DNA of 64,000 nucleotides, taken from the IMG/VR virus record IMGVR_UViG_3300028653_000011; one strand, written 5' to 3'. Of the stretch, positions 1-64,000 are shown piece by piece. Below the pieces are notes generated by a model. The model made no database searches. It saw only the letters and a list, made by a program, of their open reading frames with translations, and had not been told where the DNA came from. Numbering within the stretch: position 1 is the first letter of the stretch; each line of letters opens with the position of its first letter. Origin of the DNA: a virus. Its lineage: Duplodnaviria; Heunggongvirae; Uroviricota; Caudoviricetes. Made by a program: the position numbers and the translations under genes.

Positions 1-801
1 CAACTCGATCTGCTGAGCCTCGCTGTCGCGCAAGCCAAGCAGTTTCCCAACGGCGAAACCTACGTGCCCGCCGACGGCAGCTATCCATTGTTCGCCGACA
101 CGGGTAACATCCTGGGTCGGCTTGCGGCTAGCTTGCCCATTCCCAAAATTCCCGGCGTTAGCACCGGTCAGGGTCCATCCTACGCGCCGACGTTCCAACC
201 ACAGAAGATCGCCGTCGCCGGTACCATCATCATGGTAAAGGCTCTGGCACCCGTGCCGGGCAGTCCCGACATGTTGATCTGCGAGGTCGCGTACAATGAT
301 GATCCGCGGATTCGCGAGACCTTTGCACAGCAGCTCGCGCGCGCTGATGCTGCCTTCAATAATGACGACTTGCCCCTGCAGAAGGTCATCGGTGGCAAGT
401 ACGTCATTCCGGCCTATGTACTGCGACCCACTGACGCGACGATGGGTAATTTTGTCAGTGCCATCTCCGGGGGCGATCTGAACACCACGTTTGCGACTGA
501 CCTGACCGACTTCCTCAATCCGAACGACAGCGCAACGGGGTACAACGCTGTCGCCAAGTCGTTCAAGGACACGGGAGGTAAGGGACTCGCGGGGTTCATC
601 GAGACGATGGCGTTTGATTGGTTGAACCAGACGACGTGGGAGACGAACTTGGGTTCGACGGCACCCAAACTGTGCAAGGTCACCATCGGCTTCGCCCCCA
701 TTCACGACATCAGCCCGGGCATTGACCACCTCGGGTTCAATAGAGCACCCATCTTTCCTGTCTCGAGCATGGGTCAACAGAACCAAACGAAGGCGCAGTG
801 A
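1..801 (+). CDS. Baseplate/tail-tube-initiator-like virion protein, 5'-partial
   Basis: Frame 1 is open from base 1. The C-terminal motif GLAGFIETMAFDW..TTWE...APKLCKV sits directly before a LysM/gp53-like gene, as in contractile-tail baseplate modules. Confidence 0.55.
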   Translation, partial: QLDLLSLAVAQAKQFPNGETYVPADGSYPLFADTGNILGRLAASLPIPKIPGVSTGQGPSYAPTFQPQKIAVAGTIIMVKALAPVPGSPDMLICEVAYNDDPRIRETFAQQLARADAAFNNDDLPLQKVIGGKYVIPAYVLRPTDATMGNFVSAISGGDLNTTFATDLTDFLNPNDSATGYNAVAKSFKDTGGKGLAGFIETMAFDWLNQTTWETNLGSTAPKLCKVTIGFAPIHDISPGIDHLGFNRAPIFPVSSMGQQNQTKAQ

Positions 802-809
802 GGTGATGC

Positions 810-1103
810 ATGTCGCTTAGCAGGTACAGTCGTACACCGGTGCTCGACTATGGATCATCGTACGGCATGGGTCGTGCGCGCGTGGCGATCCAGAGCGCCA
901 TTGCTAGTGGGCAATTGACGACACGTCAGATGATCGTCCGCGGCGTTGAAAGGCTTGATACCATTGCGGGCGAGGTGTACGGCGACGCGCGGTATTGGTG
1001 GGTGGTGGCGGCCGCCTCAGGGATCGGATGGGGGCTGCAGGTGCCGCCGGGAACAATCCTACAGATCCCATCACTTGCAGACGTGGCGAGCTTGGTCGGT
1101 TAA
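810..1103 (+). CDS. LysM / T4 gp53-like baseplate wedge protein
   Basis: Motif RLDTIAGEVYGDARYWWVVAAASGI...PGTILQIP. Confidence 0.75.
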   Translation: MSLSRYSRTPVLDYGSSYGMGRARVAIQSAIASGQLTTRQMIVRGVERLDTIAGEVYGDARYWWVVAAASGIGWGLQVPPGTILQIPSLADVASLVG

Positions 1104-1105
1104 TC

Positions 1106-4027
1106 ATGCCCGGCGACTTCTCGACACTCGACCAGATTTTTCAGATGGTGACGCCCGGTGACCTGGGTGGAGGCCAGGACTTCGTCTTTGGCGGGCCCTT
1201 GAACAAGGTTGATAGCACCATTGTTCAGATGCAGAAGATCCTCGAAAACGACGGCCGCGGCGTCTATAACACTGCCGACCTCATCAACAAGTTCAAGGCG
1301 TTGTCGACATCACCCAATGGTGGTCAAGGCGTTGACCTATCGACGTACCTCGCGGTGTACAGTACCCAAGGCTTCGTCGATTCACTGGGTCCCAACGTCG
1401 CCCTGTCAAAGAAATACACCGGTGCTGATGGTGCCACACGTGACCTCAGCGGTAATGGCATGCAGGAGATCGTGGGCAAGGACTACGCACTGTCGGTGGC
1501 GTCGAAGGGCCCGTCTGACATTGCCATCGTCATGAGCAAGACGCCGTTCTTCAACCCGACGACGCGTAACACCAAGAAAGCAGAGATCTTCCTCAACTCG
1601 ATGCCGTCGACGGTGCTGTCGCAGCTGGTTCCCTACATGCAGGTCGAATTTCAGACGACGCGTAGCCCATCGCCCTTCCTACAGACAGCGGGCCAGCTCA
1701 AGTTCCTGTTGGGTGCCGTCGACAAGGCGACGACGTTGGCCGAGGGCCCGAACAAGGTACTGGTCGAAGGACACCAGATCACCGCCAATGGCTCCGAGCT
1801 CGATTACGCCGGCATGGAGCTGTTCACCAGCCCGCAGACGTTGGTCAACCCGCAGCCCAATCGCGTGGTGCAGGGTTCAGGTGGGCGCTATGCTGACGTC
1901 ATCGATCCGTTCAGGCCCTTTGCTTCACTGGAGCACGTGTCGATCGTGTCCGTGCCTGCTGTCGGCATGTTCTCGTACAAGAAGGCGACGATGACGATCA
2001 AAGTCCACGATCGGTCGAGGTTGGCCGAGATCAGTGACCTGATCAGGCCCCGCGTCTACACCGGGGTGACGGTGTGGATGACCTATGGTTGGCGCGCGCC
2101 GGTTCGTTCAGGCGTTGCCGATGCTACGTACTTCGACTATGTCAACAACAACCTGCTGATGCGTGAAGCCTACGGCATCGTCAATTCGAACTTCTCATTC
2201 GACAACGTGGGCCAAGTGACGATCACCCTGGAGCTGTTCACCAAGGGCATTGACGAGATGCGTCAGGCCAAGATCTCCGACAACAAGAACGACATGGCCT
2301 TCAGGACTGACGAGATCAAGCGCTTGACCGAACAGATTTCGGAATACCGTCAACGGTTGAAGCTCGATCCTCCCGAGGGCCTCAATAAGGAGATCAGGAC
2401 CTTTCAGATCCTCGATGCCGCCGAAGCGGGTTCGTTCCCCGATCTCAACGCCAACGACGTCGCCAAATCGATCGACGCGCTACAACAGGCATTGAACAAG
2501 ACGGCCAACATCGATCAAGCGGCCCTACGTGGCCTCATCACGGGCCTGAAGAAGCTGTACACGCCGGCCAACAACGACAAGACCAAGTTCAACTTTCAAG
2601 TCGCCTACCAGACGCGGGTGACGCAGACGATCAGCACCATGTTTCAAGAGGTCCAGACGGGTCCCGATCCCTTCTTGCCCATCCTCGCCAAAGGTAAGGC
2701 CGTCAATGTGGAGTTGGCCAAGTTGATCGATCAGTACAACTCGCCCGCCAAGACGCAAGTGGCGTCGTTCAAGAAGAAGGCGGTGTCGTTCGGCAAGTTG
2801 TTCAGCGTCTTTGCCCTCCGAGCCATCACCAGCATGAACATCTTCGATGAGGTGCAGGTCTTCTTCTACAACCTCAATGAACAGTGTGGCCCGGTCAGCC
2901 AACACAGCATCGCCGAGTTTCCGATCGACATGGCGCAGTTTCTCGATCAATACCGCGAGCTCGTCGTGTCCCGCGGCGGTGAGCGCATCACCCTCGAGGA
3001 CTTCCTACAGTTGGCGATCAACGCACAGTTCCTCGACAATCGGGCCATTGGCTACGGCCTGCGCCAGTACTACTTGCCCTACGACCCGAAGAACAAGGAC
3101 CCACAGGTCAAGAAGGATCAGGAGGCCAACTTCGAGAATGTGTTGTCGAAGTACACTGCGCAGTACGGGCCCTTCAAGAAGCCCGTCATTGAGATGTACG
3201 TCGAGGTGGCTCACGAGAAGTCGAGTGAGGTGGGTGACAGCGACGTGCTGCAACTGTTGAACTACTCGGCGAAGGATGCCACGACCCTCAACGTCAATGA
3301 CATCAAGGGCAAGCAGGCGCGCAAGATCATGCGGCTCCACGTCTACGACAAGCAGACCAACGCCTACCGCGCCGCGGGCCAACTGCTGAAGAATGAGAGC
3401 AACACGGGCTTCATCTCGGTGCCGTCGTCGGACTATGCCAAACAGTTCGTCAGTGACACACAGATGGCCGATGGGTTCTGGCAGAACGCCGTCAATGCGC
3501 AGATCCAACAGGACGCGACGCGGGGTGCTGTCAAGTTGATCGACATCAAGAGCAATCAACAGATCAAGAACGTGGTGTCAAAGCTGGTGCCAACGATTCG
3601 CTTCGGCGCCAACGGGACGACGATCACCGTGGCCAGCCTGGCATCGAAGGCAGACCCGCTGTTGTCGACAGTGCAGATGGTCCGCAGCATGACGGTCAAG
3701 AACAATGCGTCGCCTGCGGGGTCGGGTGAGGGTGGCATTCCACTCCGCGTCATCCCGGCGCAATTGACGCTGACGACGTTGGGCAACCCCCTCGTGTGCA
3801 TGGCACAGATGTATTTCTGTGATTTTGGTACTGGGACGACGCTAGATTCGTTGTACACCGTCACTGGGCTGACGCACACTTTCTCACCGGGAAAGTTCGA
3901 GACGCAGTGGAACTTCTGTTATTCTGATGGTTATGGCGTCTGGGAGGGAGCACCAAACGTGATGAAGGTCATCACTTCGTTCCCACCTGACATCTCGAGC
4001 CCGACGAACGGTGCGAAGCAGTCCTGA
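1106..4027 (+). CDS. Large baseplate hub-like structural protein (973 aa)
   Basis: Start moved to ATG 1106, after the TAA at 1101-1103. The C-terminus YTVTGLTHTFSPGKFET resembles gpD/gp44-type hub ends, and it follows the LysM gene. Confidence 0.55.
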   Translation: MPGDFSTLDQIFQMVTPGDLGGGQDFVFGGPLNKVDSTIVQMQKILENDGRGVYNTADLINKFKALSTSPNGGQGVDLSTYLAVYSTQGFVDSLGPNVALSKKYTGADGATRDLSGNGMQEIVGKDYALSVASKGPSDIAIVMSKTPFFNPTTRNTKKAEIFLNSMPSTVLSQLVPYMQVEFQTTRSPSPFLQTAGQLKFLLGAVDKATTLAEGPNKVLVEGHQITANGSELDYAGMELFTSPQTLVNPQPNRVVQGSGGRYADVIDPFRPFASLEHVSIVSVPAVGMFSYKKATMTIKVHDRSRLAEISDLIRPRVYTGVTVWMTYGWRAPVRSGVADATYFDYVNNNLLMREAYGIVNSNFSFDNVGQVTITLELFTKGIDEMRQAKISDNKNDMAFRTDEIKRLTEQISEYRQRLKLDPPEGLNKEIRTFQILDAAEAGSFPDLNANDVAKSIDALQQALNKTANIDQAALRGLITGLKKLYTPANNDKTKFNFQVAYQTRVTQTISTMFQEVQTGPDPFLPILAKGKAVNVELAKLIDQYNSPAKTQVASFKKKAVSFGKLFSVFALRAITSMNIFDEVQVFFYNLNEQCGPVSQHSIAEFPIDMAQFLDQYRELVVSRGGERITLEDFLQLAINAQFLDNRAIGYGLRQYYLPYDPKNKDPQVKKDQEANFENVLSKYTAQYGPFKKPVIEMYVEVAHEKSSEVGDSDVLQLLNYSAKDATTLNVNDIKGKQARKIMRLHVYDKQTNAYRAAGQLLKNESNTGFISVPSSDYAKQFVSDTQMADGFWQNAVNAQIQQDATRGAVKLIDIKSNQQIKNVVSKLVPTIRFGANGTTITVASLASKADPLLSTVQMVRSMTVKNNASPAGSGEGGIPLRVIPAQLTLTTLGNPLVCMAQMYFCDFGTGTTLDSLYTVTGLTHTFSPGKFETQWNFCYSDGYGVWEGAPNVMKVITSFPPDISSPTNGAKQS

Positions 4028-4049
4028 CATGTAGTTCGTCACCTCTGCG

Positions 4050-5264
4050 GTGTACGTTGGTTTGGTGCATCGCTTTTGCCTAGACGCCGCGCTCCTCGGC
4101 ACCGACAAGCACCTGCTCGTCGACGGTGAGAGCGCATCGTGGTCACCCGTCGTTCCACCGAAGGTGTTCCACTGCACCGGCCACGTGAAGTCCACCAGCG
4201 AGCAGTGCCTCGACACCGTCGCCAAGTTGGCAGGCCTCGAGCTGCCCTTCGCGCCGCCGCCACGCTTCGTGCAGGCGATGTCAGCGTTGTCGGGCTCAAT
4301 CACCGGTGATGTGCCGTGGCAGCAGGTGATGCCCGCCGCCGCCCACCAAGACTTCATCAGGTGCCTCGTCAATGCGACCAGGGTTGTCATGCAATCGGCC
4401 CTCGTCGATTATTTTGAGGGCATTTGGGTGCCAGGTAGTGTTGTTGTGGCTTCGCTCGCTCGCGCATCCATCGACGTGACCAAGTGGCAGGAGTTAGTCG
4501 CCGTGGGATTGGGCAACGTGCCCGCGTTGAAGTCGTTTCAACCTGATGCTGACGGCTTCGCACGCGCAGTCATCTACGATCGGTTCGCGACGCTGACGGG
4601 ACGCCTGACGGTGACAGCGGGCCCACAGATCTTGACGTTGAAGCGGGAACACCGGTGCATCCTCAGGTCGCGCCATGGCGATGCCGGGACGATCGTCGCC
4701 CTCGACTTTGCGGCCCTCGAGGCCCGAGTGTTGCTGTACGAGTTCGGCCGCAGCTGCGATGAACCTGACCTGTACGGGGCGCTGGCACGCGAATTGGGCC
4801 ACGATCGCAAGGCGATCAAGGGTGCTGTCATCTGTGAGCTGTACGGCAGCAGCAAGTACGCATTGGGCAAGCACTTGGGCATCGAAGGCAAGGAGCTCAA
4901 TCACTTCGTCAAGCGCGTCAAGGCCTACTTTAGGACCAGCGAGCTGCTGGCGCGGATCAAGGCACAGTTCGTGGCGACGGGCTTCATCACCAATCGCTAC
5001 GGCCGACCCATCAAGGTCGATGAACCTCTCGATCACGTGCTGGTCAATCACTATGCACAGTCCACCGGCGTTGACGTGACGATGTTGGGCTTTCACCAAG
5101 TCATCCAACGTTTGCCGCCGAGGACGAAGCCGATCTTCCTGCTTCACGACTCGATCCTGCTCGACGTGCACAATGATGACTTGGCCGAAGTGCAGAAGAT
5201 CGACAACGTGCGTGTCAAGGGCTATGTTCAGAAGTTTCCGTTGAGGATGGAGAAGATTGCATGA
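4050..5264 (+). CDS. Family A DNA polymerase, polymerase domain only (no recognisable exonuclease domains)
   Basis: Motif A LDFAALEARVL, motif B RKAIKGAVICELYG, motif C LLHDSIL. Only 404 aa; the start may be GTG 4065. Confidence 0.8.
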   Translation: MYVGLVHRFCLDAALLGTDKHLLVDGESASWSPVVPPKVFHCTGHVKSTSEQCLDTVAKLAGLELPFAPPPRFVQAMSALSGSITGDVPWQQVMPAAAHQDFIRCLVNATRVVMQSALVDYFEGIWVPGSVVVASLARASIDVTKWQELVAVGLGNVPALKSFQPDADGFARAVIYDRFATLTGRLTVTAGPQILTLKREHRCILRSRHGDAGTIVALDFAALEARVLLYEFGRSCDEPDLYGALARELGHDRKAIKGAVICELYGSSKYALGKHLGIEGKELNHFVKRVKAYFRTSELLARIKAQFVATGFITNRYGRPIKVDEPLDHVLVNHYAQSTGVDVTMLGFHQVIQRLPPRTKPIFLLHDSILLDVHNDDLAEVQKIDNVRVKGYVQKFPLRMEKIA

Positions 5265-5509
5265 TGACCCCGGGCACCGTCATCGAGTGGCGCTATGTGT
5301 CGAGCGCCAGGCGCGTACGCGGCGGCACAATGATGCTGGTCGACTTCGGTCCCGACGTGTTGATCGGTGGCTTTCACCTGCTGATCGGCTTCGTCGACGA
5401 CGTGATGACGTGGATGCCCTTGGGCCGTGCCAAGTTGTACCAAGTCAGGATCGCCACCCAACGCCTCGTCTATCCGTGTGAGGCAGTGATGCTGATGGGG
5501 CACACGTGA
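5261..5509 (+). CDS. Small 'MKPGDLIEW'-family protein (diverged paralog)
   Basis: TPGTVIEWRY...IGGFHLLI...MTWMPLG matches the family pattern. Confidence 0.6.
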   Translation: MMTPGTVIEWRYVSSARRVRGGTMMLVDFGPDVLIGGFHLLIGFVDDVMTWMPLGRAKLYQVRIATQRLVYPCEAVMLMGHT

Positions 5510-5769
5510 AACCGGGTGACCTGATCGAGTGGGTGTATGAACCCGAGAATGTACTTGTGCGCGCCAATGAACACATGTGGTCGTCGATGATGAAAGCCTG
5601 GGTCCACATCGGAGGTGTCCACTTGCTTATCTCTCGCGCCGAAGGCACCCTGACGTGGTTGCCCCTCGGTGCATTTGACAAGGGGTTGCTCCGCGCGCGC
5701 GCGGATGATACATGGCGACAGCGTTCGCAAACCACTAGGACCGCGGTTGCTCCACGTAGCGTCGAATGA
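5506..5769 (+). CDS. Small 'MKPGDLIEW'-family protein with an embedded CRISPR-like repeat unit
   Basis: MKPGDLIEW...WSS...IGGVHLLIS...GTLTWLPLG...KGLLRAR...VAPR. Confidence 0.7.
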   Translation: MKPGDLIEWVYEPENVLVRANEHMWSSMMKAWVHIGGVHLLISRAEGTLTWLPLGAFDKGLLRARADDTWRQRSQTTRTAVAPRSVE

Positions 5770-5772
5770 TGG
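5684..5772. CRISPR. Repeat-spacer-degenerate repeat unit (type I-E-like)
   Basis: GGTTGCTCCGCGCGCGCGCGGATGATAC (5684-5711) is 25/28 identical to the 53.8 kb repeat and has a 6-bp stem with 4-nt loop. A 33-nt spacer follows, then GGTTGCTCCACG...TGAT at 5745 (period 61). Confidence 0.6.
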
Positions 5773-5775
5773 CGC

Positions 5776-5804
5776 CTGAACACTGTGCCCGGTGATGATA
5801 AGAT
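5776..5804 (+). promoter_or_regulatory. Sigma70-like promoter CTGAAC-N17-TAAGAT (leaderless)
   Basis: 17-nt spacer; ATG 5811 lies 6 nt after the -10 element. Confidence 0.7.
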
Positions 5805-5810
5805 CAACCC

Positions 5811-6431
5811 ATGTCGTTGACACCTGAGCAGATTGAGCAGAACTGGCTACGCTTTCGGACGTTGTGTGGCAAGTTGGGTGAGCGCTCACCCGCGGTGATG
5901 CGGATGGTCGATGAGCTCGATGAGCGGCTGTGCCTGTGCCCGGCGTCGTCGAAGAGGGATTTCCACCACGCATTCCCAGGAGGTTTAATTTCGCACTCAT
6001 TACGCGTATTGAACAATTTGGTCATTCTCAATAATTCATATGGATGGAATTTGCCTAAGGACAGCATGATTATCGCCGCATTGTTTCACGACATCGGAAA
6101 ATGTGGGCTACCAGGCACTGATGCGGTGAATGACTTTTATACACCTCAAACAGACGGCTGGCGTGTTGAAAAAATGGGTGAGGAGTACAAGTACAACAAC
6201 GATCTAGCCTATATGACGACGCCTGATCGAAGTATGTTTATGATGCAACACTACGGTATTCAACTCTCTATTGATGAATATTTGTCAATCAAATTAAATG
6301 ATGGCTTTATCGTGCCTGAAAACAAGTCATATGGATTGAAGATTTCTCCACTGGTCTATGGGACGATGACAGCAGATTATGTCAGTACAATGGAAGAAAA
6401 ACACGTAGCATATTGGCCGTCTGAACAATGA
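5811..6431 (+). CDS. HD-domain phosphohydrolase (YhaM/Cbf1-like)
   Basis: HHAFPGGLISHSLRV ... AALFHDIGK. Confidence 0.8.
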   Translation: MSLTPEQIEQNWLRFRTLCGKLGERSPAVMRMVDELDERLCLCPASSKRDFHHAFPGGLISHSLRVLNNLVILNNSYGWNLPKDSMIIAALFHDIGKCGLPGTDAVNDFYTPQTDGWRVEKMGEEYKYNNDLAYMTTPDRSMFMMQHYGIQLSIDEYLSIKLNDGFIVPENKSYGLKISPLVYGTMTADYVSTMEEKHVAYWPSEQ

Positions 6432-7336
6432 CAAAGTCACTTCAATATGAAGTGTACTGTTACAGTTGTCATTGCGCACGATGCACGTGGCGCGATATCT
6501 ACGTCGGTAAGGCTAAATATGGCACCAATGATCGGCACCATACGCACGTAGTCGTTGCTCGTCGAATATTGTCAGGGCGCGGCACTAAAAAAGACCTGAA
6601 GTTTGATTACTTCATGGCAAAGCACGGGATTGATAATCTTCATGTAAGAACTTTGATCACGTGTTCATCTGAAGACGAAATGAATGACCAAGAGATTAAG
6701 ATGATTGTTGAAAAAAAGACGTTCCACGAGTTTGGTGGAATGAATTTTGATCGTGGTGGTCGTGGCGGGCGTAGAAAGGGAGTTTATACACCTACGCCTG
6801 AGACGCGTGTTAACGCTAGCATTGCACAAAAGAAAGCTCATGAAGCTGATCCCACATTGCGATACAGAGCAACGCGTGGTTTAATAGAAGGTGGAAAAGT
6901 GTGGCGTGAAGCAAATCCTGATGCGATGAAAGGTGTTGTTGAACGTGGGTGGGAAACAATTCATAAGCAACTTGAAACTGATCCTGAGTATGCTGAACAA
7001 TTCACAGCCATGCACATGGAGAAGTCGCGCAAGGGTGGCGATGCGTTCTTGGTTAAACACGCCAATCCAGAATTTGCAGATGATTTTGCAAAAAAGTGTG
7101 GTGATGGCGTAAGTGCTTGGTGTAAGGCAAACCCAGAAAGTGTCAAGCTACGTGCACAACGCGCCGCGGGAACTAAAGCTGCTAATGGTACTGGGATTAA
7201 AGCTGCTCGCGCCACAGCGCAAAAAACGCCTAAATCAGAGTACACACGTCGTGGACTAAAAGGGTGGGAGTTACGACGTCAAAGGCAATTTCGCCAAAAA
7301 TCTCACTCATGGCTTACGAGAGAAAAGGCAGAGTGA
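6428..7336 (+). CDS. GIY-YIG-like homing endonuclease
   Basis: YEVYCY...IYVGKA, R, conserved E (QEIKMI), MNFDRGG; AT-richer than its flanks. Confidence 0.7.
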   Translation: MTKSLQYEVYCYSCHCARCTWRDIYVGKAKYGTNDRHHTHVVVARRILSGRGTKKDLKFDYFMAKHGIDNLHVRTLITCSSEDEMNDQEIKMIVEKKTFHEFGGMNFDRGGRGGRRKGVYTPTPETRVNASIAQKKAHEADPTLRYRATRGLIEGGKVWREANPDAMKGVVERGWETIHKQLETDPEYAEQFTAMHMEKSRKGGDAFLVKHANPEFADDFAKKCGDGVSAWCKANPESVKLRAQRAAGTKAANGTGIKAARATAQKTPKSEYTRRGLKGWELRRQRQFRQKSHSWLTREKAE

Positions 7337-7638
7337 TGACTTCACTCATTGTTCCCGGCGATGTTGTTTCCCTCAAAGGCACAAGCGGGGGTATGTCGCG
7401 TCAACACCTGTATTCGACACCGGGTATCGATGCTATCGCCGACGTAAGTGATGATGGGGTGTTGTTCGTTGTGTCTACCCTTGAGGTCAAGGACGCATAC
7501 AAGAGGAGCGGCATACTTCGCAGCGAGTTCTTCTTCTACGTTCTCATCATGTCGGGTCACATTAGTGGCCATATGGCCGGGTGGATCACTGCTGGTCGAG
7601 TGGTGAAGTTGTGGAGTGCACATGAAGCAGTTGCCTGA
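7336..7638 (+). CDS. Hypothetical protein (SH3/KOW-like start PGDVV)
   Basis: ATG overlaps the upstream stop codon. Confidence 0.5.
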   Translation: MTSLIVPGDVVSLKGTSGGMSRQHLYSTPGIDAIADVSDDGVLFVVSTLEVKDAYKRSGILRSEFFFYVLIMSGHISGHMAGWITAGRVVKLWSAHEAVA

Positions 7639-7798
7639 TGACAAGACCTATGCGTGTCCCAAGTGCGCGGGACCTACCACTAAGTTGAAGGGCTTTGCAT
7701 GCTACTGGTGCCGACCCTGTGACCACGTCATTGATCTGTGGTATACCGATGATCTCGTGGTCATTGATGCGTCAAAGTCACCCGTCAAGCCTATTTAG
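7616..7798 (+). CDS. Small zinc-ribbon protein
   Basis: CPKC...CRPC. Confidence 0.45.
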   Translation: MHMKQLPDDKTYACPKCAGPTTKLKGFACYWCRPCDHVIDLWYTDDLVVIDASKSPVKPI

Positions 7799-7801
7799 AA
7801 C

Positions 7802-8026
7802 ATGAGCAATTCACTGCTCGAAAAGTACATCAGGTTGATGGTTCAAGAGGCACATGATGCCCGGGTACCCAATCAATTGGTCGGTGACTCGGGTGATGAG
7901 GGCGAACAGGTTGAAGTGGATGAGGCATCGGTGGTTGGCGGCATAGCAGGCTACACTGCACCTCTCGGCATGGATCCAGACAAACTAGGACGTAGGAAGA
8001 ACGCATCCAAGCGGAAGCGCAAGTAA
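7802..8026 (+). CDS. Small acidic late protein with leader-like N-terminus
   Basis: TATTTA at 7792-7797; LLEKYIRLMVQE; VDEASVVGGIAGYTAPLG. Confidence 0.6.
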   Translation: MSNSLLEKYIRLMVQEAHDARVPNQLVGDSGDEGEQVEVDEASVVGGIAGYTAPLGMDPDKLGRRKNASKRKRK

Positions 8027-8051
8027 TTCAGCACAAAGCGGTAACAGGAAC

Positions 8052-8077
8052 GGTGGCGCAGAACAATCTGCGCCACC
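8052..8077. terminator. 10-bp stem hairpin
   Basis: GGTGGCGCAG-AACAAT-CTGCGCCACC after the gene end; no clear U-tract. Confidence 0.5.
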
Positions 8078-8079
8078 CC

Positions 8080-8108
8080 TTGAACAAGGCAACGGACGAA
8101 GGTATGAT
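8080..8108 (+). promoter_or_regulatory. Sigma70-like promoter TTGAAC-N17-TATGAT
   Basis: Direct motif match with a 17-nt spacer. Confidence 0.7.
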
Positions 8109-8176
8109 CCAATGGTAGGTGCACTGATGCACTCACATAGTGGTTCATTCTGAGGTAGTAGGAAAGAGGATAGAAA

Positions 8177-8401
8177 ATGGCACAGGAATTCAATCCCGGT
8201 GATCAAGTTAAACACTTGTCAGGTGGACCTGTAATGACGGTTGACTATTGCAACGGCACCGCAGCTACTTGTTCATGGTTCGATCATAAAAGTGGTAAGT
8301 TTGAAACAGCGACACTCAGGAAAATAGCTCTCAAACTTCATGTGGAAGAGCATCAACCTGTCGTCCTACAAGACGACGGATACAAGTGGCCGACGGACTA
8401 A
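8177..8401 (+). CDS. DUF2158/YodC-like small protein
   Basis: FNPGDQVKHLSGGPVMTV...CSWF; strong Shine-Dalgarno (SD) site. Confidence 0.7.
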   Translation: MAQEFNPGDQVKHLSGGPVMTVDYCNGTAATCSWFDHKSGKFETATLRKIALKLHVEEHQPVVLQDDGYKWPTD

Positions 8402-8404
8402 TCG

Positions 8405-9337
8405 GTGCTGATTACCAAGCTTTCCGCCACGCGTGCACTATGTGCGTGTGATGTTTGTGGCACAGAAATTGTTCGTTCATTCAACCGTATGGGTGAACTG
8501 CAATTCTGTACACGTGCATGCATGACTTCAGCGCGGAAAGCTGGTGGTGTTCTACAACGGAAGACCGAAGCTACAGCACTTACAAAGTACGGTGTCACGA
8601 ACGTAGCAAAATCAGTTCTCATCAAGGAACAGACGAAGCAAACGTGCATGGTGCGCTATGGTGTCTCAGCACCTGTGTTATCGCCTGAGATTGATGCCAA
8701 ACGTCGCAAGACGCTTGAAGAGCGGTATGGTGTTGATCAGACGTTCAAGTCTACTGATGTGCGTGCCAAGTCTCGTGATACCAAACTTGAACGGTATGGT
8801 GAGGAATGGCCTGCTAAATTAGACGCCACGAAGCAAAAAGTGATAGAGACGAACATGGAGCGTTACGGCGTTCCAAGTCCCTTTAGTCTCGGATCACCCT
8901 TTCGCAGCGCTGATGATTGTAGTAAAGGGGGACAGGTTAGCTATCGTGCTCAAGGACTTAAGGCGGGTGGCGAAGGGTTCTTATCGAAACCTGAACTTCA
9001 GTTACGTGATCTATTGGTTGAACAGTTCGGCGTTGAAGATGTTGATCAACAAGTTGTGGTGCAACACGGCGTTCGAAAACCTTGGTTGATCGACTTCTAT
9101 GTCAAGTCAATTGACACCTACGTGCAATCAGACGGCGTCTATTGGCATGGGCTTGATAGGGCATATAATGAACTGCATCCGGATGCACAGAAGACGTATG
9201 ATCACGATAGACAGCAAGATCAATGGTTCGTGAACAATGGACGACGTCTGATTAGGATTACTGACAAGCAAGTGAAAGAGTGGATGAAGACGGGATCCGC
9301 GTCAGATGCGCTGAAGCAGATTCTTCTTCAACGGTAA
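8405..9337 (+). CDS. Homing-endonuclease-like protein (Zn finger + TxxxRYGV repeats + PD-(D/E)xK/Vsr-like nuclease)
   Basis: CDVC/FC motifs, repeated KYGV/RYGV, C-terminal IDFYVKSIDTYVQSDGVYWHG; paralog of 52593-53618. Confidence 0.7.
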   Translation: MLITKLSATRALCACDVCGTEIVRSFNRMGELQFCTRACMTSARKAGGVLQRKTEATALTKYGVTNVAKSVLIKEQTKQTCMVRYGVSAPVLSPEIDAKRRKTLEERYGVDQTFKSTDVRAKSRDTKLERYGEEWPAKLDATKQKVIETNMERYGVPSPFSLGSPFRSADDCSKGGQVSYRAQGLKAGGEGFLSKPELQLRDLLVEQFGVEDVDQQVVVQHGVRKPWLIDFYVKSIDTYVQSDGVYWHGLDRAYNELHPDAQKTYDHDRQQDQWFVNNGRRLIRITDKQVKEWMKTGSASDALKQILLQR

Positions 9338-9357
9338 TAGGAAAGAGGAATAGGAAC

Positions 9358-10284
9358 ATGGTAGATCTCGAGGCGATTCGTCGCAAAGTCGCGCAGCTCA
9401 ACGGCGAGCGCAAGAATTCAAACGTCCAGCTGTGGAAGCCCGCCCCGGGCGAGTACAAGGTCAGGGGACTGCCGTGGAAGCCCGGCACCGCGACCGCTGA
9501 TTCCCCCTTCATTGAGCGCCAGTTCTACTACTTGGGCGATCAACCCCGGATCCTGGCCCCTCGCCAGTTCAACAAGCCCGATCCCATCAATTCGCTGATC
9601 ACCAAGCTGTTCCGCTCTGGCAACCCCGATGACCGCGAGAACGCCAAGAAGCTGATGCCCAAGATGGTCGCCTACATGCCCCTCATCGTCCGCGGTGAAG
9701 AGGACAAGGGCGTGCAGGTGTGGTCGCTCAACAAGCTCGTCTACAAGGACCTGCTGGCGCTGTTCACCAATACCGAACTGTCGGATGATGGCAGCCTCAT
9801 TGACTTTCTCGACCCGGTCGATGGCATTGATCTCAAGGTGACGATCACCAAGTCGCCCAAAAAGTTCAACGGGCGTGACGTGATGGACGTCAAGATCGGC
9901 GCCGTCCGCAAGCAGAGCAAGTTGTCGAACGACGACGCGCAGGCCAAGAAGTGGCTCGACAACCTCCCCAACGTCGACGACATGTTCCCGACCAAGACGA
10001 CGGCCGAGATTGAAGCGGCGCTCAACGCTTACCTGTCGGGTGATTCACCTGACGCTGACGGTTCAAGCCGTGGCACTAAACCTCAGGACGAACTCGACAA
10101 GTTGGCCGATGATGTCAAGGCCGAAGTCAAGGCGCCCGCGACCGAAGCAGCGAAGGCGCCAAAGGCAGCGCCCGCCGCGAAGAAGGCCCCTGCCAAGAAG
10201 GCCGAAGTTGATGACGACGCTCCCGCTGAAAAAGTGTCGCTCGATGATGCCTTTGCATCGTTGATCAACGACAACGACGAGTAA
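9358..10284 (+). CDS. Single-stranded DNA-binding protein (gp32-like)
   Basis: LWKP..GEYKVRGLP, LIVRGEEDKGVQVW, DPVDGIDLKV; acidic C-terminal tail; adjacent to recA. Confidence 0.7.
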   Translation: MVDLEAIRRKVAQLNGERKNSNVQLWKPAPGEYKVRGLPWKPGTATADSPFIERQFYYLGDQPRILAPRQFNKPDPINSLITKLFRSGNPDDRENAKKLMPKMVAYMPLIVRGEEDKGVQVWSLNKLVYKDLLALFTNTELSDDGSLIDFLDPVDGIDLKVTITKSPKKFNGRDVMDVKIGAVRKQSKLSNDDAQAKKWLDNLPNVDDMFPTKTTAEIEAALNAYLSGDSPDADGSSRGTKPQDELDKLADDVKAEVKAPATEAAKAPKAAPAAKKAPAKKAEVDDDAPAEKVSLDDAFASLINDNDE

Positions 10285-10315
10285 CAACAGATCGGCGAGG
10301 GTCCTTCCTCGCCTT

Positions 10316-10386
10316 GCGAGCCAGGTGTAAAGGTGCACAGTCGGCTACCCGCCGGCAGGGCTAGGTTCAATGCCTAGGGTTTCGCT
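10316..10386 (+). tRNA. tRNA-Gly-like element, anticodon ACC (non-canonical or pseudo)
   Basis: Cloverleaf with acceptor GCGAGCC/GGTTTCGC (one bulge), D-arm GTGT/GCAC, anticodon stem GTCGG/CCGGC with loop CTACCCG, T-arm CTAGG-TTCAATG-CCTAG, discriminator T and no encoded CCA. Confidence 0.6.
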
Positions 10387-10405
10387 CGAAGAAAGGCAGT
10401 GCCAT

Positions 10406-11602
10406 ATGGCGAAAAAAGTCGAGGCTCAAGATCCCAAAGCTAGCAGTGCTGACGTCGACGACTTCACGTCGCAATTGATCAAAGACATCAATAAGGAAAT
10501 GGGTCTTCGTGTGGCCTATAACCTCAATGAGGCTACGGCACCGACGATCGTCAAAAGGTGGATCCCGACTGGCTCACTTCAACTCGATTATGCGATCAGG
10601 AATTGTGCTGGCGGTGGTTATCCTGAAGGTCGCATCATTGAGATTGCAGGGACGCCGTCTGTCGGAAAGTCGCACTTGGCCTACCACGTCGCCGCCAACG
10701 TGCAGGCGATGGGCGGATTGGTCGTCTACATTGACACCGAGAACGCAACCCCCGTTGACAAGCTGAAACACATGGGGATTGACGTTCGTAAGCGTTTCGT
10801 GTATTGTGATGAGCATGCAACGGAGAACGTCTTCAAGATCATTGAATCGATCATCCTTAAGGCAAAGACGTTGCCCGCGACCAAGGACATCCCGATTGTC
10901 GTGATTTGGGATTCGATTGCTGCCACATCGCCGCTAGCCGAATTGAACGGTGAGTATGAGGACAATACCATAGGGTTGCAAGCACGCGTCATCAGTAAGG
11001 GGATGAGGAAGATCACTGGCGTCATAGGGCAAAACAATGTGACGTTGTTGTGCTTGAATCAGCTACGTGATGCCATAGGCGTGATCCATGGTGATCCTCA
11101 GGTGACACCCGGGGGAAAAGCAGTGCCATTTCATGCATCAGTTCGTATACGACTTAGCTCTGGCACGCAAGTCAAGGACAGCAAAGGCAACACGATCGGC
11201 ATCCACGTCATTGCCACAATCAAGAAGAACAAGGTTGCACCACCTTTTAGGAAGCATGAGTTCGACATCATCTTTGGTGTTGGGATCGTTGAACACGAGT
11301 ACATCTTTGATGAAGTCAGAGCATACTGTGCTGACAACAAGGTGTTTGCAGCGTCAGGTGACAAGCAAGTAGAGATCAAGATCTCTGGAGCGAGTTCATG
11401 GAAGGAACTTATTGTCAGCGATGCTAAGACTGGTGAGGTCATCCTCGAGAAGAAGTTCTATAAGAGTGACTTCGGTGACCTAATGAAGGACTCGCAGTAT
11501 AAACCATTCATTGATAAGGTGATCGAGGCAACTTACATGACTGTTTCTGGTGAGAAAGCCGAAGAAGGTGAGACGCCTGTTGACGATGAAGAGGCGGCCT
11601 GA
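10406..11602 (+). CDS. recA: RecA recombinase
   Basis: IPTGSLQLD, GRIIEIAGTPSVGKS, IDTEN, VIWDSIAA, GLQARVIS, NQLR, PGGKA, KNKVAPPF. Confidence 0.95.
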   Translation: MAKKVEAQDPKASSADVDDFTSQLIKDINKEMGLRVAYNLNEATAPTIVKRWIPTGSLQLDYAIRNCAGGGYPEGRIIEIAGTPSVGKSHLAYHVAANVQAMGGLVVYIDTENATPVDKLKHMGIDVRKRFVYCDEHATENVFKIIESIILKAKTLPATKDIPIVVIWDSIAATSPLAELNGEYEDNTIGLQARVISKGMRKITGVIGQNNVTLLCLNQLRDAIGVIHGDPQVTPGGKAVPFHASVRIRLSSGTQVKDSKGNTIGIHVIATIKKNKVAPPFRKHEFDIIFGVGIVEHEYIFDEVRAYCADNKVFAASGDKQVEIKISGASSWKELIVSDAKTGEVILEKKFYKSDFGDLMKDSQYKPFIDKVIEATYMTVSGEKAEEGETPVDDEEAA

Positions 11603-12402
11603 TGGTAGAGCGCATGGTGTGTCATCGAACCATGACGATGGTGACCAATACACATTTGAAGCGTCATGCACTGTCGGTCGACGAATACAGGAAGAAATTC
11701 CCGGGTGTCACACTAGGAAGCACGCCATGGCTTGAGACCTGGCGCAATAGTGAGAAGAACAAGCAATACGCTCGTGATCTACTGGTTCACATCGGCCAAG
11801 ATGAAGAGTTGCAAACGCGTCGGAAGGCTAGCGTAAAGACTGCGTGGAAGAATGTTGATCTACTCAAGCGCCACTCTGACACAATGAAATCAGTAGTTCT
11901 CATGAATGAAACATACGCAGCACACCTGAGAAACAAGCCAGTCACGGATCGCATGCGCATGTCGAACTTCGATAGGTGGGTGATCGATCATGGGTACTCC
12001 GAAGCTGTTATTCGTCAGCAGGAATGGCAGAAGAACAATGTACTGCCCACGTCGTCAAGGGACACGAAGATAGAACTTCGTGTGCGTGATCTACTAGATG
12101 AGTTGGGACACATGTATCTGACACAGTTTGCCGTGCTTCACTACAGGTGTGATGTGTATGTTCCCGCGTTGAACCTTATCATTGAAGCGAACGGTGATTA
12201 CTGGCACGCTAACCCAACAAAGCATGCACCAGACGATCTCATTGGTCCGTCACGCTCGTCAGCAGCGTCTATTTGGGAGCGTGATGTACATAGGGTACAT
12301 GCATTGAGAAACATGGGGTTCACCGTTCTTATGTTATGGGAGAGTGACATCAAGTCATTGAGTGCGGAGAGATTAATGGCGTTGATGAAGGAGTGTAACT
12401 GA
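11602..12402 (+). CDS. Endonuclease, DUF559/Vsr-like C-terminal domain (homing-type)
   Basis: TKIE...CDVY...IIEANGDYWH...GFTVLMLWESD. Confidence 0.7.
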   Translation: MVERMVCHRTMTMVTNTHLKRHALSVDEYRKKFPGVTLGSTPWLETWRNSEKNKQYARDLLVHIGQDEELQTRRKASVKTAWKNVDLLKRHSDTMKSVVLMNETYAAHLRNKPVTDRMRMSNFDRWVIDHGYSEAVIRQQEWQKNNVLPTSSRDTKIELRVRDLLDELGHMYLTQFAVLHYRCDVYVPALNLIIEANGDYWHANPTKHAPDDLIGPSRSSAASIWERDVHRVHALRNMGFTVLMLWESDIKSLSAERLMALMKECN

Positions 12403-12809
12403 TGGACACTCACGTGCAGTGGGCGATCTCTGCCGATGTTGAGGGCTTGGTCAAGGTGATCACCGATTGTAGAAAGCAGTTGATCGACATTGCCAAGCGT
12501 AAGCACAACAAGTCTCGCGTCACCGTCGTGGCGTGCGATGCCTATGCAGATCCCAAGGTCGTTGAATTGCTACGCCTGAGTGAGGCGTGGATCGGTGCTG
12601 ACCCACTACCCGCCGTCATCAACAAGCGGACGGGTGAGGAACAGGTTGAGTTGTCGGAGCGTGTCGCCACATTTGACTCCTTTCAACTGCACACCCACCC
12701 GATCATGGGTGAGCGCGACATCAGGTTGATCATGGAACTTGGAGTGGGTGACGACCGCGATCAGCTCTTTTTCGGCAATATTGCACTGACAGACGGAACG
12801 ACGCCATGA
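12402..12809 (+). CDS. Hypothetical protein
   Basis: Translationally coupled to neighbours. Confidence 0.5.
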   Translation: MDTHVQWAISADVEGLVKVITDCRKQLIDIAKRKHNKSRVTVVACDAYADPKVVELLRLSEAWIGADPLPAVINKRTGEEQVELSERVATFDSFQLHTHPIMGERDIRLIMELGVGDDRDQLFFGNIALTDGTTP

Positions 12810-13039
12810 AGAATGCACTGATCTTTCTGGAGCTATTGACCAAGCAGTTCCCGCCACTGGCCCGTCATGCCCACTCGTTGACCCTGCACCGTGGCAAGTT
12901 GATGGTGGCCTTGGTCAACACAGCGCCGTGTTCCACGTTCATCCTCAACGCTGCAGACCTGGAGCACGACCCTGCCAAACTGGTCAGGGAGATCGTGGGC
13001 CTGATGTCGAAAGAAGATCAACCGAAGCAGCCGGCCTGA
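12806..13039 (+). CDS. Hypothetical protein
   Basis: ATGA overlap with the upstream gene. Confidence 0.5.
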   Translation: MKNALIFLELLTKQFPPLARHAHSLTLHRGKLMVALVNTAPCSTFILNAADLEHDPAKLVREIVGLMSKEDQPKQPA

Positions 13040-13064
13040 ACTGTGTGCCCGTGAGGGGTACAGT
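13036..13064 (+). promoter_or_regulatory. Promoter CTGAAC-N17-TACAGT (leaderless)
   Basis: ATG 13072 lies 7 nt after the -10 element. Confidence 0.7.
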
Positions 13065-13071
13065 GATAGAC

Positions 13072-14046
13072 ATGTCAAGTGATCGTCCTATCCTGATTGT
13101 GGATGCAATGAATCTGTTCGTCAGGAGTTGGGCCGCTTATCCGACCATGTCGAGCCATGGATACCAGATGGGCGGTTGCATCGGCTTTCTGAAGACGTTG
13201 AAGCGCATTGTCAATGAAGTGCAGCCCCGGGCCGTCTATGTCTGTTGGGAGTCAGGAGGTAGCTCACGCCGTCGCAAGTTGTTCGCCGAATACAAGCTCA
13301 ACCGCAAACCTGGTAAGCTCAATCGCTTCTATGAAGACGACATTCCTGACACCGAAGAGAACAGGCGCCACCAACTCGAGGCACTGGTCTACATGTCAAA
13401 GTGTGCGCCCTTCTGCCAGTTATTCGTGCAGGACTGTGAGGGAGATGACCTCGTCGCCTACCTGTGTTGCGGGCCCCTGCGCGGCGACGACAAGGTCATC
13501 GTGTCGTCCGATAAGGACCTCTACCAGCTGCTCGACGATCGGACGAAGTTGTACAGCCTTCACAAGAAGACCTACGTCACTAAGGCCGATGTCATGGAGG
13601 AATTTAGAGTACAGTCAAAGCACTTCGCGTTGGCCAAGGCACTGTGCGGTGACAATGGTGACAACGTGCCTGGCATCAAGGGCTTGGGTTTCAAGACGGT
13701 GGCCAAGCTGTTCCCAATGTTGGGCCTCGATGATGACTTGTTGTTGCAGGACATCATCGACTACGCTCATACCCACGTCGATGAGTCGAAGATCTTTCAA
13801 CGCATCGTCGAACAAGCGGACGATGTGAGGCGCAATTGGAGACTAGTGTTCTTAGACGGCAGCATGTTGTCGGCGACACAGCAGGCGGCGATAGACCAGC
13901 GATTGCAGAACTTCGTGCCTAGGCCTGATAGGATTGGGTTGGTCAGGCGCCTCATCAATGAGGGCATCGGTGACTTTGCCGTTGAGGACTTTTTTGGTGC
14001 GTTCAATTGCATTGAGAACACGCAACACAAGACGGGAGACGAGTGA
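13072..14046 (+). CDS. 5'-3' exonuclease / flap endonuclease (T4 RNase H-like)
   Basis: ILIVDAMNLF, YKLNR, EGDD, IVSSDKDLYQL, GDNGDNVPGIKGLGFKT. Confidence 0.9.
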   Translation: MSSDRPILIVDAMNLFVRSWAAYPTMSSHGYQMGGCIGFLKTLKRIVNEVQPRAVYVCWESGGSSRRRKLFAEYKLNRKPGKLNRFYEDDIPDTEENRRHQLEALVYMSKCAPFCQLFVQDCEGDDLVAYLCCGPLRGDDKVIVSSDKDLYQLLDDRTKLYSLHKKTYVTKADVMEEFRVQSKHFALAKALCGDNGDNVPGIKGLGFKTVAKLFPMLGLDDDLLLQDIIDYAHTHVDESKIFQRIVEQADDVRRNWRLVFLDGSMLSATQQAAIDQRLQNFVPRPDRIGLVRRLINEGIGDFAVEDFFGAFNCIENTQHKTGDE

Positions 14047-15467
14047 TGGCGATAGCTTCGACAGTTTCATTCGGGACTTATGGGAAAGCGTTCCAAGAGA
14101 AGGTCATACAGGCCCTGCTCACCGACCGCCCGTGGGCCGAGCAGATGCAGGAAGTCATCGACACTTCGTACTTTGACCTACGCTACCTGACGTTCCTCGC
14201 CGAGCACTACTTCAACTACGCCAAGAAGTACAAGGTGTTTCCGTCGTTGCAACTGCTCATCACCATCATCCGTGACGAACTGAAGGTGGGCACTGACACC
14301 GTGCTCCGCGATCAGATCATCGAGTACTTGACGCGGATGCGCACCAGCCCCGACATGGGTGACCTGCAGTACGTCAAGGAAAAGTCGCTCGACTTCTGTC
14401 GTAAGCAGGCACTGAAGCAGGCGTTGGGTGAGGCCGTCGAACAGATGCAGGACGGCAAGTACGAGCAGATCGTCGAGGGCATCAAGAAGGCCGTCTGCGT
14501 GGGCACTACACCCGCCTTGGGCCATGACTTCTTTCAGGACTATGAGGCCCGCTTCACCCGGCTGCAGCGTAACTGCGTGGCCACGGGCCTCGACGAGCTC
14601 GACCGCAAGGACATCCTCAATGGAGGTTTGGGTGGTGGTGAACTCGGCGTCATTGTCGCTCCGACTGGGGTCGGCAAATCGCACTTCTTGACGTGGTTGG
14701 GTTGTCACGCGCTCCGTCGAGGCGTCGACGTGCTGCACTACACCTTCGAGCTGTCTGAGGCGGCGACGGGTCTACGTTACGACTCCAACCTCTGTGACAT
14801 TGACTCCAACACCGTCATCGAGAACAAGGACAAGGTCATCGAGACGTATCGGACGGCGAAGATGGGTCGGCTGATGATCAAGGAATTTCCTGCCAACACG
14901 GCGACGATCTACACTCTTCGTGCACACATGGAGCGGCTCGATCTCAAGGGCTTCAGCCCGGGCATGCTGATCATTGACTACGCCGACATCATGCGGTCAA
15001 CGCGTCAATACGACTCGCTGCGCCATGAACTGAAGTTGATCTATGAGGAATTACGTAGCTTCTCAATGGAGAAGAGGATCCCAGTATGGACCGCCAGTCA
15101 GAGCAATCGCGAAGGCAGCACGCAGGATGTCGTTGACCTCAATAACATGAGCGAAGCGTACGGGAAAGCGATGACTGCAGATGTTGTGTTGAGCCTGAGT
15201 CGGCGCACACACGAGAAGTCATCTGGTGAGGGGCGCCTCTGCGTGGCCAAGAACAGGTCGGGCAGAGATGGGCTGGTTTATCCGGTGCTGATTGACACCG
15301 CGCGGAGTAAGTTTGCCATAACGGGCGGAGTGATGGGCTTTCAAAAGGCGACTGACGACGATGAAAAGGAGAAGAAGCGACAGATCCGGGAGAAGTGGCT
15401 CGAACTCAAGCGAGAACCAGCATTCAATGAATCGCTCAAGCCCACTGCAACGCCGAGTGAAAGCTGA
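14043..15467 (+). CDS. Replicative DnaB-like helicase
   Basis: Walker A APTGVGKS, IIDYADIM, WTASQSNR, KNRSG. Confidence 0.9.
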   Translation: MMAIASTVSFGTYGKAFQEKVIQALLTDRPWAEQMQEVIDTSYFDLRYLTFLAEHYFNYAKKYKVFPSLQLLITIIRDELKVGTDTVLRDQIIEYLTRMRTSPDMGDLQYVKEKSLDFCRKQALKQALGEAVEQMQDGKYEQIVEGIKKAVCVGTTPALGHDFFQDYEARFTRLQRNCVATGLDELDRKDILNGGLGGGELGVIVAPTGVGKSHFLTWLGCHALRRGVDVLHYTFELSEAATGLRYDSNLCDIDSNTVIENKDKVIETYRTAKMGRLMIKEFPANTATIYTLRAHMERLDLKGFSPGMLIIDYADIMRSTRQYDSLRHELKLIYEELRSFSMEKRIPVWTASQSNREGSTQDVVDLNNMSEAYGKAMTADVVLSLSRRTHEKSSGEGRLCVAKNRSGRDGLVYPVLIDTARSKFAITGGVMGFQKATDDDEKEKKRQIREKWLELKREPAFNESLKPTATPSES

Positions 15468-15603
15468 TGCTGATCATCACCCGAACTTTGCGCAAACCCT
15501 AAACCCGGGCAAGTTGCGTGATAGTTATGACCCTGGTAACGTGTCATCGGGCACCGCAAGTTAGCCCCCTGATATTCCACTTGGTCTCACAGGAGAGGGC
15601 AAA

Positions 15604-18111
15604 TTGACGACGACGTACACCTATGATGAGGCGCGTGACGCCTCGCTTACTTACTTTGACGGCGATGAGCTGGCGTCTGACGTTTTCGTTGGCAAGTATG
15701 CGCTGCAGGACTTGAAGGGCACGCTGTTCGAGCGCACGCCCGATGACATGCACGCCCGCGCTGCCCGAGAGTTTGCTCGCATCGAGGCCAACTACGCGAA
15801 CCCACTGTCCAAGAGGGAGATTCAACGCCTGTTGTCATCGTGGGAAGTCGTCATGCAAGGCGGACCCATGTCGGCGATAGGCAACCCCTACCAGGTGCAG
15901 TCGTTGAGCAATTGCTTCGTCATTGAGTCACCCTATGACAGCTATGGCGGCATCATGAAGGCTGACCAGGAGCAGGTGCAGATCATGAAGCGCCGCGGCG
16001 GCGTGGGTTTTGACATGTCGACGATTCGTCCGCAAGGCCTACCTGCTGCGAACGCGGCCCGGACGACCGACGGCATTGGCATCTTCATGGAGCGATACAG
16101 CAACACCTGTCGCGAAGTGGCCCAAGGTGGCCGTCGTGGGGCACTGATGCTGACGATCAGCGTTCACCATCCCGAAGTACTGACCTTCGCCAACATCAAG
16201 CGCAACACCTTGAAGGTGACGGGTGCCAACGTGTCGGTGCGGGTGACCGACGACTTCATGAACGCCGTCATCAATGATAAACAGTACCAGCAGCGCTTTC
16301 CCGTCGACGGCCCACCCGGTAAATTGGTCACCGAGCAGTGGGTCAGCGCCCGCGAAGTGTGGTACAACATCATCGCGGCGATGCGTGACTGCAGCGAGCC
16401 CGGCATGCTATTCTGGGACACCGTGCAACGGATGGGCCCGGCAGATGCCTACGCACAGTTCGGCTATGGATCGGTGAGCACCAACCCGTGCGGCGAAATT
16501 CCCCTCTCGTGCTACGACAGTTGTCGGTTGATGCTGATGAACTTGTGGAAGTTTGTCCGTGAGCCCTTCACTCCTCGAGCCAAGTTTGACTTCGCCGCTT
16601 TCGAGGCATCGACTTACATAGCTCAACGGCTGATGGACGATCTCGTCGATCTGGAGCTCGAGGCCATCGATAGGATCTTGGCCAAGCTCGACGCTGACCC
16701 CGAACCCGCCGGTGTCAAACGCACTGAGGTCGAATTGTGGCACAAGATCAGGAACGCAGGCGCCAATGGCCGTCGCACTGGTCTGGGCATCACCGCACTG
16801 GGCGATTGCATCGCCGGCCTCAACATGCACTATGGCAGTGACGAGTCGATCGCGGTGACTGACGCCGTCTATCGGACGCTGGCACTGTCGAGCTATCGCT
16901 CGTCCGTCGCCATGGCCAAGGAACGCGGTGCCTTTCCGATCTTTTCTCATGACGTGGAACGGGGCAATCCATTCATCCAGCGCATCATGGCCGAGGATTA
17001 CTCCCTTCGTCGTGACTATGAACAATACGGCCGCCGCAACATCGCCAACACCACGACGGCCCCAGCAGGCAGCGTGTCGATCCTGACGCGGACAACGTCG
17101 GGCTGTGAGCCCGTGTTGTTCCTGAAGAGCCGTCGCAAGCGCAAGATCACCGCCGCTGACAAGCAGGCCCGCGTCGATGAGACCGATGCGTTGGGTGACC
17201 AGTGGCAGCACTATGACCTGTTTCATGCAGGGTTGACAGAGTGGATGCGAGTGACGGGCGAGACCGACATCACCAAGTCGCCCTACCACGGTGCGACGGT
17301 CGAGTCGATCGATCCCCTGAAGAAGATCGCCGTGCAGGCCGCTGCACAGAAGTGGATCTGTCACGCCATCAGCAATACCACTAACCTGCCCGAAGACGTC
17401 ACGGTGGGCAGCGTCGAGGCCCTGTGCCTCCGCGCGTGGGAGACTGGGTGCAAGGGCGTCACCATCTACCGCAAGAACAGCCGAGCCGCCGTCATCGTTG
17501 ATGAAGCGTCGGCAAACGCGGGAGGACAACCGCTGGTCGTCACCGAGACCCACGCGCCCAAGCGGCCCAAGGAACTGGAGTGCGACGTGCACCGGGTCGC
17601 CGTCAAGGGTGAGCAACACCTCGTCCTGGTGGGCCTGTTGAACGGCTCGCCTTATGAGATCTTCGCGGGCCTGTCGGAGCAGGTCGAGGTGCCCAAGAAG
17701 GCCAAGCGAGGCACCCTGATCAAGAACGGTAAGAAGGATGGGTTGGCCACCTACAACCTGCGCATTCCATTGGGTGATGATGACCAACTGTTATTGAGGG
17801 ACGTGGTGTCGCTGTTCGACAATGCACTGCACGGCGCCTTCACCCGGACGTTGAGCCTGGCGCTGCGTCACGGCGTGCCCGTCCAGTACCTGGTCGAACA
17901 ACTGCGCAAGGACAAGCACAGCGACATCACCTCGTTCAGCGCCGTCATCGCTCGGGTGTTGAAGGGCTACATTAAGGACGGTGCAGCGACGACGACTGAC
18001 AAGGCATGCCCCAACTGTGGCGGTGCAACGCTGGTCTACCAACAGGGATGTGTGCAGTGTGTGGGTGGCATGTTGCCCAATGGAACGGCGTGCACGTGGA
18101 GCAAGTGCTGA
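15604..18111 (+). CDS. nrdJ: Ribonucleotide reductase, class II (adenosylcobalamin-dependent)
   Basis: LSNCFV, GGVG, GRRGALM, TNPCGEIPL, APAGSVS, AISNTTNLP, C-terminal Zn ribbon; no NrdB gene adjacent. Confidence 0.85.
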   Translation: MTTTYTYDEARDASLTYFDGDELASDVFVGKYALQDLKGTLFERTPDDMHARAAREFARIEANYANPLSKREIQRLLSSWEVVMQGGPMSAIGNPYQVQSLSNCFVIESPYDSYGGIMKADQEQVQIMKRRGGVGFDMSTIRPQGLPAANAARTTDGIGIFMERYSNTCREVAQGGRRGALMLTISVHHPEVLTFANIKRNTLKVTGANVSVRVTDDFMNAVINDKQYQQRFPVDGPPGKLVTEQWVSAREVWYNIIAAMRDCSEPGMLFWDTVQRMGPADAYAQFGYGSVSTNPCGEIPLSCYDSCRLMLMNLWKFVREPFTPRAKFDFAAFEASTYIAQRLMDDLVDLELEAIDRILAKLDADPEPAGVKRTEVELWHKIRNAGANGRRTGLGITALGDCIAGLNMHYGSDESIAVTDAVYRTLALSSYRSSVAMAKERGAFPIFSHDVERGNPFIQRIMAEDYSLRRDYEQYGRRNIANTTTAPAGSVSILTRTTSGCEPVLFLKSRRKRKITAADKQARVDETDALGDQWQHYDLFHAGLTEWMRVTGETDITKSPYHGATVESIDPLKKIAVQAAAQKWICHAISNTTNLPEDVTVGSVEALCLRAWETGCKGVTIYRKNSRAAVIVDEASANAGGQPLVVTETHAPKRPKELECDVHRVAVKGEQHLVLVGLLNGSPYEIFAGLSEQVEVPKKAKRGTLIKNGKKDGLATYNLRIPLGDDDQLLLRDVVSLFDNALHGAFTRTLSLALRHGVPVQYLVEQLRKDKHSDITSFSAVIARVLKGYIKDGAATTTDKACPNCGGATLVYQQGCVQCVGGMLPNGTACTWSKC

Positions 18112-18118
18112 GCTGACC

Positions 18119-18138
18119 GATACTTATCGCTCAGGAGC
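18119..18138 (+). promoter_or_regulatory. Putative late promoter + SD (GATACTTATCGCTCAGGAGC)
   Basis: An identical 20-mer occurs at 33969-33988; both copies precede leader-peptide genes. Confidence 0.6.
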
Positions 18139-18144
18139 ACGCGC

Positions 18145-18513
18145 ATGAGGGTCAGTTACCGCGCACTGAAGAAGATCATCCGTGAAGTGGCGCTGTCGCC
18201 CTCCGTCTTCAAGAACAACCACGTGGTGCAGGATCCCATGGATCGGCCCAACATCGCGCAGGCACTGACGGCGTTGGAGCAGCCCTTCAAGACTGGGTTG
18301 GAGACCAACCTCGTCCTCGATGCCCGTGACAGCTACGACGAGGAGACGCGGGAGCTCGACGATGCCGAATACGCGAGGATCAAGGACGTGGCGGCGAAGG
18401 CGACTGAGTTGATGCTGGCTCGCGCCCACAAGGCGGTGCAGGCGTCGTGGGCCGAGGCGATGAAGGGCGTGGGCAGCGCCGACAAAGCAACCGTACAGAA
18501 GAAGGTGGCGTGA
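18145..18513 (+). CDS. Leader-motif protein (putative head/internal protein)
   Basis: MRVSYRALKKIIREV. Confidence 0.6.
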   Translation: MRVSYRALKKIIREVALSPSVFKNNHVVQDPMDRPNIAQALTALEQPFKTGLETNLVLDARDSYDEETRELDDAEYARIKDVAAKATELMLARAHKAVQASWAEAMKGVGSADKATVQKKVA

Positions 18514-18764
18514 TGGCAAAGGTAATCAAGCTAACGCAGGAGCAGCTCAGGAATCTCATCAAGGAAGGGATTAGTACCGGCGAAGTGCGTGCAATGACCC
18601 ATCACCTACAAGACATTAAACGCTCTCTTGGGCGGATGGGTGCTATTCAACAAGGCATTGGATATGGCAATACGACATCCGAGATCTCCAGTGCACTCGA
18701 TGCGCTTAAAAGTGCCATCGATGAAGTCGACGAAGTGCTCATTCAGGCACTCGGAGGTAAGTGA
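18513..18764 (+). CDS. Leader-motif protein
   Basis: MAKVIKLTQEQLRNLIKE; ATG overlaps the upstream stop. Confidence 0.6.
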   Translation: MAKVIKLTQEQLRNLIKEGISTGEVRAMTHHLQDIKRSLGRMGAIQQGIGYGNTTSEISSALDALKSAIDEVDEVLIQALGGK

Positions 18765-19108
18765 TGGTAAAGTTGTCAGTGAAACAACTGCGGAATCTCA
18801 TTCGTGAAGCCGGTGAAGGTCTGAAGACCCCTTCTCGGCACATGAGGTGGGGCACATGGATGGTTGCATGGGGCGTAGCGCTAGCCGATGCAGGTGTCAA
18901 CCAAGAGGATCTGCCGATCTTCGACGTCGTTGATGAGGACATGGGACAACTTGCTCTGGAGAAGATGTGGGGCGACTTCTTCGATAAGGGCAAGTCACCT
19001 GAAGAAGCCGTAGCACTGGCGATGGATCGTGATGCGTTCGCTGCTGACTATTACGATCCCTACATCGACGAATTCACTAGTGAACTTGAACACGCTGGGA
19101 GGCTGTGA
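18764..19108 (+). CDS. Leader-motif protein
   Basis: MVKLSVKQLRNLIRE. Confidence 0.6.
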   Translation: MVKLSVKQLRNLIREAGEGLKTPSRHMRWGTWMVAWGVALADAGVNQEDLPIFDVVDEDMGQLALEKMWGDFFDKGKSPEEAVALAMDRDAFAADYYDPYIDEFTSELEHAGRL

Positions 19109-19112
19109 TCCA

Positions 19113-19406
19113 TTGAAATCCACGGTGGGCCAGCTGCGCCGCATCCTCTTTGAAGAGGCACCTCCGCGCGTGCTGCACGAGGCCTACCTCAACGGCGTGC
19201 CCGAGTGGCAGCTCCGCCAAGATACCACCGACTACGTTGACCAGATCCGCGTCCGCATCAAGCAGTTCATCCTGCTGAACAAGAGCCAGAGCTCGTCAGA
19301 CCAGCGTGAGGCCATCAACGCCATGAACGACGTCTGTGATGAACTCGAGATGAAACTCTATGACCAACTGGAAAATAGTCTCTTCGACTTCACGCGGCGA
19401 GTTTGA
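19113..19406 (+). CDS. Leader-motif protein
   Basis: A TTG start gives MKSTVGQLRRILFEE. Confidence 0.55.
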   Translation: MKSTVGQLRRILFEEAPPRVLHEAYLNGVPEWQLRQDTTDYVDQIRVRIKQFILLNKSQSSSDQREAINAMNDVCDELEMKLYDQLENSLFDFTRRV

Positions 19407-19446
19407 GGTACGTTCATAATCGTCAGTGAACAGCCTAGTTATCAGT

Positions 19447-19659
19447 ATGACCCTCCTAATGCTGTTCGCCGCCGTCCTCATCTTTGCACTTTTCATTTGG
19501 ATTGCCAGCATCGTGCCGGTGCCTGCAAAGATGCCCTGGCTCCGTACCATCTTCTACATTTTCATCGCGCTGGTCGCGATCGTCCTTTTGGCGCAGTTCG
19601 CCGGCTGCACTGACCTGGGCCTCAACCACAGCATCGGCGTCGGCCACCGCGCCAACTAA
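19447..19659 (+). CDS. Small two-TM membrane protein
   Basis: Two hydrophobic segments; TAGTTA at 19436-19441. Confidence 0.55.
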   Translation: MTLLMLFAAVLIFALFIWIASIVPVPAKMPWLRTIFYIFIALVAIVLLAQFAGCTDLGLNHSIGVGHRAN

Positions 19660-19699
19660 TTGCCTTGACCATCTCGCCCACCCGGTATAGGGTGTGGCG

Positions 19700-20023
19700 A
19701 TGGACCTTGAAGAGCACTACGTAGCCTGCGCCTGCAGTGACTTCAACCACGTCTTTCGCTTCGTCTTTGACCCCGACGACGGCGACCTGTGGTTGGAGGT
19801 GCAGTTGCGCCAGTGGCGACCCTGGTACAAGCGTGCGTGGATTGCACTGCGCTATGCCTTCGGTCTGCAACAGGCCTATGGCCACTATGACGTCACGGTG
19901 CTGAAATCAGCCGACTTCGCGCGGTTGCATGCGCTGCTCGATCGCGCCGAGGCCTTTGACCGTGCCCGCTCGGCCGCCGCGGCCCTTGGTTCACTGCAGA
20001 ATAAACCCGTGTTGAAAGGATAG
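19700..20023 (+). CDS. Hypothetical protein
   Basis: Preceded by TTGACC-N17-TAGGGT (19665-19693), with ATG 6 nt later. Confidence 0.55.
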   Translation: MDLEEHYVACACSDFNHVFRFVFDPDDGDLWLEVQLRQWRPWYKRAWIALRYAFGLQQAYGHYDVTVLKSADFARLHALLDRAEAFDRARSAAAALGSLQNKPVLKG

Positions 20024-20031
20024 GTTCTCCA

Positions 20032-20943
20032 ATGGCCTACAATGCAAAGGTGCTGTGTGATAGCCTGAGTCCTGATGGCGTGCGACTCATCACGATGGAG
20101 GTGACATTCGCGAGATGTGTCCTCGCTGAGATAAATACGCATAGGGCATTTTCCCGTAACAGCGCATCATCCCGTGCAATCCCGATTGCAAAGATGTTGC
20201 AAAGAGTACAGGATGATCCTTTCATCCCCATTTATTGGGGGCGCAATCAAAGCGGGATGCAGGCGAATGAAGAGTTGACACCTGAAGCACAAGCGCTAGC
20301 ACTAGAACAGTGGTTGTTGGCTCGTGATAACGCTGTGAAAACGGTGGAACGTCTTCAGTCGCCCGACATCAACCTTCACAAACAGATCGCTAATCGGCTA
20401 CTAGAACCCTTTCTTTATCATACTGCAATCATAAGTGCCACCGAGTGGGGCAATTTCTGGGGCTTGCGCTGTCACCCCGCCGCGCAGCCCGAGATCAGGA
20501 AGGCCGCCGACTTGATGCGCGCCGAGTACGATGCATCGGAACCCTTTCCCGTCAACTATGGCGACTGGCACCTGCCGCTCGTGCGCCACGCCGAGGCCTT
20601 CGACCTGCAGGTCAACGGCATGTCGCTCGACGACGTCGTCAAGGTGTCTGCGGGTAGGTGTGCCCGGGTGTCGTACCTGACTCATGCTGGGATAAGAGAT
20701 CCGAAGGCCGACATTGAACTGTGCGATAGGTTGGTGAGCTCGGGCCACATGAGTCCGCTCGAGCACGTCGCTAGGCCGATGACGCGTGAAGACGCTGAGC
20801 GGTTGGTATGCGCCAGTGTTGATTTACCCGCTCGTCACTACATCGACATCAAGCAGGTGTTCTGTGGCAATTACAGAGGGTGGGTACAAGCGCGCAAGGA
20901 ACTGCAACACGAGGCCGACTTCTCTGCACGTCCGTCAGTTTGA
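20032..20943 (+). CDS. thyX: Flavin-dependent thymidylate synthase
   Basis: LAEINTHRAFSRNSASSRAIP, HKQIANRLLEPF, LRCHPAAQPEI, SAGRCARVSY, GHMSPLEH. Confidence 0.9.
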   Translation: MAYNAKVLCDSLSPDGVRLITMEVTFARCVLAEINTHRAFSRNSASSRAIPIAKMLQRVQDDPFIPIYWGRNQSGMQANEELTPEAQALALEQWLLARDNAVKTVERLQSPDINLHKQIANRLLEPFLYHTAIISATEWGNFWGLRCHPAAQPEIRKAADLMRAEYDASEPFPVNYGDWHLPLVRHAEAFDLQVNGMSLDDVVKVSAGRCARVSYLTHAGIRDPKADIELCDRLVSSGHMSPLEHVARPMTREDAERLVCASVDLPARHYIDIKQVFCGNYRGWVQARKELQHEADFSARPSV

Positions 20944-21040
20944 TTATCGTTTTAGAGGGTCCTGAAATATAATTTGTTAACATATGAACAACTTGCGCTA
21001 ATGACAGACGTTACATGGAATAAAGGAGCAAAGGAATACA

Positions 21041-21655
21041 TTGATGAAAAATGCAATAACGCTGGCATTTGAAGGGCCCGATCGGCACGGAAAATCGACG
21101 CAGGCCAAGTTGCTGCACGAGGCATGCCTTGCCGCTGGGTACAAGGCCATCCTCGTCAAGGTACCCACCGATTCCTGCACTCGGACGCACCGCTTGATCT
21201 ACGCCATGTTGGCCAACGGTTGGGCACGCAAGGTGCCACACCTGTTTCAACTGGTGCACTTTCTCAACAAGTTGCTGTTTCAATTGCTGTACTTGCCCAT
21301 CATGTTGAAGTGGTGTGACATCGTCATCCTCGATCGTTGGGCGCTGTCGGCGACGGTGTACGGTACCGTCGACGGTGCCAATCGCTGGTTCTCACGCGCG
21401 CTGTTCTCCCTGTTGAAGAAGCCCGACATCACTGTTGTTTTTCACGGTGCGCCTTTCAAGCGGGCGTCGGTCGACGATTCCTACGAGAAGGACGGCGGCT
21501 TTCAACAGCGCGTCGCGCAGGGGTACGTTGACTGGGCGATGGAACACCCGTTTGATCACACGTTGATCAACAATCAGTTCAAGGATGTCAATGGCATTCA
21601 CAGCGACATCATCACTCGACTCCTTCAACGCGGCTTGATACGTGGTGTGAAGTGA
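21041..21655 (+). CDS. tmk: Thymidylate kinase-like
   Basis: FEGPDRHGKSTQ, ILDRWALSATVYG. Confidence 0.75.
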   Translation: MMKNAITLAFEGPDRHGKSTQAKLLHEACLAAGYKAILVKVPTDSCTRTHRLIYAMLANGWARKVPHLFQLVHFLNKLLFQLLYLPIMLKWCDIVILDRWALSATVYGTVDGANRWFSRALFSLLKKPDITVVFHGAPFKRASVDDSYEKDGGFQQRVAQGYVDWAMEHPFDHTLINNQFKDVNGIHSDIITRLLQRGLIRGVK

Positions 21656-22260
21656 TCTTCGATTGTCTCGTCGCCGACCCGCCTTGGGCCTTTGACGACA
21701 AGTTGGCGCGGATGAAGTCGCCCACTCGCCGCGGCGCCGCATCGCAGTACTCGACGTTGTCGCTGGCCGACATTGCAGCACTGAAGGTGCAGGACCTGAT
21801 CAATCCTGCCGGTTGTGTGCTGGCGCTGTGGGTGCCGTCAACGCTGCTGCTCGACGGGCTCCGGGTGATGCAGGCTTGGGGGTTCTCTCCCAAGAGCACC
21901 GTCATCTGGGTCAAGACGTCAAAGAAGGCGCAGCCCATCGACGTGGCGACGGGTGACGGCCTGGCCTTCGGCATGGGGCGGACGTTCAGGCAATCGCACG
22001 AGCTGGCGCTGATCGGCACCGCGGGTAAGAGCGTCTATCCGACGATGCAGGATCACTCGCAGCGGTCGGTCATCTTTGCGCCCAACATGGGCCATAGCCA
22101 GAAGCCCGATGAGCTGCAACTGCGCCTCGAGAAAATGTGGCCTGACGCTCAGAGGTTGGAACTGTTCGCCCGGCGCTCGCTGCTCAATTGGACGTGCGTG
22201 GGCGATGGAATTGACGGCCTCGACATTCGCGACGCTATACAAAAGCTCACAGCGCTGTAA
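21652..22260 (+). CDS. MT-A70 family adenine methyltransferase
   Basis: VADPPW, VLALWV, AWGF, IWVKT, HSQKP, LELFAR. Confidence 0.9.
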   Translation: MIFDCLVADPPWAFDDKLARMKSPTRRGAASQYSTLSLADIAALKVQDLINPAGCVLALWVPSTLLLDGLRVMQAWGFSPKSTVIWVKTSKKAQPIDVATGDGLAFGMGRTFRQSHELALIGTAGKSVYPTMQDHSQRSVIFAPNMGHSQKPDELQLRLEKMWPDAQRLELFARRSLLNWTCVGDGIDGLDIRDAIQKLTAL

Positions 22261-22269
22261 GATCTGCAC

Positions 22270-22578
22270 ATGAAACGAGATTACTCAAAGCGCACGAGCA
22301 CGATGTACGATGATCGTGACGGCGACACCTTGACGACGTTGAGCGCGCCTCTCATCAAGACGTGTGACAGCGAGAAGCCCATCATGACGTTCTTCTTGAT
22401 GCCGGTGTCGGGGACGGTGCCGACGTCACAGCATGGACAACCCGCGATTGGTTTTGAAATCATCGGTTACGTGAGACTGGACGCATTATCGAGGGACCTG
22501 CAGGCCGCCGTCCGCAAAGAGCTACATACCCGCCCACCAACCGCGCCATTGGGCACGCGCACAGGAGATGCAGGATGA
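22270..22578 (+). CDS. Hypothetical protein
   Basis: Fills the gap in operon orientation. Confidence 0.45.
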   Translation: MKRDYSKRTSTMYDDRDGDTLTTLSAPLIKTCDSEKPIMTFFLMPVSGTVPTSQHGQPAIGFEIIGYVRLDALSRDLQAAVRKELHTRPPTAPLGTRTGDAG

Positions 22579-23081
22579 CATGTGTAGTCAGTGCTGTTGA
22601 TGGTGATAAAGTCGTGATGATGGGTGATCATTCCTATATGCAGACGGATCATCATACCATGAATGGTTGCAAAAAGGTCTTAAAGTCGGGTGAATTCATA
22701 TGTGGTTTTGCAGGGTTTATTGACCCTGCAATGGCAACACTTAATGCCATTGAAAAAACACCGCTAATTGGGAAAACGCTTGACGAGCGCCGGAATGAAT
22801 TACTTGCTAGATTTAATAAAGTTCAACCTGTACGTGCCAATAACACCTATCTAGTGGGACACAAAGGTAAGCTCTACACCGTTCTACCTAACACTGTGTT
22901 AGAGTCGAATGTTGGTTTCATTGGATCAGACGTAAATCTGTACGCAATCGTGTATAAATACGCCATCGCGAGGGGCGACAGCGTGAAAGTTGCGCTGGCA
23001 TCAACAATCGTGTTTGCCGCAGATTATCTGCCTAGATATGTAGTTCTCGATCATGAAGGACCAACGATTGAAGAAGTTTGA
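22575..23081 (+). CDS. Proteasome-beta/HslV-like Ntn-hydrolase (diverged copy)
   Basis: MTCVV...MGD...KKV...ICGFAG, FIGS; paralog of 56186 and 56755. Confidence 0.55.
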   Translation: MTCVVSAVDGDKVVMMGDHSYMQTDHHTMNGCKKVLKSGEFICGFAGFIDPAMATLNAIEKTPLIGKTLDERRNELLARFNKVQPVRANNTYLVGHKGKLYTVLPNTVLESNVGFIGSDVNLYAIVYKYAIARGDSVKVALASTIVFAADYLPRYVVLDHEGPTIEEV

Positions 23082-23868
23082 CGGCGTTCGCTTCTATGGC
23101 TACAAGCACTGGACGCTTGAGGCAGTGCCGCGTTGTTTCAACGTGGGCAAGGGTGTTATAGGTCGTTCTGACGTTGACCGTGGGCGTAATCACAAGTGGC
23201 ACGCCATGGTCAAACGCCTTGGTCTCCGTGTTGAGGTCTGCATCGGCCCGGTGACCAATGAAGAGGCATGTGCTTGGGAGATTGAGTGGATTGCTAAGGA
23301 GAACACTTTCTCAACCAACCACTCACATGATGATCCCAATGACATCGGATGCAATTTCACGAAGGGTGGTGGGGGCGTTGTAGGACGTCCTCAAACAGAT
23401 GAAGAACGTCGTAAACGGCGCGCAAGTTTGAAAGTTACATATGAATCGCCTGAACTTCGTCAAGGGCAAAGTGCATTGCAGAAGGATCACTGGTCAGACG
23501 ATGAACGTAAGCAAGCGCATGTTCGTGGTATTAAGGCTCAAGCGAACACCCCTGAAACGTTGGCGAAGAAAAGAGCGGCTACAACGAAGAGTTGGGAAAA
23601 TGAAGAGACGCGGCAAAAGCATGAGGCGGGCAATGCTCGACGTTGGAGCGATCCTGCTGAACGAGAACGTCATGGTAAGGCAATACAATTGGCTGCTCAG
23701 GCTCCCGGCGCTAGAGAACGACGTGTACAAGCCGCGCGTGAAATCAATAGTCGTCCTGAGGTCAAACGCATAAAGAGCGCAAAGATGACAGCAATATGGG
23801 TTATACGCAAAGTCAAGGCGTTTAGAGAAAAATCACACACGTGGCTTACACATCAACGCAAGGTGTAG
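23053..23868 (+). CDS. GIY-YIG-like homing endonuclease
   Basis: FYGYKH...FNVGKG...RS, EIEWI, CNFTKGGGG, helical repeat tail. Confidence 0.65.
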   Translation: MKDQRLKKFDGVRFYGYKHWTLEAVPRCFNVGKGVIGRSDVDRGRNHKWHAMVKRLGLRVEVCIGPVTNEEACAWEIEWIAKENTFSTNHSHDDPNDIGCNFTKGGGGVVGRPQTDEERRKRRASLKVTYESPELRQGQSALQKDHWSDDERKQAHVRGIKAQANTPETLAKKRAATTKSWENEETRQKHEAGNARRWSDPAERERHGKAIQLAAQAPGARERRVQAAREINSRPEVKRIKSAKMTAIWVIRKVKAFREKSHTWLTHQRKV

Positions 23869-23880
23869 TAGAGATAGAAT

Positions 23881-24150
23881 ATGGAAAATGAGTTCAAGTT
23901 CGCAGACGAAGTGTTTCACCGCCTCGTGCAGATCGTTCAGGAGGCGCTACTGTCCGGCGTCGACTGCGCCGATCTCCTCCGCCAGATCCGCGTCACCGTG
24001 GGTGATGCGGGTGACTTGGTGCTGACATCAGCGTATCAACAGCAGGTCAAGGAGATGCACGACAAGATGTTGGAACACGCTCGCGAGCTGCAATCTGTGC
24101 AGGCGGGCAACAAGTTCATCGTGCCGGGTGGCAACGACGGTAACAACTGA
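23881..24150 (+). CDS. Hypothetical protein
   Basis: Intact ORF in operon orientation. Confidence 0.55.
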   Translation: MENEFKFADEVFHRLVQIVQEALLSGVDCADLLRQIRVTVGDAGDLVLTSAYQQQVKEMHDKMLEHARELQSVQAGNKFIVPGGNDGNN

Positions 24151-24151
24151 C

Positions 24152-24526
24152 ATGAGCGCCCCCATCGACATGCGTGTCCTCTGGGAGCAACAGTTGGCCT
24201 TCATGCGCCTGCTGCAGGAGAAGCGCAACTGGCCTCAATTCCCAGTTGACATCTCGACGAAGCAGGGGCAGACGCTGTTGCACGACATCCGCCATCACAT
24301 CATGGATGAATTGTTCGAGGCGGGTCAGCACCTGAAGAACGCCAAGGCCCACCGGGCGACTGAGGTGCCTGAAGTCGACCGTGAAGCCTACAAGGAAGAA
24401 CTTGTCGACGCCCTCCACCTGTACTTCGAGCTTGTCATTGCCAGCGGCATCTCGATTGAAGAGTTGGCTGACGCCTACATGAAAAAAGGTGAAGTCAATG
24501 TTGAACGTATCATGCGCGGATATTAG
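24152..24526 (+). CDS. All-alpha NTP pyrophosphatase (MazG / dimeric dUTPase / dCTPase-like)
   Basis: DELFEA...KAH...KEELVDALHLY. Confidence 0.75.
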   Translation: MSAPIDMRVLWEQQLAFMRLLQEKRNWPQFPVDISTKQGQTLLHDIRHHIMDELFEAGQHLKNAKAHRATEVPEVDREAYKEELVDALHLYFELVIASGISIEELADAYMKKGEVNVERIMRGY

Positions 24527-24578
24527 GTGACGCCAACTGAAGGTGAACTTGTGACCGCACCGGTGTTACCATTGAGGA

Positions 24579-25013
24579 ATGGCACCGAGCAAAGGTTCTT
24601 TCAACTACGACTGGTTGGGCGACATGGCTGAGTCGTTCAACAACATGTTTTCACAGTCTAAGATGTCAACGACGGTGACGGAGACGACTGAAGAGGACAA
24701 CACGCCGGGCACCTATCGCAATGGTCCTGGCTACCACACCACGAAAGACGCGACGGGCATGACGTTGGTCATTGACCTGCCCGGTGTCGATCCCACGGGA
24801 CTCGAGGTGTGGGCCGAAGGTGAGAGCGTCATCGTCGTCAGTGGCAAGAAAGTCGGCGGCAAGAACGCCTCTTTCACCGCACGTTATCGGCTCGACATCG
24901 GTTATAGTACGTTCGCAGCGACGGCGGAAGCGAAGTTAGGCCAACTCCACATCCGTGTTTTCACGGCATCTCCTTTTGTTACCGTGAAGCCAATTCCCAT
25001 CGACATCAAGTGA
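24579..25013 (+). CDS. Small heat-shock protein (Hsp20-like)
   Basis: LVIDLPGVDP...VVSGK...F...L...AEAKLGQLHI. Confidence 0.65.
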   Translation: MAPSKGSFNYDWLGDMAESFNNMFSQSKMSTTVTETTEEDNTPGTYRNGPGYHTTKDATGMTLVIDLPGVDPTGLEVWAEGESVIVVSGKKVGGKNASFTARYRLDIGYSTFAATAEAKLGQLHIRVFTASPFVTVKPIPIDIK

Positions 25014-25624
25014 TGCAGCCCTTCATCGTCGACCCGGCGACCTACGACAAGCGGCAGGCCTTCGACGCTGCGTTGGTCTACGTCAAGGCCTTCCTCGACC
25101 TCAACGGCATCGCACCCGTCACCGAGTACCTGACGGAGCCCGATGACGCCAAGAAGCCACCTGGGAAGAACCCGTGGCACGATCGCGGTTGGTACTGGTT
25201 CGGCACCGTCTTCGTCAACCTAAAGAAGACGCGGACGCCCGTCAAGGTGCCCGGCTTTCAATGGTCTTATACGGGTTACAAGGCCGACCTCACCACACCC
25301 GGAGTGCTGGCCCACGAGGTCGGTCACCACGTGCACTTTGAGCTCGACCGCGTGCGTGGCGAACACGTGCTGGGCAAAGTGCGTGCAGTTTACGCGATTG
25401 AACCACCAGTGTCTGGCTATGAACCCAACCCGTACGAGGTCTTCGCTGAGTCGATGCGACTGTTCATCCTCAACCCGATGTTGCTAGCCGAGGGTCGCCC
25501 TGAGCGGTACAGCATGTTGATCAAGCTGAACCTGCAACCACTACACCATGCACCGTGGCGCGAGGTGTTGGTAAACGCTCATCCGAAGATCATCGCGGCG
25601 GCCGAGAGGTGGATTGAACGATGA
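25010..25624 (+). CDS. Putative zinc metallopeptidase (HExxH)
   Basis: VLAHEVGHHVH ... EVFAES. Confidence 0.6.
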   Translation: MMQPFIVDPATYDKRQAFDAALVYVKAFLDLNGIAPVTEYLTEPDDAKKPPGKNPWHDRGWYWFGTVFVNLKKTRTPVKVPGFQWSYTGYKADLTTPGVLAHEVGHHVHFELDRVRGEHVLGKVRAVYAIEPPVSGYEPNPYEVFAESMRLFILNPMLLAEGRPERYSMLIKLNLQPLHHAPWREVLVNAHPKIIAAAERWIER

Positions 25625-26640
25625 ACTTCGACATTGACGCACGGACGATCCTGCAGGTTCGGCACGGCTCACACGCCTACGGCCTCAACACCCCCACGTC
25701 CGACCTCGACATCAAGGGTGTTTGCGTCAAGCCCAAGAGCGCGTACCTCGGTTTCACGCAGCGCTTCGAGCAGCAGGAGCACATAGGTGGTAAGGACGCC
25801 AGTGATGGCGTCGATAAGGTCACCTTCTCGCTCGACAAGTTCGCCGCACTGGCCGCCGACTGCAACCCGAACATCATCGAGATCCTGTGGGTCGACGACA
25901 GCGACGTGCTGAAGTCAGATGCCTTCGGTGATGAGCTGCGTGGCCTGCGCGCGGACTTCTTGTCGAAGAAAGCGCGGCACACATTTAGCGGCTACGCCTT
26001 TGCGCAGTTGAAGCGCATCAAGTCCCACCGTGTGTGGCTCTTGAACCCGCCGTCTGCACCGCCTACACGTGAACAGTTCGGTCTGACGGAGCTGACGAAA
26101 GTCAGCAAGTCTGAGATCGGCGCCTTCGACTCGCTATTCAACCTGCACACCGTCGATGATGAAGCCACGTCGGCCGAGCGCATCGGTGAGATCGTTGAGA
26201 CTGCACGCAGCGTCCTCAATGTCGAGCTACCCAAGGACGTCATCACCCTGTTCACCCGGGAGAAGGCGTACCGAGCGGCACTAGCCCACTGGGAGCAGTA
26301 CCTCACGTGGAAAAAGGCACGTAACCCAAAGCGGGCCGAACTCGAGGCCAAGTTCGGGTACGATACCAAGCACGGCATGCACCTTTGGAGGCTGATGCGC
26401 ATGTGCAAGGAGATCTTGATGACGGGCAGGGTGCTAGTTAAGCGGCCAGATCGCGAAGACCTATTGCGTGTCCGCAATGGTGACGTCAGCTACGATGAGT
26501 TGATTGAGCAGGCCGATCGCCTCGAGGTCGAGTGCGATGAGTTGTACCAGACGTCGTCGCTACCTCGTGAACCCAACCGAGCCTACCTCGATAGGTGCAT
26601 CGTCGACATGACCGATCGCTACCTGACGCTGCACGGTTAA
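25621..26640 (+). CDS. Pol-beta superfamily nucleotidyltransferase (RlaP/YcgL-like)
   Basis: HGSHAYGLNTPTSDLDIKGV, NPNIIE, YDTKHGMHLWRL. Confidence 0.85.
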   Translation: MNFDIDARTILQVRHGSHAYGLNTPTSDLDIKGVCVKPKSAYLGFTQRFEQQEHIGGKDASDGVDKVTFSLDKFAALAADCNPNIIEILWVDDSDVLKSDAFGDELRGLRADFLSKKARHTFSGYAFAQLKRIKSHRVWLLNPPSAPPTREQFGLTELTKVSKSEIGAFDSLFNLHTVDDEATSAERIGEIVETARSVLNVELPKDVITLFTREKAYRAALAHWEQYLTWKKARNPKRAELEAKFGYDTKHGMHLWRLMRMCKEILMTGRVLVKRPDREDLLRVRNGDVSYDELIEQADRLEVECDELYQTSSLPREPNRAYLDRCIVDMTDRYLTLHG

Positions 26641-26673
26641 ACACGGCCCCACACCGGTGTACTGTGTGATCAG

Positions 26674-27165
26674 ATGTTGTTCATTGTCGTCTTTGCCGTG
26701 TCACTGCTCACTGCGACATTCTTCGGCCACGCGATTCACTGGGCCCTGCACCAACGCTGGTCGCGGGTCTTCAATCGGGCCCACATGGAACATCATTGTG
26801 ATTTGTACCCTCCCGGTCGCCTGTCGTCCGACAAGTACCGCCTACCACGCTGGTACCACCGCGGGGCCTTGCTCTTTACGCCGCCACTCCTCATTATTCT
26901 GGCGACGGCGGGTGGGCTGTTGTGGTTGCTGGGTGCGCCGTGGTGGACGTTGGTCGTCTTTGGCATCGTCTTGATTGGCTTCGGCCTCTTCAACGATGCG
27001 GCCCACGACACCATGCACATCAGGCAGTACCCGCTGATGAAGCACAGGTGGTACCGTAACATGCGGAAACTGCACTACCTGCATCACGTCGACATGAAGA
27101 CAAACTTCGGCATCGTGAGTTTCACCTGGGATAAAGTGTTCAGGACGTTCGCTGATAAACGCTGA
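26674..27165 (+). CDS. Fatty-acid hydroxylase / sterol desaturase family membrane enzyme
   Basis: Four His boxes (HWALH, HMEHH, HDTMH, HYLHH) plus TM segments. Confidence 0.85.
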   Translation: MLFIVVFAVSLLTATFFGHAIHWALHQRWSRVFNRAHMEHHCDLYPPGRLSSDKYRLPRWYHRGALLFTPPLLIILATAGGLLWLLGAPWWTLVVFGIVLIGFGLFNDAAHDTMHIRQYPLMKHRWYRNMRKLHYLHHVDMKTNFGIVSFTWDKVFRTFADKR

Positions 27166-27187
27166 CGCACACGAACGCAGTGACAAC

Positions 27188-27481
27188 ATGAAACCCGGTG
27201 ACCTCATCGAGTGGTTTTACAAGTTGAACGGCGACGTCGTTCATCCTCGTGAAACGTTGTGGTCGTCGATTGAGCAGCGCTACGTGCCCATCGGGGGCAC
27301 CCACCTGTTGGTCAGCATCGTCAACGGTGAGCTGACCTTCCTCACTTTGGGGGCACAATGTAAGGGGTTGCTCCGCGCGCACGAGGATGATCTAGTGAGC
27401 GCGTCGGACTTCGAGGCATCGTGGCGGATTGCTCCACGCGTGAGTGAGTGTAAAGTGTTGGTGCCTCGTGGTAGGATGTAG
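27188..27481 (+). CDS. 'MKPGDLIEW'-family protein with embedded repeat unit
   Basis: Family motifs; KGLLRAHEDD ... IAPRV. Confidence 0.7.
   Translation: MKPGDLIEWFYKLNGDVVHPRETLWSSIEQRYVPIGGTHLLVSIVNGELTFLTLGAQCKGLLRAHEDDLVSASDFEASWRIAPRVSECKVLVPRGRM
27366..27440. CRISPR. Repeat-spacer-partial repeat unit (type I-E-like)
   Basis: GGTTGCTCCGCGCGCACGAGGATGATCT (23/28 to the 53.8 kb repeat), a 33-nt spacer, then GATTGCTCCACGCG at 27427 (period 61). Confidence 0.5.
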
Positions 27482-27485
27482 CTAG

Positions 27486-27743
27486 ATGTGTCCCTATCGC
27501 TATGCGCTGCAGCCGTCGTCGGTGCCCCGTCCTCGACGTACCCTATTGGGTCGTTACAGGACGTTCTGCCGGCGCGTCGAAGTCTTCTTCGGTCGCCTGC
27601 ACTTGGGCCGCCTGAAGCGAGACACCTGCTTTGCGTGCGGCAAGCGAGAACCGGGACCTGCGAATCGTACGTCACGGCACCGAGATTTTCCTGACCTGTA
27701 CGACTGTGGTTGCATTGAGAGGAGTTGCTCACATGATCGCTGA
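27486..27743 (+). CDS. Hypothetical protein with CxxC motifs
   Basis: TAGGAT -10 element at 27472-27477 upstream; CFAC, CGC. Confidence 0.4.
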   Translation: MCPYRYALQPSSVPRPRRTLLGRYRTFCRRVEVFFGRLHLGRLKRDTCFACGKREPGPANRTSRHRDFPDLYDCGCIERSCSHDR

Positions 27744-28266
27744 AGTTGACCCGAAGTTGCTCTCGATCGCCGCCGCGTTCATCGGCGCGCGCCTGCAGCA
27801 CGTGCTGCCACGCTGTAATAGCCGCCACCTTGGCCCGGTGTCGACGATCAGCGTTGAGCAATACAAGAGCAAGTTCAATTACGTACGCATCTATTGCACT
27901 CTGGCTGATCCCGACCTGGTGCAGGCAAAGGCTGAGGCCGCCGGGTTCGCAGTCGACGCCCTCTTCACGGCCACGTGCCTCAGGCGCGACGCCATGTTCT
28001 ACCGCCAGTGTTACCTCGACATGGTGACGTTGATGCCGCACCTGCGTGAGGCGATCTGTTCGCAGGCCGACTACTACGAGCTGTTGTTCGCCGACGTCGC
28101 TGAGCTGCATGCTCACCTCGATGAGTTAGCAATACCTGATCCGAAGGTGATCAACAAGTTCGAGCACTATTTCAGGCGGTACGGCGTTGATAGCGTCGAC
28201 AAGCTGAAGGAGCTGCTGGCATCGTTCTACCCGCCGCCCTCACGCGATACGACTGTCAACCGCTGA
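27733..28266 (+). CDS. Hypothetical protein
   Basis: SD GAGGAG before ATG 27733. Confidence 0.55.
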   Translation: MIAEVDPKLLSIAAAFIGARLQHVLPRCNSRHLGPVSTISVEQYKSKFNYVRIYCTLADPDLVQAKAEAAGFAVDALFTATCLRRDAMFYRQCYLDMVTLMPHLREAICSQADYYELLFADVAELHAHLDELAIPDPKVINKFEHYFRRYGVDSVDKLKELLASFYPPPSRDTTVNR

Positions 28267-28291
28267 ACAACATCGCCGCGTGGTGTACGAT
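28263..28291 (+). promoter_or_regulatory. Promoter CTGAAC-N17-TACGAT (leaderless)
   Basis: ATG 28298 lies 6 nt after the -10 element. Confidence 0.7.
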
Positions 28292-28297
28292 TGTAAC

Positions 28298-29110
28298 ATG
28301 ACACAATTCGCGTGGGCAACTGATTGCCATCTCGATCACTTGGGTGACGACAATCAACACTTGATCAAGTTCGCCGAGTCGCTGATCAAGAGCAACCCGA
28401 CGGGCGTCTTCTTGACAGGCGACATCTCCGTCGCGCGCAAGCTGGTCTTTCACCTGTCGGCGATCGAGAAGGTGGTGCAGCGACCCATCTATGTCGTGTT
28501 GGGCAACCACGATTACTACGGGAGTTCGATTGAGCACGTCCGCAAGATGATGCGAGAGCTGACCAACGTCAGTCCCTTCATCCGCTACATGCCGACGATG
28601 CCCTACTTTTCCCTGACGCAGGCAACGGGCATCGTCGGCCATGATGGCTGGTACGACGGCTACATCGGTGACTGGCAGAACAGCTCGTTCAACATGACTG
28701 ATTGGACTGCAATTCACGACTTCTTGCCCGTCAACGGTGCCAAGTCGACGATCGTCGGGCTGGCCCGTAAATTGGCCCACGAGGGCGTCCTCCACATGCA
28801 GAACGGCATCAAGCAGGCCGTCAAGTACCACAAGCACATCGTCGTCCTCACCCACTACCCGCCCTTTGCCGAGGCCCACGTGCACGAAGGTCACCCGGGC
28901 GAACAGAGCGTCATGCCATTCTTCACCAGCAAGATGTGCGGTGACATGCTGATGGCGGCATCGAAGGCGTACCCGAACGTCAATTTCAACGTCTTCGCCG
29001 GTCACACACACGGGAAGGTCGACTTGAAAATCACGCCGAATTTGTCTGTCCACGTGGGCGCCGCGACCTACGGCAAACCCGAACTGCAGGGGCTGGTCGA
29101 CGTCGCATGA
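28298..29110 (+). CDS. Calcineurin-like metallophosphoesterase
   Basis: TDCHL, LTGDI, LGNHD, HYPP, AGHTH. Confidence 0.9.
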   Translation: MTQFAWATDCHLDHLGDDNQHLIKFAESLIKSNPTGVFLTGDISVARKLVFHLSAIEKVVQRPIYVVLGNHDYYGSSIEHVRKMMRELTNVSPFIRYMPTMPYFSLTQATGIVGHDGWYDGYIGDWQNSSFNMTDWTAIHDFLPVNGAKSTIVGLARKLAHEGVLHMQNGIKQAVKYHKHIVVLTHYPPFAEAHVHEGHPGEQSVMPFFTSKMCGDMLMAASKAYPNVNFNVFAGHTHGKVDLKITPNLSVHVGAATYGKPELQGLVDVA

Positions 29111-29394
29111 ACTTCAAGATCGTCATGGGGGAGACCGCTCTCGGCATTGAGCACAAGTTCGTTGGGCCCGGCCTTTCACAGTACGCGAACGGGGTTCACT
29201 TTCTTCAGGTCCCAAACGCCTGGGCGCTCAAGTGCATGGAGGGAGACGAGGTACTCTCGTGCGAAGAGAAGATTGATCACAGCTTTGGTAAGCGCCAAGC
29301 TGAGACAGTCATACAGTTACTCGAACAGGCGTTTGAAGCCGGGAAGACCGAAGCCAAACGGGAACTGCGCGCCATGTTGGGCATTCACCAGTGA
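29107..29394 (+). CDS. Hypothetical protein
   Basis: Coupled ORF. Confidence 0.5.
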   Translation: MNFKIVMGETALGIEHKFVGPGLSQYANGVHFLQVPNAWALKCMEGDEVLSCEEKIDHSFGKRQAETVIQLLEQAFEAGKTEAKRELRAMLGIHQ

Positions 29395-30281
29395 GGGTTG
29401 AGACCTTCACCGACGGCTACGCCATCTGCGCTGACTGCACCACAGTCGAGACCGTCAACGCAGTCCGTGAACTGACGGGTGCGATCCCATTAATCATTGC
29501 GGATCCGCCTTACGGGCACATCCTATCAGACGCTTGGGACAACCCGATCGAACTCTCCAACGCCAGCGAGTTCGCGCAGTGGATGTTGGAGTGGACATAC
29601 AAGTGGTCACAATTGTTGCTGCCCAACGCAGCTTTTTACGTCTGGGGGGGAACGGGGAAACCTGACTTCAGGCCCTTCTTTCGCTACATCATCAAGGTTG
29701 AGGATCAGTTTACTGGCACGGGTGATCCACGTAGTGCAGTCGGCCTGAAACTCGCCAATCTGATCACCTGGTCGAAAAAGCGGGCCTACGGCGTCAAGCA
29801 CAACTACTTGTTCACACGTGAAGAGCTGGCTTACTTCATCAAGGGTGATGACATCAAGAAACCTCGTTGTTTTAACATCCCATTGCTCGAGACATTGCGT
29901 GGGTACAAAGGCTATAACAAAAAATACCCGGCAAAATCTGATTTTTACCGTCGCACCAACGTGTGGACTGACATCACCGAAGTCATGCGCGGCAAGGTGC
30001 ACTCGGCGCAGAAGGCCCAACGTGTCATCGAGATCCCGATCGAGGTGCACACGCAGCCCGGTGAGTACGTCATTGACCCATTCGCGGGTTCGGGCACCAC
30101 GGCCCTGGCCGCCCGCAAGTTGGGCCGCAAGTTCGTCGTCATCGAGAACGATGAAAAGACGTTCGATGAGATGGTCGCTAGACTACACGAAAGTGCCATT
30201 GTAAACGGGCACGGCCCAAGTGTAGAGTCTGACCATGGACACCAAGCAGCCACTGATCGGTCAGACACCGACGTCGACTGA
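29391..30281 (+). CDS. DNA N6-adenine/N4-cytosine methyltransferase (beta class)
   Basis: IADPPY ... HSAQK ... DPFAGSGTT. Confidence 0.9.
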   Translation: MRVETFTDGYAICADCTTVETVNAVRELTGAIPLIIADPPYGHILSDAWDNPIELSNASEFAQWMLEWTYKWSQLLLPNAAFYVWGGTGKPDFRPFFRYIIKVEDQFTGTGDPRSAVGLKLANLITWSKKRAYGVKHNYLFTREELAYFIKGDDIKKPRCFNIPLLETLRGYKGYNKKYPAKSDFYRRTNVWTDITEVMRGKVHSAQKAQRVIEIPIEVHTQPGEYVIDPFAGSGTTALAARKLGRKFVVIENDEKTFDEMVARLHESAIVNGHGPSVESDHGHQAATDRSDTDVD

Positions 30282-30561
30282 ACCCGTACGCGAGGATCCC
30301 GCCACGTTGCAGCGGCAGATTGCGTACTACACTCACGTACAGCGCTGTGCGTCAATTCGCCGTGAACGTGCCGAGGAGCTGATGCAGCGTCCCGTCGCCA
30401 AGTCTTGGGACGCGGCCAAGAAGGCCAAGATGGTGCGCAAGTTGATGGCGTCGAAGCAGGAGTTCGATCAGTCGGTCAGCGCGCTCGACCAGCTCAACTT
30501 CAGGTTGCAGCAGGTCACCAACGGGCAGGGCACTTCGGGACCTGTCACCAACACGCCATGA
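30235..30561 (+). CDS. Hypothetical coiled-coil protein
   Basis: TAGAGT -10 element 6 nt upstream. Confidence 0.5.
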   Translation: MDTKQPLIGQTPTSTEPVREDPATLQRQIAYYTHVQRCASIRRERAEELMQRPVAKSWDAAKKAKMVRKLMASKQEFDQSVSALDQLNFRLQQVTNGQGTSGPVTNTP

Positions 30562-31334
30562 ATACCATTCACCAAGCCACTGCGTTGTCGGTGCTGAAGG
30601 CGACGCCTGACAACAGCGTCGATCTTGTGTACTCCGATCCGCCTTTTGGCACCGGCGTTGTGCAGTCGTCTCACGGTATGGCATACAACGACGTCACACT
30701 GGAGTACGGCGCCTTCTTGAGCCAGCACCTCGTTGAATTTCACCGCGTCCTGAAACCCACGGGTACCCTGTACCTGCACCTCGACTGGCGACACGTGCAC
30801 ATCGCTCGTCTCGACTGCGATCAGATCTTCGGTACAGACAACTTTCTCAACGAGATTATCTGGAGCTACAATTTTGGGGGCCGTGGCAAGACGACATGGG
30901 CACGTAAGCATGATAACATTCTCGTCTATGCCAAGCACGCTGGTCAGCACGTCTTCAACTACGATGACATTGACCGCGTGCCCTACAAAGCTCCCGACAT
31001 GCAGCGAGTGGGCAGGACACCTGAAGACGCTGAGGCTCGCATCGCACGTGGGCAGGTGCCGACCGACGTTTGGGAGATGAGCATCATCGGGACGAACGCC
31101 AAGGAACGCACGGGGTATCCCACACAAAAGCCCCTAAAGCTCGTCGAACGCATCATCACCGCCAGCTCGCCACCCGGGGGTCTGGTCATGGACGTCTTCG
31201 CGGGTTCTGGCACCACAGGCGAAGCCGCACACAAGCACGGCCGTTCGTTCGTCCTTGCCGACACCAACCCACAGGCGATTGAAGTGATGCAGCGACGATT
31301 GAAGGACGTGCCCACTGATTGGAGATTACCGTGA
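30558..31334 (+). CDS. DNA N6-adenine/N4-cytosine methyltransferase (beta class)
   Basis: YSDPPF, NEIIWSY, YPTQKP, DVFAGSGTT; true start ATG 30558. Confidence 0.9.
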   Translation: MNTIHQATALSVLKATPDNSVDLVYSDPPFGTGVVQSSHGMAYNDVTLEYGAFLSQHLVEFHRVLKPTGTLYLHLDWRHVHIARLDCDQIFGTDNFLNEIIWSYNFGGRGKTTWARKHDNILVYAKHAGQHVFNYDDIDRVPYKAPDMQRVGRTPEDAEARIARGQVPTDVWEMSIIGTNAKERTGYPTQKPLKLVERIITASSPPGGLVMDVFAGSGTTGEAAHKHGRSFVLADTNPQAIEVMQRRLKDVPTDWRLP

Positions 31335-32275
31335 CCGACGTCGTGAACTTCAATGAAGTCAAGCTGAACAAGCCCCTGTTGACGATGCTGCACGAAGGCC
31401 AGCTCTTCAACCGTGGCACGTTGGAACTGCTTGGGCTCGTCTTCGAGCACGGTGGCTACATCGCTGGCGGTTTTGCGGCGTTGGTCGCCCGCCACGTGGT
31501 CATGTGCACACCAGCGGCAGACTTTTACCGTGATGTCGTCAATCACACGGGAGGCCCGATCAAGGTCGCTGGGTGGTCGCATGCGTTTCGTCGCCACGGT
31601 GACATCGACGTCTTCTTCTCGTCACAGCAACAACTCGACGGCTTTCTCAACGATCCACGTCGGTCGATCGTCGACTTGAACGTCACGCCGACGGTGACGG
31701 GCGCTGGGTTGGATCACATCGTCGATGGAGATGTCAAGGTGCAGGTCATCACCCGGTGGGCGAGGCCGATGAAGGAGCACATGACCAGCTTTGACATCTA
31801 CAACTCCATGGCGGGCGTGACGAATGAAGTGTTGGTGATGGCGGAGCAGTGGGAAGCGCTCGAGCGAGCCATGATGCTGCACGTGACGACGTGGGCCGGG
31901 CCGTGGACAGTCGGCCGTGTCTTCAAGTATGTCAACACTAAGGGCTACAGTACACTGACACCGTTGACTGCGGCTTACCTACACAGTGAGGTGTGCAAGA
32001 CGCTGGAGCAGGTCAAGTCGGTGCGCTTTGAGATCGAACACGCTCGCATGGTGACTCGCAAGGCTCCTCCCGCTCACCTCCACCTCGAATTGCAGCGTAA
32101 CACACTGTTGAGGTACATGGTCGGGTGTAGAGAGGGTAGGAAGCAGTGGGTGTTGAAGCCCCTGCTGGCCAGTTTCACTGCAGAGCAATTGCTGACGTTG
32201 TCGGCGCTGTGTGGGACGGAACCCGCGTACGACTACGCCATGAAGGAAATTCACAGGCGCATGCCCGTCGGGTGA
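31319..32275 (+). CDS. Nucleotidyltransferase-like protein
   Basis: IAGGFAA...R...GDIDVFF resembles a poly(A)-polymerase head motif. Confidence 0.5.
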   Translation: MEITVTDVVNFNEVKLNKPLLTMLHEGQLFNRGTLELLGLVFEHGGYIAGGFAALVARHVVMCTPAADFYRDVVNHTGGPIKVAGWSHAFRRHGDIDVFFSSQQQLDGFLNDPRRSIVDLNVTPTVTGAGLDHIVDGDVKVQVITRWARPMKEHMTSFDIYNSMAGVTNEVLVMAEQWEALERAMMLHVTTWAGPWTVGRVFKYVNTKGYSTLTPLTAAYLHSEVCKTLEQVKSVRFEIEHARMVTRKAPPAHLHLELQRNTLLRYMVGCREGRKQWVLKPLLASFTAEQLLTLSALCGTEPAYDYAMKEIHRRMPVG

Positions 32276-32320
32276 GGTGTGATGCATAAGATGCATCAGC
32301 ACTGCCTAGTTATCGCTGAC

Positions 32321-33271
32321 ATGTACCTCGCGCCCAAGCGGCTTCGACCCGGAGCCCGCGTTGCCATCATCGCCCCTGCTTCACCCTTTCGCCCTGAAGA
32401 GCTGGTGGTGGGCCTCGACGTCGTCCGCGAGTGTGGCCTTGAGCCCGTGCTGGGCCCCAACGTCAGGTCACTGCGGACGGTTGACATCCACGCCGCACCG
32501 CTGGTCGACCGCGCTGAAGAACTGATGTGGGCCTTCACCGACCCGACGATCAGCGGTGTCATCTGTGCGTTGGGTGGCTACGGCAGCGCCGAGACGTTGC
32601 CCTACCTCGACTTTGACAAGATCAGGGCCTCAAGGCGCCCGCTGCTAGGCCTGAGCGACATCTCGGCCCTCAACAATGGCCTGTTGACGGGCGCGGGCCT
32701 CATCAGCATCAATGGCCAGTACCCGGCGATCAGGCTCGACAAGGGTGAGCGCATCAAGAAGCTCGACTGTGAGTCGCTGAAGTTTGGCTTGGAATTGATG
32801 ATGAGCGACCAGCCGTGGGACGTACGTCCCTTTGCAGTCAACCAGTTCCTGCCCCGGACGGTGTCGCCCGGGCGGGCCAGCGGCCACGTCATCGGCATGA
32901 ACTTGGAGACGTTCTGTTGCTTGCTGGGCACCCCCTTCTTTCCCGACGCCCAGGATGCTATTCTGTTCATTGAGGACGTGCGCAAGGACGGCGAAAAAGT
33001 GGCCCGCATGTTTAGCCAACTGCGCCTCGCTGGCGTCCTTGACAAGGTGGCTGGCATCGTCGTCGGTGAGTTTGCCGAGGTGCCGACGAAGTTGGAACCC
33101 GACGTGCCGTCGATCGAGGACGTCATCCTGCAGTACCTGTCGAACGGGCCCCCGTGTATGTATGGGGCATCCTTCTCTCACGGCGATTGGACAATTCCCG
33201 TCCCGGTGGGAGCACAGTGTACGATGGATGCAGATACGGGTGAAGTGTCCTTTGACTTCTCGATGGCCTGA
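32321..33271 (+). CDS. S66 peptidase (LD-carboxypeptidase LdcA / MccF family)
   Basis: PKRLRPGARVAIIAPAS, GGYG, GLSDIS (Ser), LFIED (Glu), FSHG (His); TAGTTA at 32307-32312. Confidence 0.9.
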   Translation: MYLAPKRLRPGARVAIIAPASPFRPEELVVGLDVVRECGLEPVLGPNVRSLRTVDIHAAPLVDRAEELMWAFTDPTISGVICALGGYGSAETLPYLDFDKIRASRRPLLGLSDISALNNGLLTGAGLISINGQYPAIRLDKGERIKKLDCESLKFGLELMMSDQPWDVRPFAVNQFLPRTVSPGRASGHVIGMNLETFCCLLGTPFFPDAQDAILFIEDVRKDGEKVARMFSQLRLAGVLDKVAGIVVGEFAEVPTKLEPDVPSIEDVILQYLSNGPPCMYGASFSHGDWTIPVPVGAQCTMDADTGEVSFDFSMA

Positions 33272-33296
33272 ACACCCCCGCGTTCCGCATTAGGAT
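33268..33296 (+). promoter_or_regulatory. Promoter CTGAAC-N17-TAGGAT
   Basis: Direct motif match; about 100 nt of leader before the HNH gene. Confidence 0.6.
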
Positions 33297-33397
33297 TGGA
33301 CTGTGATCTTGTCAGTCGAATTTTTGAGTGTGGTGCCGTGGGCTGTGCAAGCGTGTGCGGTGTAAGTATAGGATGAACTCTGACGAAGGATGATCCC

Positions 33398-33955
33398 GTG
33401 AAGCGCGCCCTGCTCCTCAATGCCGATTACACACCCCTCCATTTCATCAGCGATTGGCGTGCCATTCGCCTGGTGATGCTCTCTCGCGCCGAGATCGTCA
33501 TTGACTTTCAGACGGGTCTGCCGTCGGTGTGGGATGACGAGGCCTTCACTTCGCCCGGATTGATGCCCACTGATCCACTGCGATCGGTCGCCATCCCGGC
33601 GACGTTGCGGATGTACCGCAAGATCCACAAGAAGTGGAAGCCACCGCGTTTTCGCAGCCAAGTGTTGTTCAACCGTGATGATTGGACGTGCCAGTATTGC
33701 GGCACCAAGTTGTCGTGGAAGACGGTCGAGATCGAGCACGTGGTGCCGTTGTCACGTGGTGGGCCGACGACGTGGCTCAACTGCGTGTCTGCGTGCAGGG
33801 ACTGCAACAAGCGCAAGGGCAACAGGACGCCCGACGAAGTGGGCATGAAGCTGTTGAAGAAGCCCGCCAGTCCGACGGCACTGCACTTCTGGGACGCCGC
33901 CAAGACCGATTGTTACCACCCGTCGTGGGATACATTCCTCCCGAAGGAACGCTGA
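33398..33955 (+). CDS. HNH endonuclease
   Basis: LLLNADYTPL, RDDWTCQYCG, EHVVPLSRGG, WLNCVSACRDCNKRKG. Confidence 0.9.
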   Translation: MKRALLLNADYTPLHFISDWRAIRLVMLSRAEIVIDFQTGLPSVWDDEAFTSPGLMPTDPLRSVAIPATLRMYRKIHKKWKPPRFRSQVLFNRDDWTCQYCGTKLSWKTVEIEHVVPLSRGGPTTWLNCVSACRDCNKRKGNRTPDEVGMKLLKKPASPTALHFWDAAKTDCYHPSWDTFLPKER

Positions 33956-33996
33956 CCGACGCGTCGCTGATACTTATCGCTCAGGAGCCTGTGCGC

Positions 33997-35178
33997 ATGC
34001 GATTGAACCTGACTGAGTTGCAGCGAGTCGTGGAGCGAACAATTGACGAAGAGAGGGCCGTTGATGCCCTGAAGGGTGAAATCCGCCGCGTCTTGGGCCC
34101 GGTCGTCATCACTGAGGGTCGGCTAGAACACGTCGTGGCCGAGGCCAATGATCGCCTCGACGTCCTGCACCGCACGGGCCGCGACGGGCAACTTGACTTT
34201 CTCTCCAACATCACCACGACCTTCATCGACCACAAGCACCCCGAGGTTCGACGCTTTGCGGCGCGCATCATCCCGGAACGTTTCTTGCCCAAGATGGTGA
34301 CCGACAAGGACGCCGCCGTCCGCGCCGCCGTCGCCATGCGGGTGCCCATGCCCGCGGTTCGCGAGATGATGAAGCGCTTCAAGCACGACGACCAACTACG
34401 TGCCATCTATCGCCAACGCAAGCAGGCGCTGCACGAGGCGGGCATCAGCCCACCCAAGGCAGAACCCCTGGGCCATGACCCTGTCGACGGTGCAGAGCGA
34501 ATGGGCGACGTGGCCCGGACGGCCGAAGGCCCCGAATTGAGCGATGCATGGTACGACGAACAGGCCCGCCTCTTCATTCACGACTACGCTCGAGCCGAGG
34601 CCAATGATCAGCATGCCCGGTTGCTCGATCGGGGGTGGGCATCGCTCGTCGTCCGCCGCTTCTGTGCCAGCACCAAGGCGACGGCGCACGTTGAGATCGA
34701 TGCAGAGAAGTTGCTGAAGCACGTCAACGACCTGATGGAAGAGAAGGACGATCGGACGCTGGAACGCGACGCGATGAAGGAGACCCTGGCGTGGTTGGGT
34801 GCGCAGGACATCAATGAGTCGGCACTGCCTGAATTCCACGAGATCATCGATCCCGTCCGTGCACTGCTGGAGGCCAACCTGTCGCAGGAACAGTACGTCG
34901 CCGAGGCGCTGAAGCTGTTCAACGTCAAGCGGTCGGAGCTGCCCAAGGGCATCCGCAAGTACTGCCTGGGTGAGGCCAACCTGCGGGTGACGTTGGTGCC
35001 GTGCCTGGGTAGCCTGCCGCACCAGCACGGTTTCCGCGCCGTCGACGAGCGTGCCCTCGACAAGTTCTGTGAGTCGTGGAACGACGGCCAAGCGCTGGTC
35101 GGCGAGCCCTTCGTCCTCAACTGGGGACCTCACCAGGGCGATGCATCGAAGGTCAACTTTACCGTCACCCTGAAGTAA
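33997..35178 (+). CDS. Leader-motif protein with HEAT-like repeat (putative virion protein)
   Basis: MRLNLTELQRVVE; HPEVRRFAAR, DKDAAVRAAVA; TACTTA motif upstream. Confidence 0.6.
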   Translation: MRLNLTELQRVVERTIDEERAVDALKGEIRRVLGPVVITEGRLEHVVAEANDRLDVLHRTGRDGQLDFLSNITTTFIDHKHPEVRRFAARIIPERFLPKMVTDKDAAVRAAVAMRVPMPAVREMMKRFKHDDQLRAIYRQRKQALHEAGISPPKAEPLGHDPVDGAERMGDVARTAEGPELSDAWYDEQARLFIHDYARAEANDQHARLLDRGWASLVVRRFCASTKATAHVEIDAEKLLKHVNDLMEEKDDRTLERDAMKETLAWLGAQDINESALPEFHEIIDPVRALLEANLSQEQYVAEALKLFNVKRSELPKGIRKYCLGEANLRVTLVPCLGSLPHQHGFRAVDERALDKFCESWNDGQALVGEPFVLNWGPHQGDASKVNFTVTLK

Positions 35179-35187
35179 GATCTTGAG

Positions 35188-35670
35188 ATGCAGACGACGC
35201 TCGGCAAGCTGAAGTACGTGATCAGCGAGGTGCTTGAGGCCAACCAGGTGCTCAATCGCCTGCGTGCCGTTGCTGCTGGCAAGAAGCCCTACATGGTGGG
35301 CCAGTGGGCGACGGTGCCCCGAGATTATTCACAGCCCAGCGTGGGCGTCGCTAGTTGTTGGGTTGCCGAAGACCCCGAGTTGGGCAAGGTGTACCTGACG
35401 TTTAGCTCACACATCACCTACAAGAAGGTCAAGAACAGTCGCCTGCGCGATCCCGGCGGCACCCGCTATGCCTACACCGCGATCCTGTCGTCGCACCCGT
35501 GGGAGACGTTTGAGAACCACGGCAATGTGCCTGTCTTCAAGCTGGCGGCGACGGGTGAAGGCCGCGAGGACGACAAAGCACTGCAGGCGCGCAAGCAGAT
35601 GGTGAAGCTGTTCGGCGTCGACCCGATGGCCCACAGGGGCCCACTTGAACCGACGGAGACACGAAGATGA
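35188..35670 (+). CDS. Leader-motif protein
   Basis: MQTTLGKLKYVISE. Confidence 0.6.
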   Translation: MQTTLGKLKYVISEVLEANQVLNRLRAVAAGKKPYMVGQWATVPRDYSQPSVGVASCWVAEDPELGKVYLTFSSHITYKKVKNSRLRDPGGTRYAYTAILSSHPWETFENHGNVPVFKLAATGEGREDDKALQARKQMVKLFGVDPMAHRGPLEPTETRR

Positions 35671-36002
35671 AGACGACAATCAGCAAGCTGAAGCAGTTGA
35701 TCAACGAGCACCTGTTGGTCGAGGTACCCGTTGGATCCGGCATGCGCAAGCCGCAGTTCGGCCTGTCGTCGGGAGGCGGTGGTCTCAGGCCCGCCAAGTT
35801 CGATCCTGCAGTGCACGATCTCAAGGACGTCATGTGGGCCGTCATGGACGAGTTTGCGGGCGTTGCCTCTGACCTCGGTGTCGACGACATCAAGGATCCC
35901 GCCTTCATCGGTTACATCGGCGATCAGTTGACTGATAAGGGTGTGCCCAACGACATCATCCTGCAGGTCAAGGCCAAGCTGCAACGCGGGCAGTCGCGTT
36001 AG
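35667..36002 (+). CDS. Leader-motif protein
   Basis: MKTTISKLKQLINE. Confidence 0.6.
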   Translation: MKTTISKLKQLINEHLLVEVPVGSGMRKPQFGLSSGGGGLRPAKFDPAVHDLKDVMWAVMDEFAGVASDLGVDDIKDPAFIGYIGDQLTDKGVPNDIILQVKAKLQRGQSR

Positions 36003-36004
36003 GG

Positions 36005-36033
36005 TTGAACATCACGTGCAGTGTGTGTAAGAT
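36005..36033 (+). promoter_or_regulatory. Promoter TTGAAC-N17-TAAGAT
   Basis: Direct motif match. Confidence 0.7.
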
Positions 36034-36056
36034 CATGAACGTGGGGAGGGCAGCAC

Positions 36057-36392
36057 ATGATCAATGAATTGTCACAGGCGAGGTTGTCGCCCGAGAGTGA
36101 TGCGTACAAGCGCGTCTATGACCTGCTCGAGGAACACACAGTCTCGTGGGTGACTGACGCGTGGAAGAAGAACCCCACGCTCGATGCCATTCAACAGCAA
36201 CCGCTGTACAAAGTGACGCTTGAACAGGTGTTGAATGCGCCCAACGGGCGTAGTCTAAATCCACAAAAAGTACGTGCTCACCTGGCGCTTCGTGATCAAT
36301 TCGTGGTGTTGGCAGTCAATGGTGTTGAGGTTTGCGTGTTCGGTGAAGTTGCTGATCAGATCTTCAATGCGTTGGCCGAACATGCGACCTGA
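36057..36392 (+). CDS. Hypothetical protein
   Basis: SD GGAGG upstream. Confidence 0.55.
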   Translation: MINELSQARLSPESDAYKRVYDLLEEHTVSWVTDAWKKNPTLDAIQQQPLYKVTLEQVLNAPNGRSLNPQKVRAHLALRDQFVVLAVNGVEVCVFGEVADQIFNALAEHAT

Positions 36393-36585
36393 TCTTGGTG
36401 ACATTATTCGGTACAAGTTGGGAATGACAAAGGTGAACGGAGAGTGGGTCGAAGAGCTTAGTGATGATTTTGGAACTGTTATTTCGGTTAGCGATAATGA
36501 CATCGGAGTGTTTTGGAGCGTTACTCAACGCATTGAACATCACTCTCCGGGTGATCTAGTTGTAGTCGTTCGACGATCCAAGTGA
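36382..36585 (+). CDS. Small SH3/KOW-like hypothetical protein
   Basis: MRPDLGDIIRY...FGTVI. Confidence 0.45.
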   Translation: MRPDLGDIIRYKLGMTKVNGEWVEELSDDFGTVISVSDNDIGVFWSVTQRIEHHSPGDLVVVVRRSK

Positions 36586-36591
36586 AGTGCG

Positions 36592-36873
36592 TTAGTTGAA
36601 GCGATCGACGACGTTGCCGTCCCGGTCGACGACCAGCCCCGCCTTGTCGAGTGCCAGCCCGATGGCGTGCTCGCTCGCACCCAGCCAGCTGACCAGCTCA
36701 TCGAACGACACCTTGCCCGGTGTCACCCCCTTGGGATCCGTCTTGCGCTTGTTGCGCAGCGAGCTGACGTAGAGGTCTTCCCACGTCGTCCGCACTTCGT
36801 CGGGCGACGGCACCCGCTCGATGTCAATGCTCTCATGGATCAATGAGCGCAGGTGTTTGACTGTCGTCCGCAT
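36592..36873 (-). CDS. Leader-motif protein
   Basis: MRTTVKHLRSLIHE; ATG at 36873 overlaps the upstream stop. Confidence 0.6.
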   Translation of the reverse strand: MRTTVKHLRSLIHESIDIERVPSPDEVRTTWEDLYVSSLRNKRKTDPKGVTPGKVSFDELVSWLGASEHAIGLALDKAGLVVDRDGNVVDRFN

Positions 36874-37757
36874 CAGATCTCGCCGTGCTTCTTCATGTTC
36901 CACGCCACGGCATACGGGTTCTCGACGCCTTTCTGCTTCTTGAGGGCCTTGACGACCTTCTTGCCTCCGGGCGGCGCCACTTCGTCGACCTTCGACCGCT
37001 TGTGTTTGGGGTGAGAAGTGCCTGCGGGCATGTTCGACGTGAAGTCCTCGGCACCGTAGACGATTGACGAACTCTCGTCCGTCAACTTGGCGTCCGCCTT
37101 CGGTCGCGCACAGTCTGGGCAGGTGCAGCCGGCGGCATGGCCCGGGTGGCGTGCGGGGCCGTCGCTTTCCTTGACGGCGCGCTTGGCGCGCTTGGGTTTT
37201 TCGCCTGAGCCACCGCACTTCGGGCACTTCTTGGTGTTTCCCGGCTTGTTTGATGGAGCGAACCCACCACCGTTACACGTCGGACACACGTCTTCGTCGG
37301 GTTCGTACGTGGCAACGCCGTATTTGCCTTCGGCCATGTCGGGCGGCGTCCCCATCCGTCCGCACTGGGTGCACGTCGACTCGTCCATGCCCATCAGGCC
37401 CCCGCACGATTCGCAGGTGGGCTTGTTGATGGGTCCGGGCGTCAGGTCTTCGGCGATCGCACCAGTCGCTCGCACATCTTCTTCGCGTACCTCGATGTCC
37501 CCCGCCGCGGTCGACACCTTGTACCAGAGCTGACTGCGTTGTTTCTTGCCCCCCGGCCGGCCGGGGCCGAACATGTGTGAGGTGACCTGACCAGCAACGC
37601 GTGCACCGTTGCGCTTGACCATGACGGGTGTTCCTGGTGCGAGGATCGCCCCTCCCCCGTGTGAGTCATAACTCTCCGTGATGGGTTCACCGAACCTCTC
37701 GAGCAGTGACTTCATGATCTTGGCAACGGCGTGTTCACTGAGGGGTTGGCGAGGCAT
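36873..37757 (-). CDS. Multi-zinc-finger protein (DnaJ-type CxxCxGxG motifs)
   Basis: CESC/CTQC, CPTCNGGG/CPKCGGSG, CTCPDC; TACTTA on the minus strand at 37763-37768. Confidence 0.6.
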   Translation of the reverse strand: MPRQPLSEHAVAKIMKSLLERFGEPITESYDSHGGGAILAPGTPVMVKRNGARVAGQVTSHMFGPGRPGGKKQRSQLWYKVSTAAGDIEVREEDVRATGAIAEDLTPGPINKPTCESCGGLMGMDESTCTQCGRMGTPPDMAEGKYGVATYEPDEDVCPTCNGGGFAPSNKPGNTKKCPKCGGSGEKPKRAKRAVKESDGPARHPGHAAGCTCPDCARPKADAKLTDESSSIVYGAEDFTSNMPAGTSHPKHKRSKVDEVAPPGGKKVVKALKKQKGVENPYAVAWNMKKHGEI

Positions 37758-37798
37758 GTCGTTAAGTATTCACGTCGTGCCCATGTGGGCACGCATCT

Positions 37799-37827
37799 CT
37801 GAACACGGGCGCGGGTGATGATAGAAT
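37799..37827 (+). promoter_or_regulatory. Promoter CTGAAC-N17-TAGAAT (leaderless)
   Basis: ATG 37834 lies 6 nt after the -10 element. Confidence 0.7.
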
Positions 37828-37833
37828 TGACCC

Positions 37834-38214
37834 ATGGCAAAGCGTAAGGGTTATCGGCCCCGTCACCTGTTGGTCAAGGACTTCACCACGATCCTCTTTG
37901 CTCACGACCTGATGGGTTTGACGGGCTTGGGCTGTCCCACTGACGAGTACGAGAGCGAGGCGCTGAGCATCGTCGCCCGGATGACGGAGACACAGATGCT
38001 CGATGCGGCGTCAGGTGCGTCGGCTGAGGATGCGCTGGCAGTGACCCTCCACATCATCAGGGACGTCTTCGAACTGTGGTTCGGCACCATCGTCGACGGG
38101 GCGAAGGCCCTTGACTTGGCCCGAGTGTTATTGGCTGAGCACGTGGCATCGTACCCCGCGTCTAAGAAGAAGACGGCACCCGTGGCTGATACGAGCCCTG
38201 AATCAGGTGTATGA
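37834..38214 (+). CDS. Hypothetical protein
   Basis: DLMGL..LGCPTDEYESE motif; promoter upstream. Confidence 0.55.
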   Translation: MAKRKGYRPRHLLVKDFTTILFAHDLMGLTGLGCPTDEYESEALSIVARMTETQMLDAASGASAEDALAVTLHIIRDVFELWFGTIVDGAKALDLARVLLAEHVASYPASKKKTAPVADTSPESGV

Positions 38215-39224
38215 TCTGTGACATGAGCCGCAATGTCTTGATCACGGGTGCAGCGGGGTTTGTCGGCAGTCACCTGTGCAAACACTACCTCGATGCGGGT
38301 GACAGAGTCTGGGGCATCGACAACTTCTGCTCGTCAGACGAGCACTCTGAACACTTGGCGGCACTGAAGGCCCACTCGAACTTCACTTTCTCCATGGCTG
38401 ATGTTACCGATGATCACCAAGACTGGTTTTCAATCTTTGAATTTAACATGGATAATGTCAAGTTCGACCTCATCTTAAATTTCGCGTGTCCCGCCTCTCC
38501 TCCGTCATACCAAGACATGCCGGTTTTGACGATGATGACGTGCACACAGGGTACCGCAAACGTGCTCGACCTGGCAGATGAACACGGTGCCGTCGTCGTC
38601 CACGCATCGACCAGTGAGGTGTACGGTGAGCCGCTGGTGTCACCGCAACGCGAAGACTATAGAGGAAATGTAAATCCGTATGGGCCTCGGGCTTGTTACG
38701 ACGAGGGTAAACGTGCTGCCGAAGCGCTGTGCTACGACTACTTGCACATGTACGGCGTCGATGCGCGTGTGGTTCGGGTGTTCAACACTTATGGGCCGCA
38801 CCTCGATCAGCACGACGGCCGTGTCATCAGCAACTTCATCAGGCAAGCGTTGCAGGGTGAACCACTGACGGTGTATGGGCACGGCCAGCAGGGGCGGTCG
38901 TTCTGCTACGTTGATGACTTGGTGCGTGGCATCGTCGCGGTGGGTGACCTGCCTGCGAACCCGCAGGGACCCATCAACCTCGGCAACCCTAATGAATACA
39001 GGGTGATTGAGCTGGCGACGAGGGTGCTTGAGAAGGTCGGTGCACTTGAACGGCACCGCTTGCGCGGCGATCAAATCATCCACAAGCCCATGCCCATCGA
39101 CGACCCGACGCAGAGGTGCCCCGACATCACGCGGGCCAAAGAGCTGCTCGGGTGGGAGCCACGGGTTGGGCTCGACGAGGGCCTAGATCGAACGATAGGC
39201 TACTTTCGGCGCGTCGTCAGGTGA
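38211..39224 (+). CDS. UDP-glucuronate decarboxylase (UDP-xylose synthase, Uxs-like SDR)
   Basis: TGAAGFVGSHL, FACPASP, ASTSEVYGEP, GNVNPYGPRACYDEGKR, FNTYGP, DGRVISNF, DDPTQRCPDI. Confidence 0.9.
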   Translation: MICDMSRNVLITGAAGFVGSHLCKHYLDAGDRVWGIDNFCSSDEHSEHLAALKAHSNFTFSMADVTDDHQDWFSIFEFNMDNVKFDLILNFACPASPPSYQDMPVLTMMTCTQGTANVLDLADEHGAVVVHASTSEVYGEPLVSPQREDYRGNVNPYGPRACYDEGKRAAEALCYDYLHMYGVDARVVRVFNTYGPHLDQHDGRVISNFIRQALQGEPLTVYGHGQQGRSFCYVDDLVRGIVAVGDLPANPQGPINLGNPNEYRVIELATRVLEKVGALERHRLRGDQIIHKPMPIDDPTQRCPDITRAKELLGWEPRVGLDEGLDRTIGYFRRVVR

Positions 39225-39270
39225 GTTCTCCGCACGTGGGTGATACTTAACCACGAAGGAATTCATCACC

Positions 39271-39711
39271 ATGACGATCGATCCGGTTCAAGTAGCCGCG
39301 TATGTTACCGCTGGCGCACTCGCTGCGACGAAGTTGTTTAGTGCGTTTCAACCACTGTGGCAAAAACTGCCGCGGTGGCTCGCTGTCGCCTTCCCGATCC
39401 TCGTGTTGGATCTTCCGCAGGTTGCCGTCTACTTCGGCCATACTGCCACGACGGGATCGCTATCGACAGCGTTGATCGCTTCACTCGCCTTGCTCGTCCC
39501 GGGCGTCGCTGAGGCTGAACTTACGCCGCAGCAGGTGACCGCCGCGAAAATCGCTGCGATTAAATCTGCCGCATCTGACACCGCCGACGCTGCCCAAGCG
39601 ACGAAAGACGCCCACGCAATGCCCGTGGGTGAAGGCGCACCGATGCCGGCGACTGTTGCTACGGGTGTCACGGGCACCGCCACTGTCGTGGTGACGCCGC
39701 CGAAGGCATAA
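39271..39711 (+). CDS. Membrane protein (late; holin-like candidate)
   Basis: Several hydrophobic segments; TACTTA at 39244-39249. Confidence 0.5.
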   Translation: MTIDPVQVAAYVTAGALAATKLFSAFQPLWQKLPRWLAVAFPILVLDLPQVAVYFGHTATTGSLSTALIASLALLVPGVAEAELTPQQVTAAKIAAIKSAASDTADAAQATKDAHAMPVGEGAPMPATVATGVTGTATVVVTPPKA

Positions 39712-39739
39712 GTTCTTACGTAGAGAGTTTGTTGTTGTG

Positions 39740-39757
39740 TGGTCTCGAAAGAGACCA
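39740..39757. terminator. GNRA-tetraloop hairpin
   Basis: TGGTCTC-GAAA-GAGACCA. Confidence 0.45.
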
Positions 39758-39794
39758 TTCGACGTTAAGGGCGTAGAGTGTTGTACTATGTACA

Positions 39795-40094
39795 ATGAGC
39801 CTAAGCATCGAACGTGGTCATGAGTTTGAAAGTAATATGTTTCCCGCCGGCATTGGTGCAGCTTATGGCATTGTGATGGAAATTGATTCTAGCTCTACTC
39901 CCGATCGAATCACTGGAAAGTGGTTGATTGGTGACAAACTGCGTAATTTCTGTGCTGTTGCGCACAATGAATTTCACCTTCATCATCCTCAATCTGAAAT
40001 TGGACTGAGTAGGGCGAAGACTATTGGCCAGTGCGACTTTCTGGGTATTGACACAGTCGGCGTTGTCTCAATGTGGTATGAACAGGAAAAGTGA
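39795..40094 (+). CDS. Hypothetical protein
   Basis: AT-richer ORF; TACTAT upstream. Confidence 0.45.
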   Translation: MSLSIERGHEFESNMFPAGIGAAYGIVMEIDSSSTPDRITGKWLIGDKLRNFCAVAHNEFHLHHPQSEIGLSRAKTIGQCDFLGIDTVGVVSMWYEQEK

Positions 40095-40309
40095 GGAGAA
40101 AATACATGACGAAAAGTTACATATCAGATGTTGATGCGCAACAAGGTGACTTCTATGAAGACACTGAACATCGCGTGTATAAGTGTGTCGCAAGGTGCGG
40201 CATCACTGTGACGGAAGGAAAGACATCATACACAACTTCATGGGAGTGCGTGTCAAAGGATGTTGATCTTGCGCCCGTGGGGCATATGAAACAAACTTCA
40301 CGGCGCTGA
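40091..40309 (+). CDS. Hypothetical protein
   Basis: Coupled ORF. Confidence 0.4.
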   Translation: MRRKYMTKSYISDVDAQQGDFYEDTEHRVYKCVARCGITVTEGKTSYTTSWECVSKDVDLAPVGHMKQTSRR

Positions 40310-40324
40310 CGAAAAATTAACGAC

Positions 40325-40358
40325 CTACGGGGCGCACAATTTCTTGGGCACCCCATAG
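40325..40358 (-). terminator. Minus-strand terminator-like hairpin
   Basis: CTATGGGGTGC...GCGCCCCGTAG, an 11-bp stem whose two wobbles are G-U only on the minus strand; a T-run follows. Confidence 0.55.
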
Positions 40359-40378
40359 ATCTGGTTAGATGGTCGTGG

Positions 40379-40444
40379 CTAGCGCTTAAGCAGAGCGCGC
40401 AGCACGATGATCAAAACCAGTAGTGTCTGTAGGTTGTGAATCAC
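40379..40444 (-). CDS. 21-aa hydrophobic peptide MIHNLQTLLVLIIVLRALLKR (not in ORF track)
   Basis: SD AAAGGAGA 6 nt before GTG; TATTTA motif upstream; hairpins on both sides. Confidence 0.65.
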   Translation of the reverse strand: MIHNLQTLLVLIIVLRALLKR

Positions 40445-40476
40445 GGTGTGTCTCCTTTCTCGAAGGTGGGAGAAAT

Positions 40477-40508
40477 ATCAGGTCAACGGATGGTGCCGTT
40501 GACCTGAT
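40477..40508. repeat. Perfect 13-bp inverted repeat (5' leader hairpin of the peptide transcript)
   Basis: ATCAGGTCAACGG-N6-CCGTTGACCTGAT. Confidence 0.85.
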
Positions 40509-40759
40509 GCGTTTGTGGGGAACTATTGCCTTCACAGATCGTAAATAGGTGATGGTTGTCGTATAATACATGTTGGGATGCCTCGTCATGTTCACGAATT
40601 TTCTGTGGGCGGTTTGTGGGCACAGATAACCATTCACATTGATACGTATTCACTCATGCAACAATCCGCTTTCCGTGATACGGGTGCACACAGTGATGAT
40701 CATTCAATGATGTTTGTGCGAAGTGATCTTCTCCACCTCTCCATTGTACGATCCCACCC

Positions 40760-41209
40760 ATGCCCAGCGATTACTTGGTCGTGACTGACGCAGAACGTGA
40801 AAACGCACGCCGCAAGGCGGAGATCATGGCCGCCAACATCATCCGTCGGGGCTGTGCAGGGGACCGCTCGCGCGTGACGGTAGAAAGTGACTGCAACCGT
40901 GGCCTCATCGTCGAACAGCTCCGCAATCGAGGCGATGAGGCCTGGTGGAACGATCACTGGGAGAAAGCACAAGTGGTCGGCGATGACGGAGGCATTGACA
41001 CCCGCGATGGGACTGACCTCAAGGTTATCAGGCCAGGCAATCGCTTCGTGTTTGTGAAGCGTCGCAGTGCCCGCGCGGAGAACTATGAGGCCTGGGAACT
41101 CGACGATGAGTGCATTTTTGCGAGGCGCATGGGCACCTTCACTCGCGGCGACATTCGCGACAACATCTGGGGCGGTGTCAGCGGTGTCCTCGTCAGTGAC
41201 CTGAAGTAG
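40760..41209 (+). CDS. Hypothetical protein
   Basis: TACGAT -10 element 7 nt upstream. Confidence 0.55.
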   Translation: MPSDYLVVTDAERENARRKAEIMAANIIRRGCAGDRSRVTVESDCNRGLIVEQLRNRGDEAWWNDHWEKAQVVGDDGGIDTRDGTDLKVIRPGNRFVFVKRRSARAENYEAWELDDECIFARRMGTFTRGDIRDNIWGGVSGVLVSDLK

Positions 41210-41244
41210 TGACCTTCTCCGCCTTTCCGTGGTACAGTCTACTC

Positions 41245-41607
41245 ATGCCCAATGACGACGGCTCCGACGCAGGCCTCCGCCGCACCCACCTCCTCTACGA
41301 ACTGTTGATCACCGAGCTCATTGTCGGCAGGAATACGATCGCCGATGAATTGACGAAGTCTAAACTCGACCAAGATCCCTACTACCTGATGGGCCAAGCC
41401 TCCCTCAACGTCGCCCTGCACAGCGCTGCGTCGGCGTTGGAGGATAGCGGCCTGATCGACGAGGATTCGATGCGGTGCCGTGACTGCGGCATGCGCTTCG
41501 TCGACCACGATGAGGATACGCACAACGAAGACTTGCCCGAGATTCCGGGTGCAGCGACTTCGCCCGAGGGTTCTGCTCCCACCAAGCCGCCGAGCAAGCT
41601 GAACTGA
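41245..41607 (+). CDS. Hypothetical protein
   Basis: TACAGT -10 element 6 nt upstream of ATG 41245. Confidence 0.55.
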   Translation: MPNDDGSDAGLRRTHLLYELLITELIVGRNTIADELTKSKLDQDPYYLMGQASLNVALHSAASALEDSGLIDEDSMRCRDCGMRFVDHDEDTHNEDLPEIPGAATSPEGSAPTKPPSKLN

Positions 41608-42116
41608 TGTCTTGTGTTGTTTACGTCATTACCAATCGCGTCAATGGCAAACGATACGTTGGGAAAACGATCCACCAAACTACAAGGTGGGCAACCCATG
41701 TCAGGGCGGCATTTACAAGTGGGTCACAATATGCGATTCATCGCGCGATCCGTAAACACGGAAAAGAGAATTTTGACTTTCAGGTCGTCAGTGAGCACGC
41801 CACTGAAGAGGAAGCGTTTATCGAAGAAACTCGGTTGATCCGAGAGTTGAATACGACTAAACTGGGCTACAATATGAACGAGGGTGGGAAAGGTGGTATT
41901 TCACCGACCGAAGAGGTCAGACAAAAAATCGTTCTAAAAGCCACTGGTCGGAAGCAAAGCGCTGAACAACGACAACAGGAGAGTGAACGGACGACCGGAT
42001 CAGGAAACCCGATGTACGGTCGTAAACAGAAGCCTGAAACGCTTGAGAAGATGCGTATCAAACGTCTTGAATATTGGGCGAAGCGACGAGCTGAACGTAC
42101 GTCTAAGGTACAATAA
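41607..42116 (+). CDS. GIY-YIG homing endonuclease with NUMOD3-like tail
   Basis: VYVITNRVNGKRYVGKT, R, E, GYNMNEGG, GNPMYGRK; directly upstream of dnaE. Confidence 0.9.
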   Translation: MSCVVYVITNRVNGKRYVGKTIHQTTRWATHVRAAFTSGSQYAIHRAIRKHGKENFDFQVVSEHATEEEAFIEETRLIRELNTTKLGYNMNEGGKGGISPTEEVRQKIVLKATGRKQSAEQRQQESERTTGSGNPMYGRKQKPETLEKMRIKRLEYWAKRRAERTSKVQ

Positions 42117-42119
42117 AAC

Positions 42120-45100
42120 ATGTCACGCGTTCCGAAGAAGTTTGTTGGTCTACACGCTCATACAGGGTTTAGTCCCTTCGATGGACTTGGGTATCCGGAT
42201 GAACACTTCATCTGGTGCATGGAAAACGGTTTGGACGCGCATACTATCACGGACCATGGTAACTGCTCTGCTTATGCGCATGCCATGCTCTGGGCAGAAA
42301 AGTGGAACACTGAGCACAAAGACAAGCCCTTCAAGTATATTCCCGGCGTCGAGGCGTACTTTCATCCCGATTTGGCGCAATGGTCTCGAGATAAGGCCGC
42401 CGCTGATCAAGCCACCATCGACAAGGCCGCCGCCAAGAAGCTACGCACCAAGCTCGAGATCCTGCAGACCAAGCTCGTCGTCAATACTGACGGCGATGAC
42501 GAGTCGGAGTCAATTGAAGTCTCCAACGCCCTCACGCTTGAGGACGAGTCAGAATCGAAGAGCACCAAGCACTTCAATCCTGTCAATCGTCGGCATCACC
42601 TCGTGCTACTACCCAAGAACCCTGCTGGTCTACTGAAGATCTTCGGTCTGGTGTCGCAGAGCTATTTGACCGGATTTTACCGTTTCCCGAGGCTTGATGC
42701 CAAGATGCTGCGGGAAGCCTGTAAGGAAGGCAACATCATTGCCTCGTCTGCCTGCATTGCGGGTCAGCCTGCATACAGCGTCTTTCAAGAGGTGCAGAAG
42801 CTGAAGTTCGACGACCTAAACCAGGCGTTGCTCGACGATCCTACCACACTGGAGAAGTGCATCACTGGTGTCGGTAACACTTACGACCTGATGACGTCGG
42901 TGCTGGGCGAAGGCAATTACTACCTCGAATTGCAGTTCAATAAACTACCCGCACAGAACCTCGTCAATCGAGCCATCATCGAGTTCGCTCGCCGAGCAGG
43001 CGTCACCAAGCAACTTATCGTCACCGCCGACTCCCACTATCCACGGCCAGAGCTGTGGAAAGAGCGCGAGCTGTACAAGAAGCTCGGCTGGATGAATGCG
43101 AAGGGAATCGACGCCGATTCGCTGCCCAAGTCGAGGGACGAGCTGAAGTGTGAGCTGTACCCGAAGAACGCATCGCAGGTGTGGGATGAGTACCTGCGCT
43201 CGAAGGTGGGGACGTCGTTCTATGATGACGATCTCGTCGCTGATGCAATTGAACGCACTCACGACATCGCCCACCAAGTCATCGGCCCGGTGCCGCCCGA
43301 TCGGTCACCCAAGTTTCCGAATGAGCGGCTGATCCCGAAGGGCACCAAGTCGTTCGATCACCTCGTCAAACTGTGCAAGGAGGGCCTGACCAAGAGGGGA
43401 TTGCAGGACAAGCCTGCCTACGTTGAGCGGTTGAAGGAGGAGCTGGGCGTCATCAAGGCGATGAAGAATGCCGACTATTTCGTGTCATACCAGAAAATCA
43501 TGGAGTTGGCGCGAAAAGTGGTACTATGTGGGCCTGGGAGAGGCAGTGGTGGTGGAAGTCTCGTCGCCTACGTGCTCTACATCACTGACCTCGACCCGTT
43601 GAGGTGGGAGCTCCCATTTTCTCGCTTTCTCTCGATCTACAGGAAAGGTGCGCCGGACATCGACAGCGATCTCGCCGATCGCGACAAGGTGCTCGAGCAA
43701 CTACGCAACTTCTTCGGCTTTGAGAACGTCGTCCCGATCAGCAACTACAACACCTTCAAGCTGAAGACGCTGGTCAAGGACATCGGCAAGTTCTACAGCG
43801 TGCCCTTCGAGGAGACCAATGCAGCAACAAGGACAGTGGAAGACGAAGTTCGCAAGGCAACGATGAAGGAAAGCGACGACAAGAACCTTTTCACACTGAC
43901 TTTTGATGATGCGATGTTGTATAGCCCGTCGTTCAAGGCCTTCATCGACAAGTACCCGCAGGTCGCCGAGAGCATCAAGATCCTGTTCAAGCAAAATCGT
44001 AGTTTAGGACGTCATGCTGGAGGTGTTCTCATAACTGATGACCTGCCTAACAAGATGCCGCTGGTCGCTAGTCACGGTGAACCTCAATCGCCCTGGGTAG
44101 AAGGCGTGGGATTTAAACATTTAGAATATATTGGTGCGTTTCTTAAGTACGATCTCTTGGGTCTTGAAACTTTGCGCTATATCGAGCGCGCAATTGAGTT
44201 GATCCTGATCAAGGAAGGCAATCCCAAGCCCACCTTTCCCGACATCAAGGCGTGGTACGACGCCCACATGGCACCCGATGTCATTGACTTCAACGACCAG
44301 AAGGTCTACGAGGTCTATGCCGAAGGCAAGTGGTCGGGCATCTTTCAATGTACGGGTCAAGGCGCCCAACGCCTGTTCAAGAAGGCTAAGCCCAAGTCGA
44401 TCATCGACATCGCCGCCTTGACGTCGATCTATCGTCCCGGCCCATTGGCCGCCCACGTCGACAAGCTGTGGTTGGAGCACGAGCACACACCCTACGATTG
44501 GGGTCACCCGCTGATCAATGAGACACTGAAAGAAACGCGAGGATTGTTGGTTTTTCAGGAATCTGTGATGGCTCTCGTCAACAAGGTCGCCGGCTTTCCC
44601 ATGGCCGAGACCGACGAAGTGCGCCGTGCCATCATGAAGCGCAGCATCTCGGGAGGTGAGGCCGCCAAGAAGAAGGTGAAGGAGCTCGAGGACAGCATTG
44701 TCTCCGGCGCGGTCAAGAACGGCGTGCCTGAAGCGACAGCTCGCAAGATGTACGAGACGATATGTTTCATGAGCGGCTATGGGTTCAATCGCGCCCACGC
44801 GTGTGGGTATAGCATTGTCTCGTACTGGTGCGCGTGGATGCTGACCCACCACGAGGAACAGTGGCTGTGCGCCTACCTCGAGGCGATGTCGACGACCCCC
44901 GACAAGCGCGCCAAGGCCTTCGGCGAGGTCAAGGCCCTGGGCTACCAGATCGTGCCCATCGACATCAACCACGCGCAGTTGGGGTGGACGGTGCTGCCCG
45001 GCAAGAAGCTGATGCCGTCGATGACGTCGGTCAAGGGGGTGGGTGACTCCGCCGTCGAGGAGATCATGTCGCAGCGTCCCTATGAGTCGATCGAGCAGAT

Positions 45101-45821
45101 GCTGTGGAACGACGACGGTTCGTGGCGCCCCAGCAAGTTCAACCGTCGCGCCCTCGAGGCGCTGATCAAGGTACAGGCGCTCGACAGCGTGGGCTGTATC
45201 GGCCCCGACAAGGTCTTCAAGTCGTACCACCACATGCACGAGACGCTGATGGGTGAGTACGTTGAGACGGTGACCCGCAAGCGCAAGGGTGTCGAGGAGA
45301 CCGTCGAGATCACCCGCGAGCACGCCGCGCTGATCAAGCGGTCGAACAAGGGCGATCCCCACGAGGGCCGCAAGAACTTCTTCGAGCTGGCGCGGCGCCT
45401 GGCCGACACCCACGGTGACGAGTGGACGCGGAAGCAGCTCGCCGAGTTCAAGGCCGACTACTTCGGCACCGTCGACGTGATGACGATGTTTGACCCCAAG
45501 TACTTTGAGGCCTTCACCCGTAACGGTGTCGGGCCCATCGAAGACCTCGAGGTGGGCTCGACGGCGCTGTGTTGGTTGGTCACCACGCTGTCGGCACCAA
45601 AAAAGGGTGGGTCACCTGTCGCCGGCGTGATGAAGAAGACGAAGAATGGCAAGGCCTACCTGCAGGCCTTCGTCACCGGGCAGGTCGGCAAGCCCCTGCG
45701 GCTCAACGTGTGGGGCAAGAAGGAGCTGCTCGAACCTTATGTCCTCTATGCGGGTGAGGTGGAACGCAATGAGTTCGGCTTTTCAACTGCGGCCTTCAAG
45801 TTGAGGCTCATCGCCGGGTGA
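42120..45821 (+). CDS. dnaE: DNA polymerase III alpha subunit (family C)
   Basis: PHP domain LHAHT/DHG/GVEAY/ADSHY, GRGSGGGSL, PDIDSD, GRHAGG, KYDLLGL, SIYRPGP, GFNRAHA. Confidence 0.95.
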   Translation: MSRVPKKFVGLHAHTGFSPFDGLGYPDEHFIWCMENGLDAHTITDHGNCSAYAHAMLWAEKWNTEHKDKPFKYIPGVEAYFHPDLAQWSRDKAAADQATIDKAAAKKLRTKLEILQTKLVVNTDGDDESESIEVSNALTLEDESESKSTKHFNPVNRRHHLVLLPKNPAGLLKIFGLVSQSYLTGFYRFPRLDAKMLREACKEGNIIASSACIAGQPAYSVFQEVQKLKFDDLNQALLDDPTTLEKCITGVGNTYDLMTSVLGEGNYYLELQFNKLPAQNLVNRAIIEFARRAGVTKQLIVTADSHYPRPELWKERELYKKLGWMNAKGIDADSLPKSRDELKCELYPKNASQVWDEYLRSKVGTSFYDDDLVADAIERTHDIAHQVIGPVPPDRSPKFPNERLIPKGTKSFDHLVKLCKEGLTKRGLQDKPAYVERLKEELGVIKAMKNADYFVSYQKIMELARKVVLCGPGRGSGGGSLVAYVLYITDLDPLRWELPFSRFLSIYRKGAPDIDSDLADRDKVLEQLRNFFGFENVVPISNYNTFKLKTLVKDIGKFYSVPFEETNAATRTVEDEVRKATMKESDDKNLFTLTFDDAMLYSPSFKAFIDKYPQVAESIKILFKQNRSLGRHAGGVLITDDLPNKMPLVASHGEPQSPWVEGVGFKHLEYIGAFLKYDLLGLETLRYIERAIELILIKEGNPKPTFPDIKAWYDAHMAPDVIDFNDQKVYEVYAEGKWSGIFQCTGQGAQRLFKKAKPKSIIDIAALTSIYRPGPLAAHVDKLWLEHEHTPYDWGHPLINETLKETRGLLVFQESVMALVNKVAGFPMAETDEVRRAIMKRSISGGEAAKKKVKELEDSIVSGAVKNGVPEATARKMYETICFMSGYGFNRAHACGYSIVSYWCAWMLTHHEEQWLCAYLEAMSTTPDKRAKAFGEVKALGYQIVPIDINHAQLGWTVLPGKKLMPSMTSVKGVGDSAVEEIMSQRPYESIEQMLWNDDGSWRPSKFNRRALEALIKVQALDSVGCIGPDKVFKSYHHMHETLMGEYVETVTRKRKGVEETVEITREHAALIKRSNKGDPHEGRKNFFELARRLADTHGDEWTRKQLAEFKADYFGTVDVMTMFDPKYFEAFTRNGVGPIEDLEVGSTALCWLVTTLSAPKKGGSPVAGVMKKTKNGKAYLQAFVTGQVGKPLRLNVWGKKELLEPYVLYAGEVERNEFGFSTAAFKLRLIAG

Positions 45822-45848
45822 TGCGGGTGAATAATTAGGGTCAATTCC

Positions 45849-46346
45849 ATGGACTTTCTCGACATGTTCCACGTACCCGACACCGAAGAAGGCAAGCGCG
45901 ACATCAAGTGGATCGAGAAGGCCCACATTGTCATGTGGCTCCTCAAGGACATGTCGTGGGTCAACCATTGGCGTTGGGTGGGCATGGCGGCGATCCTGCC
46001 GACGTTGGGGTTGGCCATCAAGATCGCCTACGACAGTCGCCATTCGATGGCCGACTTTGTCCACGATGTCGCGGTGTGTTGTTGGATCAGCGCCAACATC
46101 ACCTGGATGCTGGGTGAGTTCTTTGTCAACGACGAAACCCGGCCCATCGCCAAGGTGTTCTTTTACCTCGGCGCCGTAGTAATATTGAGCTACTACGCCT
46201 ACGCAGGCTCCAAGAGGTTGCTCCATGCTCATCGCCTTCGACACCAAGTTCCACAAGCCCAAGAGTCCCTCGGGGGACGAAGTGACGCTGGCGCTCGGCC
46301 CGGGGACAGCGATGCTGACGCTGCGCTCGGACAAGTTCAACGTTGA
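45849..46346 (+). CDS. Multi-TM membrane protein
   Basis: Four hydrophobic segments; TAATTA at 45832-45837; the 3' end overlaps the next gene by about 120 nt. Confidence 0.55.
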   Translation: MDFLDMFHVPDTEEGKRDIKWIEKAHIVMWLLKDMSWVNHWRWVGMAAILPTLGLAIKIAYDSRHSMADFVHDVAVCCWISANITWMLGEFFVNDETRPIAKVFFYLGAVVILSYYAYAGSKRLLHAHRLRHQVPQAQESLGGRSDAGARPGDSDADAALGQVQR

Positions 46347-46926
46347 GCATAGGCCCGGCGCGCCGACCGAAGTGGGACTGGCCCGCTACATGACGAAGGA
46401 CGAGCTGCGAGAGCTGGCCTTGGCAGCGTCGAAGGCGGCCGATGAACTCGAGGCGCGTCAATCGCCCATCACCGTCGTGGGATCACAGGTGCCTGCCAAC
46501 GTGACGTTGGCACAGCACAACATTGACTACGTCAACAATCCCGGCATACAGGCCGGAGCGGCGAGCACCCTGCCACCCGGCGTGACGTTCGTGGTGCGGG
46601 ACCCGGGCAAAGGTGGGCTGATGGGTGGCTTCACCGAGCGCGAGCTGACGATGTTGTCGTACTTGATGGCGTGGCTCGTCAAGTCGCCGGCGTCCGCCGG
46701 GCGGTTGGTTTCCGTCGCTACTGGAACACAAGATGACTCTACGTTGCTTCCGCTCCTCAAGGAGCTACAGGAGCTGATCACTACCACGGCGATCGAGCGC
46801 AATTTTGCATCCGATCGTGTCACACTGCGCGCCGCGGCGCTGACGTGGTTGGGCAACCCACACGCTCGCAAGCATGTCATTGGGAGGTTGCTATTGACGG
46901 CACTCGACGCAGGGGAGGTGGGCTGA
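46225..46926 (+). CDS. Hypothetical protein
   Basis: Long ORF with phage-like codon bias. Confidence 0.5.
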   Translation: MLIAFDTKFHKPKSPSGDEVTLALGPGTAMLTLRSDKFNVEHRPGAPTEVGLARYMTKDELRELALAASKAADELEARQSPITVVGSQVPANVTLAQHNIDYVNNPGIQAGAASTLPPGVTFVVRDPGKGGLMGGFTERELTMLSYLMAWLVKSPASAGRLVSVATGTQDDSTLLPLLKELQELITTTAIERNFASDRVTLRAAALTWLGNPHARKHVIGRLLLTALDAGEVG

Positions 46927-47006
46927 TGTGGCTCGCCGTCCTGATCGTGGTCGCGGTGTTTAGCATCGGCTTCATCCTTGGTCAAGCTCTGGAGAGGCGG
47001 TGATTC

Positions 47007-47954
47007 ATGTCACTGTGCGGAGGTTGTGGATCTACGTTTGACCCATGGTCATTGAGTGGAAAAGGTAGATTTGTAAGTCGATGGTGTCGATGTTGTGTTG
47101 ATGGCACTAAACGTCGTCAAGTGTTTGATTGTTTAGGTTGTCATCAACACATTGATCGTTGGGTTGAAGGTCTTTATACCTCACCAACTTTTTGTAATAA
47201 GTCATGTAGAATGAAGTATGAATATGCTAACAATATTAGGCGTAATTTTCTTAATGATAAAACAACGTGGGAATGGTGGGTCAGTAAATACGGCGAAGAA
47301 GAAGCACTTCGTAGAAAAGAGCATCATCGCGACGCAACATCACTAGCTACGTCGGGAGAAAATAATCCGATGTATGGGCGTCATGATCATGTACACGGTT
47401 TGAAACGTTTTGCCAAAGAAAAGACTGGTAAAACACTTGAAGAAGTGCATGGCGTTGATCTAGCAAGGAAAATGCGCGAGAACAAGTCATTACATGCGCG
47501 TGGGTCAAATAATCCTGCGTATGGCAAGGTGTATACGAAAGGTGGAAAGAGCATTAAGGGTTACTACAAAGACAAGTTTTTTCGTAGTCTACTCGAGTAT
47601 TCATTCATGAAACATCTTGAGAGTGAGGGGTTATCGCTTAACATTGATGTTGATTATGAGTGCTTCATTGTTCCATATGTGTTCAATGGTGCTGATCGGA
47701 CATATCGCGTTGATTTTTACGTGCCAAGTCGTCATGCAGTGTATGAAGTCAAACCTGCTTATGCTATGAAAGGTGTGACGCCCATCAATGAAGCAAAATG
47801 GAGTGCAGCACGTGTATACTTCAACCAACGCGGCATACAATTTTATGTAATGTCTGAGTTAGATTTTCCAAAGATCATGTTTGATATCGCGAGACAAGAC
47901 AGCGATGTGACATGGAAAGAAGAGACGTTCAAGTATTTCAAGAGGTCAAAATGA
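47007..47954 (+). CDS. Homing endonuclease-like (Zn fingers, NUMOD3, TnsA-like PD-(D/E)xK domain)
   Basis: GENNPMYG, GSNNPAYG, FRSLLE, YRVDFY, YEVKP; AT-rich. Confidence 0.75.
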   Translation: MSLCGGCGSTFDPWSLSGKGRFVSRWCRCCVDGTKRRQVFDCLGCHQHIDRWVEGLYTSPTFCNKSCRMKYEYANNIRRNFLNDKTTWEWWVSKYGEEEALRRKEHHRDATSLATSGENNPMYGRHDHVHGLKRFAKEKTGKTLEEVHGVDLARKMRENKSLHARGSNNPAYGKVYTKGGKSIKGYYKDKFFRSLLEYSFMKHLESEGLSLNIDVDYECFIVPYVFNGADRTYRVDFYVPSRHAVYEVKPAYAMKGVTPINEAKWSAARVYFNQRGIQFYVMSELDFPKIMFDIARQDSDVTWKEETFKYFKRSK

Positions 47955-48673
47955 TGCAACGAGTTATCATGTTTGTTGGGCCAGATCGTTGTGGCAAAAC
48001 GCAAATTGCTCAAGCTCTTGCAAAAAAGATGGGTGCGATGTACTTCAAAGCATCGTGGGAACATGCCGCATATCAACAAAGCATAGGTCTTCGTCAAGGT
48101 CGAGATTTAGATCGGGGTGCAGTCGGTGCTAATCTTGATTTAGTGCGCCATCAAGTGCGCGAAATTGCTCGACAAGATGATATTGGATTTTGGGTTGCTG
48201 AGACAAAAGATAGTGATGGTAAACTCACTCGACAGACTCTTGAACCCAAGGCATTTACGAAAAAAGATCGATTTTTGAATGAATTACGGTTTGCCGATCC
48301 GCGTACATTTGATTTTGTGAAACAATTAGGAGAACAACTTGGAACAAGCGTTGTGTTTGATCGTGCATACCCTTGTGAAAGTGCGTATTCAACCGTAATG
48401 TGCCGTGAAACCGATCAATCAGCGCTTGAACAAATTGATCGTTGGTGGTCATCTCTTAATACTTTGATTATTGTGTGTCGTCGATCTAACTACAGTGGCA
48501 TTACAGACGATCTTGATTCTTCAATCAATGGTGACGTACTTCAAAAACTTGATGACGCATACATGGAATTTACCACGTGGACGCGGTGCTTCTTCAAAGA
48601 ACTCAACGTCGACGATGAAGACCTCGACCGCGAAGTCAATGAGATCCTGCAGTTCATCGGATGGGAGAAGTGA
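47951..48673 (+). CDS. dNMP kinase-like (second thymidylate-kinase fold)
   Basis: FVGPDRCGKTQ, VFDRAYPCESAY. Confidence 0.7.
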   Translation: MMQRVIMFVGPDRCGKTQIAQALAKKMGAMYFKASWEHAAYQQSIGLRQGRDLDRGAVGANLDLVRHQVREIARQDDIGFWVAETKDSDGKLTRQTLEPKAFTKKDRFLNELRFADPRTFDFVKQLGEQLGTSVVFDRAYPCESAYSTVMCRETDQSALEQIDRWWSSLNTLIIVCRRSNYSGITDDLDSSINGDVLQKLDDAYMEFTTWTRCFFKELNVDDEDLDREVNEILQFIGWEK

Positions 48674-48681
48674 GGTGATCC

Positions 48682-48867
48682 ATGTGGCTCTATGACAGCG
48701 TGGCGAACGTGTGGCACATGTGGGCAATTGCCAGCCCAACGATCGGCACCAAGGCATGGTGCGGCTTCGCTCTAACGGCAGATTGCACCCCCACGGGCGG
48801 CACCACCGGCATCCGCTGCGTATCGTGCAGTTACCTCTTCACCAAGTCGAGGCCCCAACGTGCCTAA
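48682..48867 (+). CDS. Small Cys-rich hypothetical protein
   Basis: WH...CG...CVSC. Confidence 0.4.
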   Translation: MWLYDSVANVWHMWAIASPTIGTKAWCGFALTADCTPTGGTTGIRCVSCSYLFTKSRPQRA

Positions 48868-49354
48868 TACCTGTCACTTCTGCGCCAAGCCAACGAAGCC
48901 GGGTCACAACTACTGTGATTGGGACTGTCACGTCGCTGATGCCAAGCGCATTGGGGGCAAGGTCAAGTGTCCCAACGGTCTGCGCATCGCCTGCATCAAG
49001 CACAACGGCGACATGCTGGAACACGAGCACGGTGACCACCCGGACTACAAGTTTCCCGTCACCGTCGAGTACCACGGCACCGACTTCGAGCGCGCCGAGG
49101 TGCAGCTGGCGATCTATGGCAAGCTACTCACGCCTGCTGAATTGCTGCGCTCCCGTGATCAGGTGCACGCGCTGATCTACACCGACGGAACCATCGCGGT
49201 GACAATGTACGAATGTTGTTACGCGACGTGGTTCATCAATCAATCAAGCGTTTCCCGTGTGGTGGGTAACCTGTGGGAGCGCGGTGAGTGGGCGTTATCT
49301 GCGGCTTCACGCACGAAGATCAGTGACTTGTACAATGGCTCGCGTGGGCACTAG
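48860..49354 (+). CDS. Hypothetical protein with N-terminal Zn finger
   Basis: CHFC...YCDWDC. Confidence 0.5.
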   Translation: MPNTCHFCAKPTKPGHNYCDWDCHVADAKRIGGKVKCPNGLRIACIKHNGDMLEHEHGDHPDYKFPVTVEYHGTDFERAEVQLAIYGKLLTPAELLRSRDQVHALIYTDGTIAVTMYECCYATWFINQSSVSRVVGNLWERGEWALSAASRTKISDLYNGSRGH

Positions 49355-49363
49355 AATCAGCAC

Positions 49364-49915
49364 ATGAAACTCTACTGGCTTGATCTAGAAACCACGGGTC
49401 TCGATCCCTCAAGCACCGAGATTCTTGAAGTGGCGGTCGCCGAGGCTGACTTGCTCAACCCCTTCGACGTCAAGCACATCTATCACGCGGTGTTGCCGCT
49501 CCTCACGCACGTCGAGCAGCTTAACCCGTTCATTGTCAACATGCACACCCAGAACGGGTTGTTGGCCGAGTGTCAGGGTCCGAATACCAAGTCGCTAGCG
49601 CAGGTTGACAAGGAACTGGCTGCGTTGATTGCGTGGGTCGACGACAAGGACGAGCGTGCCACACTGGCCGGGTCGAGCATTCACTTCGACCACTCGTACA
49701 TCAAGGTGTACATGCCGCTGACCAACAAGAATCTGTCATACCGTCACTATGACGTGTCAGCACTGAAGTTGTTCTGCCAATCGATGGGCATGCCCAAGTT
49801 CAAGAAGGCCGAAGCGCACCGTGCCAAGGACGACATCATCGAGAGCGTTGACCACGCCAAGGCCTGCAAGGAGTGGCTGACGGCGAACTTGAGCTATGCG
49901 CCGGTGATGAAGTGA
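49364..49915 (+). CDS. orn: Oligoribonuclease-like DEDDh exonuclease
   Basis: WLDLETTGLD, EILEVA, LAGSSIHFD, YRHYDVSALK, HRAKDDI. Confidence 0.85.
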   Translation: MKLYWLDLETTGLDPSSTEILEVAVAEADLLNPFDVKHIYHAVLPLLTHVEQLNPFIVNMHTQNGLLAECQGPNTKSLAQVDKELAALIAWVDDKDERATLAGSSIHFDHSYIKVYMPLTNKNLSYRHYDVSALKLFCQSMGMPKFKKAEAHRAKDDIIESVDHAKACKEWLTANLSYAPVMK

Positions 49916-50139
49916 AGCTCGGCCTCATCTTCGTTGGGTTGTTGGCGCTGTGCGGGTGTTCGCAGACCGCACAGGTCCTGTCGAAGGATGGAACTAAGGT
50001 CGCGGCGGTGTGTGAGGGTGGTAACTGGGTGCTGTGCATGACCACAACGTGCCCCAACGGTTACGACGTTGTCAGCATTGACATGCGAAACAGTGAACGC
50101 GCGCCACAGGACGCCAACGCGATCGTCAGGTGCAAGTGA
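49912..50139 (+). CDS. Small lipoprotein
   Basis: MKLGLIFVGLLALCG|C lipobox. Confidence 0.6.
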   Translation: MKLGLIFVGLLALCGCSQTAQVLSKDGTKVAAVCEGGNWVLCMTTTCPNGYDVVSIDMRNSERAPQDANAIVRCK

Positions 50140-50146
50140 GTGTTGA

Positions 50147-51238
50147 TCAGTCAGCCAGTCTTGACAGGTGCTCGTACACCAGCTCATCGATGATCTGCCT
50201 GGCCTCGTCAATGGGATCCCACGTCTGCGTGTGATCAAAGCCCAGCTTCTTGACCTTCAACTTGCCGTCGGGGTCACGGGTGACCTTGGCATCCTGGCCT
50301 GGGTTGAACCGCGTGTTGGTGGTGGGCCCGGGACCGTAGGCCTTGCCCTTGTAGCGGGTGTGGACGGGACGGTTGTTCTTGCGGCCGTAGATGCGGTAGG
50401 TGTCCTTCGACGCGCCGGGGGTACGGACGCTGTTGGCCGGGTCAGCCTTGGGTTTCTTGGCCCAATCGGGCTGTTCTGCCTTGGGACGGTCATATGTACC
50501 AGCGCTGGGTGGCTTGGCCCAATAAGGTTGTTCTGCCTTGGGCGGGGGTGGGCGACCGGGTCGAGGTTTTTCGACATAGCCCTTCTTGCGCTTGTCATTG
50601 ATCTGTGCCTGCGCCACGTGGACCGCCATGCCGTTTGCACTGTAATCCTCGGTAGTGGTTTGACCCGCTGAACCGATGCGGCCCCATCGCTTGGTGAGTT
50701 TATTACCACTAACGCTGATCTCCCAGAACTTGCTCGATGAACCACCCACGAATTCGAAGTAGCGAGGCTCTCTGAACCCGCTCTTTCGTTGCTCCTCCTG
50801 CGCTTTCTTCGCCGAGGCCTGGTCATTGTATGTTCCACCGGCCGATGCTGGTGGGGGTGGCTGCTTTTTCCACCATGCATCGCGCTCGTCGCGTTTGCTG
50901 GAATTCCATCCGTCTTGTGGCGGGGGAGGTGCTGCCTTGGGTGGTGCCGCATGGGCCTTCGCCGCCTTGGGATCTTCATAACCCTTGAATTCGGCGCCGA
51001 ACCTGAACTTGTTGGTGGGGTTGAGCAGCCGATCCTTGGCATTGTTGATGTCGACCATCTTGCCGTGGGCGTTGGGATCGCCTGCGTTGCGGTCGGGGTG
51101 GTGCTGGAGGGCCAACTTCTTCCATGCCGCCTTGATCTGATCCTCCGACGCACCCTTGGGCACCCCGAGGATATCATAGGCGTTGAGCAGGGCCTCTTGG
51201 ATCAGGCGCCTGACCTCGTGGATGTTGAGCCTCATCAC
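50147..51238 (-). CDS. Leader-motif + DnaJ J-domain + WGR-domain protein
   Basis: MRLNIHEVRRLIQE; YDILGV...WKKLALQHHPDRN; SKFWEI...RWGRIGSAGQ; TATTTA on the minus strand at 51241-51246. Confidence 0.85.
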   Translation of the reverse strand: MMRLNIHEVRRLIQEALLNAYDILGVPKGASEDQIKAAWKKLALQHHPDRNAGDPNAHGKMVDINNAKDRLLNPTNKFRFGAEFKGYEDPKAAKAHAAPPKAAPPPPQDGWNSSKRDERDAWWKKQPPPPASAGGTYNDQASAKKAQEEQRKSGFREPRYFEFVGGSSSKFWEISVSGNKLTKRWGRIGSAGQTTTEDYSANGMAVHVAQAQINDKRKKGYVEKPRPGRPPPPKAEQPYWAKPPSAGTYDRPKAEQPDWAKKPKADPANSVRTPGASKDTYRIYGRKNNRPVHTRYKGKAYGPGPTTNTRFNPGQDAKVTRDPDGKLKVKKLGFDHTQTWDPIDEARQIIDELVYEHLSRLAD

Positions 51239-51255
51239 CGTAAATAGGGGTGTAG

Positions 51256-52599
51256 ATGGGCGTGTGCGGGAGTAAAATGAAGAGCATGAAGCGACTACTG
51301 GTGACGACGCAGTTGAGCAACTTTGTCGACGGTAAAGCAGATCTCGCTTGCGATAGCGGGTGGCAAATGTGCATCAACCGCATCCGCGAGATGCTACGAT
51401 TGAACCCCAACCTCTACGTCGACATCATGGGACCCAATGAGGATCAGTTGGTGCAGCACCCCGCCGACGTCAATCCTGATCTGGTTGCGATGTACGGCGA
51501 GATCGACGTGCCACGATTGCGGTACATTGAGCACCCAATCGTCACCAGCGCGCTGATCACCCGCTATGACTTCAAGTGGTCGGAGATCGCCGACTCAATG
51601 GGCCTCGAGGAACACAAGGCTGATGTCACCCAGCGCTATGACGCCGTCTATGTGAATGATCCCATGCAGCTCCGCGCCTTCAAGGCCATGTTCCACGTCG
51701 TCGGGGGCTACCAACCCAAGTTCTTCGTGCACTCACACTTCGTCGACGTCCCCGAGGTCCCCAAGTTCCCAGCCGAAGCGTCGCTGTGGCTGGGCCAGTG
51801 CGAGGCCACGCTGAAGGCTGACTACAACTTCTGGCAGTGCGAGTCGGCGATGAACCAGTTCTTCGACAGCATGGGCAAGTGGTTCGTGCAGGACGTGGTC
51901 GACGACGTGCGGGCTAAATCGCAAGCGTCTGATGACGGGTATTCGATTGCGGAGATCACTTCGCCCATATGCCAAGCTAATCTACGGTTTACGGACGCTG
52001 AGTGGCGTGCCAAGACTAATGGTAAGGTGGTACTGTTCTTTCCCAATCGCATTAGCCAGAGTTCAAGTGATTACACGCGTGGTTGGTGGTTCACACATGA
52101 GTTCATGCCCAAACTTCGACAACGTCGCCAAGACTATGTCGTGGTGTGCGGTAATCCTAACATGAAGCTGTCGAATGATGAACTCGTTCAATTATGTGGG
52201 CCTCATGGTTATGTTAAGCTGCACGATCACACGTTCAATCGTGATGAGTATAAGTACGTTGCGTCACACAGTGACATTGTCGTAGCGCTGTATGATGCCA
52301 AGAGTGACGCGTACGGTGGGACGGCCTCTCGAGAATGCATTGAATTGGGGTGTGTACCATGCTGGCCTTCTTGCAATGAATATTTGAGCCTTGCTCGAGA
52401 AGCAAGAGTTGAACACCTATTGGCCAAGTCTGACTTGTCTGATTTAGTAGACGTCGCAGACAATCTCATTGGTCTTGCGGGTTCATCATCTTTGCCATTG
52501 AAACAGTACAATGAACGATTGCGTGAAGTTGTACGTAGGCGCTGTTCGTTTGAACAGACTGTTCCCACAATGATGAAAAAGATGGGTCTACTATGCTAA
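51256..52599 (+). CDS. GT-B fold glycosyltransferase
   Basis: VHSHF, FPNRIS, RDEYKYVASHSDIVVAL, YGGTASRECIELGCVP (GT4/GT1-like C-terminal motif). Confidence 0.65.
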   Translation: MGVCGSKMKSMKRLLVTTQLSNFVDGKADLACDSGWQMCINRIREMLRLNPNLYVDIMGPNEDQLVQHPADVNPDLVAMYGEIDVPRLRYIEHPIVTSALITRYDFKWSEIADSMGLEEHKADVTQRYDAVYVNDPMQLRAFKAMFHVVGGYQPKFFVHSHFVDVPEVPKFPAEASLWLGQCEATLKADYNFWQCESAMNQFFDSMGKWFVQDVVDDVRAKSQASDDGYSIAEITSPICQANLRFTDAEWRAKTNGKVVLFFPNRISQSSSDYTRGWWFTHEFMPKLRQRRQDYVVVCGNPNMKLSNDELVQLCGPHGYVKLHDHTFNRDEYKYVASHSDIVVALYDAKSDAYGGTASRECIELGCVPCWPSCNEYLSLAREARVEHLLAKSDLSDLVDVADNLIGLAGSSSLPLKQYNERLREVVRRRCSFEQTVPTMMKKMGLLC

Positions 52600-53618
52600 T
52601 TGAAGTTCTCGAAACATGGATCAAGACGCCTCGATACAAGAATCGTGGTAAACGACGATTGTTAGCGATTGTTGCGTGTGATGCGTGCGGCAAACGTGAA
52701 CAGCTACCATACATCAACGGAATGTGGGAGACTCGAAAACGCGTCTGTTCACCTGAGTGTGATACAAAACTACGATCTCGTGGTGGTGCGCTTTATGCAA
52801 GTATCACGGCGACGAACGTAGAGCGATATGGCGCAAAGTACGCATCAGCGACTGATTTAGGAAAGCACAAACAGGAAGAGACAAATCTTAGAAAGTATGG
52901 ATATAAGGCATCCTCACAATCACCTGAAGTTGAAGCTAAACGACTTAACACGTGTCTTTCTATGTATGGCGGACCTGCAGCAACAAGTGACGCGAACGTC
53001 AGAGCGAAAGTCAAGTTGACGTGTGATACCAAGTTTGGTGGTGGTGTGTTGCTCGATGATGATATTCGAGAGCAATTCAACGCAACTATGGTAGAACGAC
53101 ATGGTGCACCGTGGGCAGCACAATCAGCAATCATTCTCGCTAAACAACATCAGACCAACATTGAACGTTATGGAGTTGCGTTTCCATTCCACACAGATGA
53201 AGCGAAGTCAAGAGCACACTCACCCCAAGCGCTACTCAAACGCCATGAGACCATGAAGCGTAATGGCACATACAGGACTTCAAAGCCTGAAGACCGTCTC
53301 TATCAAGTTCTGTGTGAGATGTTTGATATAGACGACGTCGACCGCCAGACGCTCGTATACAAGTGGCCAATTGACTTCTACGCCAAGAGCATTGACACCT
53401 ACGTACAGTACGACAGTTATTGGCATGGCGTCGGACGCGCAATCATTGAGGTCGCTGAACACAAGGTGCCTCGAGACGTCTCGATTCACAAGAAGATGCT
53501 GACTGACATCGCTCAGGATGCGTACTTCGCCGAACGTGGCATGCGGCTCATTCGTGTGCAGAGCCTGACGCCTGAACAGATTACCCCCGCGGCCATGCGT
53601 CGCATGGGCCTGCTGTGA
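52593..53618 (+). CDS. Homing-endonuclease-like protein (paralog of 8405-9337)
   Basis: CDAC, RYG/KYG repeats, IDFYAKSIDTYVQYDSYWHG. Confidence 0.7.
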   Translation: MLIEVLETWIKTPRYKNRGKRRLLAIVACDACGKREQLPYINGMWETRKRVCSPECDTKLRSRGGALYASITATNVERYGAKYASATDLGKHKQEETNLRKYGYKASSQSPEVEAKRLNTCLSMYGGPAATSDANVRAKVKLTCDTKFGGGVLLDDDIREQFNATMVERHGAPWAAQSAIILAKQHQTNIERYGVAFPFHTDEAKSRAHSPQALLKRHETMKRNGTYRTSKPEDRLYQVLCEMFDIDDVDRQTLVYKWPIDFYAKSIDTYVQYDSYWHGVGRAIIEVAEHKVPRDVSIHKKMLTDIAQDAYFAERGMRLIRVQSLTPEQITPAAMRRMGLL

Positions 53619-53619
53619 C

Positions 53620-53946
53620 ATGAAACCCGGTGACCTCATCGAGTGGGCGTACAAGTCGGACGGCAAAGTCGTTCACCCCCATGAAGAATTGTGGTCATCG
53701 ATCGAGAAACGCTACGTGCCCATCGGCGGCCTACACCTGTTCGTCAGCAATGTTGACGGCACCCTGACATGGCTGCCTCTGGGTGAGAATTGTAAGGGGT
53801 TGCTCCACGCGCGCGAGGCTGATACGATGGCCAGGTCGGGCCGGTCGTTCGCGACGAGCGGTTGCTCCACGCGCGCGAGGCTGATACCGACCTGTACGGC
53901 GAGTGGTGCGACGACGAAGTCGGTTGCTCCACGCGCGCGAGGCTGA
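53620..53946 (+). CDS. 'MKPGDLIEW'-family protein reading through a CRISPR mini-array
   Basis: Family motifs; the stop codon lies inside the third repeat. Confidence 0.65.
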   Translation: MKPGDLIEWAYKSDGKVVHPHEELWSSIEKRYVPIGGLHLFVSNVDGTLTWLPLGENCKGLLHAREADTMARSGRSFATSGCSTRARLIPTCTASGATTKSVAPRARG

Positions 53947-53949
53947 TAC
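53798..53949. CRISPR. CRISPR mini-array, 3 identical 28-nt repeats and 2 spacers of 34 nt (type I-E-like)
   Basis: GGTTGCTCCACGCGCGCGAGGCTGATAC at 53798, 53860 and 53922. Spacers are GATGGCCAGGTCGGGCCGGTCGTTCGCGACGAGC and CGACCTGTACGGCGAGTGGTGCGACGACGAAGTC. Confidence 0.85.
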
Positions 53950-53997
53950 GGTAGGCGTGCCGAGACGTCGCCGATTGTACCCACGCCTGTACCACAC

Positions 53998-54026
53998 CTG
54001 AACACTGATCTCTCATGTGGTACAGT
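53998..54026 (+). promoter_or_regulatory. Promoter CTGAAC-N17-TACAGT (leaderless)
   Basis: ATG 54034 lies 7 nt after the -10 element; shares CCTGAACACTG with the 5775 promoter. Confidence 0.7.
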
Positions 54027-54033
54027 CTAACCC

Positions 54034-54990
54034 ATGACCGAACGGGTATTGATCACGGGCGCGGCGGGTTTCATCGGCTCAAACCTGGTCACCCGGTGCC
54101 TGGCCGAAGGGTGGGTCGTCCGCGGCGTCGACGACATGAGCAGTGGCCACCGAGAACTGCTGCACCCCGCCTTTAATACTGGTAGCCTGTTGATCGGCGA
54201 CTTTGCCGCTGATTTCGTCCTCAACTCGATCAGGGCACAGGCCTTCGACGTCGTCATTCACCTGGCGGCGACGCCCCGCGTCAGCTATTCCGTCGAACAC
54301 CCGCTGGAAACGCACGACAACAACGTCACCAAGACGCTGAAGTTGCTCGACGCCTGCACGGGCAACGTCAAACGCTTCGTCTTCGCCAGCTCCAGTGCCG
54401 TCTATGGTGGCGCGCTGGAGCTGCCCACTCCCGAGACGGCACCCAAGGAACCCAAGTCGCCCTATGCACTCCAGAAGTCGATCATTGAGGACTACCTGAA
54501 GTTGTACAGCAACCTCTACGGCCTCGACAGCGCTTGCCTGCGGTTCTTCAACGTCTTCGGCCCGGGCCAGTTGGGTAGCAATCCCTATGCGACGGCGATC
54601 GCGGCGTGGCTGACAGCGATCAAGCGCGGCGAGCCCATGCGCAGCGACGGTGACGGCTTTCAAAGCCGCGACATGTGCTACGTCGACAACGTCACTGATG
54701 CCTGTGCCAAGGCGGTGCAGAGCAAGGTACCCCTGATGGGAGCGTGTTACAACGTGGCCTGCGGCGACAATGTCTCCAACAACGACATCTTGGCGGTGTT
54801 GCGGGCCCATTACCCAGAGGCGACCGTCGTCAATGCGCCGGCTCGACGGGGCGACGTGATGCACACCATGGCCGACGTGTCGAAGGCCCAGCAACAGTTG
54901 GGCTACGTGCCGCTGGTCAAGTTCTGGCCGGGCCTCATCAAGACGATGATGTGGTACGAGCGTGAGTGGGAACAGATCAGGAGCCTGTGA
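54034..54990 (+). CDS. NAD-dependent NDP-sugar epimerase (extended SDR, GalE/WbpP-like)
   Basis: TGAAGFIGSNL, HLAA, FASSSAVYG, YALQK, LRFFNVFGPGQ. Confidence 0.9.
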   Translation: MTERVLITGAAGFIGSNLVTRCLAEGWVVRGVDDMSSGHRELLHPAFNTGSLLIGDFAADFVLNSIRAQAFDVVIHLAATPRVSYSVEHPLETHDNNVTKTLKLLDACTGNVKRFVFASSSAVYGGALELPTPETAPKEPKSPYALQKSIIEDYLKLYSNLYGLDSACLRFFNVFGPGQLGSNPYATAIAAWLTAIKRGEPMRSDGDGFQSRDMCYVDNVTDACAKAVQSKVPLMGACYNVACGDNVSNNDILAVLRAHYPEATVVNAPARRGDVMHTMADVSKAQQQLGYVPLVKFWPGLIKTMMWYEREWEQIRSL

Positions 54991-55187
54991 TGAAGATCAC
55001 CTTGACGGCCGATGAAGTGCGCGAGGCCTGCGCGATGTACGTCCGCAGCAAGTACGAAAATTTGCGGGGTGCAACTCTGGCGGTGCAACTGCACCGTCGT
55101 CAACTGACGCCGCAGGAGGAATTCGACGCCTCGCACGGCTACGTCAACGACATGACGGACCGCGTTGAAGCCGTGGTGGACGCATGA
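54990..55187 (+). CDS. Hypothetical protein
   Basis: Coupled ATG. Confidence 0.45.
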   Translation: MKITLTADEVREACAMYVRSKYENLRGATLAVQLHRRQLTPQEEFDASHGYVNDMTDRVEAVVDA

Positions 55188-55417
55188 GCAATGTCAGGTC
55201 AGTCGCAGATTACCATGCAAATCACGCAATTGAAGCACTCAAAGTGCTCATTGAGTCAACGCCTGAAGGCGAGTTCGTAGATATCCCACAAACACGTCAA
55301 CAGCTCGAACAGATGCGTCAAAAATTGATCGGCATCGAACACATGAAGGATAGCGTCGCATACATCGATTATCAACTTGAACAGGGTGATTTGGGAAGGG
55401 TACGATTCGCAACATGA
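55184..55417 (+). CDS. Hypothetical protein
   Basis: Coupled ATG. Confidence 0.45.
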   Translation: MSNVRSVADYHANHAIEALKVLIESTPEGEFVDIPQTRQQLEQMRQKLIGIEHMKDSVAYIDYQLEQGDLGRVRFAT

Positions 55418-56169
55418 TTACTAACACCGTCTCTGACATGCGACTGGAGCTGGCACGTCACCTCGCTGACCAGCGCTTCACCAGCGTCAACCGTGAGGCG
55501 TCAATGACGTCGCTGGTCGGCGCCAAGACGATCGAACTGTGTGGTGTCAACTTCATCGCCGACCAAGAAGTGCTGTTCGGCAAGCTGAACCACGATTACC
55601 TCAAGCGTGAGGAACAGTGGTACCAGTCAATGTCGTGCAGCGTTGATGACTTTCCGGGTGGCGCCCCCGCGGTGTGGGAGGCAATCGCCTCGAGGGATGG
55701 ACTGGTCAACTCAAACTACGGCTACCTCATCCGTCACTCCGACAATGGTTATCAGTTCGACCACGTCGTTAACGAGTTACGAAGGAACCCGGAGTCCCGC
55801 CGAGCGGTGATGATCTACACCCGGCCGTCGATGTGGGTCGACTACAATAAGGGTGGGCGCTCTGACTTCGTCTGCACCAACACGGTGCAGTACCTGATCC
55901 GCGACGGTTCGGTGAGTGCTGTGGTGAATATGCGCTCACAAGATTCACACATCGGATATAAGAACGATCGCGAATGGCAGCGATTGACGCTCAACGCCGT
56001 CGCTGATGCGGTGGGAGTACCAGCGGGCGTGCTGATGTGGCAGGTGGGGTCGCTCCATGTCTACCAACGTGACTTCTACCTCGTCGATCACTTCATCAAG
56101 ACGCGTGAAGTCAACATCACCAAGGCGCAGTACCGTGAACTGTATCCCACGTCGCCGTATAATGAGTGA
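55414..56169 (+). CDS. dCMP hydroxymethylase-like (thymidylate synthase fold)
   Basis: NPESRRA, DFVCT, AVVNMRSQDSHIGYKNDREWQ, GSLHVY; Asp at the ThyA Asn177-equivalent position. Confidence 0.85.
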   Translation: MITNTVSDMRLELARHLADQRFTSVNREASMTSLVGAKTIELCGVNFIADQEVLFGKLNHDYLKREEQWYQSMSCSVDDFPGGAPAVWEAIASRDGLVNSNYGYLIRHSDNGYQFDHVVNELRRNPESRRAVMIYTRPSMWVDYNKGGRSDFVCTNTVQYLIRDGSVSAVVNMRSQDSHIGYKNDREWQRLTLNAVADAVGVPAGVLMWQVGSLHVYQRDFYLVDHFIKTREVNITKAQYRELYPTSPYNE

Positions 56170-56185
56170 AGGAGCAACACCGAAA

Positions 56186-56752
56186 ATGACATGCATCGTT
56201 GGCGTCGCGAAGGGCAACACGGTCTGGTTGGGCGGCGATAGTGCCGCGACGGGCGGGAACATGAATCGCACCATCATCAAGGATCCCAAGGTCTTCGTCC
56301 GCGGCGAGCTAGCCTTCGGCGTCTGCGGCCTACCTAAGGTGATGGACGCCGTGGCCCATGGCATCGAAATGCCCCAGCAACAAGGTGATACAAGCGATCG
56401 GACCTTTCTGGTCAATGAGCTGGTGCCGGCCCTCCGCGCGGGGCTCAAGCGCCTTGATTGTACCGCCAAAGACCCGCAATTCGGCACCGTCTTCATGGGA
56501 GGCATGTTGATCGGCTACCGAGGTGTCATCTATGAGTTGCAGGGCAATTTTCAACTGTGTACCTGCGCTGAAGGCTTTGCCTCGGTCGGCTCGGGCTCGC
56601 CCTTCGCCAAGGGCGCCCTCCATGCGTCGAATGGCAAGGGCAGTCCCCGCAAGCGGATCCTCAACGCCCTCGAGTGCGCGACAAAGGGCAATGCGGGCGT
56701 CGCCCCACCCTTTGTCATCGTCAGTGTCAAGCAGAAAAGGAAGTGGCTGTAA
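56186..56752 (+). CDS. Proteasome-beta/HslV-like Ntn-hydrolase
   Basis: M-TCIVG, GDS, PKVF, SVGSG; SD AAGGAG upstream. Confidence 0.75.
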   Translation: MTCIVGVAKGNTVWLGGDSAATGGNMNRTIIKDPKVFVRGELAFGVCGLPKVMDAVAHGIEMPQQQGDTSDRTFLVNELVPALRAGLKRLDCTAKDPQFGTVFMGGMLIGYRGVIYELQGNFQLCTCAEGFASVGSGSPFAKGALHASNGKGSPRKRILNALECATKGNAGVAPPFVIVSVKQKRKWL

Positions 56753-56754
56753 GC

Positions 56755-57336
56755 ATGACCTGCGTCGTTGGGTTGGAAGATCACGGCATCATCTACGTCG
56801 GTGCGGACAGTGCGGGCATCGACTCTCACTCGTTGAGCATCGTCGGCCGCGCCGACGAGAAGGTCTTCGTCACCGATGACGGCGACTTCATCATGGGCTT
56901 TGCGGGCTCTTTCCGCATCGGTCAGCTGCTGCGCTATGCCCTCGTCACCCCTGATCAACCGGGCCGCATGGATGACATGGCCTACATGGTCACCGACTTC
57001 ATCGACGCCGTGCGCGCAATGCAGCACGACAAAGGCGCGCGAGAGAAGAAGGACGAACTTGAACAGCACGAGGCCTCGTTCATCGTCGGGTATCGAGGTC
57101 ACCTCTATGTCATCGAGAGCGACTACCAGGTGGGTCGACCCATCGACAACTATGCCGCGATCGGTTGTGGAGCTGACATGGCCTTGGGTGCCATGTACGC
57201 GACCAAGAAGCTGAAGATGAAGCCTGAAGAGCGATTGATGTTGGCGCTGCAGGCGGCCGCAGAGTTTAGCGCCGGCGTCAGGCCACCCTTTCACATCCTG
57301 AAGCTCGAACCTCCTGTTGTTGACGAGGCAAAGTAG
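56755..57336 (+). CDS. Proteasome-beta/HslV-like Ntn-hydrolase (tandem paralog)
   Basis: M-TCVVG, ADS, EKVF, GFAGSFR, AIGCG. Confidence 0.75.
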   Translation: MTCVVGLEDHGIIYVGADSAGIDSHSLSIVGRADEKVFVTDDGDFIMGFAGSFRIGQLLRYALVTPDQPGRMDDMAYMVTDFIDAVRAMQHDKGAREKKDELEQHEASFIVGYRGHLYVIESDYQVGRPIDNYAAIGCGADMALGAMYATKKLKMKPEERLMLALQAAAEFSAGVRPPFHILKLEPPVVDEAK

Positions 57337-57345
57337 GAGAACACC

Positions 57346-57660
57346 ATGGGCGCACACCTGATCAATGGTGAGTTTCAAAGCGACAAATATCCGACGTGTC
57401 CCCGGGGAAAGGTGCCATTGAGCGTCAAGGATCCGACGGCACAAGACCTGCTGTGGGAGTACGCGCAGCGTCGCCGCGCAGTTGATGCCGAGTTTGCTGA
57501 CGATCTGGAGACGGCGCTGCGCGCGTGTGGTTATGAGCCCAGGGGCATCACTAGGATTTCAAAGTCCGATGCCGAATACTTGCGAGGCGAGCCTTCACCA
57601 CTGAAAATTCTGATCCCAAATTCTATTGAAGAAGACGACCCGCCTGAAAGTGAGGAGTGA
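57346..57660 (+). CDS. Hypothetical protein
   Basis: SD AGGAG upstream. Confidence 0.55.
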   Translation: MGAHLINGEFQSDKYPTCPRGKVPLSVKDPTAQDLLWEYAQRRRAVDAEFADDLETALRACGYEPRGITRISKSDAEYLRGEPSPLKILIPNSIEEDDPPESEE

Positions 57661-57965
57661 ACATGACATCGAGAGACTTCTGCTACTGGCTCCAGGGCTT
57701 CTTGGAGCTCCGCGATGCAGGTTACTCGGGTACGAACATCTCGCTGACCCACGAACAGCTCGACTGCATCAAGCGTCACCTGGCGATGGTGTTCAAGCAC
57801 GAGATTGACCCGAGCATGGGTGATGAGGCTCACCGTGACGAGCTGCAGGACATCCACGACGACGATGCGACTGCCAAGCAACCCATTAGACCCAAACGCG
57901 TGAACGTCTCCGTCCTCGACCAGCGCGGTCCCACGTTCGATCCCAACGTCAGGTTGATGTGCTGA
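57657..57965 (+). CDS. Hypothetical phage protein
   Basis: MTSRDFCYWLQGFLEL. Confidence 0.6.
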   Translation: MNMTSRDFCYWLQGFLELRDAGYSGTNISLTHEQLDCIKRHLAMVFKHEIDPSMGDEAHRDELQDIHDDDATAKQPIRPKRVNVSVLDQRGPTFDPNVRLMC

Positions 57966-57966
57966 G

Positions 57967-58551
57967 ATGGCCGACACCAACGCCTCTCTGATCGTCTTCT
58001 GTGGGCCCATGATGTCGGGCAAGACGTCGAAGCTGTTGATGGCCCTCGAGCGCCTCAAGTACCAGCACAAGCGCGTTGCCGTCTTCAAGCCCTCGCTCGA
58101 CGTCAGGTACAGCGCCAGCGAAATCGTCAGCCACTTGGGTTGGCGGCACCCGGCGACGACGGTGCAAGGCGGCGCCGACATCCTCGAGGCACTGGCTGAG
58201 GCCGACGTGGCACCTGATGCGATTGCCGTCGACGAGGCCTTCATGATCCCGGGTGTCGCAGGGGTGTTGACGTGGTTGTACCGCACCGGCGTCGACGTCG
58301 TCGTCTCCACGCTCGACATTTCGGCGACGGGCAAGCCCTTTCCCGAGGTCGAGAAGTTGTTGCCGTGGGCCACGCACATCGAGAAGTGCTCGGCCGTCTG
58401 CACCCAGTGTGGCCGTGACGCCTTCTACACCCACAAGAAGCAGGTGTCGACCGACGATGAGATTGAAGTCGGTGGTGCCGAGATGTACGAGCCGCGTTGT
58501 AGCCGCCATCACGTCGCGATCGATCTGCGGCCCAAGCTCAATGAGCCATGA
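57967..58551 (+). CDS. tdk: Thymidine kinase
   Basis: CGPMMSGKT, VDEA, CTQCG, YEPRC. Confidence 0.9.
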   Translation: MADTNASLIVFCGPMMSGKTSKLLMALERLKYQHKRVAVFKPSLDVRYSASEIVSHLGWRHPATTVQGGADILEALAEADVAPDAIAVDEAFMIPGVAGVLTWLYRTGVDVVVSTLDISATGKPFPEVEKLLPWATHIEKCSAVCTQCGRDAFYTHKKQVSTDDEIEVGGAEMYEPRCSRHHVAIDLRPKLNEP

Positions 58552-58808
58552 AACCCGGCGATCTCATCGCGCGGGTGTACGAATCTGACGGCGTTACAGC
58601 ACTTCGTAGAGAAGAATTGTTATCATCGGTGACGGGCGATTACGTGCCCATTGGGGGCATTCACCTGTTGATCAGCTATGTCGATGGAATATTGACATGG
58701 TTGCCTTTGGGTGCAAACTGCAACGAGTTGTTTAGTGCGGACGAGAACGACACCGAAGCCGGCATTGCAGGCGACGACGTCATCTACGTACACGTGAGCC
58801 TGACATGA
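58548..58808 (+). CDS. 'MKPGDLIEW'-family protein (diverged)
   Basis: MKPGDLI...YVPIGGIHLLIS..DGILTWLPLG. Confidence 0.65.
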   Translation: MKPGDLIARVYESDGVTALRREELLSSVTGDYVPIGGIHLLISYVDGILTWLPLGANCNELFSADENDTEAGIAGDDVIYVHVSLT

Positions 58809-59095
58809 AGCCAGGCGACCTCATCGAGTGGGCGTATAGGGTTGATAATTGTGTCGTTGTTCACAGTGAATATTTGTGGTCATCGGTGTTCAATCGTTTT
58901 GTGCCCATTGGGGGCATCCACCTGCTGATCGGACGCGCCGATGGGATATTGACGTGGCTGTCTCTACGTGCAGCTCACAAGGGCTTGTTGCGAGCCGCCG
59001 AGCGCGATGTGCTGTGCCTAAGGGCGGAACGTCCTGCCGGCAAGGGTTGTTACGCACGTGTCTTCGGGCGCGGTGCGGTGAGGCCGACGGTGTAA
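58805..59095 (+). CDS. 'MKPGDLIEW'-family protein
   Basis: Family motifs; KGLLRAA; repeat-like GGTTGTTACGCACGTG at 59045. Confidence 0.65.
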   Translation: MKPGDLIEWAYRVDNCVVVHSEYLWSSVFNRFVPIGGIHLLIGRADGILTWLSLRAAHKGLLRAAERDVLCLRAERPAGKGCYARVFGRGAVRPTV

Positions 59096-59124
59096 TCGAT
59101 GATCCACCGTGGTATGATCAGTAG

Positions 59125-60264
59125 GTGATACCCATTCGCCGCCCATTCACAATGAAACTGCCCGCTGAAGTGTTGACCCTATCGAGCCTCTTCAATCAGG
59201 TGGGTCATGAGCTCTACGTGGTCGGCGGTGCCGTTCGCGATGCGGTGTTGGGGCAATCACCCAAGGACTTTGACGTGGCGACGGGGGCGACACCAGACCA
59301 AGTGGTGAAGCTGCTGAAGACACTGCCTGGCGGGTGCAAGATCAATGCCGTCGGCAAGTCATTCGGCGTCGTCAAGGTGCAGTTCTACGCCGCGCGCAAT
59401 GAACTCGAGATCGCCACGTTCCGCCAGGACGTGGGTGCAGGGCGAAGGCCTGAAAGCGTCGTCTTTACCACGATCGACGAGGACGTCAAGCGCCGTGATT
59501 TAACGATCAACGCGCTGTTCTTCGACATCGAACGCAGCGAACTCGTCGATCTGGTGGGCGGGTTGGCTGACCTCGACGCCAAGCTCGTCAGGACGGTGGG
59601 CGACCCATTCGCACGCTTTGCCGAAGATCGCCTCCGCATCCTGCGCGCCGTCAGGTTCGCCTGCAAGTTGGGCTTTGACATCGAAGGGATGACTGCGCAG
59701 GCGATCAAGCACGACCCCAACCTTCACGGCGTGTCGCCTGAGCGCATTCACGACGAGTTCACTCGTGCCGTGGCGACGGCGAAACACGTGCCGGCACTGA
59801 TGCAGCACCTGAACTACTTTGACCTGTGGCCTCACGTGCTGCCGGGCCTCAACGTGTCGTACCAGTTGGCCGAAGGCATCACCTCACGCGTGCCTGAGGT
59901 CGCACTAGCAGTGCTGCTCGATCACCAGCGACCGTGTGGCATCGACGAGCGTTTGGCCGCGCTGAAGTACAGCGCTCACGAGATCTCGCGGACGACGTTC
60001 CTGTTGAGGTACCGCGACCTCGAGGTGTCGAGTGCCTTCAAGCTGCGCAAGGCCTTCTTGGCGTGCTCGATGAGCGCTGAGGTGCTGCAGGACTACTATC
60101 GCCTGCGGGGCCTGCCCGTCACTGCGTTGGTCAGGGCCTTCAACGACTACCTGCGCGCGGCGCCCGTCAAGGGCGGCGACGTGATGAAGGATGGTTTTGC
60201 TAAGCAGGCGCTTGGCGCTGAGATTGAACGACGTGAGACCGAGATTTTCAAGGGGTTGCTATGA
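59125..60264 (+). CDS. CCA-adding enzyme / poly(A) polymerase family nucleotidyltransferase
   Basis: VVGGAVRD, DFDVAT, RRDLTINA, EDRLRILRAVRF. Confidence 0.9.
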   Translation: MIPIRRPFTMKLPAEVLTLSSLFNQVGHELYVVGGAVRDAVLGQSPKDFDVATGATPDQVVKLLKTLPGGCKINAVGKSFGVVKVQFYAARNELEIATFRQDVGAGRRPESVVFTTIDEDVKRRDLTINALFFDIERSELVDLVGGLADLDAKLVRTVGDPFARFAEDRLRILRAVRFACKLGFDIEGMTAQAIKHDPNLHGVSPERIHDEFTRAVATAKHVPALMQHLNYFDLWPHVLPGLNVSYQLAEGITSRVPEVALAVLLDHQRPCGIDERLAALKYSAHEISRTTFLLRYRDLEVSSAFKLRKAFLACSMSAEVLQDYYRLRGLPVTALVRAFNDYLRAAPVKGGDVMKDGFAKQALGAEIERRETEIFKGLL

Positions 60265-60821
60265 AGAAGACATTCGAGGAAGCATGGGCCGAGAAGGAGA
60301 AACAGGGCTACCAGTACGGCGCCGACGCCCTGGAGCAGGTTCGCATGGGATGGGAGCTGCACGAAGGTGCTGATGAGCCCAAGGTCGGTCGATCACCTTG
60401 GCCTACGCGGTGGATGAATGTCGCTCGCTTGCTAGCCAGTGAGTGTTCTTATGACCCAAGACTGAAGGTCTGTGCAATCATGGTGCCCGAGGACAATACG
60501 GGAATCATGGCTTTTGGGTACAATGGGAATGCGAAGGGCATGCCCAATGAAGTCGAGTCACTTGTTCCCGGCCAATCAGGTGCGATTCACGCTGAACAAA
60601 ATTGCCTCATTAAGGCACCATTCCACTTTCCACTCAAGAAACACATGTACATCACCCACAGTTCATGCAGGGCCTGTGCCAAGCTCCTGATCAACGCCAA
60701 CGTGTCGCGCGTGGTCTATGGAGAGCTGTACCGCGACGCGTCGGGCCTCGACCTGCTGCGAGCAGCGGGAATAGAGGTTTACTCCGAGGCAGAAGCCGTG
60801 GCCCTTACGGCACGGGCGTGA
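60261..60821 (+). CDS. dCMP deaminase
   Basis: GYNG, HAEQN, HSSCRAC. Confidence 0.85.
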   Translation: MKKTFEEAWAEKEKQGYQYGADALEQVRMGWELHEGADEPKVGRSPWPTRWMNVARLLASECSYDPRLKVCAIMVPEDNTGIMAFGYNGNAKGMPNEVESLVPGQSGAIHAEQNCLIKAPFHFPLKKHMYITHSSCRACAKLLINANVSRVVYGELYRDASGLDLLRAAGIEVYSEAEAVALTARA

Positions 60822-60834
60822 TACTTATGCCAAA

Positions 60835-61146
60835 GTGATGAAGAAGCTACAGGAAGTCGACGTCATTCGCATCATGCGCGAGGAATGGTCAGCGAAGGTC
60901 AAGACCCTTGCCGAGGAGGTTGACGTCGTCATGAACTCCAAGGTGAAGGATGGTAGCACGGTGGGGGTGCTCTCGCCGGGATTAAAGATAAAACATAAAC
61001 AAAGTGGGATTTTGTACACCGTCATGTCCGTCGGCCCACGTGATGTGCTGATCAGGCCGCCCGATGGAGACCCAAATGGATCAATTAGTGACACTGCGAT
61101 GCTCGTCGATGCTGCTGAGCTAGAGCAGTCCTACAAGCTTGACTGA
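60835..61146 (+). CDS. Leader-motif hypothetical protein
   Basis: TACTTA at 60822-60827; DVIRIMREE. Confidence 0.6.
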   Translation: MMKKLQEVDVIRIMREEWSAKVKTLAEEVDVVMNSKVKDGSTVGVLSPGLKIKHKQSGILYTVMSVGPRDVLIRPPDGDPNGSISDTAMLVDAAELEQSYKLD

Positions 61147-61165
61147 AATTGGGAGATCAATACGA

Positions 61166-61894
61166 ATGGCACAGCACGATAAAGAAGACCAGTTGACCGA
61201 TCTCCTCAAGGGCGTCGACATCAAGGGCATCGTCAATGGCGCGTTGCAGAAGGGTGGTGCTGTCGCTGCCCCCATCGACGAGGCCTACGTGGCGCAGCCC
61301 AAGCCCTACTCGCAGGTGACGGAGTTCGTGTCCCAGAAGACGAAGGACGCCCACACGTCGCTGTACCAGAAGTACGTCGAGACGTTGAACCGGGTGTCTG
61401 CTGAACTCGACACTGCTTCGAAGTCGGAAGCCAACAGCAACCACTCCGACTTCAGGAGCCTGAAGCTTGATGAGACGCGGTTGCTGAACGCGGTTTGGCT
61501 ACATGAACTTTACTTCGCCAACTGCTTTGACGTTCATAGTGAGTGCTACATGAATTCCATGGCGTACATCCGCCTGGAACGTGACTTCGGCACCTTTGAG
61601 GACGCACAGCAGGACATGATGGCATGTGCGCTGGCCTGCGGTGAGGGCTGGATGATCACCGCCTACAACATGTTCCTCAAACGCTACGTCAACGTCATGG
61701 TCACCGACAACAGCCACGACGTGATGTTGGGGCTGTACCCGATCATCGTCATCGACATGCATGCTCACGCGTACTTCAAGGACTACCTGACTGACAAGAA
61801 GAGCTACCTCGTAGCGATGATGCGCCAGCTCAACTGGAACGTCATCGAAGAGCGGTTCACCAAGGCTGAATCGATTGCCGAGGTGGTCAAGTGA
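61166..61894 (+). CDS. Fe/Mn superoxide dismutase-like protein
   Basis: AHTSLYQKYV, LHELYF, IDMHAHAYFKDY (canonical DxWEHAY). Confidence 0.8.
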   Translation: MAQHDKEDQLTDLLKGVDIKGIVNGALQKGGAVAAPIDEAYVAQPKPYSQVTEFVSQKTKDAHTSLYQKYVETLNRVSAELDTASKSEANSNHSDFRSLKLDETRLLNAVWLHELYFANCFDVHSECYMNSMAYIRLERDFGTFEDAQQDMMACALACGEGWMITAYNMFLKRYVNVMVTDNSHDVMLGLYPIIVIDMHAHAYFKDYLTDKKSYLVAMMRQLNWNVIEERFTKAESIAEVVK

Positions 61895-62544
61895 AACTCC
61901 GCGTCGGCGACCTCAAGCGCATCCTTGTCGAGGCCCAGCGTGGCCAACTGACGACCTATCACCGCATCCTGTTGACCGAGGAGGGCGATTCGGCTGCCCA
62001 CACCGAAGGTGGTAGCGGTGAGTCGCTCGACAATCAGGTCGACAAGTACCTGATGCAGTACGAGAACGACTCCAAGAAGACCGACGGTGAAGTCCCCGGG
62101 GGTACGGTGGGCCAGATGGAGTCGGCTGACTGGCGCGACATCTGCCGTGGCATTCTGAATGAGGCAGGCGATGATGACGCCGCCGACAAGCCCGCCAAGC
62201 CTGACCCCGATGCCGATGGCACCGAGGACGCCGGCGCGCCCGCCAAGCTCGGTGTTGACAGCCTCGACGTCGAGAAGTTCGCCAGCAACGTCGTCCGCCT
62301 GATCGAGAACTACGACAGCCTGCTCGAGGTGCGCAATACCCTGATGCGCCGCGCCAAGGCATTCTTGGCCAAGACCTACGATGATGAGGTCTGCAAGACC
62401 TACGACGACGTGCTGCGCGATGACCACGGCATGGAGCCCGGTGCCAACAAGGGCGAGCTCAACGCCGACAAGTACCCAGCGCCCGCCGCCGACCGTGCCA
62501 GTGGCAGCGCCGAAGCGGGCCCCGGAGGGGGAGGCGCTCCGTGA
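61891..62544 (+). CDS. Leader-motif acidic protein
   Basis: MKLRVGDLKRILVE. Confidence 0.6.
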   Translation: MKLRVGDLKRILVEAQRGQLTTYHRILLTEEGDSAAHTEGGSGESLDNQVDKYLMQYENDSKKTDGEVPGGTVGQMESADWRDICRGILNEAGDDDAADKPAKPDPDADGTEDAGAPAKLGVDSLDVEKFASNVVRLIENYDSLLEVRNTLMRRAKAFLAKTYDDEVCKTYDDVLRDDHGMEPGANKGELNADKYPAPAADRASGSAEAGPGGGGAP

Positions 62545-62927
62545 AGAGAAACGGCGTCCTCAGGAGAAAGAACATACACGTCAAGCTGACCCGGGAGACG
62601 CACACTGCCTTCAAGATGCGCCTGTTGGAGCACGACGTGCCGATGCAGCGTGCCTTTGAGGCCTTCGCCGAGGCCGTCGCCGACGGTTGGCAACCTGCAA
62701 TCAACATCGTCATCCGCGAAGTCCGCCGGAAGTTGAAAGACGAGTTGTTGTCGGTGGGCATCAAGCCGATCGACCTGAAGCGCAAGTTGAAGGCGCCTGG
62801 TCCTGTCAGTGAACTCGACGCAGACACGTTGTATGATTTGATCAGCGACGACGAGGATGATTCGGAATCGCCCAATGACGATGAAGAACCACCCATGACG
62901 CAAGGACATCACCATGAAGCTGCTTGA
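62541..62927 (+). CDS. Ribbon-helix-helix-like DNA-binding protein
   Basis: KNIHVKLTRETHTAFK...PMQRAFE. Confidence 0.5.
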   Translation: MKRNGVLRRKNIHVKLTRETHTAFKMRLLEHDVPMQRAFEAFAEAVADGWQPAINIVIREVRRKLKDELLSVGIKPIDLKRKLKAPGPVSELDADTLYDLISDDEDDSESPNDDEEPPMTQGHHHEAA

Positions 62928-63189
62928 TAAGGCCTTCAACAAGGCGCTGATGTTGGCTCCACCCATCGTGGAGTTAGTCAATGCCCTCAAGTCATGCGTG
63001 GACACGCTGCATGAACTAGCGCAGCACACGGCATCGCTGATTCGTACCCAGACTTATCACCAGCGCGTTCTCGAACACCTGCACGCTCAACAGCAGCAGA
63101 TCATCGGTCGCATGATGGAACACAAGCTCGACACCACGCTGCCCGCACTCGGCGACGGCGTCATTGACGACAAGAACAAGCCCAATTGA
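62914..63189 (+). CDS. Hypothetical coiled-coil protein
   Basis: Intact ORF in operon orientation. Confidence 0.5.
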   Translation: MKLLDKAFNKALMLAPPIVELVNALKSCVDTLHELAQHTASLIRTQTYHQRVLEHLHAQQQQIIGRMMEHKLDTTLPALGDGVIDDKNKPN

Positions 63190-63207
63190 ATTCACGAGGA
63201 GAACACC

Positions 63208-63285
63208 ATGGTCGACAAGAAGAAGTCATCGCCTGACAAGGGCACCCAGGGTCACGTCATCCCGGGGACGGATCCGATTCTATGA
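63208..63285 (+). CDS. 25-aa ORF MVDKKKSSPDKGTQGHVIPGTDPIL (not in ORF track)
   Basis: SD GAGGAG; the stop overlaps the next start (ATGA). Confidence 0.45.
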   Translation: MVDKKKSSPDKGTQGHVIPGTDPIL

Positions 63286-63686
63286 GCCTCTCTGTCTTCG
63301 GCGTCGTCCTCAACTTTCTCAAGGCACACTGGGGCGCGATCGCGCTGGTCGGCCTCGTGGCGGTGGGTTATGGCTGGTTCCACCACCAGAATGCGCTCAA
63401 CGTCGCTGCACTTGCACAGCTCAACACCGCCCACCAAGTCGAGATCACCGCAATCAACAAGGCCCGTGCCGACGAGGAAGCACAGCACGCGCAGGAGCAG
63501 CAGGCCCTGCAGGCGTCGCTGGCTCAGGCCCAACAACAGTTTGAGCAGGCCACCGCTGCACTGGCAGTGAAGCAGGCCGCCGAACAAACGAAGATCGCCA
63601 AGCAGTACGCCAATGATCCCGTTGGGCTAGCGACGCTGTTGAGCGCCAAGTTCGGTTTCGCCGTGCAACCCCCGGCGGGCCAGTGA
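63282..63686 (+). CDS. TM-anchored coiled-coil protein (i-spanin-like)
   Basis: N-terminal TM segment followed by an Ala/Gln-rich coiled coil. Confidence 0.5.
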   Translation: MSLSVFGVVLNFLKAHWGAIALVGLVAVGYGWFHHQNALNVAALAQLNTAHQVEITAINKARADEEAQHAQEQQALQASLAQAQQQFEQATAALAVKQAAEQTKIAKQYANDPVGLATLLSAKFGFAVQPPAGQ

Positions 63687-63694
63687 GGTCGCTC

Positions 63695-64000
63695 ATGAAT
63701 TCACCTCGCATCATCGCCACGGTGACAGTCGTCGCCCTGATCGCTGCAACGTCGGTGCCCGCTTGGGCCGACGACGCCGTGCTCGCAGCGAACCATGCAG
63801 CATCGGATGCAGCCTCCAACGCAGCTAGCGCTCGGGTCACCGTAGCGCTCACTGCCCCTGCACCGGTGGTCACCACGCCGCCCCCAGTAATTACGCCGCT
63901 CAAGCTTGGGCAGGTAGCTCCGTACCCGGGTGTGCTATTTTCTCCCAGCGCTGTAGGCCAGATCATTGCCCAGCAGGACACGGCGATGGCCACGTTGCAG
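63695..64000 (+). CDS. Signal-peptide-bearing protein, 3'-partial
   Basis: MNSPRIIATVTVVALIAATSVPAWA|D; open to the window end. Confidence 0.55.
   Translation, partial: MNSPRIIATVTVVALIAATSVPAWADDAVLAANHAASDAASNAASARVTVALTAPAPVVTTPPPVITPLKLGQVAPYPGVLFSPSAVGQIIAQQDTAMATLQ

Follow-up and report, generated by a model that had tools for sequence, protein, structure and literature searches.

Why should one small phage gene end, at locus after locus, in a short repeat followed by a unique sequence of nearly fixed length? The question arises from a 64,000-nt stretch of DNA (the window), part of a 216-kb record of an uncultivated jumbo phage from rhizosphere soil with a genome of roughly 360 kb, in which a first-pass annotation had described six paralogues of a 'MKPGDLIEW' gene and proposed that they form an ORF-plus-mini-CRISPR cassette. 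Small ORFs were present at all six positions, and 14-15 paralogues occur across the 216-kb record. That annotation had also wondered whether the product is SH3- or KOW-like. AlphaFold2 predicted an SH3-like barrel (pLDDT 90.9) that fulfils the five- or six-stranded barrel criterion of SH3-like small beta-barrel proteins; the nearest structures were SH3, Tudor and KOW domains, all with low scores (Z ≤4.9; Foldseek E 0.2 or worse), and no Pfam or PHROG family matched the protein.

The conserved part of the family gene closes with a repeat of 28-29 nt, GGTTGCTCCACGCGCGCGAGGATGATAC(G), where a motif of only 12 nt had been described, and the core of this repeat is palindromic (TCCaCG-CGCG-CGaGGA). 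With at most one mismatch, GGTTGCTCCRCG occurs 8 times in the window compared to 0.87 times expected by chance, a count reached by no shuffle, and seven of the eight occurrences lie within three family loci. At the 5506, 27188 and 53620 loci the repeats recur with a period of 61-62 nt and enclose mutually unrelated spacers of 32-34 nt (reported earlier as 33-34 nt); the first two loci contain two copies each, the second being degenerate, and 53620 contains three perfect copies (Table 1). The same recurrence had been claimed for a fourth locus, 58805, in which both copies are decayed and repeat 1 retains K-G-L-L-R-A solely through synonymous changes.

Table 1. Family ORFs, repeats and spacers in the window (all on the + strand; G227 is the matching Myxococcota genome).
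Feature	Position	Description
Paralogue at 5261	5261..5509 (also 5264-5509)	Diverged SH3-like PGD-IEW paralogue without recognisable repeat; 30% identity to 27188 copy; genome search E 0.003
Family ORF 5506	5506..5769	GTG start, 87 aa; repeat 1, spacer and repeat 2 form the final 29 codons
Repeat 1	5684..5712	GGTTGCTCCGCGCGCGCGCGGATGATAC+A; perfect 16-nt palindrome; in-frame GLLRARADDT
Spacer	5713..5744	33/35 to G227:C64:5600-5634; protospacer flank cagAAGa
Terminal repeat	5745..5773	3' half degenerate; +1 frame VAPRSVE-stop
Family ORF 27188	27188..27481	97 aa; AlphaFold2 SH3-like barrel, repeat-encoded segments forming strands
Repeat 1	27366..27394	GGTTGCTCCGCGCGCACGAGGATGATCTA
Spacer	27395..27426	31/33 to G227:C35:52952-52984; protospacer flank tcgAAGaa
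Terminal repeat	27427..27455	Degenerate, GATTGCTCCACGCGTGAGTGAGTGTAAAG
Family ORF 53620	53620..53946	108 aa; TGA inside repeat 3 is its stop
Repeat 1	53798..53826	GGTTGCTCCACGCGCGCGAGGCTGATACG
Spacer 1	53827..53859	Part of thiE (antisense strand) from a bacterium with 69% GC; flank AAG
Repeat 2	53860..53888	Final base C, not G; same as base flanking protospacer 2
Spacer 2	53889..53921	Inside FkbM-type methyltransferase gene, sense strand
Repeat 3	53922..53950	Intact; +1 frame VAPRARG-stop
Family ORF 58548	58548..58808	Decayed repeat (CNELFSADENDT replaces CKGLLxAREDDT); no array
Family ORF 58805	58805..59095	Decayed repeat 1 (58983-); decayed repeat 2 about 62 nt on (59045-)

This phage and its relatives have 48 arrays or solo repeats between them, of which 42 come after an intact family ORF; the remaining six comprise three low-scoring matches and two or three ORF copies with frameshifts. 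Every high-scoring array starts within the 3' end of a family ORF. Arrays consist of 1-4 repeats with degenerate distal copies (solos account for 18 of the 48), and the period is 61 in most intervals (26-36) and 62-64 in the others. The 36 unique spacers are mutually dissimilar and 32-36 nt long (one is 40 nt), thereby meeting the criterion of constant-length repeats and unique spacers for CRISPR arrays. The module is conserved over 239 protein clusters and several phage lineages; distant low-GC relatives retain the protein motifs with only vestigial repeats, 67-70 nt apart. General absence of the 61-62-nt repeat from homologues would have refuted the cassette proposal, and homologues do have it. 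Comparison of near-identical phage genomes revealed no spacer turnover.

The decisive evidence for the CRISPR reading is the origin of the spacers in a bacterial genome. Five of the six spacers of this phage matched the Myxococcota genome G227, on five different contigs (E 1e-11 to 4.5e-6), with two perfect matches (36/36 and 34/34) and three near-perfect ones (33/35, 31/33 and 30/33), whereas control phage DNA of about 4.8 kb had no match in G227; the tails of the 58548 and 58805 ORFs had none there either. Spacer 1 of the 53620 array together with neighbouring bases is identical over 36/36 positions to G227:C7:159538-159573 and over 34/34 to metagenome contigs L168 and L169, on the latter of which it lies within thiE adjoining holB, a gene whose product is 100% identical in G227. 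Spacer 2 plus one flanking base matched G227:C42:1146-1179 over 34/34, and both spacers were found in foreign flanks on contigs from three runs. Two spacers of phage lineage 2 likewise matched Myxococcota chromosomes, in G227 and in a family relative. Each matching spacer thus copies, exactly or nearly so, 32-34 nt of a gene on the chromosome of one Myxococcota species, which fulfils the criterion that the protospacers of a CRISPR array lie elsewhere; the matches end at the repeat borders. In 5/5 cases (A, A, G, C and G) the upstream repeat has at base 29 the nucleotide that flanks the protospacer. An AAG PAM is placed exactly in only one of seven protospacers; GAA(G) stands 0-2 nt upstream in four of the seven, and three have none. 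Spacer GC content is 60% compared to 47.8% for the phage background (P = 7e-10), and 65% compared to 57.5% in another comparison (P = 0.017). The targets are ordinary chromosomal genes, scattered and on either strand. The matched species and the phage co-occur in the same rhizosphere samples, and this myxobacterium is probably the phage host.

The layout resembles that of type I-E arrays. Repeats of 29 nt occur both in CRISPR-I of E. coli K-12, with a period of 61/62 nt, and in nine arrays adjoining cas7e from the order of G227, with periods of 60-63 nt; the phage shares with these arrays a 28-29-nt repeat and a 61-62-nt period, and it meets the type I-E geometry criterion (29 + 32 nt, with the last repeat base derived from the protospacer). 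Also similar are the GC stem and tetraloop at repeat positions 12-16 (the tetraloop being in the same position or one base off), the AUxAxxCG 3' handle (AUGAxACG in the phage), the degenerate distal repeat and the AAG beside some protospacers. Aligned in register with these I-E repeats, the three phage variants are identical at 15-19 of 29 positions (shuffle P 2e-4 to 7.5e-4), which is at the low end of the 15-28 (median 20) seen among genuine I-E repeats. The phage stem is, however, both shorter and less stable, and in this phage an A-A mismatch interrupts it; its hairpin has an energy of -4.9 to -11.4 kcal/mol compared to about -15 for host I-E hairpins. No covariation above that of shuffles was detected in the stem pairs, and neither Rfam nor nhmmer linked the phage repeat to known CRISPR repeat families. 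The phage arrays also differ from I-E arrays in having neither an AT-rich non-coding leader nor adjacent cas genes, and in holding 1-3 spacers rather than tens.

The arrays are coding as well. Translation takes in the first spacer and the second repeat, and most ORFs stop at a TGA within repeat 2; the 53620 ORF runs through repeat 1, spacer 1, repeat 2 (in the +2 frame) and spacer 2 to the TGA within repeat 3. The change of reading frame between copies seen by the first-pass annotation is real, GLLxAREDD being followed by VAPRARG-stop or GCSTRARLI, and its idea that spacer capture alters the C-terminus is literally true by sequence, although no usefulness of this change was shown. Selection holds the frame of the first spacer open: in-frame stops are absent from all 29 first spacers compared to 14/58 in the other two frames, and first intervals of 64 nt make up 4/29 in the phage arrays compared to 0/605 in genuine ones. 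Codons of the repeat are fixed at 0.91 or above, compared to 0.4-0.6 at conserved residues of the ORF body. Protein constraint, which had been named as another possible refutation, cannot explain the repeat, because synonymous codons are fixed only within it and because its copies use three reading frames for one nucleotide sequence.

Cas1, Cas6e and Cas7e were not found in the incomplete 216-kb phage record or in G227, a fragmented MAG, and Cas1 was not found in four related phage records, also incomplete (one is 86% complete). The criterion of associated cas genes (cas1, cas2, cas6e, cas7e or others in the same genome or the host) is not met, and with cas genes found neither in G227 nor in the phage records, the integrase and the effector remain unidentified. 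Type I-E systems are common in the order of the host, with Cas7e in 33 of 201 genomes. A survey of 185,579 species genomes returned no bacterial array with the phage repeat, only single matches, and 401 genomes of the host's order, searched with up to 3 mismatches, gave four single matches and no array. In these searches, therefore, the close mimicry of the host's own CRISPR repeat that defines the solitary repeat units known as Racrs was not seen.

As a whole, the best explanation, to which we assign a probability of roughly 0.6, is that these are genuine type I-E-style mini-arrays of a jumbo phage, their use in targeting the host being inferred. The proposed cassette with the ORF as leader or chassis is borne out by the I-E geometry, the host-derived spacers and the start of the arrays within family ORFs. 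Their anatomy is unusual in that a multicopy SH3-like gene supplies the leader-proximal repeat, as the final 28-29 nt of its conserved part. We infer that a Cas1-Cas2 integrase supplied by the host would insert spacers at repeat 1, and that every 61-nt insertion would automatically rebuild the same protein end, namely the barrel, GL(L/F)xAR-DD, about 11 spacer-encoded residues and V(V/A)PRxxG-stop, the last being encoded by the duplicated repeat with its frame shifted by one base. The gene transcript may also serve as pre-crRNA, for which there are no expression or processing data, no RNA run being listed for this phage. In what is most likely the function, again by inference, host Cas6e and Cascade would load the guides and direct Cascade-Cas3 to the host chromosome. 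Phage DNA might be spared, since the phage appears able to make 5-hydroxymethylcytosine; annotations of matches indicate a dCMP-hydroxymethylase-like gene in the window. A difficulty for the crRNA reading is that cleavage of repeat 1 by Cas6e would sever the gene's own mRNA upstream of its stop codon.

The same insertions could instead be neutral by-products ('neo-CRISPR'), in which a gene end that happens to resemble an I-E repeat occasionally receives host prespacers through host Cas1-Cas2 during infection, and in which insertions persist if the gene stays functional, without any crRNA function. E. coli Cas1-Cas2 is reported to integrate ectopically at repeat-like sites. Ordinary, scattered targets on either strand are what random sampling predicts; the visible selection, on the open frame and on 61/64-nt intervals, acts on the protein; and the weak hairpin without covariation, the absence of detected cas genes and of a matching host repeat, and the lack of spacer turnover between near-identical genomes all fit. 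Yet the synonymous sites of repeat 1 are fixed across paralogues with an identity of only about 50%, which needs a nucleotide-level reason, the module has been conserved in 239 protein clusters and several lineages, and a phage would be expected to shed a hotspot at which integration disrupts its own genes. We consider this account unlikely. Little different in standing, and a shade more doubtful, is the idea that the phage has domesticated CRISPR adaptation, the 3' end of the gene acting as a leader-repeat site into which the host integrase writes host DNA, or else as an integration sponge. If so, Cas1-Cas2 would be editing the coding sequence of a gene, each event adding a guide directed at the host chromosome and rewriting an 11-residue loop of an SH3-like protein with its C-terminal strand regenerated; in the second form, the copies would block the acquisition of immunity by the host.

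Improbable in our judgement is a counter-defence decoy, whether the repeat hairpins, as RNA anti-CRISPRs, sequester host Cas6e/Cas7e or leader-repeat copies on replicating phage DNA divert Cas1-Cas2 from the host's array, leaving the spacers incidental. At least 14 dispersed copies per genome, the 18 solos among 48, conservation of the repeat at the nucleotide level and the lack of detected cas genes in the phage records suit such a role, as does the known inhibition of I-E and I-F systems by repeat mimics (PMC10651486), and during degradation of the host chromosome a sponge would gather host-derived spacers. Against it, known Racrs are solitary, intergenic and close to host repeats, whereas the phage repeat is coding, often arrayed and without a close host counterpart found, and no binding data exist. 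That the repeat is no CRISPR element at all, and is instead a terminator, an RNA-processing or recombination signal (as in T4-type promoter-stem-loop elements) or a pure protein motif, is very hard to maintain: this reading is already contradicted because the spacers are host-derived, and it leaves unexplained the precisely sized host inserts between repeats, the 61-nt ruler and the spacer-borne base 29. It draws on the position of the hairpin at gene ends upstream of the next gene's -10-like element, on the strands that both repeat-encoded segments form in the AlphaFold2 fold, and on the peptide motifs that distant relatives keep with little nucleotide repeat, but T-tract terminators were not found at the loci and three frames run over the same nucleotides. 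As for the flanks, the sigma70-like promoter proposed after each locus was not recovered by a strict consensus scan; direct reading did reveal a -10-like hexamer 6-8 nt upstream of the next start codon at 4/4 loci. CCTGAACACTG is common to two of the four, and the suggested spread of the cassette to operon ends has weak support.

Among known systems, the mini-arrays carried by Sulfolobales viruses (Medvedeva et al. 2019, PMC6858448) similarly have one or two spacers and depend on host Cas proteins, but their spacers target competing viruses, whereas the present spacers match a bacterial chromosome and belong to arrays embedded in a gene. Racrs and solitary repeat units (Camara-Wilpert et al. 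2023, PMC10651486) are also phage repeat mimics without cas genes, I-E types included, and many of the present copies are solitary; Racrs are, however, non-coding, and most of the present units hold real spacers. The Racr survey masked ORFs (PMC10651486), and gene-embedded units would therefore be missed. The first-pass annotation knew of no comparable system, but cas-less or adaptation-less CRISPR arrays with host-targeting spacers have been published for huge phages (Al-Shayeb et al. 2020, PMC7162821). Those compact arrays also belong to jumbo phages in which no Cas1 or Cas2 was found, their spacers match bacteria of the same sample that are the presumed hosts, and use of host Cas proteins has been proposed. 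The present phage differs in that no similar host repeat was found, in that it has many dispersed units of 1-3 spacers, each joined to a different paralogue from a single small-gene family, and in that translation extends from the first repeat through the first spacer and the second repeat. We regard the gene-embedded mini-arrays as a variant of the cas-less arrays of huge phages.

The window corresponds to bases 27,746-91,745 of a 215,857-bp IMG/VR virus record estimated to be 63% complete (CheckV), and its phage comes from rhizosphere metagenomes. Identical proteins were found on 359-361 kb contigs, thereby indicating that the window phage is a jumbo phage (~360 kb). The six small ORFs named here by their start positions (5261, 5506, 27188, 53620, 58548 and 58805), which the first-pass annotation had grouped into one family, proved to be paralogues, and the whole record carries 14-15 copies. 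None of the six proteins matched Pfam or PHROGs, a PDB sequence profile search with the family returned nothing, and DNA and protein searches of a phage collection found no cultured relative. A profile search gathered 239 family clusters at 50% identity, all uncharacterised. AlphaFold2 confidently predicted an SH3-, Tudor- or KOW-like barrel (pLDDT 90.9), the structural neighbours of which are merely generic.

The 12-nt motif that the same annotation had seen recurring in these genes is real; however, it is not the full repeat, only the opening of a unit of 28-29 nt, GGTTGCTCCACGCGCGCGAGGATGATAC(G), whose core is palindromic. Repeat 1, the copy inside the 3′ end of the conserved part of the ORF, always codes for the end of the conserved domain, K-GLLxAREDD-T. 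Repeat 2, which follows the first spacer, is read one base out of frame at a 61-nt offset, giving VAPRARG and then a TGA within the repeat, and reads GCSTRARLI at a 62-nt offset. Synonymous codons of repeat 1 show fixation of at least 0.91; residues just as conserved in the ORF body draw freely on 2-5 codons. Because three reading frames use the same nucleotides and the synonymous codons of repeat 1 are fixed, protein constraint, as judged from the sequences, cannot explain the repeat. A half-repeat (…GCGAGGATGATACT) outside the window, at genome position 119341, follows an unrelated ORF whose product ends in …APRACEDDT and may be a relic of another unit.

Features of the arrays and their surroundings (window coordinates, or contigs of G227, a Myxococcota genome and the probable host)
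Feature	Position	Spacing or identity	Remark
Perfect repeats (n = 3)	53798, 53860, 53922	62-nt period	
Repeats (n = 2)	5684/5745	61 nt apart	distal copy degenerate in 3′ half
Repeats (n = 2)	27366/27427	61 nt apart	distal copy degenerate in 3′ half
Repeats in 58805 ORF			both copies decayed
58548 and 5261 ORFs			no repeat
53620 array, spacer 1	G227 contig 7	36/36	
53620 array, spacer 2	G227 contig 42	34/34	
5506 array spacer	G227 contig 64	33/35	
27188 array spacer	G227 contig 35	31/33	
Array outside window, spacer 1	G227 contig 13	30/33	
Array outside window, spacer 2			no G227 match
-10-like regions	5770-5812, 53990-54036, 27449-27488, 59090-59127		

The same gene (42-49% identity) occurs in a second related lineage of 48% GC (lineage 2; IMG/VR 3300014838_000014, 3300037099_*, 3300044712_001255 and others), where the repeat is the variant GGTTGTTCCACGCGCGCGTGGATGACACG and ORF-array units often lie in tandem, the next copy drawing its ribosome-binding site and start codon from the degenerate last repeat. 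Over all loci we counted 48 unique arrays or solo repeats; one repeat is present in 18, two in 22, three in 7 and four in 1. The period is 61 nt in 26 and ranges over 60-68 nt in the remainder. An intact family ORF lies upstream of 42 of the 48; of the others, three are hits with low scores and two or three belong to ORF copies carrying frameshifts. No array is free-standing. At L136:1052 and L142:2593, on two of the related contigs, frameshifted copies retain an intact, high-scoring repeat, which suggests either that the repeat is able to outlive the gene or that the assemblies contain errors. In a distant low-GC relative the peptide motifs persist (GLF..., followed close to the end by phi-phi-PR), but of the nucleotide repeats only vestiges remain, at a spacing of 67-70 nt. 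Five ATGA-coupled tandem copies of a distant family member lie on a Logan contig (L146:1-1234) of another, low-GC phage; each has a first GTTATTYC, a vestigial second one 67-70 nt further on and, close to the C-terminus, a phi-phi-P-[RKQ] motif.

Spacer turnover was not seen, arrays being identical in phage contigs or genomes that are 99.8-100% identical. The few SNPs between near-identical phage contigs concentrate in family ORFs and arrays (position 3208 in L132, L133 and L134; 2531-2559 and 3197-3203 in L142 and L143). One translated-spacer codon has three alleles (Leu, Val and Met) among such contigs, and nine changes within one 29-nt patch resemble the outcome of gene conversion between paralogues.

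GC content is higher in the spacers than in their phages (60.1% vs 47.8%, P = 7e-10; 65% vs 57.5%, P = 0.017). When contigs of four rhizosphere runs were aligned to the window, contig breaks occurred at the repeats, and foreign contigs were seen to hold exactly 53826-53861 and 53888-53921, the two spacers of one array, between unrelated flanks. The flank of the first led to two JGI contigs of 69% GC, in which the spacer lies within a thiamine-phosphate synthase gene beside holB, and a 100% identical HolB is encoded by one GTDB species genome, the 6.4-Mb Myxococcota MAG G227. Matches of two lineage-2 spacers lie in G227 (30/32) and in a genome from its family (29/32). About 4.8 kb of other phage DNA, including three lineage-2 array-bearing stretches and the tails of 58548 and 58805, matched nothing in G227. 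The targets are ordinary genes on either strand, coding for ThiE, an FkbM methyltransferase and a Ser/Thr kinase with a receiver domain. Neither the genome of the phage itself nor loci of related phages yielded a protospacer; one lineage-2 spacer partially matches a locus of the window phage's lineage (18/19), which was judged unconvincing. Exact spacer and flank scans of the viral collection returned nothing or the same phage only, and none of ~600 spacers from ten bacterial type I-E arrays matched the phage.

The spacer-host matches end at the repeat borders, and repeat base 29 (A, A, G, C, G) is the protospacer-flanking base in 5 of 5 cases. In E. coli type I-E the AAG PAM supplies the last repeat base, which enters together with the spacer; the true unit here therefore consists of 28 nt of repeat and 33-34 nt of spacer. 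AAG stands exactly in place at one protospacer; of the 7, 4 have GAA(G) no more than 2 nt away and three have neither. The E. coli K-12 array has a 29-nt repeat and a 61/62-nt period, and nine arrays adjoining Myxococcota type I-E Cas7e, which is present in 33 of 201 genomes of the relevant order, carry repeats of 29 nt with a period of 60-63 nt. Aligned in register, the phage repeat is identical to these I-E repeats at 15-19 of 29 bases (shuffle P = 2e-4 to 7.5e-4 over three phage repeat variants), compared to 15-28 (median 20) for genuine I-E repeats among themselves. The tetraloop and 3′ handle (phage AUGAUACG, I-E AUGAGCCG or AUAAACCG) occupy the same position or are one base off. The phage hairpin stem is short, with an A-A mismatch in the window phage, and its covariation (86% of cells pair) did not exceed that of shuffles. 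Rfam at permissive thresholds gave chance hits only, and an nhmmer search of the E. coli array with the phage repeat profile gave nothing. A diverged lineage-2 first repeat (L135:4073-4101, CTGCTCCTCGCGCGCGTTGATGACGCTTC) matches at ~29/30 a single site in another Myxococcota genome (G655:C55:3011-3040) where there is no array; the match could be fortuitous, the DNA being GC-rich, or could stem from partial overwriting of the repeat by host sequence.

None of the 29 first spacers contains an in-frame stop, compared to 14 of 58 readings in the other two frames (probability of none at such a rate ~3.5e-4), and the TGA inside repeat 2 terminates 18 of 29 ORFs. The first interval is 61 nt long in 21 cases and 64 nt long in 4, and either length preserves the +1 frame; 64-nt intervals are absent from ten genuine arrays (0/605). 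In the AlphaFold2 model, each of the two segments encoded by repeats forms a strand. Insertion of 61 nt at repeat 1 would therefore restore the end that the protein had before, while giving it a new linker of ~11 residues. Translational bypassing or frameshifting between the two repeat copies was dropped for want of evidence and because the spacers derive from the host. Host-protein mimicry was rejected for the two perfect spacers, as the phage reads thiE in an antisense frame and the methyltransferase off frame.

Genes after arrays start 6-8 nt downstream of a -10-like hexamer (TAAGAT, TACAGT, TAGGAT or TATGAT) without a Shine-Dalgarno sequence, an arrangement that looks like leaderless promoters. 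CCTGAACACTG stands at the -35 position in two of the four post-array loci; a strict sigma70 scan did not call the sigma70-like promoters earlier proposed there.

A non-CRISPR reading of the arrays is essentially excluded, and we consider it highly probable (about 0.9) that they originated by capture, of the Cas1-Cas2 type, in which host DNA entered a repeat lying within a phage gene. Cas1, Cas6e and Cas7e were found neither in the 63% complete phage record nor in G227, and Cas1 was not found in four related phage records, one of them 86% complete. No bacterial array with the phage repeat was found in 185,579 species genomes, nor any in 401 genomes of the host's order with up to 3 mismatches allowed. 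Because no cas genes, matching bacterial array or spacer turnover were found and no RNA run is listed for this stretch, both the integrase's source and any function as crRNA are inferred. We favour a model in which the phage would use the host's Cascade-Cas3 against the host chromosome. Window 55780-55945 is 68-70% similar to dCMP hydroxymethylase or thymidylate-synthase-fold genes of T4-like phages; on this similarity the phage is apparently capable of hydroxymethylcytosine synthesis, a possible means of shielding its own DNA from Cas proteins. Serious rivals to redirection of the host system are that the arrays are a neutral by-product, or that they act as a decoy or sponge.

The perfect spacer matches predict a Myxococcota species as host of a ~360-kb rhizosphere phage and reveal recent capture from host chromosome into phage DNA. 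Three ideas become testable: phages redirecting host type I-E at the host chromosome, repeat-bearing genes serving as decoys, and productive Cas1-Cas2 editing of coding sequence. Surveys masking ORFs before seeking viral repeat units would miss such ORF-embedded arrays. Huge phages with compact arrays lacking cas or adaptation genes, whose spacers are directed against host chromosomes, have been published (PMC7162821), as have phage CRISPR repeat mimics (PMC10651486). New here are the obligate fusion of the array to a multicopy gene, the translation of repeat-spacer-repeat, the dispersal of arrays as many 1-3-spacer units and the breadth of the family. This constitutes a new CRISPR anatomy, in which the array begins within, and is translated with, a protein-coding gene, as a unit present in at least 14 copies per genome and conserved over a large family of uncultivated jumbo phages.

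Follow-up and report, generated by a model that had tools for sequence, protein, structure and literature searches.

A probable T4-style gene set for glycosylated 5-hydroxymethylcytosine in the DNA of an uncultivated jumbo phage

We analysed a window of 64,000 nucleotides from a tailed-phage record in IMG/VR (IMGVR_UViG_3300028653_000011). Cytosine in the DNA of this phage is most likely converted to 5-hydroxymethylcytosine (5hmC), to which a sugar would then be added, by a gene set in the style of phage T4. The best explanation of these genes (Table 1), and in our judgement a probable one, is that an uncultivated jumbo phage of ~360 kb, with a DnaE-type DNA polymerase, replaces cytosine before replication and glycosylates its DNA afterwards. 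A preliminary description of the window had proposed base replacement and glycosylation, and this interpretation is supported, by inference from the genes. Every gene that it had named is present, where it had been placed or close by, and each belongs to the claimed class of enzymes. We refer to genes by their first coordinate.

Table 1. Genes of the window that are discussed in the text
Feature	Coordinates	Strand	Evidence
Atypical ThyX-like enzyme (flavin-dependent thymidylate synthase), apparently permuted	20032..20943	+	PF02511, E 1e-13
Canonical thymidylate kinase (TMPK) adjoining ThyX	21041..21655	+	PF02223, E 2.1e-12; G000:48813-49211 = window 21068-21466
All-alpha NTP pyrophosphohydrolase, dUTPase_2/gp56 family; candidate dCTPase	24152..24526	+	PF08761
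DnaE-type (family C) DNA polymerase, head of syntenic block	42120..45821	+	PF07733, E 2.7e-49; PHP, finger and HHH_6 domains
Homing-endonuclease-like insertion (NUMOD3 and TnsA-like nuclease)	47007..47954	+	PF08722, E 6.5e-9; PF07460
Candidate 5hm-dCMP kinase: nucleotide kinase of TMPK/dNK fold (240 aa, with an insert of ~55 residues)	47951..48673	+	Model, hhalign
Exonuclease of the DEDD type (RNase T/DnaQ-like), located between kinase and glycosyltransferase	49364..49915	+	PF00929, E 3.7e-12
Candidate DNA 5hmC glycosyltransferase: GT4-like GT-B enzyme of 447 aa, from an uncharacterised family found in phages only	51256..52599	+	Predicted structure
Homing-endonuclease-like insertion (DUF7487) between glycosyltransferase and epimerase	52593..53618	+	PF24308, E 5.5e-19
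NAD-dependent NDP-hexose 4-epimerase (GalE superfamily), 318 aa	54034..54990	+	PF01370, E 5.6e-50
Putative dCMP hydroxymethylase (5hmdCMP synthase), T4 gp42 type, 251 aa	55414..56169	+	PDB 1b49/1b5d, PF00303
Thymidine kinase	57967..58551	+	PF00265, E 2.3e-35
dCMP deaminase	60261..60821	+	PF00383, E 2.5e-15

The putative dCMP hydroxymethylase

The protein encoded by 55414 matches PF00303 (E = 1.6e-14), and its top match in the PDB is the dCMP hydroxymethylase of T4 (E = 2.3e-71, with residues 31-241 aligned). It is ~50% identical to gp42 of Tequatrovirus (985 phage records); in our alignment A3, identity is 50% to T4-type gp42 and 24% to gp48 of phage RB69. It is gp42-like rather than MilA-like, as it matches MilA with E = 1.6e-10 only. 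The motif SDFVCTNTVQY keeps the catalytic cysteine and has Asp at the position of L143 in ThyA of E. coli, and the motif MRSQD...KND has Asp at the positions of D169 and N177, so that all three diagnostic positions are Asp. The peptide that the preliminary description had quoted from this gene (AVVNMRSQDSHIGYKNDREWQ) is found there, and the aligned T4-type protein reads VNMRSNDVVFGFRNDYAWQ, in agreement with the sequence that it had given for T4 gp42.

At the D169 position, 55414 reads MRSQD, whereas RB69 gp48, a 5-hydroxy-dCMP synthase, reads MRSQN. Asn at this position (D169N) is the signature of the 5-hydroxy-dCMP synthases, which depend on flavin, in RB69, DLP3 and RL38J1, and the control that yielded 5hmdC in the published assay was gp42 of T4 (PMC13326640). 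We took the residue signatures for product type from that study, in which those at D169 and L143 rest on a limited set of tested enzymes (PMC13326640). Judged by its diagnostic residues, 55414 is distinct from dUMP enzymes as well as from the recently described 5-hydroxy-dCMP synthases. Because it has Asp rather than Asn at D169, Asp at N177, and 50% identity to gp42, a hydroxymethyl product is favoured over a hydroxy or methyl product. These observations also uphold the earlier argument that the enzyme is specific for dCMP over dUMP. One PF00303 gene and ThyX are present in each of five related records.

The conserved gene cluster

We compared the locus to 30 related IMG/VR loci (28 of them untruncated; flanks of ±10 kb). 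Across these loci the gene order is DnaE, kinase, glycosyltransferase (GT), epimerase, thymidylate-synthase-fold (TS) gene, thymidine kinase, and deaminase. The kinase, the GT, the epimerase, and an Asp-type TS gene adjoin DnaE in the related jumbo phages; DnaE is upstream in 26 of the 30 loci, the deaminase is retained in the block in 24, and the DEDD exonuclease is present in 10. The TS slot holds an Asp-type gene in all 28 untruncated loci, and this gene resembles either gp42 or MilA (CMP hydroxymethylase, E = 3e-47), or falls between the two. Because the same gene order is found in 28/28 untruncated loci, the clustering is not due to chance. Furthermore, of 13 further loci with more distant members of the GT family (25-36% identity), 12 show a triad of GT, kinase of the same family, and Asp-type TS gene. 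In a contig from a PolA-type phage (L031), the TS gene, the kinase, the GT, and a MazG-like gene are found together. That the GT is linked to the kinase and the TS gene is backed by synteny conserved in both sets of loci.

In the window, the cluster is spread over 8 kb because of inserted genes: the two that resemble homing endonucleases, an ORF with a repeat array (a small ORF at 53620), and a DnaJ-WGR gene on the minus strand. The insertion at 47007 is present in just one of the 30 related loci. The one at 52593 matches phrog_3339 (homing endonuclease, E = 1.7e-16), and no such insertion is found at that place in locus L002, one of the relatives in which the GT, the epimerase, and the TS gene follow each other with nothing in between.

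By sequence, 51256 has no match in Pfam, PHROG, NCBIfam, or the PDB. The preliminary description had called it a GT-B glycosyltransferase, and its AlphaFold model (pLDDT 91.1, pTM 0.90) does have the GT-B fold. Foldseek matched the model to GlgM, MshA, and BshA with probability 1.0, and the model (VIA) aligns to BshA 6d9t with Z = 29.0 (rmsd 3.3, 356 residues aligned) and to PimA and MshA with Z = 27-28. The family has >355 metagenomic homologues, in 152 clusters at 50% identity, and no BLAST-detectable member in cultured or GenBank phages. We found no sequence relation to T4 AGT, T4 BGT, RB69 gp46/47, or RL38J1 gp215, so the proposed DNA acceptor rests on synteny and fold analogy. BshA/MshA-like GT-B enzymes of other phages do glycosylate 5hmC or 5hoC (5-hydroxycytosine) in DNA (10.1101/2023.12.21.572611; PMC13326640 Table 1). 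We propose 51256 as a candidate DNA 5hmC glycosyltransferase.

The NDP-sugar epimerase was correctly recognized as such from its sequence. Its nearest PDB entries are 6wjb (E = 1.5e-56), WbgU (1.8e-48), and WbpP (3.5e-45), and it contains the motifs GAAGFIGS, SSSAVYG, and YALQK; the Asp-Glu pair of dehydratases was not found in it. It is of the GalE type, with UDP-HexNAc epimerases closest. Because the epimerase is missing from the flanks of 3 of the 30 loci, and is absent or a weak match in the distant loci, the sugar-supply step may be optional.

The kinase at 47951 had been described as a second dNMP kinase, like gp1 of T4; the first is the canonical TMPK at 21041. It is a P-loop kinase whose model (pLDDT 83.6) has the thymidylate-kinase/deoxynucleoside-kinase (TMPK/dNK) fold, with Foldseek probabilities of 1.0 to thymidylate and deoxyadenosine kinases. 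We rejected the likeness to gp1: its family (119 homologues, mostly of ~180 aa, with invariant GPDxCGKT and FDRxxPCExxYS) is homologous to the cluster kinase of RB69, RB69p045 (hhalign probability 91%, E = 8.9e-7), and neither G000 nor either of two complete relatives encodes a homologue of gp1. Some other enzyme must therefore make the diphosphate. We propose 47951 as a candidate 5hm-dCMP kinase; the TMPK-like cluster kinase is without an established role even in RB69, DLP3, and RL38J1, where the kinase shown to act on modified dCMP is of the gp1 type (PMC13326640).

A proposed pathway and its alternatives

In the proposed pathway, the gp56-like pyrophosphohydrolase 24152 would convert dCTP to dCMP. 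It exceeds the cut-off of PF08761 (29.2 versus 22.9 bits), its family profile matches RB69 gp56 (hhalign probability 92%, E = 6.6e-7, 123 columns), and a gene of this type is directly upstream of DnaE in three loci (L022, L025, and L030). It had been described as MazG/dCTPase-like; the homology to gp56 stands, and specificity for dCTP is a candidate assignment, as the enzyme could be only a dUTPase. (A separate trimeric dUTPase is absent from this phage's 216-kb record and present in three relatives.) The gp42-type 55414 would then take the methylene group from CH2-THF and place it on C5 of dCMP, with hydration yielding 5hm-dCMP, as its family membership and full set of diagnostic residues suggest. 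Kinase 47951, in place of gp1, would form 5hm-dCDP, which host NDP kinase would convert to the triphosphate, and DnaE would build 5hm-dCTP into DNA. Finally, the GT-B-fold enzyme 51256 would move a sugar onto the 5-hydroxymethyl group, with DNA as the presumed acceptor and with a presumed donor and stereochemistry. The donor would be a UDP-sugar from the 4-epimerase, probably UDP-Gal or UDP-GalNAc formed from the host's UDP-Glc or UDP-GlcNAc.

A separate branch to dTTP would comprise the dCMP deaminase (identified as such before, and again by Pfam), the ThyX-like enzyme, the canonical TMPK, and thymidine kinase. ThyX does match its family, but not in the ordinary form: residues 20-167 match profile positions 59-186, while residues 198-247 align to residues 24-73 of ThyX from T. 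maritima, so it looks like an atypical, circularly permuted form. We found no DHFR, which fits two enzymes, ThyX and the hydroxymethylase, that both leave folate unoxidised.

The TS-fold enzyme might instead make another C5-modified dCMP, which could be the 5-hydroxy-dCMP of RB69, DLP3, and RL38J1 or else 5-methyl-dCMP; any sugar would then be ether-linked to 5hoC, or the DNA would carry plain 5mC. RB69 gp48 itself carried the annotation of a dCMP hydroxymethylase for years and only later proved to be a 5hodCMP synthase (PMC13326640), the architecture of TS homologue, TMPK-like kinase, and GT-B enzyme serves 5hoC in all three of those phages, and Ser occupies the D169 position in some distant triad loci (L043-L045). 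Nevertheless, Asp at D169 together with an acidic residue at L143, the closer kinship to T4-type gp42 than to RB69 gp48, and the 5hmdC product of T4 gp42 (PMC13326640) make this quite improbable. A very improbable reading is that 47951 phosphorylates a sugar or the 5-hydroxymethyl group in DNA, as 5-hmdU DNA kinases do in thymidine hypermodification, so that the final base is not a simple glycoside. Its family is uncharacterised, and the gp1-type kinases of RB69 and DLP3 leave the cluster kinase roleless, but the fold and DR motif are typical of nucleoside-monophosphate kinases, and 47951 pairs with the hydroxymethylase while the canonical TMPK pairs with ThyX.

It is also unlikely that 5hmC is made but stays bare in DNA while the GT and the epimerase serve to glycosylate another target, for example proteins of the virion, the envelope of the host, or a small molecule. 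The nearest structural relatives of 51256 (BshA, MshA, PimA, and WaaG) do use small molecules and lipids, none of the proven DNA glycosyltransferases is related to it in sequence, and ~65% of phage GT contigs lack a nearby base-modification gene (Pyle et al., 10.1101/2023.12.21.572611). Against this, the GT family directly adjoins, and often overlaps, the Asp-type TS gene and the kinase, across two levels of divergence and two types of polymerase; the neighbourhood is one of replication and nucleotide metabolism, not of structural or envelope genes; and the proven DNA glycosyltransferases (of DLP3, RB69, and metaviromes) share BshA/MshA-like best matches.

Comparison with known systems

The T4 pathway consists of a dCTPase (gp56), a dCMP hydroxymethylase (gp42), a dNMP kinase (gp1), and alpha- and beta-glucosyltransferases, along with the dCMP deaminase Cd. 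The preliminary description held that the window mirrors this set. This is so for the hydroxymethylase, which is orthologous in type, for the gp56-family enzyme, the deaminase, and a GT-B-fold transferase, and for the pre-replicative logic, in which the nucleotide is modified first and the DNA is glycosylated after. It is not so for the kinase, which is TMPK-fold, or for the GT, whose sequence shows no relation to AGT (PF11440) or BGT, and the presence of a 4-epimerase points to something else than plain UDP-glucose as the donor. Also, dTMP comes from ThyX rather than from Td and Frd, and the replicase of this ~360-kb phage is of family C, while T4's is of family B.

RB69, Acinetobacter phage DLP3, and Rhizobium phage RL38J1, whose DNA contains glycosylated 5-hydroxycytosine, likewise combine a TS homologue and a TMPK-like "nucleotide kinase" (homologous to ours in RB69) with BshA/MshA-like GT-B transferases and NDP-sugar enzymes near the DNA polymerase (PMC13326640). 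In contrast to 55414, their TS homologues carry D169N, use flavin, and make 5-hydroxy-dCMP; the sugar in these phages is arabinose or Gal/Glc, and it comes with dedicated UDP-arabinose or mutase genes, which are absent from the window (PMC13326640); and their GTs have no detectable sequence similarity to 51256. The metavirome clusters of Pyle et al. (bioRxiv 10.1101/2023.12.21.572611; Cell Rep 2024), also on IMG/VR contigs, place BshA/MshA-like GT-B genes in the neighbourhood of genes for ThyS, an epimerase, dCMP deaminase, and DNA polymerase, and these GT-B enzymes put hexose, HexNAc, or heptose on 5hmC, as shown or predicted; the GTs tested, however, came from methyltransferase/TET (post-replicative) clusters. 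Finally, a MilA-like enzyme, including MilA's C-terminal extension, occupies the gp42-like slot in relatives of this phage. MilA itself (CMP 5-hydroxymethylase; PDB 5jnh, 5b6d) acts on CMP in antibiotic biosynthesis; the window's own enzyme is of the gp42 type.

Palindromes that contain C or G are not avoided (median observed/expected ratios of 1.0 and 0.97). Anti-restriction by glycosylated hydroxymethylcytosine is known; here it would be built around a family of glycosyltransferases without a characterised member. The modification likely shields the DNA of this phage against host restriction and other defences that target DNA.

Setting and layout of the cluster

The gene set that the preliminary description, made from sequence alone, had assigned to cytosine hypermodification is present: the thymidylate synthase (TS)-fold gene, the kinase, the glycosyltransferase (GT), the epimerase, the gp56-type enzyme and the deaminase all belong to the classes it had named. 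The window comes from a jumbo phage that is uncultivated and encodes a DnaE-type polymerase. It spans bases 27746-91745 of a 215,857-bp IMG/VR record, which CheckV rates 63% complete and whose G+C content is 57.5%; contigs as long as 361-369 kb carry the same proteins.

Features of the cluster and its surroundings, by position in the window
Feature	Position	Strand	Length (aa)	Match or remark
ThyX-like protein	20032-20943		303	
Canonical TMPK	21041-21655			
gp56-type pyrophosphatase (dCTPase candidate)	24152-24526			dUTPase_2, PF08761, 29.2 bits (cut-off 22.9)
DnaE polymerase	42120-45821			one unbroken ORF
NUMOD3/TnsA-like gene	47007			insertion
Cluster kinase (candidate 5hm-dCMP kinase)	47951-48673		240	
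DnaJ-WGR fusion gene	50147-51238	minus		insertion; DnaJ E = 2.6e-17, WGR E = 9.2e-16
Glycosyltransferase (predicted GT-B)	51256-52599		447	
DUF7487 homing-endonuclease-like gene	52593			insertion
Small ORF with repeat array	53620-53946			insertion
Three 28-nt repeats	53798-53949			
Epimerase (extended SDR)	54034-54990			PF01370, E = 5.6e-50
TS-fold gene (predicted dCMP hydroxymethylase)	55414-56169		251	Thymidylat_synt, PF00303, E = 1.6e-14
HslV-like peptidase gene	56057-56752			phrog_1040, E = 8e-22
HslV-like peptidase gene	56674-57336			phrog_1040, E = 3e-23
Thymidine kinase	57967			confirmed
CCA-adding/poly(A)-polymerase-family gene	59125-60264			PF01743, E = 1.6e-32
dCMP deaminase	60261			domain match
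Fe/Mn superoxide dismutase	61139-61894			PF02777, E = 4.3e-17

Insertions lengthen the cluster in the window; in the related IMG/VR locus L002, the GT, epimerase and TS genes abut. The DnaJ-WGR gene runs against an otherwise plus-strand block and was found in 9 of 30 related loci. Three identical repeats (GGTTGCTCCACGCGCGCGAGGCTGATAC) lie within and just past the small ORF, with an exact 62-nt period and unrelated spacers; this array, which has the homing-endonuclease-like gene on one side and the epimerase on the other, resembles a CRISPR mini-array. A search of genome contigs for a host gave no exact match to the repeat. Two overlapping HslV-like genes directly follow the TS-fold gene, and the pair is kept in 19 of the 30 loci. 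The conserved block downstream also holds the CCA-adding/poly(A)-polymerase-family gene and the superoxide dismutase, the latter in 25 of 30 loci. Matches to DnaE, which is intact in the window, are split into at least 2 pieces with gaps of 0.4-3 kb in many related loci (L002, L003, L007-L009, L012, L013, L017-L019, L021, L023, L024, L026 and L028-L030), a pattern that points to inteins, introns or inserted homing endonucleases.

The predicted hydroxymethylase and its nucleotide pool

By far the best PDB relatives of the TS-fold protein (55414) are structures of T4 dCMP hydroxymethylase (1b49, 1b5d and 6a9b; E = 2.3e-71 across residues 31-241), followed by the CMP hydroxymethylase MilA (E = 1.6e-10) and ordinary thymidylate synthases (E = 1e-7 or worse). 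It is about 50% identical to gp42 of Tequatrovirus (tblastn). The catalytic cysteine (Cys148 in T4, Cys146 in E. coli ThyA) is kept, as SDFVCTNTVQY versus SDFMCTNTVQY in T4. At the position of ThyA Asn177, which corresponds to Asp179 of T4 and bears on cytosine specificity, the protein has aspartate (GYKND, versus GFRND in T4). The position of ThyA Leu143 is acidic, with an aspartate three residues before the cysteine, as in T4 (SDFMC).

A related activity had to be considered, as a 2026 paper shows that in the phages RB69, DLP3 and RL38J1 the "gp42-like" enzymes synthesise 5-hydroxy-dCMP with the help of flavin (PMC13326640). That study gives signatures in ThyA numbering, drawn from the limited set of enzymes assayed: N177D goes with cytosine specificity, acidity at L143 with non-methyl products, and D169N with the 5-hydroxy enzymes (PMC13326640). 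We aligned 55414 with RB69 gp48 and the T4-type gp42 of phage HY01 (alignment A3). The signature strings are SDFVC...MRSQD...KND in the window, SDFMC...MRSND...RND in the T4 type and LEYPC...MRSQN...QLD in RB69 gp48. The D169N change of the RB69 gp48/DLP3 gp80 type is absent, since 55414 reads MRSQD where gp48 reads MRSQN in the same column. Furthermore, 55414 is 50% identical to HY01 gp42 and 24% identical to RB69 gp48. Together, the strings and the identities place 55414 with the 5hm-dCMP synthases in all respects and outside the 5-hydroxy group. By every sequence criterion it is a T4 gp42-type dCMP hydroxymethylase, and it is predicted to make 5hm-dCMP. The original reading of this gene as gp42-like, from the aspartate at N177, thus stands, with the catalytic cysteine and the aspartates at D169 and L143 added to it.

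Sequence searches with the cluster kinase (47951) yielded only P-loop matches to AAA ATPases, which we rejected as uninformative; the fold search decided its identity. The model (pLDDT 83.6) matches thymidylate and deoxyadenosine/deoxynucleoside kinases (Foldseek probability 1.0), and the family, mostly of about 180 amino acids, has an invariant P-loop (GPDxCGKT) and DR motif (FDRxxPCExxYS). Judged by its model, 47951 is a TMPK/dNK-fold protein with both motifs. The window's copy has an insert of about 55 residues (residues ~45-100; a low-confidence helix and beta-hairpin) that is absent from nearly all of 119 homologues and is common only to it and the family member P0123. The family profile (A2) matches RB69p045 (hhalign probability 91.4%, E = 8.9e-7, 141 columns) and, weakly, RL38J1_214 (38%, E = 3.3e-4); RB69p045 is a TMPK-like "nucleotide kinase" within the RB69 hypermodification cluster (PMC13326640). 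The comparison with T4 gp1 did not survive: this is a nucleotide kinase alongside a canonical TMPK, but a query with RB69 gp1 (E up to 0.01) found no gp1-type kinase in the window's own record or in two complete related jumbo-phage records (G002 and G003). The canonical TMPK adjoins ThyX. The synthases and kinases thus form two pairs, one for dTTP (ThyX and TMPK) and one made up of the hydroxymethylase and 47951; on this basis we propose 47951 as a candidate 5hm-dCMP kinase.

The profile (A4) of the pyrophosphatase 24152 matches the dCTPase gp56 of RB69 (hhalign probability 92%, E = 6.6e-7). The protein belongs to the gp56-type family of all-alpha NTP pyrophosphohydrolases and is a dCTPase candidate. 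The MazG/dCTPase-like label holds as to homology. Three related records (G002, G003 and G004) also encode a trimeric dUTPase, which would free the gp56-type enzyme for dCTP; we found none in the 216-kb record of the window, so here the enzyme may act on dCTP or on dUTP. The protein is highly conserved in the clade (65-90% identity), and its homologue sits immediately upstream of DnaE in L022, L025 and L030.

No dihydrofolate reductase was found in five related records, nor in the 216-kb record of the window, which fits because neither ThyX nor a hydroxymethylase yields dihydrofolate. The ThyX-like protein looks circularly permuted: residues 20-167 match positions 59-186 of Pfam Thy1, and residues 198-247 align to residues 24-73 of Thermotoga maritima ThyX. 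Its motif is THRAFSRNSASSR instead of RHR...S...S.R. The long divergent form is also found in the relatives with gp42-like TS genes, G002 and G003; relatives with a MilA-like TS gene carry a standard ThyX of 222-247 amino acids.

The predicted glycosyltransferase and the sugar

The GT (51256) has no sequence match in Pfam, PHROGs, NCBIfam, PDB or GenBank phages. None of its more than 355 metagenomic homologues (49-72% identity) is annotated, and contigs of 100-370 kb carry many of them. A model computed with AlphaFold from 37 homologues (pLDDT 91.1, pTM 0.90) matches GlgM, MshA and BshA with Foldseek probability 1.0. In the VIA comparison, 356 residues align with BshA (Z = 29.0, rmsd 3.3), and PimA and MshA score Z = 27-28. 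The model indicates a GT-B fold closest to the retaining GT4 enzymes, as the preliminary description had called it, though the family is invisible to every sequence library. The invariant residues D351, G354, T356, R359, E360, G365 and P368 resemble the nucleotide-sugar (EX7E-like) motif of GT4. None of the Pfam GT models matches the window's protein; a distant member in locus L031 weakly matches PF13692 (E = 4.3e-4). The family is small: a set of 1.84 billion representatives contains 152 of its clusters at 50% identity, and queries with 51256 and the distant members P0400 and P0377 detected no member by BLAST in the cultured phages of GenBank.

We compared the GT with known DNA glycosyltransferases. 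The Pfam scan gave no family at E up to 0.01, and so no sequence match to T4 AGT (PF11440) or BGT. T4 AGT and BGT are absent among the best 50 VIA matches listed, which does not in itself exclude similarity, and an AGT cluster appears only at rank 28 among the language-model neighbours of the GT, a hint rather than a test. There was no hhalign signal between the family and RB69 gp46, RB69 gp47 or RL38J1 gp215. The DNA glycosyltransferases of DLP3 and RB69 (PMC13326640) and of a metavirome (10.1101/2023.12.21.572611) also have BshA, MshA or sucrose-phosphate synthase as structural neighbours. These published analogues and the kinase-GT-TS synteny are what point to 5hmC in duplex DNA as the putative acceptor.

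The epimerase (54034) has a GxxGxxG NAD site and a Ser/Tyr/Lys triad (GAAGFIGS, SSSAVYG, YALQK) and is without the dehydratase Asp-Glu pair. These are the features of a GalE-type NDP-hexose 4-epimerase, so that its putative role as an NDP-sugar epimerase is upheld. Its score against the GalE model TIGR01179 (154 bits) is under the equivalog cut-off of 262. The closest solved relatives are 6wjb/6wj9 (E = 1.5e-56), WbgU (1.8e-48) and WbpP (3.5e-45), which are UDP-HexNAc 4-epimerases. 54034 has threonine where these relatives have serine (RRGDVMHTMAD versus RSGDVRHSQAD in WbgU). Its substrate pair may be UDP-Glc/Gal or UDP-GlcNAc/GalNAc; in GalE enzymes, a small residue at this gatekeeper position fits N-acetylated substrates. 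In the 216-kb record we found no other GT of the GT1 or GT2 type (PF00534, PF00535) and no sugar nucleotidyltransferase (PF00483). The simplest model is that a host UDP-sugar is epimerised; which sugar this would be is speculation.

A conserved core and its probable meaning for the phage DNA

Scanning IMG/VR with the GT alignment gave 30 loci with the order DnaE, kinase, (exonuclease), GT, epimerase, TS-fold gene, two HslV-like genes, thymidine kinase, dCMP deaminase and superoxide dismutase. The TS-fold slot is filled in all 28 untruncated loci, by three kinds of gene: a gp42-like form (49-64% identity to the window's protein), a MilA-like form of about 330 amino acids (E = 3e-47 to CMP hydroxymethylase), and an intermediate form of about 280 amino acids. 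L010, which seemed to lack the gene, has a 329-amino-acid MilA-like one that tblastn missed. If the relatives' TS genes of about 30% identity were ordinary ThyA, the GT would be uncoupled from cytosine modification. This was ruled out, as all have aspartate at N177 and are closest to MilA or gp42; indeed, all three kinds have aspartate at N177, D169 and L143. In five whole related records, of which two are 99% complete or more, we found a single PF00303 gene per record, in each case along with a ThyX.

When distant members of the GT family (25-36% identity) served as the query, 13 further loci emerged. In 12 of these, the GT's neighbours are a kinase of the same family and a TS-fold gene with aspartate at N177; in the thirteenth, the contig ends just past the GT. 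DnaE, dCMP deaminase and pyrophosphatase genes are often close by, and in L031, a contig of 22 kb whose polymerase is of family A, TS, kinase and GT occur together with a MazG-like gene. Thus, the triad of kinase, GT and Asp-type TS gene is the conserved core, and no other observation argues more strongly for action of the GT on modified cytosine.

In L043-L045, which are among the distant triad loci, the TS-fold gene (7242-8270 of L043) has serine at the D169 position (MRSQSVVMVM), unlike both the hydroxymethylases (aspartate) and the 5-hydroxy-dCMP synthases (asparagine). Such enzymes may form a third product class.

Systems of this kind are already known from T4, from the clusters of RB69, DLP3 and RL38J1 (PMC13326640), and from the survey of Pyle and colleagues, who located GT-B enzymes in IMG/VR close to genes for ThyS, epimerase, dCMP deaminase and polymerase (10.1101/2023.12.21.572611). 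An overview of jumbo phages names hydroxymethyl-CTP as a pre-modified nucleotide route (PMC7824862). Our literature search found no paper on this phage clade or GT family. We consider it very probable that this phage makes 5hmC, and probable, though less so, that the 5hmC in its DNA is glycosylated. C/G-containing palindromes occur at a median of 1.0 (4-mers) and 0.97 (6-mers) times expectation; this lack of restriction-site avoidance is compatible with a protected genome, as weak evidence.

A fuller reading is tentative, and we hold it to be rather unlikely as a whole. The triad would mark an unrecognised DNA glycosyltransferase family, widespread but restricted to uncultivated phages. In the DnaE-replicating jumbo-phage clade, its members would attach a sugar that is new to native virion 5hmC; alpha-linked GalNAc or Gal, derived from an epimerised UDP-sugar, would be examples. 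The TMPK-like cluster kinase, which has no assigned role even in RB69, DLP3 and RL38J1, would be dedicated to modified dCMP, and gp42-like, MilA-like and intermediate lineages would have refilled the hydroxymethylase position in place.

The GT family, which has no characterised member and always has a kinase on one side and a cytosine-type TS enzyme on the other, offers a testable case; new DNA glycosyltransferases would be useful reagents for labelling 5hmC. The TMPK-like kinase, given no function in published work, gains a candidate one, and the slot is a natural case of three hydroxymethylase lineages substituting for one another. Hypermodified cytosines complicate phage sequencing, and if the modification blocks transposase- or PCR-based library preparation, the clade may be under-counted in metagenomes. 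They also decide phage survival against restriction enzymes, some CRISPR effectors and type IV systems, and the cluster would carry the T4 paradigm over to a large clade of DnaE-replicating phages of about 360 kb that are uncultivated.

Follow-up and report, generated by a model that had tools for sequence, protein, structure and literature searches.

A CRISPR-like mini-array embedded in the 3' end of a small, multi-copy phage gene

A small protein-coding gene in the 64,000-nt stretch of tailed phage DNA analysed here (the window) was found to run into a three-repeat array, which we judge to be a new, ORF-embedded kind of virus-borne mini-CRISPR array. Gene-embedded arrays of this sort are not the product of a single event but a family-wide property of a multi-copy gene, present in several phage lineages. 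An integration origin of the arrays seems fairly likely, and on balance we lean towards the view that a type I-E-like repeat at the ends of phage genes has received spacers inserted by an integrase of the Cas1-Cas2 type supplied in trans. Acquisition in trans at a repeat inside a gene had been proposed by a sequence-only reading of the window; the duplicative, I-E-style structure agrees with that proposal, whereas the single event that it envisaged has given way to a multi-copy, multi-lineage pattern.

Results

Structure of the focal array

The repeat, GGTTGCTCCACGCGCGCGAGGCTGATAC, is 28 nt long and occurs in three mismatch-free copies at a period of 62 nt (Table 1), confirming what the sequence-only reading had described within this ORF, and the two 34-nt spacers between the copies are as unrelated to each other as it had claimed (7/34 positions identical, by eye). 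A match was obtained in none of 100 dinucleotide shuffles, and three repeats at 100% identity with uniform, unique spacers agree with the generic definition of a CRISPR array (at least three near-identical repeats of 23-47 nt). The array probably has a further distal unit, overlooked in the earlier description, in which a spacer of about 31 nt is followed by a degenerate fourth repeat that has GTACCCACGC in common with the terminal repeat of a related array, L034. The TGA stop codon of the ORF (53944-53946) lies within repeat 3. As the consecutive repeats are read in three different frames (Table 1), a repeat at the protein level was rejected.

Table 1. Positions of the focal ORF, its array and neighbouring features, and of paralogous loci
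Feature	Position	Strand	Remarks
Small ORF, 108 aa	53620..53946	+	From the ORF list; residues 1-69 conserved body, 70-108 spacer/repeat read-through
Repeat 1	53798..53825	+	Read in the gene's frame as GLLHAREADT
Spacer 1	53826..53859	+	34 nt, GC 0.74, first base G
Repeat 2	53860..53887	+	Same as repeat 1; read in the second frame as GCSTRARLI
Spacer 2	53888..53921	+	34 nt, GC 0.65, first base C
Repeat 3	53922..53949	+	Same as repeats 1 and 2; read in the third frame as VAPRARG-stop
Probable oldest spacer (~31 nt)	53950..53980	+	Approximate boundaries
Probable degenerate terminal repeat, GATTGTACCCACGCC...	~53981..54008	+	Overlaps the -35-like TGAACA at 53999-54004
Promoter-like TGAACA-16 nt-TACAGT	53999..54036	+	Inferred; ATG of next gene 7 nt on (leaderless)
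NAD-dependent sugar epimerase/dehydratase, downstream gene	54034..54990	+	Pfam PF01370, E = 5.6e-50; context only
Paralog with repeat 5684-5711, 33-nt spacer 5712-5744 and degenerate repeat 5745-5772	5506..5772	+	
Paralog with repeat 27366-27393, 33-nt spacer 27394-27426 and degenerate repeat 27427-27454	27188..27481	+	
Paralog with protein motif NELFSADENDT, without the repeat nucleotide sequence or a repeat-spacer unit	58548..58808	+	
Paralog with strongly diverged repeat equivalents 58983-59010 and 59045-59072 (period 62)	58805..59095	+	

The array lies in a family of small paralogous genes

The focal ORF belongs to a family of proteins of about 70 aa (MKPGDLIEW...KGLLHAREADT) whose C-terminal motif, also found as KGLLHAREDDT, is encoded by the first repeat. 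It fell into no Pfam family, and AlphaFold gave a low-confidence model (mean pLDDT 53) in which beta strands occupy residues 22-65 and the tail (72-108) is below pLDDT 50. About 15 copies of the family were detected by tblastn in the 216-kb phage record (G000), which represents a lineage of 57.5% GC and, together with 82 further kb of the same phage (G005), provides about 298 kb of sequence. Paralogs carry 0 to 3 repeat-spacer units each (Table 1), and two loci of the phage's own genome, at 195896 and 211015, have the repeat alone. In another array, B, the ORF terminates in repeat 2. In-frame stop codons were present in only 1 of 34 first spacers, compared to about 20% in the other frames, which suggests that coding or translational coupling also constrains the tails to some degree.

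The promoter-like module downstream of the focal array also occurs 3' of the paralogous loci, and a scan of 53300-54200 for consensus promoters and terminators returned none, TGAACA/TACAGT scoring 8/12 against a threshold of 9. The upstream DUF7487 gene had no relatives in IMG/VR, and a search for tRNAs found none.

Distribution and turnover of the arrays

The same gene-embedded architecture was present in two more phage lineages, of 47% and 54% GC, and overall in no fewer than six independent contigs, drawn from several samples, with exact 28-nt borders that are alike in all three lineages. A second, profile-based family search returned the same contigs again, and the focal locus itself had no match in INPHARED by megablast or blastn. 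An assembly artefact or a simple tandem duplication is thereby rendered a negligible concern: the focal array (array A) is known from one assembly only, but a second record holds array B in identical form, independent contigs show the architecture again, and the spacers are unrelated to one another, which a tandem duplication would not give.

Comparison of loci revealed that the arrays differ far more than the genes that hold them. The bodies of paralogs are about 78-90% identical, whereas their spacers resemble each other only at background level, and paralogs with 86% identity differ by one repeat-spacer unit. L034 has three perfect repeats where the positionally equivalent locus of the phage's own genome (195896) has one; thus the gain or loss of spacers among relatives that had been proposed as a check was observed. 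Within one array the repeats share private variants (GGCTGATAC in the focal array, TGTG at G001:4274 and GGTTATTCC at G001:5171). The arrays are also polar, in that perfect repeats adjoin the gene and degenerate repeats are distal, in line with an earlier remark that the degenerate repeats of paralogs lie on the 3' side of the + strand. Spacer turnover and distal repeat degeneracy, both generic marks of CRISPR arrays, are accordingly present, as judged on relatives and paralogs, array A being found in one genome. Neutral divergence of one ancestral tail was rejected, as it does not fit bodies of 80-90% identity joined to spacers that are similar only at background level. Shuffling of cassettes among paralogs was also rejected, since no spacer was found at two loci in about 520 kb of phage DNA. 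In at least one two-spacer array (L017 1090/1151) the repeats differ at four positions and homology breaks at the repeat; this array looks to have arisen by recombination between paralogs and not by insertion.

The repeat resembles those of type I-E and is conserved as nucleotide sequence

The repeat can be written as GGTTG(C/T)TCCACGCGCGCG(A/T)GGATGA, and the centre of its palindrome is the exact middle of the 28-mer. A repeat of 28 nt with a period of 61-62 fits the dimensions of type I-E, in which repeats of 28-29 nt alternate with spacers of 32-33 nt and for which the arrays of T. thermophilus and E. coli served as references. The sequence likeness is looser: the 19/29 match to the E. coli I-E repeat given in the sequence-only reading held approximately, the focal repeat matching the K-12 record at 17-18/29 in either orientation, and zero-shift identity to real I-E repeats (Thermus, E. 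coli) was 16-19/29. A value of 17/29 against the T. thermophilus repeat is attained by about 2.5e-4 of genome 29-mers. Rfam gave no match at the gathering threshold, and no CRISPR-DR family even at E <= 10. No bacterial arrays with the degenerate pattern TTGYTCCRCGCGCGCGNGGNTGA were found among representatives of 185,579 species, the sole two-copy match being another phage contig, and searching the literature for the sequence of the Thermus repeat gave nothing.

Repeats of type I-E form a stable central stem-loop, with some 6-7 GC-rich pairs and a loop of 4 nt, to which Cas6e binds. The predicted RNA folds of the phage repeats differ between copies. For the repeat of the relatives and the copy at 5684, whose core (TCCGCGCGCGCGCGGA) is a perfect palindrome, the fold has a 6-bp stem, a CGCG loop and an energy of -10 kcal/mol, compared to -14.3 kcal/mol for the Thermus repeat. 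The focal repeat reaches only -2.4 kcal/mol when the + strand is folded and -5 for the - strand; neither value improves on shuffled sequences, and that of the + strand is worse. Stem pairs are preserved in 63-89% of repeat variants, with little covariation. The poor hairpin of the focal repeat makes Cas6e-type processing of this array doubtful.

Codon usage in the 47%-GC lineage was opposite within the repeat to that in the rest of the genes. Glycine codons were GGG 25 and GGT 7 in the repeat against 1 and 55 outside, and alanine codons GCG 27 and GCC 0 against 3 and 20; likewise, arginine was encoded by CGC 16 and CGT 7 times in the repeat (8 and 40 outside) and valine by GTG 25 and GTT 2 times (39 and 71 outside). 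This indicates selection on the nucleotide sequence of the repeat itself.

Spacers are uniform in length and foreign in composition

In a set of 49 distinct spacers, 38 were of 33 nt (30) or 34 nt (8), corresponding to array periods of 61 in 30 cases and 62 in 8, and all 11 recent spacers, those between near-identical repeats, were 33-34 nt long. Array A and L034 contain 34-nt spacers only, the other arrays 33-nt ones. The first base of the spacer was G in 32/49 (background 0.33, p = 4e-6) and in 9/11 of the recent ones, as expected for the PAM-derived base in type I-E. The sequence-only reading had pointed instead to a G following the repeat on the - strand, which turned out not to be general. 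The direction of transcription, the position of the degenerate repeats at the distal 3' side and this G on the + strand together indicate that the arrays are oriented along the + strand.

Spacer GC ranged from 0.60 to 0.73, compared to 0.47 to 0.575 for the phages: the 47%-GC lineage had 0.60, against 0.46 for its gene bodies (p = 2e-11), and the 57.5%-GC lineage 0.67. A 3-base periodicity of GC ran across the spacers (p = 0.003). In the focal array the GC of the three phases was 1.00/0.36/0.82 for spacer 1 and 0.92/0.73/0.27 for spacer 2 (each p<0.01 by shuffling), so that both look coding-like, as had been suggested; the opposite polarity also claimed for them is not required, since the high-GC phase of spacer 1 is the frame of the surrounding phage ORF. 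The periodicity of spacer 2 is in the phase expected if it had lain directly after repeat 1.

Searches for the source of the spacers, cas genes and a host

A comparison of 50 spacers against some 520 kb of DNA from the three related lineages yielded only self or orthologous matches, and targeting of the phage itself or of related phages thus found no supporting match in own or related phage DNA. That no spacer matches elsewhere in the window had been noted earlier and extends to the genome. No protospacers were found in own DNA, related phage contigs, INPHARED or PLSDB, nor, for four recent spacers, in IMG/VR; matches of the arrays to PLSDB were at chance level, the best (E = 3e-3) lying across a spacer/repeat border. 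An array with repeats matching those of the phage was not found in the genome collection searched. Lack of protospacers and lack of a similar host repeat had both been named by the sequence-only reading as counting against acquisition, and both are what the collections searched returned.

The earlier statement that cas genes are missing nearby holds over a much larger region, as Cas1, Cas2, Cas6e and Cas7e were all absent from the 216-kb record and Cas1 from the 82 further kb. A phage-encoded CRISPR-Cas system, which would have cas genes in the genome, was therefore not found in about 298 kb of an estimated 359 kb. A MAG labelled 'Bdellovibrionota' was rejected as evidence for the host because its 89-kb contig is a fragment of a related phage; this MAG is without Cas1, and the spacers of the contig are far richer in GC than the MAG (0.53).

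Discussion

A possible origin and use of the arrays

In the integration model that we favour, huge phages would keep a type I-E-like 28-nt repeat, at the nucleotide level, in the final codons of a small gene present in many copies, and a Cas1-Cas2-type integrase acting in trans would repeatedly insert 33-34 bp of foreign, GC-rich, coding-like DNA directly 3' of the gene-proximal repeat, each event duplicating the 28-bp repeat. The integrase would most likely come from a type I-E host and less likely from the unsampled ~60 kb of the phage. Recombination between repeats would delete old units and also shuffle gene bodies and tails, and the outcome would be many short, polar, fast-turning-over mini-arrays per genome, of which 53798-53949 would be the youngest and cleanest. 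In favour of this model are the duplication footprint of 28 bp plus about 33 bp of insert, the uniform spacer lengths, the leading G, the foreign GC, the replacement of spacers instead of their divergence, the variants private to each array, the polarity, the differing unit numbers of relatives, the geometry and I-E likeness of the repeat and its nucleotide-level selection. The mixture of 33-nt and 34-nt arrays is not obviously explained by one integrase ruler and counts against this model, as do the negative searches for cas genes, a host repeat and protospacers in the DNA covered, the weak focal hairpin, the apparent recombination in L017 1090/1151 and the open frames of first spacers.

As the arrays occupy the 3' ends of transcribed genes and run in the sense direction, repeat-spacer RNA is expected to be made within the mRNA. 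The use that we would rank highest is as a repeat mimic, a decoy for Cas6e/Cascade combined with a landing pad that diverts adaptation, followed by guides that hijack host Cascade and, last, by no use at all. A more specific proposal, which we regard as rather improbable, is mimicry of the integration target, whereby dozens of translated I-E-like repeats would out-compete the host array for Cas1-Cas2. Thousands of phage landing pads per infected cell would then face a single host array; spacers, mostly from GC-rich host DNA freed in infection, would go into phage DNA so that the host is not immunised, and the repeat-spacer RNAs of the sense strand might even arm host Cascade-Cas3 for attack on the host's own chromosome. 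We know of no previous description of either phage anti-adaptation by target mimicry or the birth of CRISPR arrays inside genes.

Other explanations

The arrays might instead be accidental 'neo-CRISPR' scars, an unlikely explanation that nevertheless deserves serious weight. A palindromic gene end, kept for some phage-internal reason (an mRNA processing or stability hairpin, translational coupling of tandem genes or a recombination joint), would then only resemble an I-E repeat, and host Cas1-Cas2 would sometimes integrate there in infection; the disorder of the encoded tail would make such insertions tolerable, and they would bring the phage no benefit. Such a role for the gene end is consistent with the SD-like GAGGA in the right half of the repeat, a half that at tandem junctions provides the next paralog with its SD and ATG (G000 201859/202122), with the conversion of the right half of the distal repeat in relatives into GGAGAACATCGATG, and with inter-phage homology that ends exactly at a repeat; the focal hairpin is weak, no matching host repeat was found in the collection searched, residues 72-108 are predicted to be disordered and the first spacers are filtered for open frames. 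However, repeat 1 of the low-GC lineage precedes a spacer rather than a gene start and is yet a perfect 16-nt palindrome, held against the codon bias of the genes themselves. Moreover, insertions at dozens of loci in three lineages imply efficient recognition, which would be unusual for a fortuitous site, and the length, centring and 3' end of the repeat follow I-E repeats.

If no CRISPR machinery were involved, the arrays could belong to a phage cassette system in which a recombinase or template switching, with the two flanking repeats as recognition sites, gives hypervariable 11-residue C-terminal tails to a family of binding proteins, the I-E dimensions being coincidental. The variable segment is indeed translated and stays open (the 1/34 in-frame stops), the family has many members, has expanded in tandem and has diversified, each array keeps to one spacer length, and neither cas genes nor a host repeat were found in the DNA searched. 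We nonetheless consider this improbable: later spacers of multi-unit arrays are in other frames or, as in array B with its stop in repeat 2, untranslated, 34-nt spacers break the frame rule, the composition of the spacers is foreign to the phage, and about 520 kb holds no donor or template copy. In addition, a 28-bp target duplication with an insert of about 33 bp that begins with G is known specifically from I-E adaptation. Collapse of tandem paralogs seems more doubtful still. It supposes an ancestral gene end made of the repeat, a 33-nt tail and half a repeat, from which deletions between a half-repeat and the next full repeat drop gene bodies and stack tails into apparent arrays; there are tandem runs of such genes in relatives, and L017 1090/1151 is as it predicts, since its repeats differ from each other and homology ends at the repeat. 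It fails on the three identical focal repeats, whose GGCTGATAC is in no other copy within 298 kb, and leaves unexplained the unrelated tails of 80-90% identical paralogs, the source of the first unit, the leading G and the foreign GC.

Significance and comparison with known systems

If the arrays were written by Cas1-Cas2, they would represent natural, repeated array building inside viral protein-coding genes, and phages could have tens of repeat copies per genome. They offer a testable system for the origin of arrays, for the target needs of Cas1-Cas2 and for phage interference with adaptation, and their GC-rich, coding-like spacers may give a clue to the host of this clade of huge phages. 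Target mimicry, if true, would be a means for phages to counter adaptation and a way for CRISPR arrays to arise within genes.

The canonical I-E arrays of T. thermophilus HB8 (pTT27) and E. coli K-12 share with the phage arrays a repeat of 28/29 nt, periods of 61-63, a GC-rich palindrome at the centre that leaves a loop of 4 nt and a G at the repeat-spacer border, and the Thermus repeat has the core CCACGCG.G.G.GGATG in common with them. Unlike the canonical arrays, those of the phages have a repeat of only 16-19/29 identity, with TGATAC in place of GGACC/AAACC as the 3' handle, a weaker stem (-2 to -10 against -14 kcal/mol), no usual leader and no adjacent cas operon. Ectopic integration is a further parallel: in 2018 Nivala and colleagues reportedly described 'neo-CRISPR' integration by E. 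coli Cas1-Cas2 at non-canonical sites of the bacterial chromosome, as a rare event. There too a sequence that resembles a repeat but lies away from any CRISPR locus acquires a spacer and is duplicated, but the phage sites are conserved, multi-copy and reused in several lineages.

Several phage-borne elements are closer in setting. In a viral I-E array of Cracrs, which are crRNA-like regulatory RNAs, the tested spacer-like segments are of 21 and 24 nt and match cas/toxin promoters (bioRxiv 10.1101/2024.10.29.618823). Phage arrays of this kind are likewise of I-E type, hold two or three spacers and have imperfect repeats downstream, but the focal-type spacers are of full interference length (33-34 nt) and had no target in the collections searched. 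Solitary repeat units that serve as RNA anti-CRISPRs (Racrs) are defined as non-coding mimics of a repeat that have a promoter of their own and bind Cas6/Cas7. Racrs, among which there are I-E representatives, are small non-coding RNAs directly downstream of a promoter (PMC10651486). They resemble our arrays as phage-borne CRISPR-like repeats without cas genes, some paralogs (195896, 211015) having the repeat only, and differ in that the repeat of our arrays is translated, is placed 3'-terminally on an mRNA and folds poorly in its focal copy. SRUFinder, the pipeline by which Racrs were discovered, masks ORFs (PMC10651486), and ORF-embedded repeats are thus excluded by design; as CRISPR finders need at least three repeats, elements of the present kind, if written by Cas1-Cas2, would be overlooked by standard screens. 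Virus-borne mini-arrays are the nearest relatives: they have one or two spacers and no cas genes, are intergenic, carry repeats identical to those of the host and mostly target related viruses (PMC11656645). Our arrays are similarly short and cas-less, with canonical lengths, a degenerate terminal repeat and a presumed dependence on host Cas proteins. They differ in that neither a host repeat nor a viral target was found in the collections searched, and in that the first phage repeat is itself the 3' end of a coding gene, present at many paralogous loci per genome.

The focal array and its carrier gene family

Three copies of GGTTGCTCCACGCGCGCGAGGCTGATAC with zero mismatches are present in the window (Table), whereas 0/100 dinucleotide shuffles gave a match; the two 34-nt segments between them show no mutual relatedness, which bears out the sequence-only reading of three identical repeats with unrelated spacers. 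All three copies lie in one ORF, whose TGA stop falls within repeat 3. Some 31 nt further downstream there is a degenerate fourth repeat, followed by a promoter-like TGAACA-16 nt-TACAGT and, 7 nt beyond this, the start codon (ATG) of a gene for a sugar epimerase. Similar -35/-10-like elements were seen after each of four paralog-plus-array modules in the window, with the start codon of the next gene 6-10 nt past the -10 (leaderless), so that the modules sit directly upstream of the promoters of unrelated genes. Scans of the window for tRNAs and, at the gathering threshold, for Rfam families were negative.

The window belongs to a 215,857-bp IMG/VR virus record with an estimated completeness of 63%. 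Repeat 1 codes for KGLLHAREDDT, the C-terminal motif of a ~70-residue protein with about 15 paralogs in the record (tblastn), four or five of them within the window, and the number of repeat-spacer units varies among the paralogs. The same repeat is translated in three frames (GLLHAREDDT, GCSTRARMI and VAPRARG*), and is thus a nucleotide repeat; a protein-level repeat was ruled out on this ground.

Coordinates of the array loci and neighbouring features
Feature	Location	Observation
ORF of 447 aa	window 51256-52599	without Pfam match
Upstream neighbour of array ORF	window 52593-53618	Pfam DUF7487, E = 5.5e-19
Array ORF	window 53620-53946	contains repeats 1-3
Focal repeats 1-3	window 53798, 53860, 53922	two or three units
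Degenerate fourth repeat	window about 53981-54008
Thymidylate-synthase-fold protein	window 55414-56169
Promoter-like elements	window 53999-54036, 5775-5815, 27455-27490, 59095-59125	after modules
Paralogs	own genome 195896, 211015	repeat only
Paralogs	window 5684, window 27366, G005:25881	repeat - 33 nt - degenerate repeat
Paralog (array B)	own genome 202300	repeat-33-repeat-33-repeat, last repeat with 4 mismatches
Paralog	58548	zero units; protein motif kept, repeat nucleotide sequence not kept
Ribosome-binding overlap	own genome 201859/202122, outside window	...GAGGATGATATGAAACCC
Relative, TGTG variant	G001:4274
Relative, GGTTATTCC variant	G001:5171
Relatives, homology break	L017:1151; G002 (minus strand) 33758	begins exactly at repeat
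Unrelated viral contig L011	IMGVR_UViG_3300010221_000074, ~4150-4300	intergenic three-repeat mini-array

Anatomy of the spacers

Among 49 distinct spacers from three phage lineages, 30 were 33 nt long, eight were 34 nt and the other 11 ranged from 27 to 42 nt; those between near-identical repeats were all 33 or 34 nt (11/11). Length was uniform within arrays: the focal array and metagenome contig L034 have 34-nt spacers, array B and almost all the rest have 33-nt ones. At a 62-nt period the ORF passes through two repeats to an in-repeat TGA, and at a 61-nt period its stop lies in repeat 2. Spacers began with G in 32/49 cases, compared with a background of 0.33 for G (p = 4e-6); no comparable bias was seen at the last position. 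Spacer GC was 0.60 in the low-GC relatives, where the genome has 0.47 and the gene bodies 0.46 (p = 2e-11), 0.67 against a genome value of 0.575 in the phage's own lineage (p = 0.004), and 0.73 against 0.54 in the 89-kb contig of a third lineage, which has only two spacers. A 3-base GC periodicity was found across the spacers overall (p = 0.003) and was very strong in both focal spacers, and in several spacers of the low-GC lineage one phase reached 91-100% GC.

Arrays are polar, with perfect gene-adjacent and degenerate distal repeats, and repeats within an array share variants absent from all other arrays (GGCTGATAC in the focal array, and TGTG and GGTTATTCC in relative G001). Paralog gene bodies are 78-90% identical, whereas the spacers, which lie between repeats that are just as conserved, show only background similarity, indicating that these segments were replaced, not mutated. 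No spacer recurred at a second locus or elsewhere in about 520 kb from the three lineages.

Relatives and turnover

An IMG/VR scan and a protein-guided scan showed that a second lineage, of 47% GC, carries the family in tandem runs (records 3300014838_000014, 3300037099_000186/000250/000386, 3300037108_000024 and others). Its motif, EGLFHARVDDT, is encoded by GGTTGTTCCACGCGCGCGTGGATGACAC, the core of which is a perfect 16-nt palindrome. The third lineage came from a scan of representative genomes of 185,579 species, as an 89-kb contig (JBBAUR010000009.1) binned into a 'Bdellovibrionota' MAG; it is a fragment of a related huge phage with protein-level synteny to the own genome. The remaining contigs of the MAG had no similarity, and as the MAG GC (0.53) equals that of the contig (0.54), the placement reflects either compositional co-binning or a weak hint of the host.

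Turnover was evident in L034, a 1.4-kb contig from a metagenome scan, in which the upstream 817 nt show 80% identity to the region preceding the own-genome paralog at 195896. The array of L034 consists of three perfect repeats with three 34-nt spacers and ends in a degenerate repeat, where the own genome has one repeat; a comparison across related phages, of the kind that the first reading had proposed for the focal locus, revealed a difference in unit number. The small gene of L034 resembles several paralogs to about the same degree; the loci are therefore called positionally equivalent, not strictly orthologous. The L011 mini-array (repeat GTxCGTCCCACGCGCGCGGGTGAAAGGT, spacers about 31-32 nt, inverted repeat TTCCGCAGAATTCTGCGGAAC on both sides) surfaced only because 18 nt of its first repeat are shared with the query.

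The repeat as nucleic acid and its likeness to type I-E repeats

In the 47%-GC lineage, codons within the repeat oppose the usage elsewhere in the same genes: Gly GGG 25/GGT 7 in the repeat against GGG 1/GGT 55 in the rest, Ala GCG 27/GCC 0 against GCG 3/GCC 20, Arg CGC 16/CGT 7 against CGC 8/CGT 40, Val GTG 25/GTT 2 against GTG 39/GTT 71, and His CAC 17/CAT 8 against CAC 8/CAT 26. These codon counts indicate selection on the repeat as nucleic acid, at the nucleotide level. The palindrome is centred exactly on the 28-mer. Predicted RNA folds were -10 kcal/mol for the 5684 copy and for the repeat of the relatives, each with a 6-bp stem and a CGCG loop, and -14.3 kcal/mol for the T. thermophilus I-E repeat; the focal repeat gave -2.4 kcal/mol on the + strand and -5 kcal/mol on the - strand, owing to an A.A and a U.C mismatch.

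Reference repeats were read from records of the arrays beside the I-E cas operons of T. thermophilus HB8 pTT27 (GTAGTCCCCACGCGTGTGGGGATGGACCG, periods 61-63) and E. coli K-12 (GAGTTCCCCGCGCCAGCGGGGATAAACCG, periods 61-62). Aligned without shift, the phage repeats agreed with them at 16-19/29 positions, and did so in both orientations, being palindromic; a score of 17 is attained by about 2.5e-4 of genomic 29-mers. The top match (19/29) was between the TGTG variant and the Thermus repeat in + orientation, with CCACGCGTGTG.GGATG in common. The phage repeat is thus I-E-like in dimensions, geometry and part of its sequence, but could not be placed in a known repeat family, with no Rfam CRISPR-DR match at E <= 10. 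Three independent markers, namely the direction of carrier-gene transcription, the placement of degenerate repeats at the distal end and the G following the repeat, point to the + strand as the array orientation, which the sequence-only reading had left open; the minus-strand G that it saw after the repeat is not general across spacers.

Cas genes, targets and host

The first reading had seen no cas genes nearby, and wider searches agree with this: Cas1, Cas2, Cas6e and Cas7e were not found in the 215,857-bp record, nor Cas1 in G005, a second, overlapping record of the same phage (99.99% identity over 17.7 kb) that contributes 82 kb extra. The protospacers and host repeat that it had hoped to match did not appear: searches of the phage's own DNA, related phages, INPHARED and PLSDB gave no protospacers, there were none for four recent spacers in IMG/VR (wobble-tolerant or exact patterns), and no bacterial CRISPR array with the phage repeat among the representatives of the 185,579 species.

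Proposed origin

Integration by type I-E Cas1-Cas2 leaves an exact 28-bp duplication around a newly acquired, unrelated piece of ~33 bp, with a tendency to G as its first base; no other enzyme class is known to us to do so. Here the additions lie beside the conserved gene-proximal repeat, distal repeats decay and array content differs among close relatives. The spacers would be DNA captured from a GC-richer source, as their foreign composition and coding-like periodicity suggest. We infer that the host may be a high-GC organism, for example an actinobacterium, with which leaderless promoters, suggested by the -10 elements adjoining start codons, would fit; type I-E systems are common in actinobacteria.

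A serious rival is a purely accidental origin, with the hairpin retained for translational coupling or recombination. The distal repeat is indeed co-opted in tandem runs, where its right half provides the following paralog with its Shine-Dalgarno sequence and start (...GGTTGTTCCACGCG TTGTCGGAGAACATCGATGA in G001, G002 and L013-L018), as also in the own genome. Between relatives L017 and G002, homology begins exactly at a repeat, with 91% identity downstream, and the upstream gene bodies are different paralogs, so that the repeat is also a recombination joint shuffling gene bodies and tails; the repeats of the two-spacer L017 array are non-identical. Recombination between repeats thus operates as well, and accounts for the loss of old units and for distal left halves that stay homogenised with repeat 1. 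Taken alone, the integrase origin strikes us as reasonably probable; towards the integration-based explanation as a whole we lean only slightly.

Possible uses and comparison with known systems

We think that the repeat serves the phage, because selection acts on it at the nucleotide level. First spacers are depleted of in-frame stops (1/34, against about 20% in other frames), and the spacer-encoded tail was disordered in a weak predicted model. The poor focal hairpin, together with the evidently recent focal duplications, suggests that in this phage the integrase's recognition of the DNA is more robust than whatever function the RNA may have. The repeat might act as a decoy for Cas6e/Cascade, by analogy with Racrs (PMC10651486), as a landing pad diverting adaptation, or as a supplier of guides, in the manner of mini-arrays (PMC11656645) or Cracr arrays (10.1101/2024.10.29.618823), although the Cracr spacers tested, of 21 and 24 nt, were shorter than those here.

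Virus-borne mini-arrays, solitary repeats and crRNA-like arrays have been described before. What is new is the absence of a matching host repeat among the species representatives, the number of array loci in each genome, the evidence that these loci are still turning over in three lineages, and the fact that the repeat forms part of a multi-copy gene's coding 3' end. The standard SRU search masks ORFs (PMC10651486), so ORF-embedded repeats such as these would be hidden from it.
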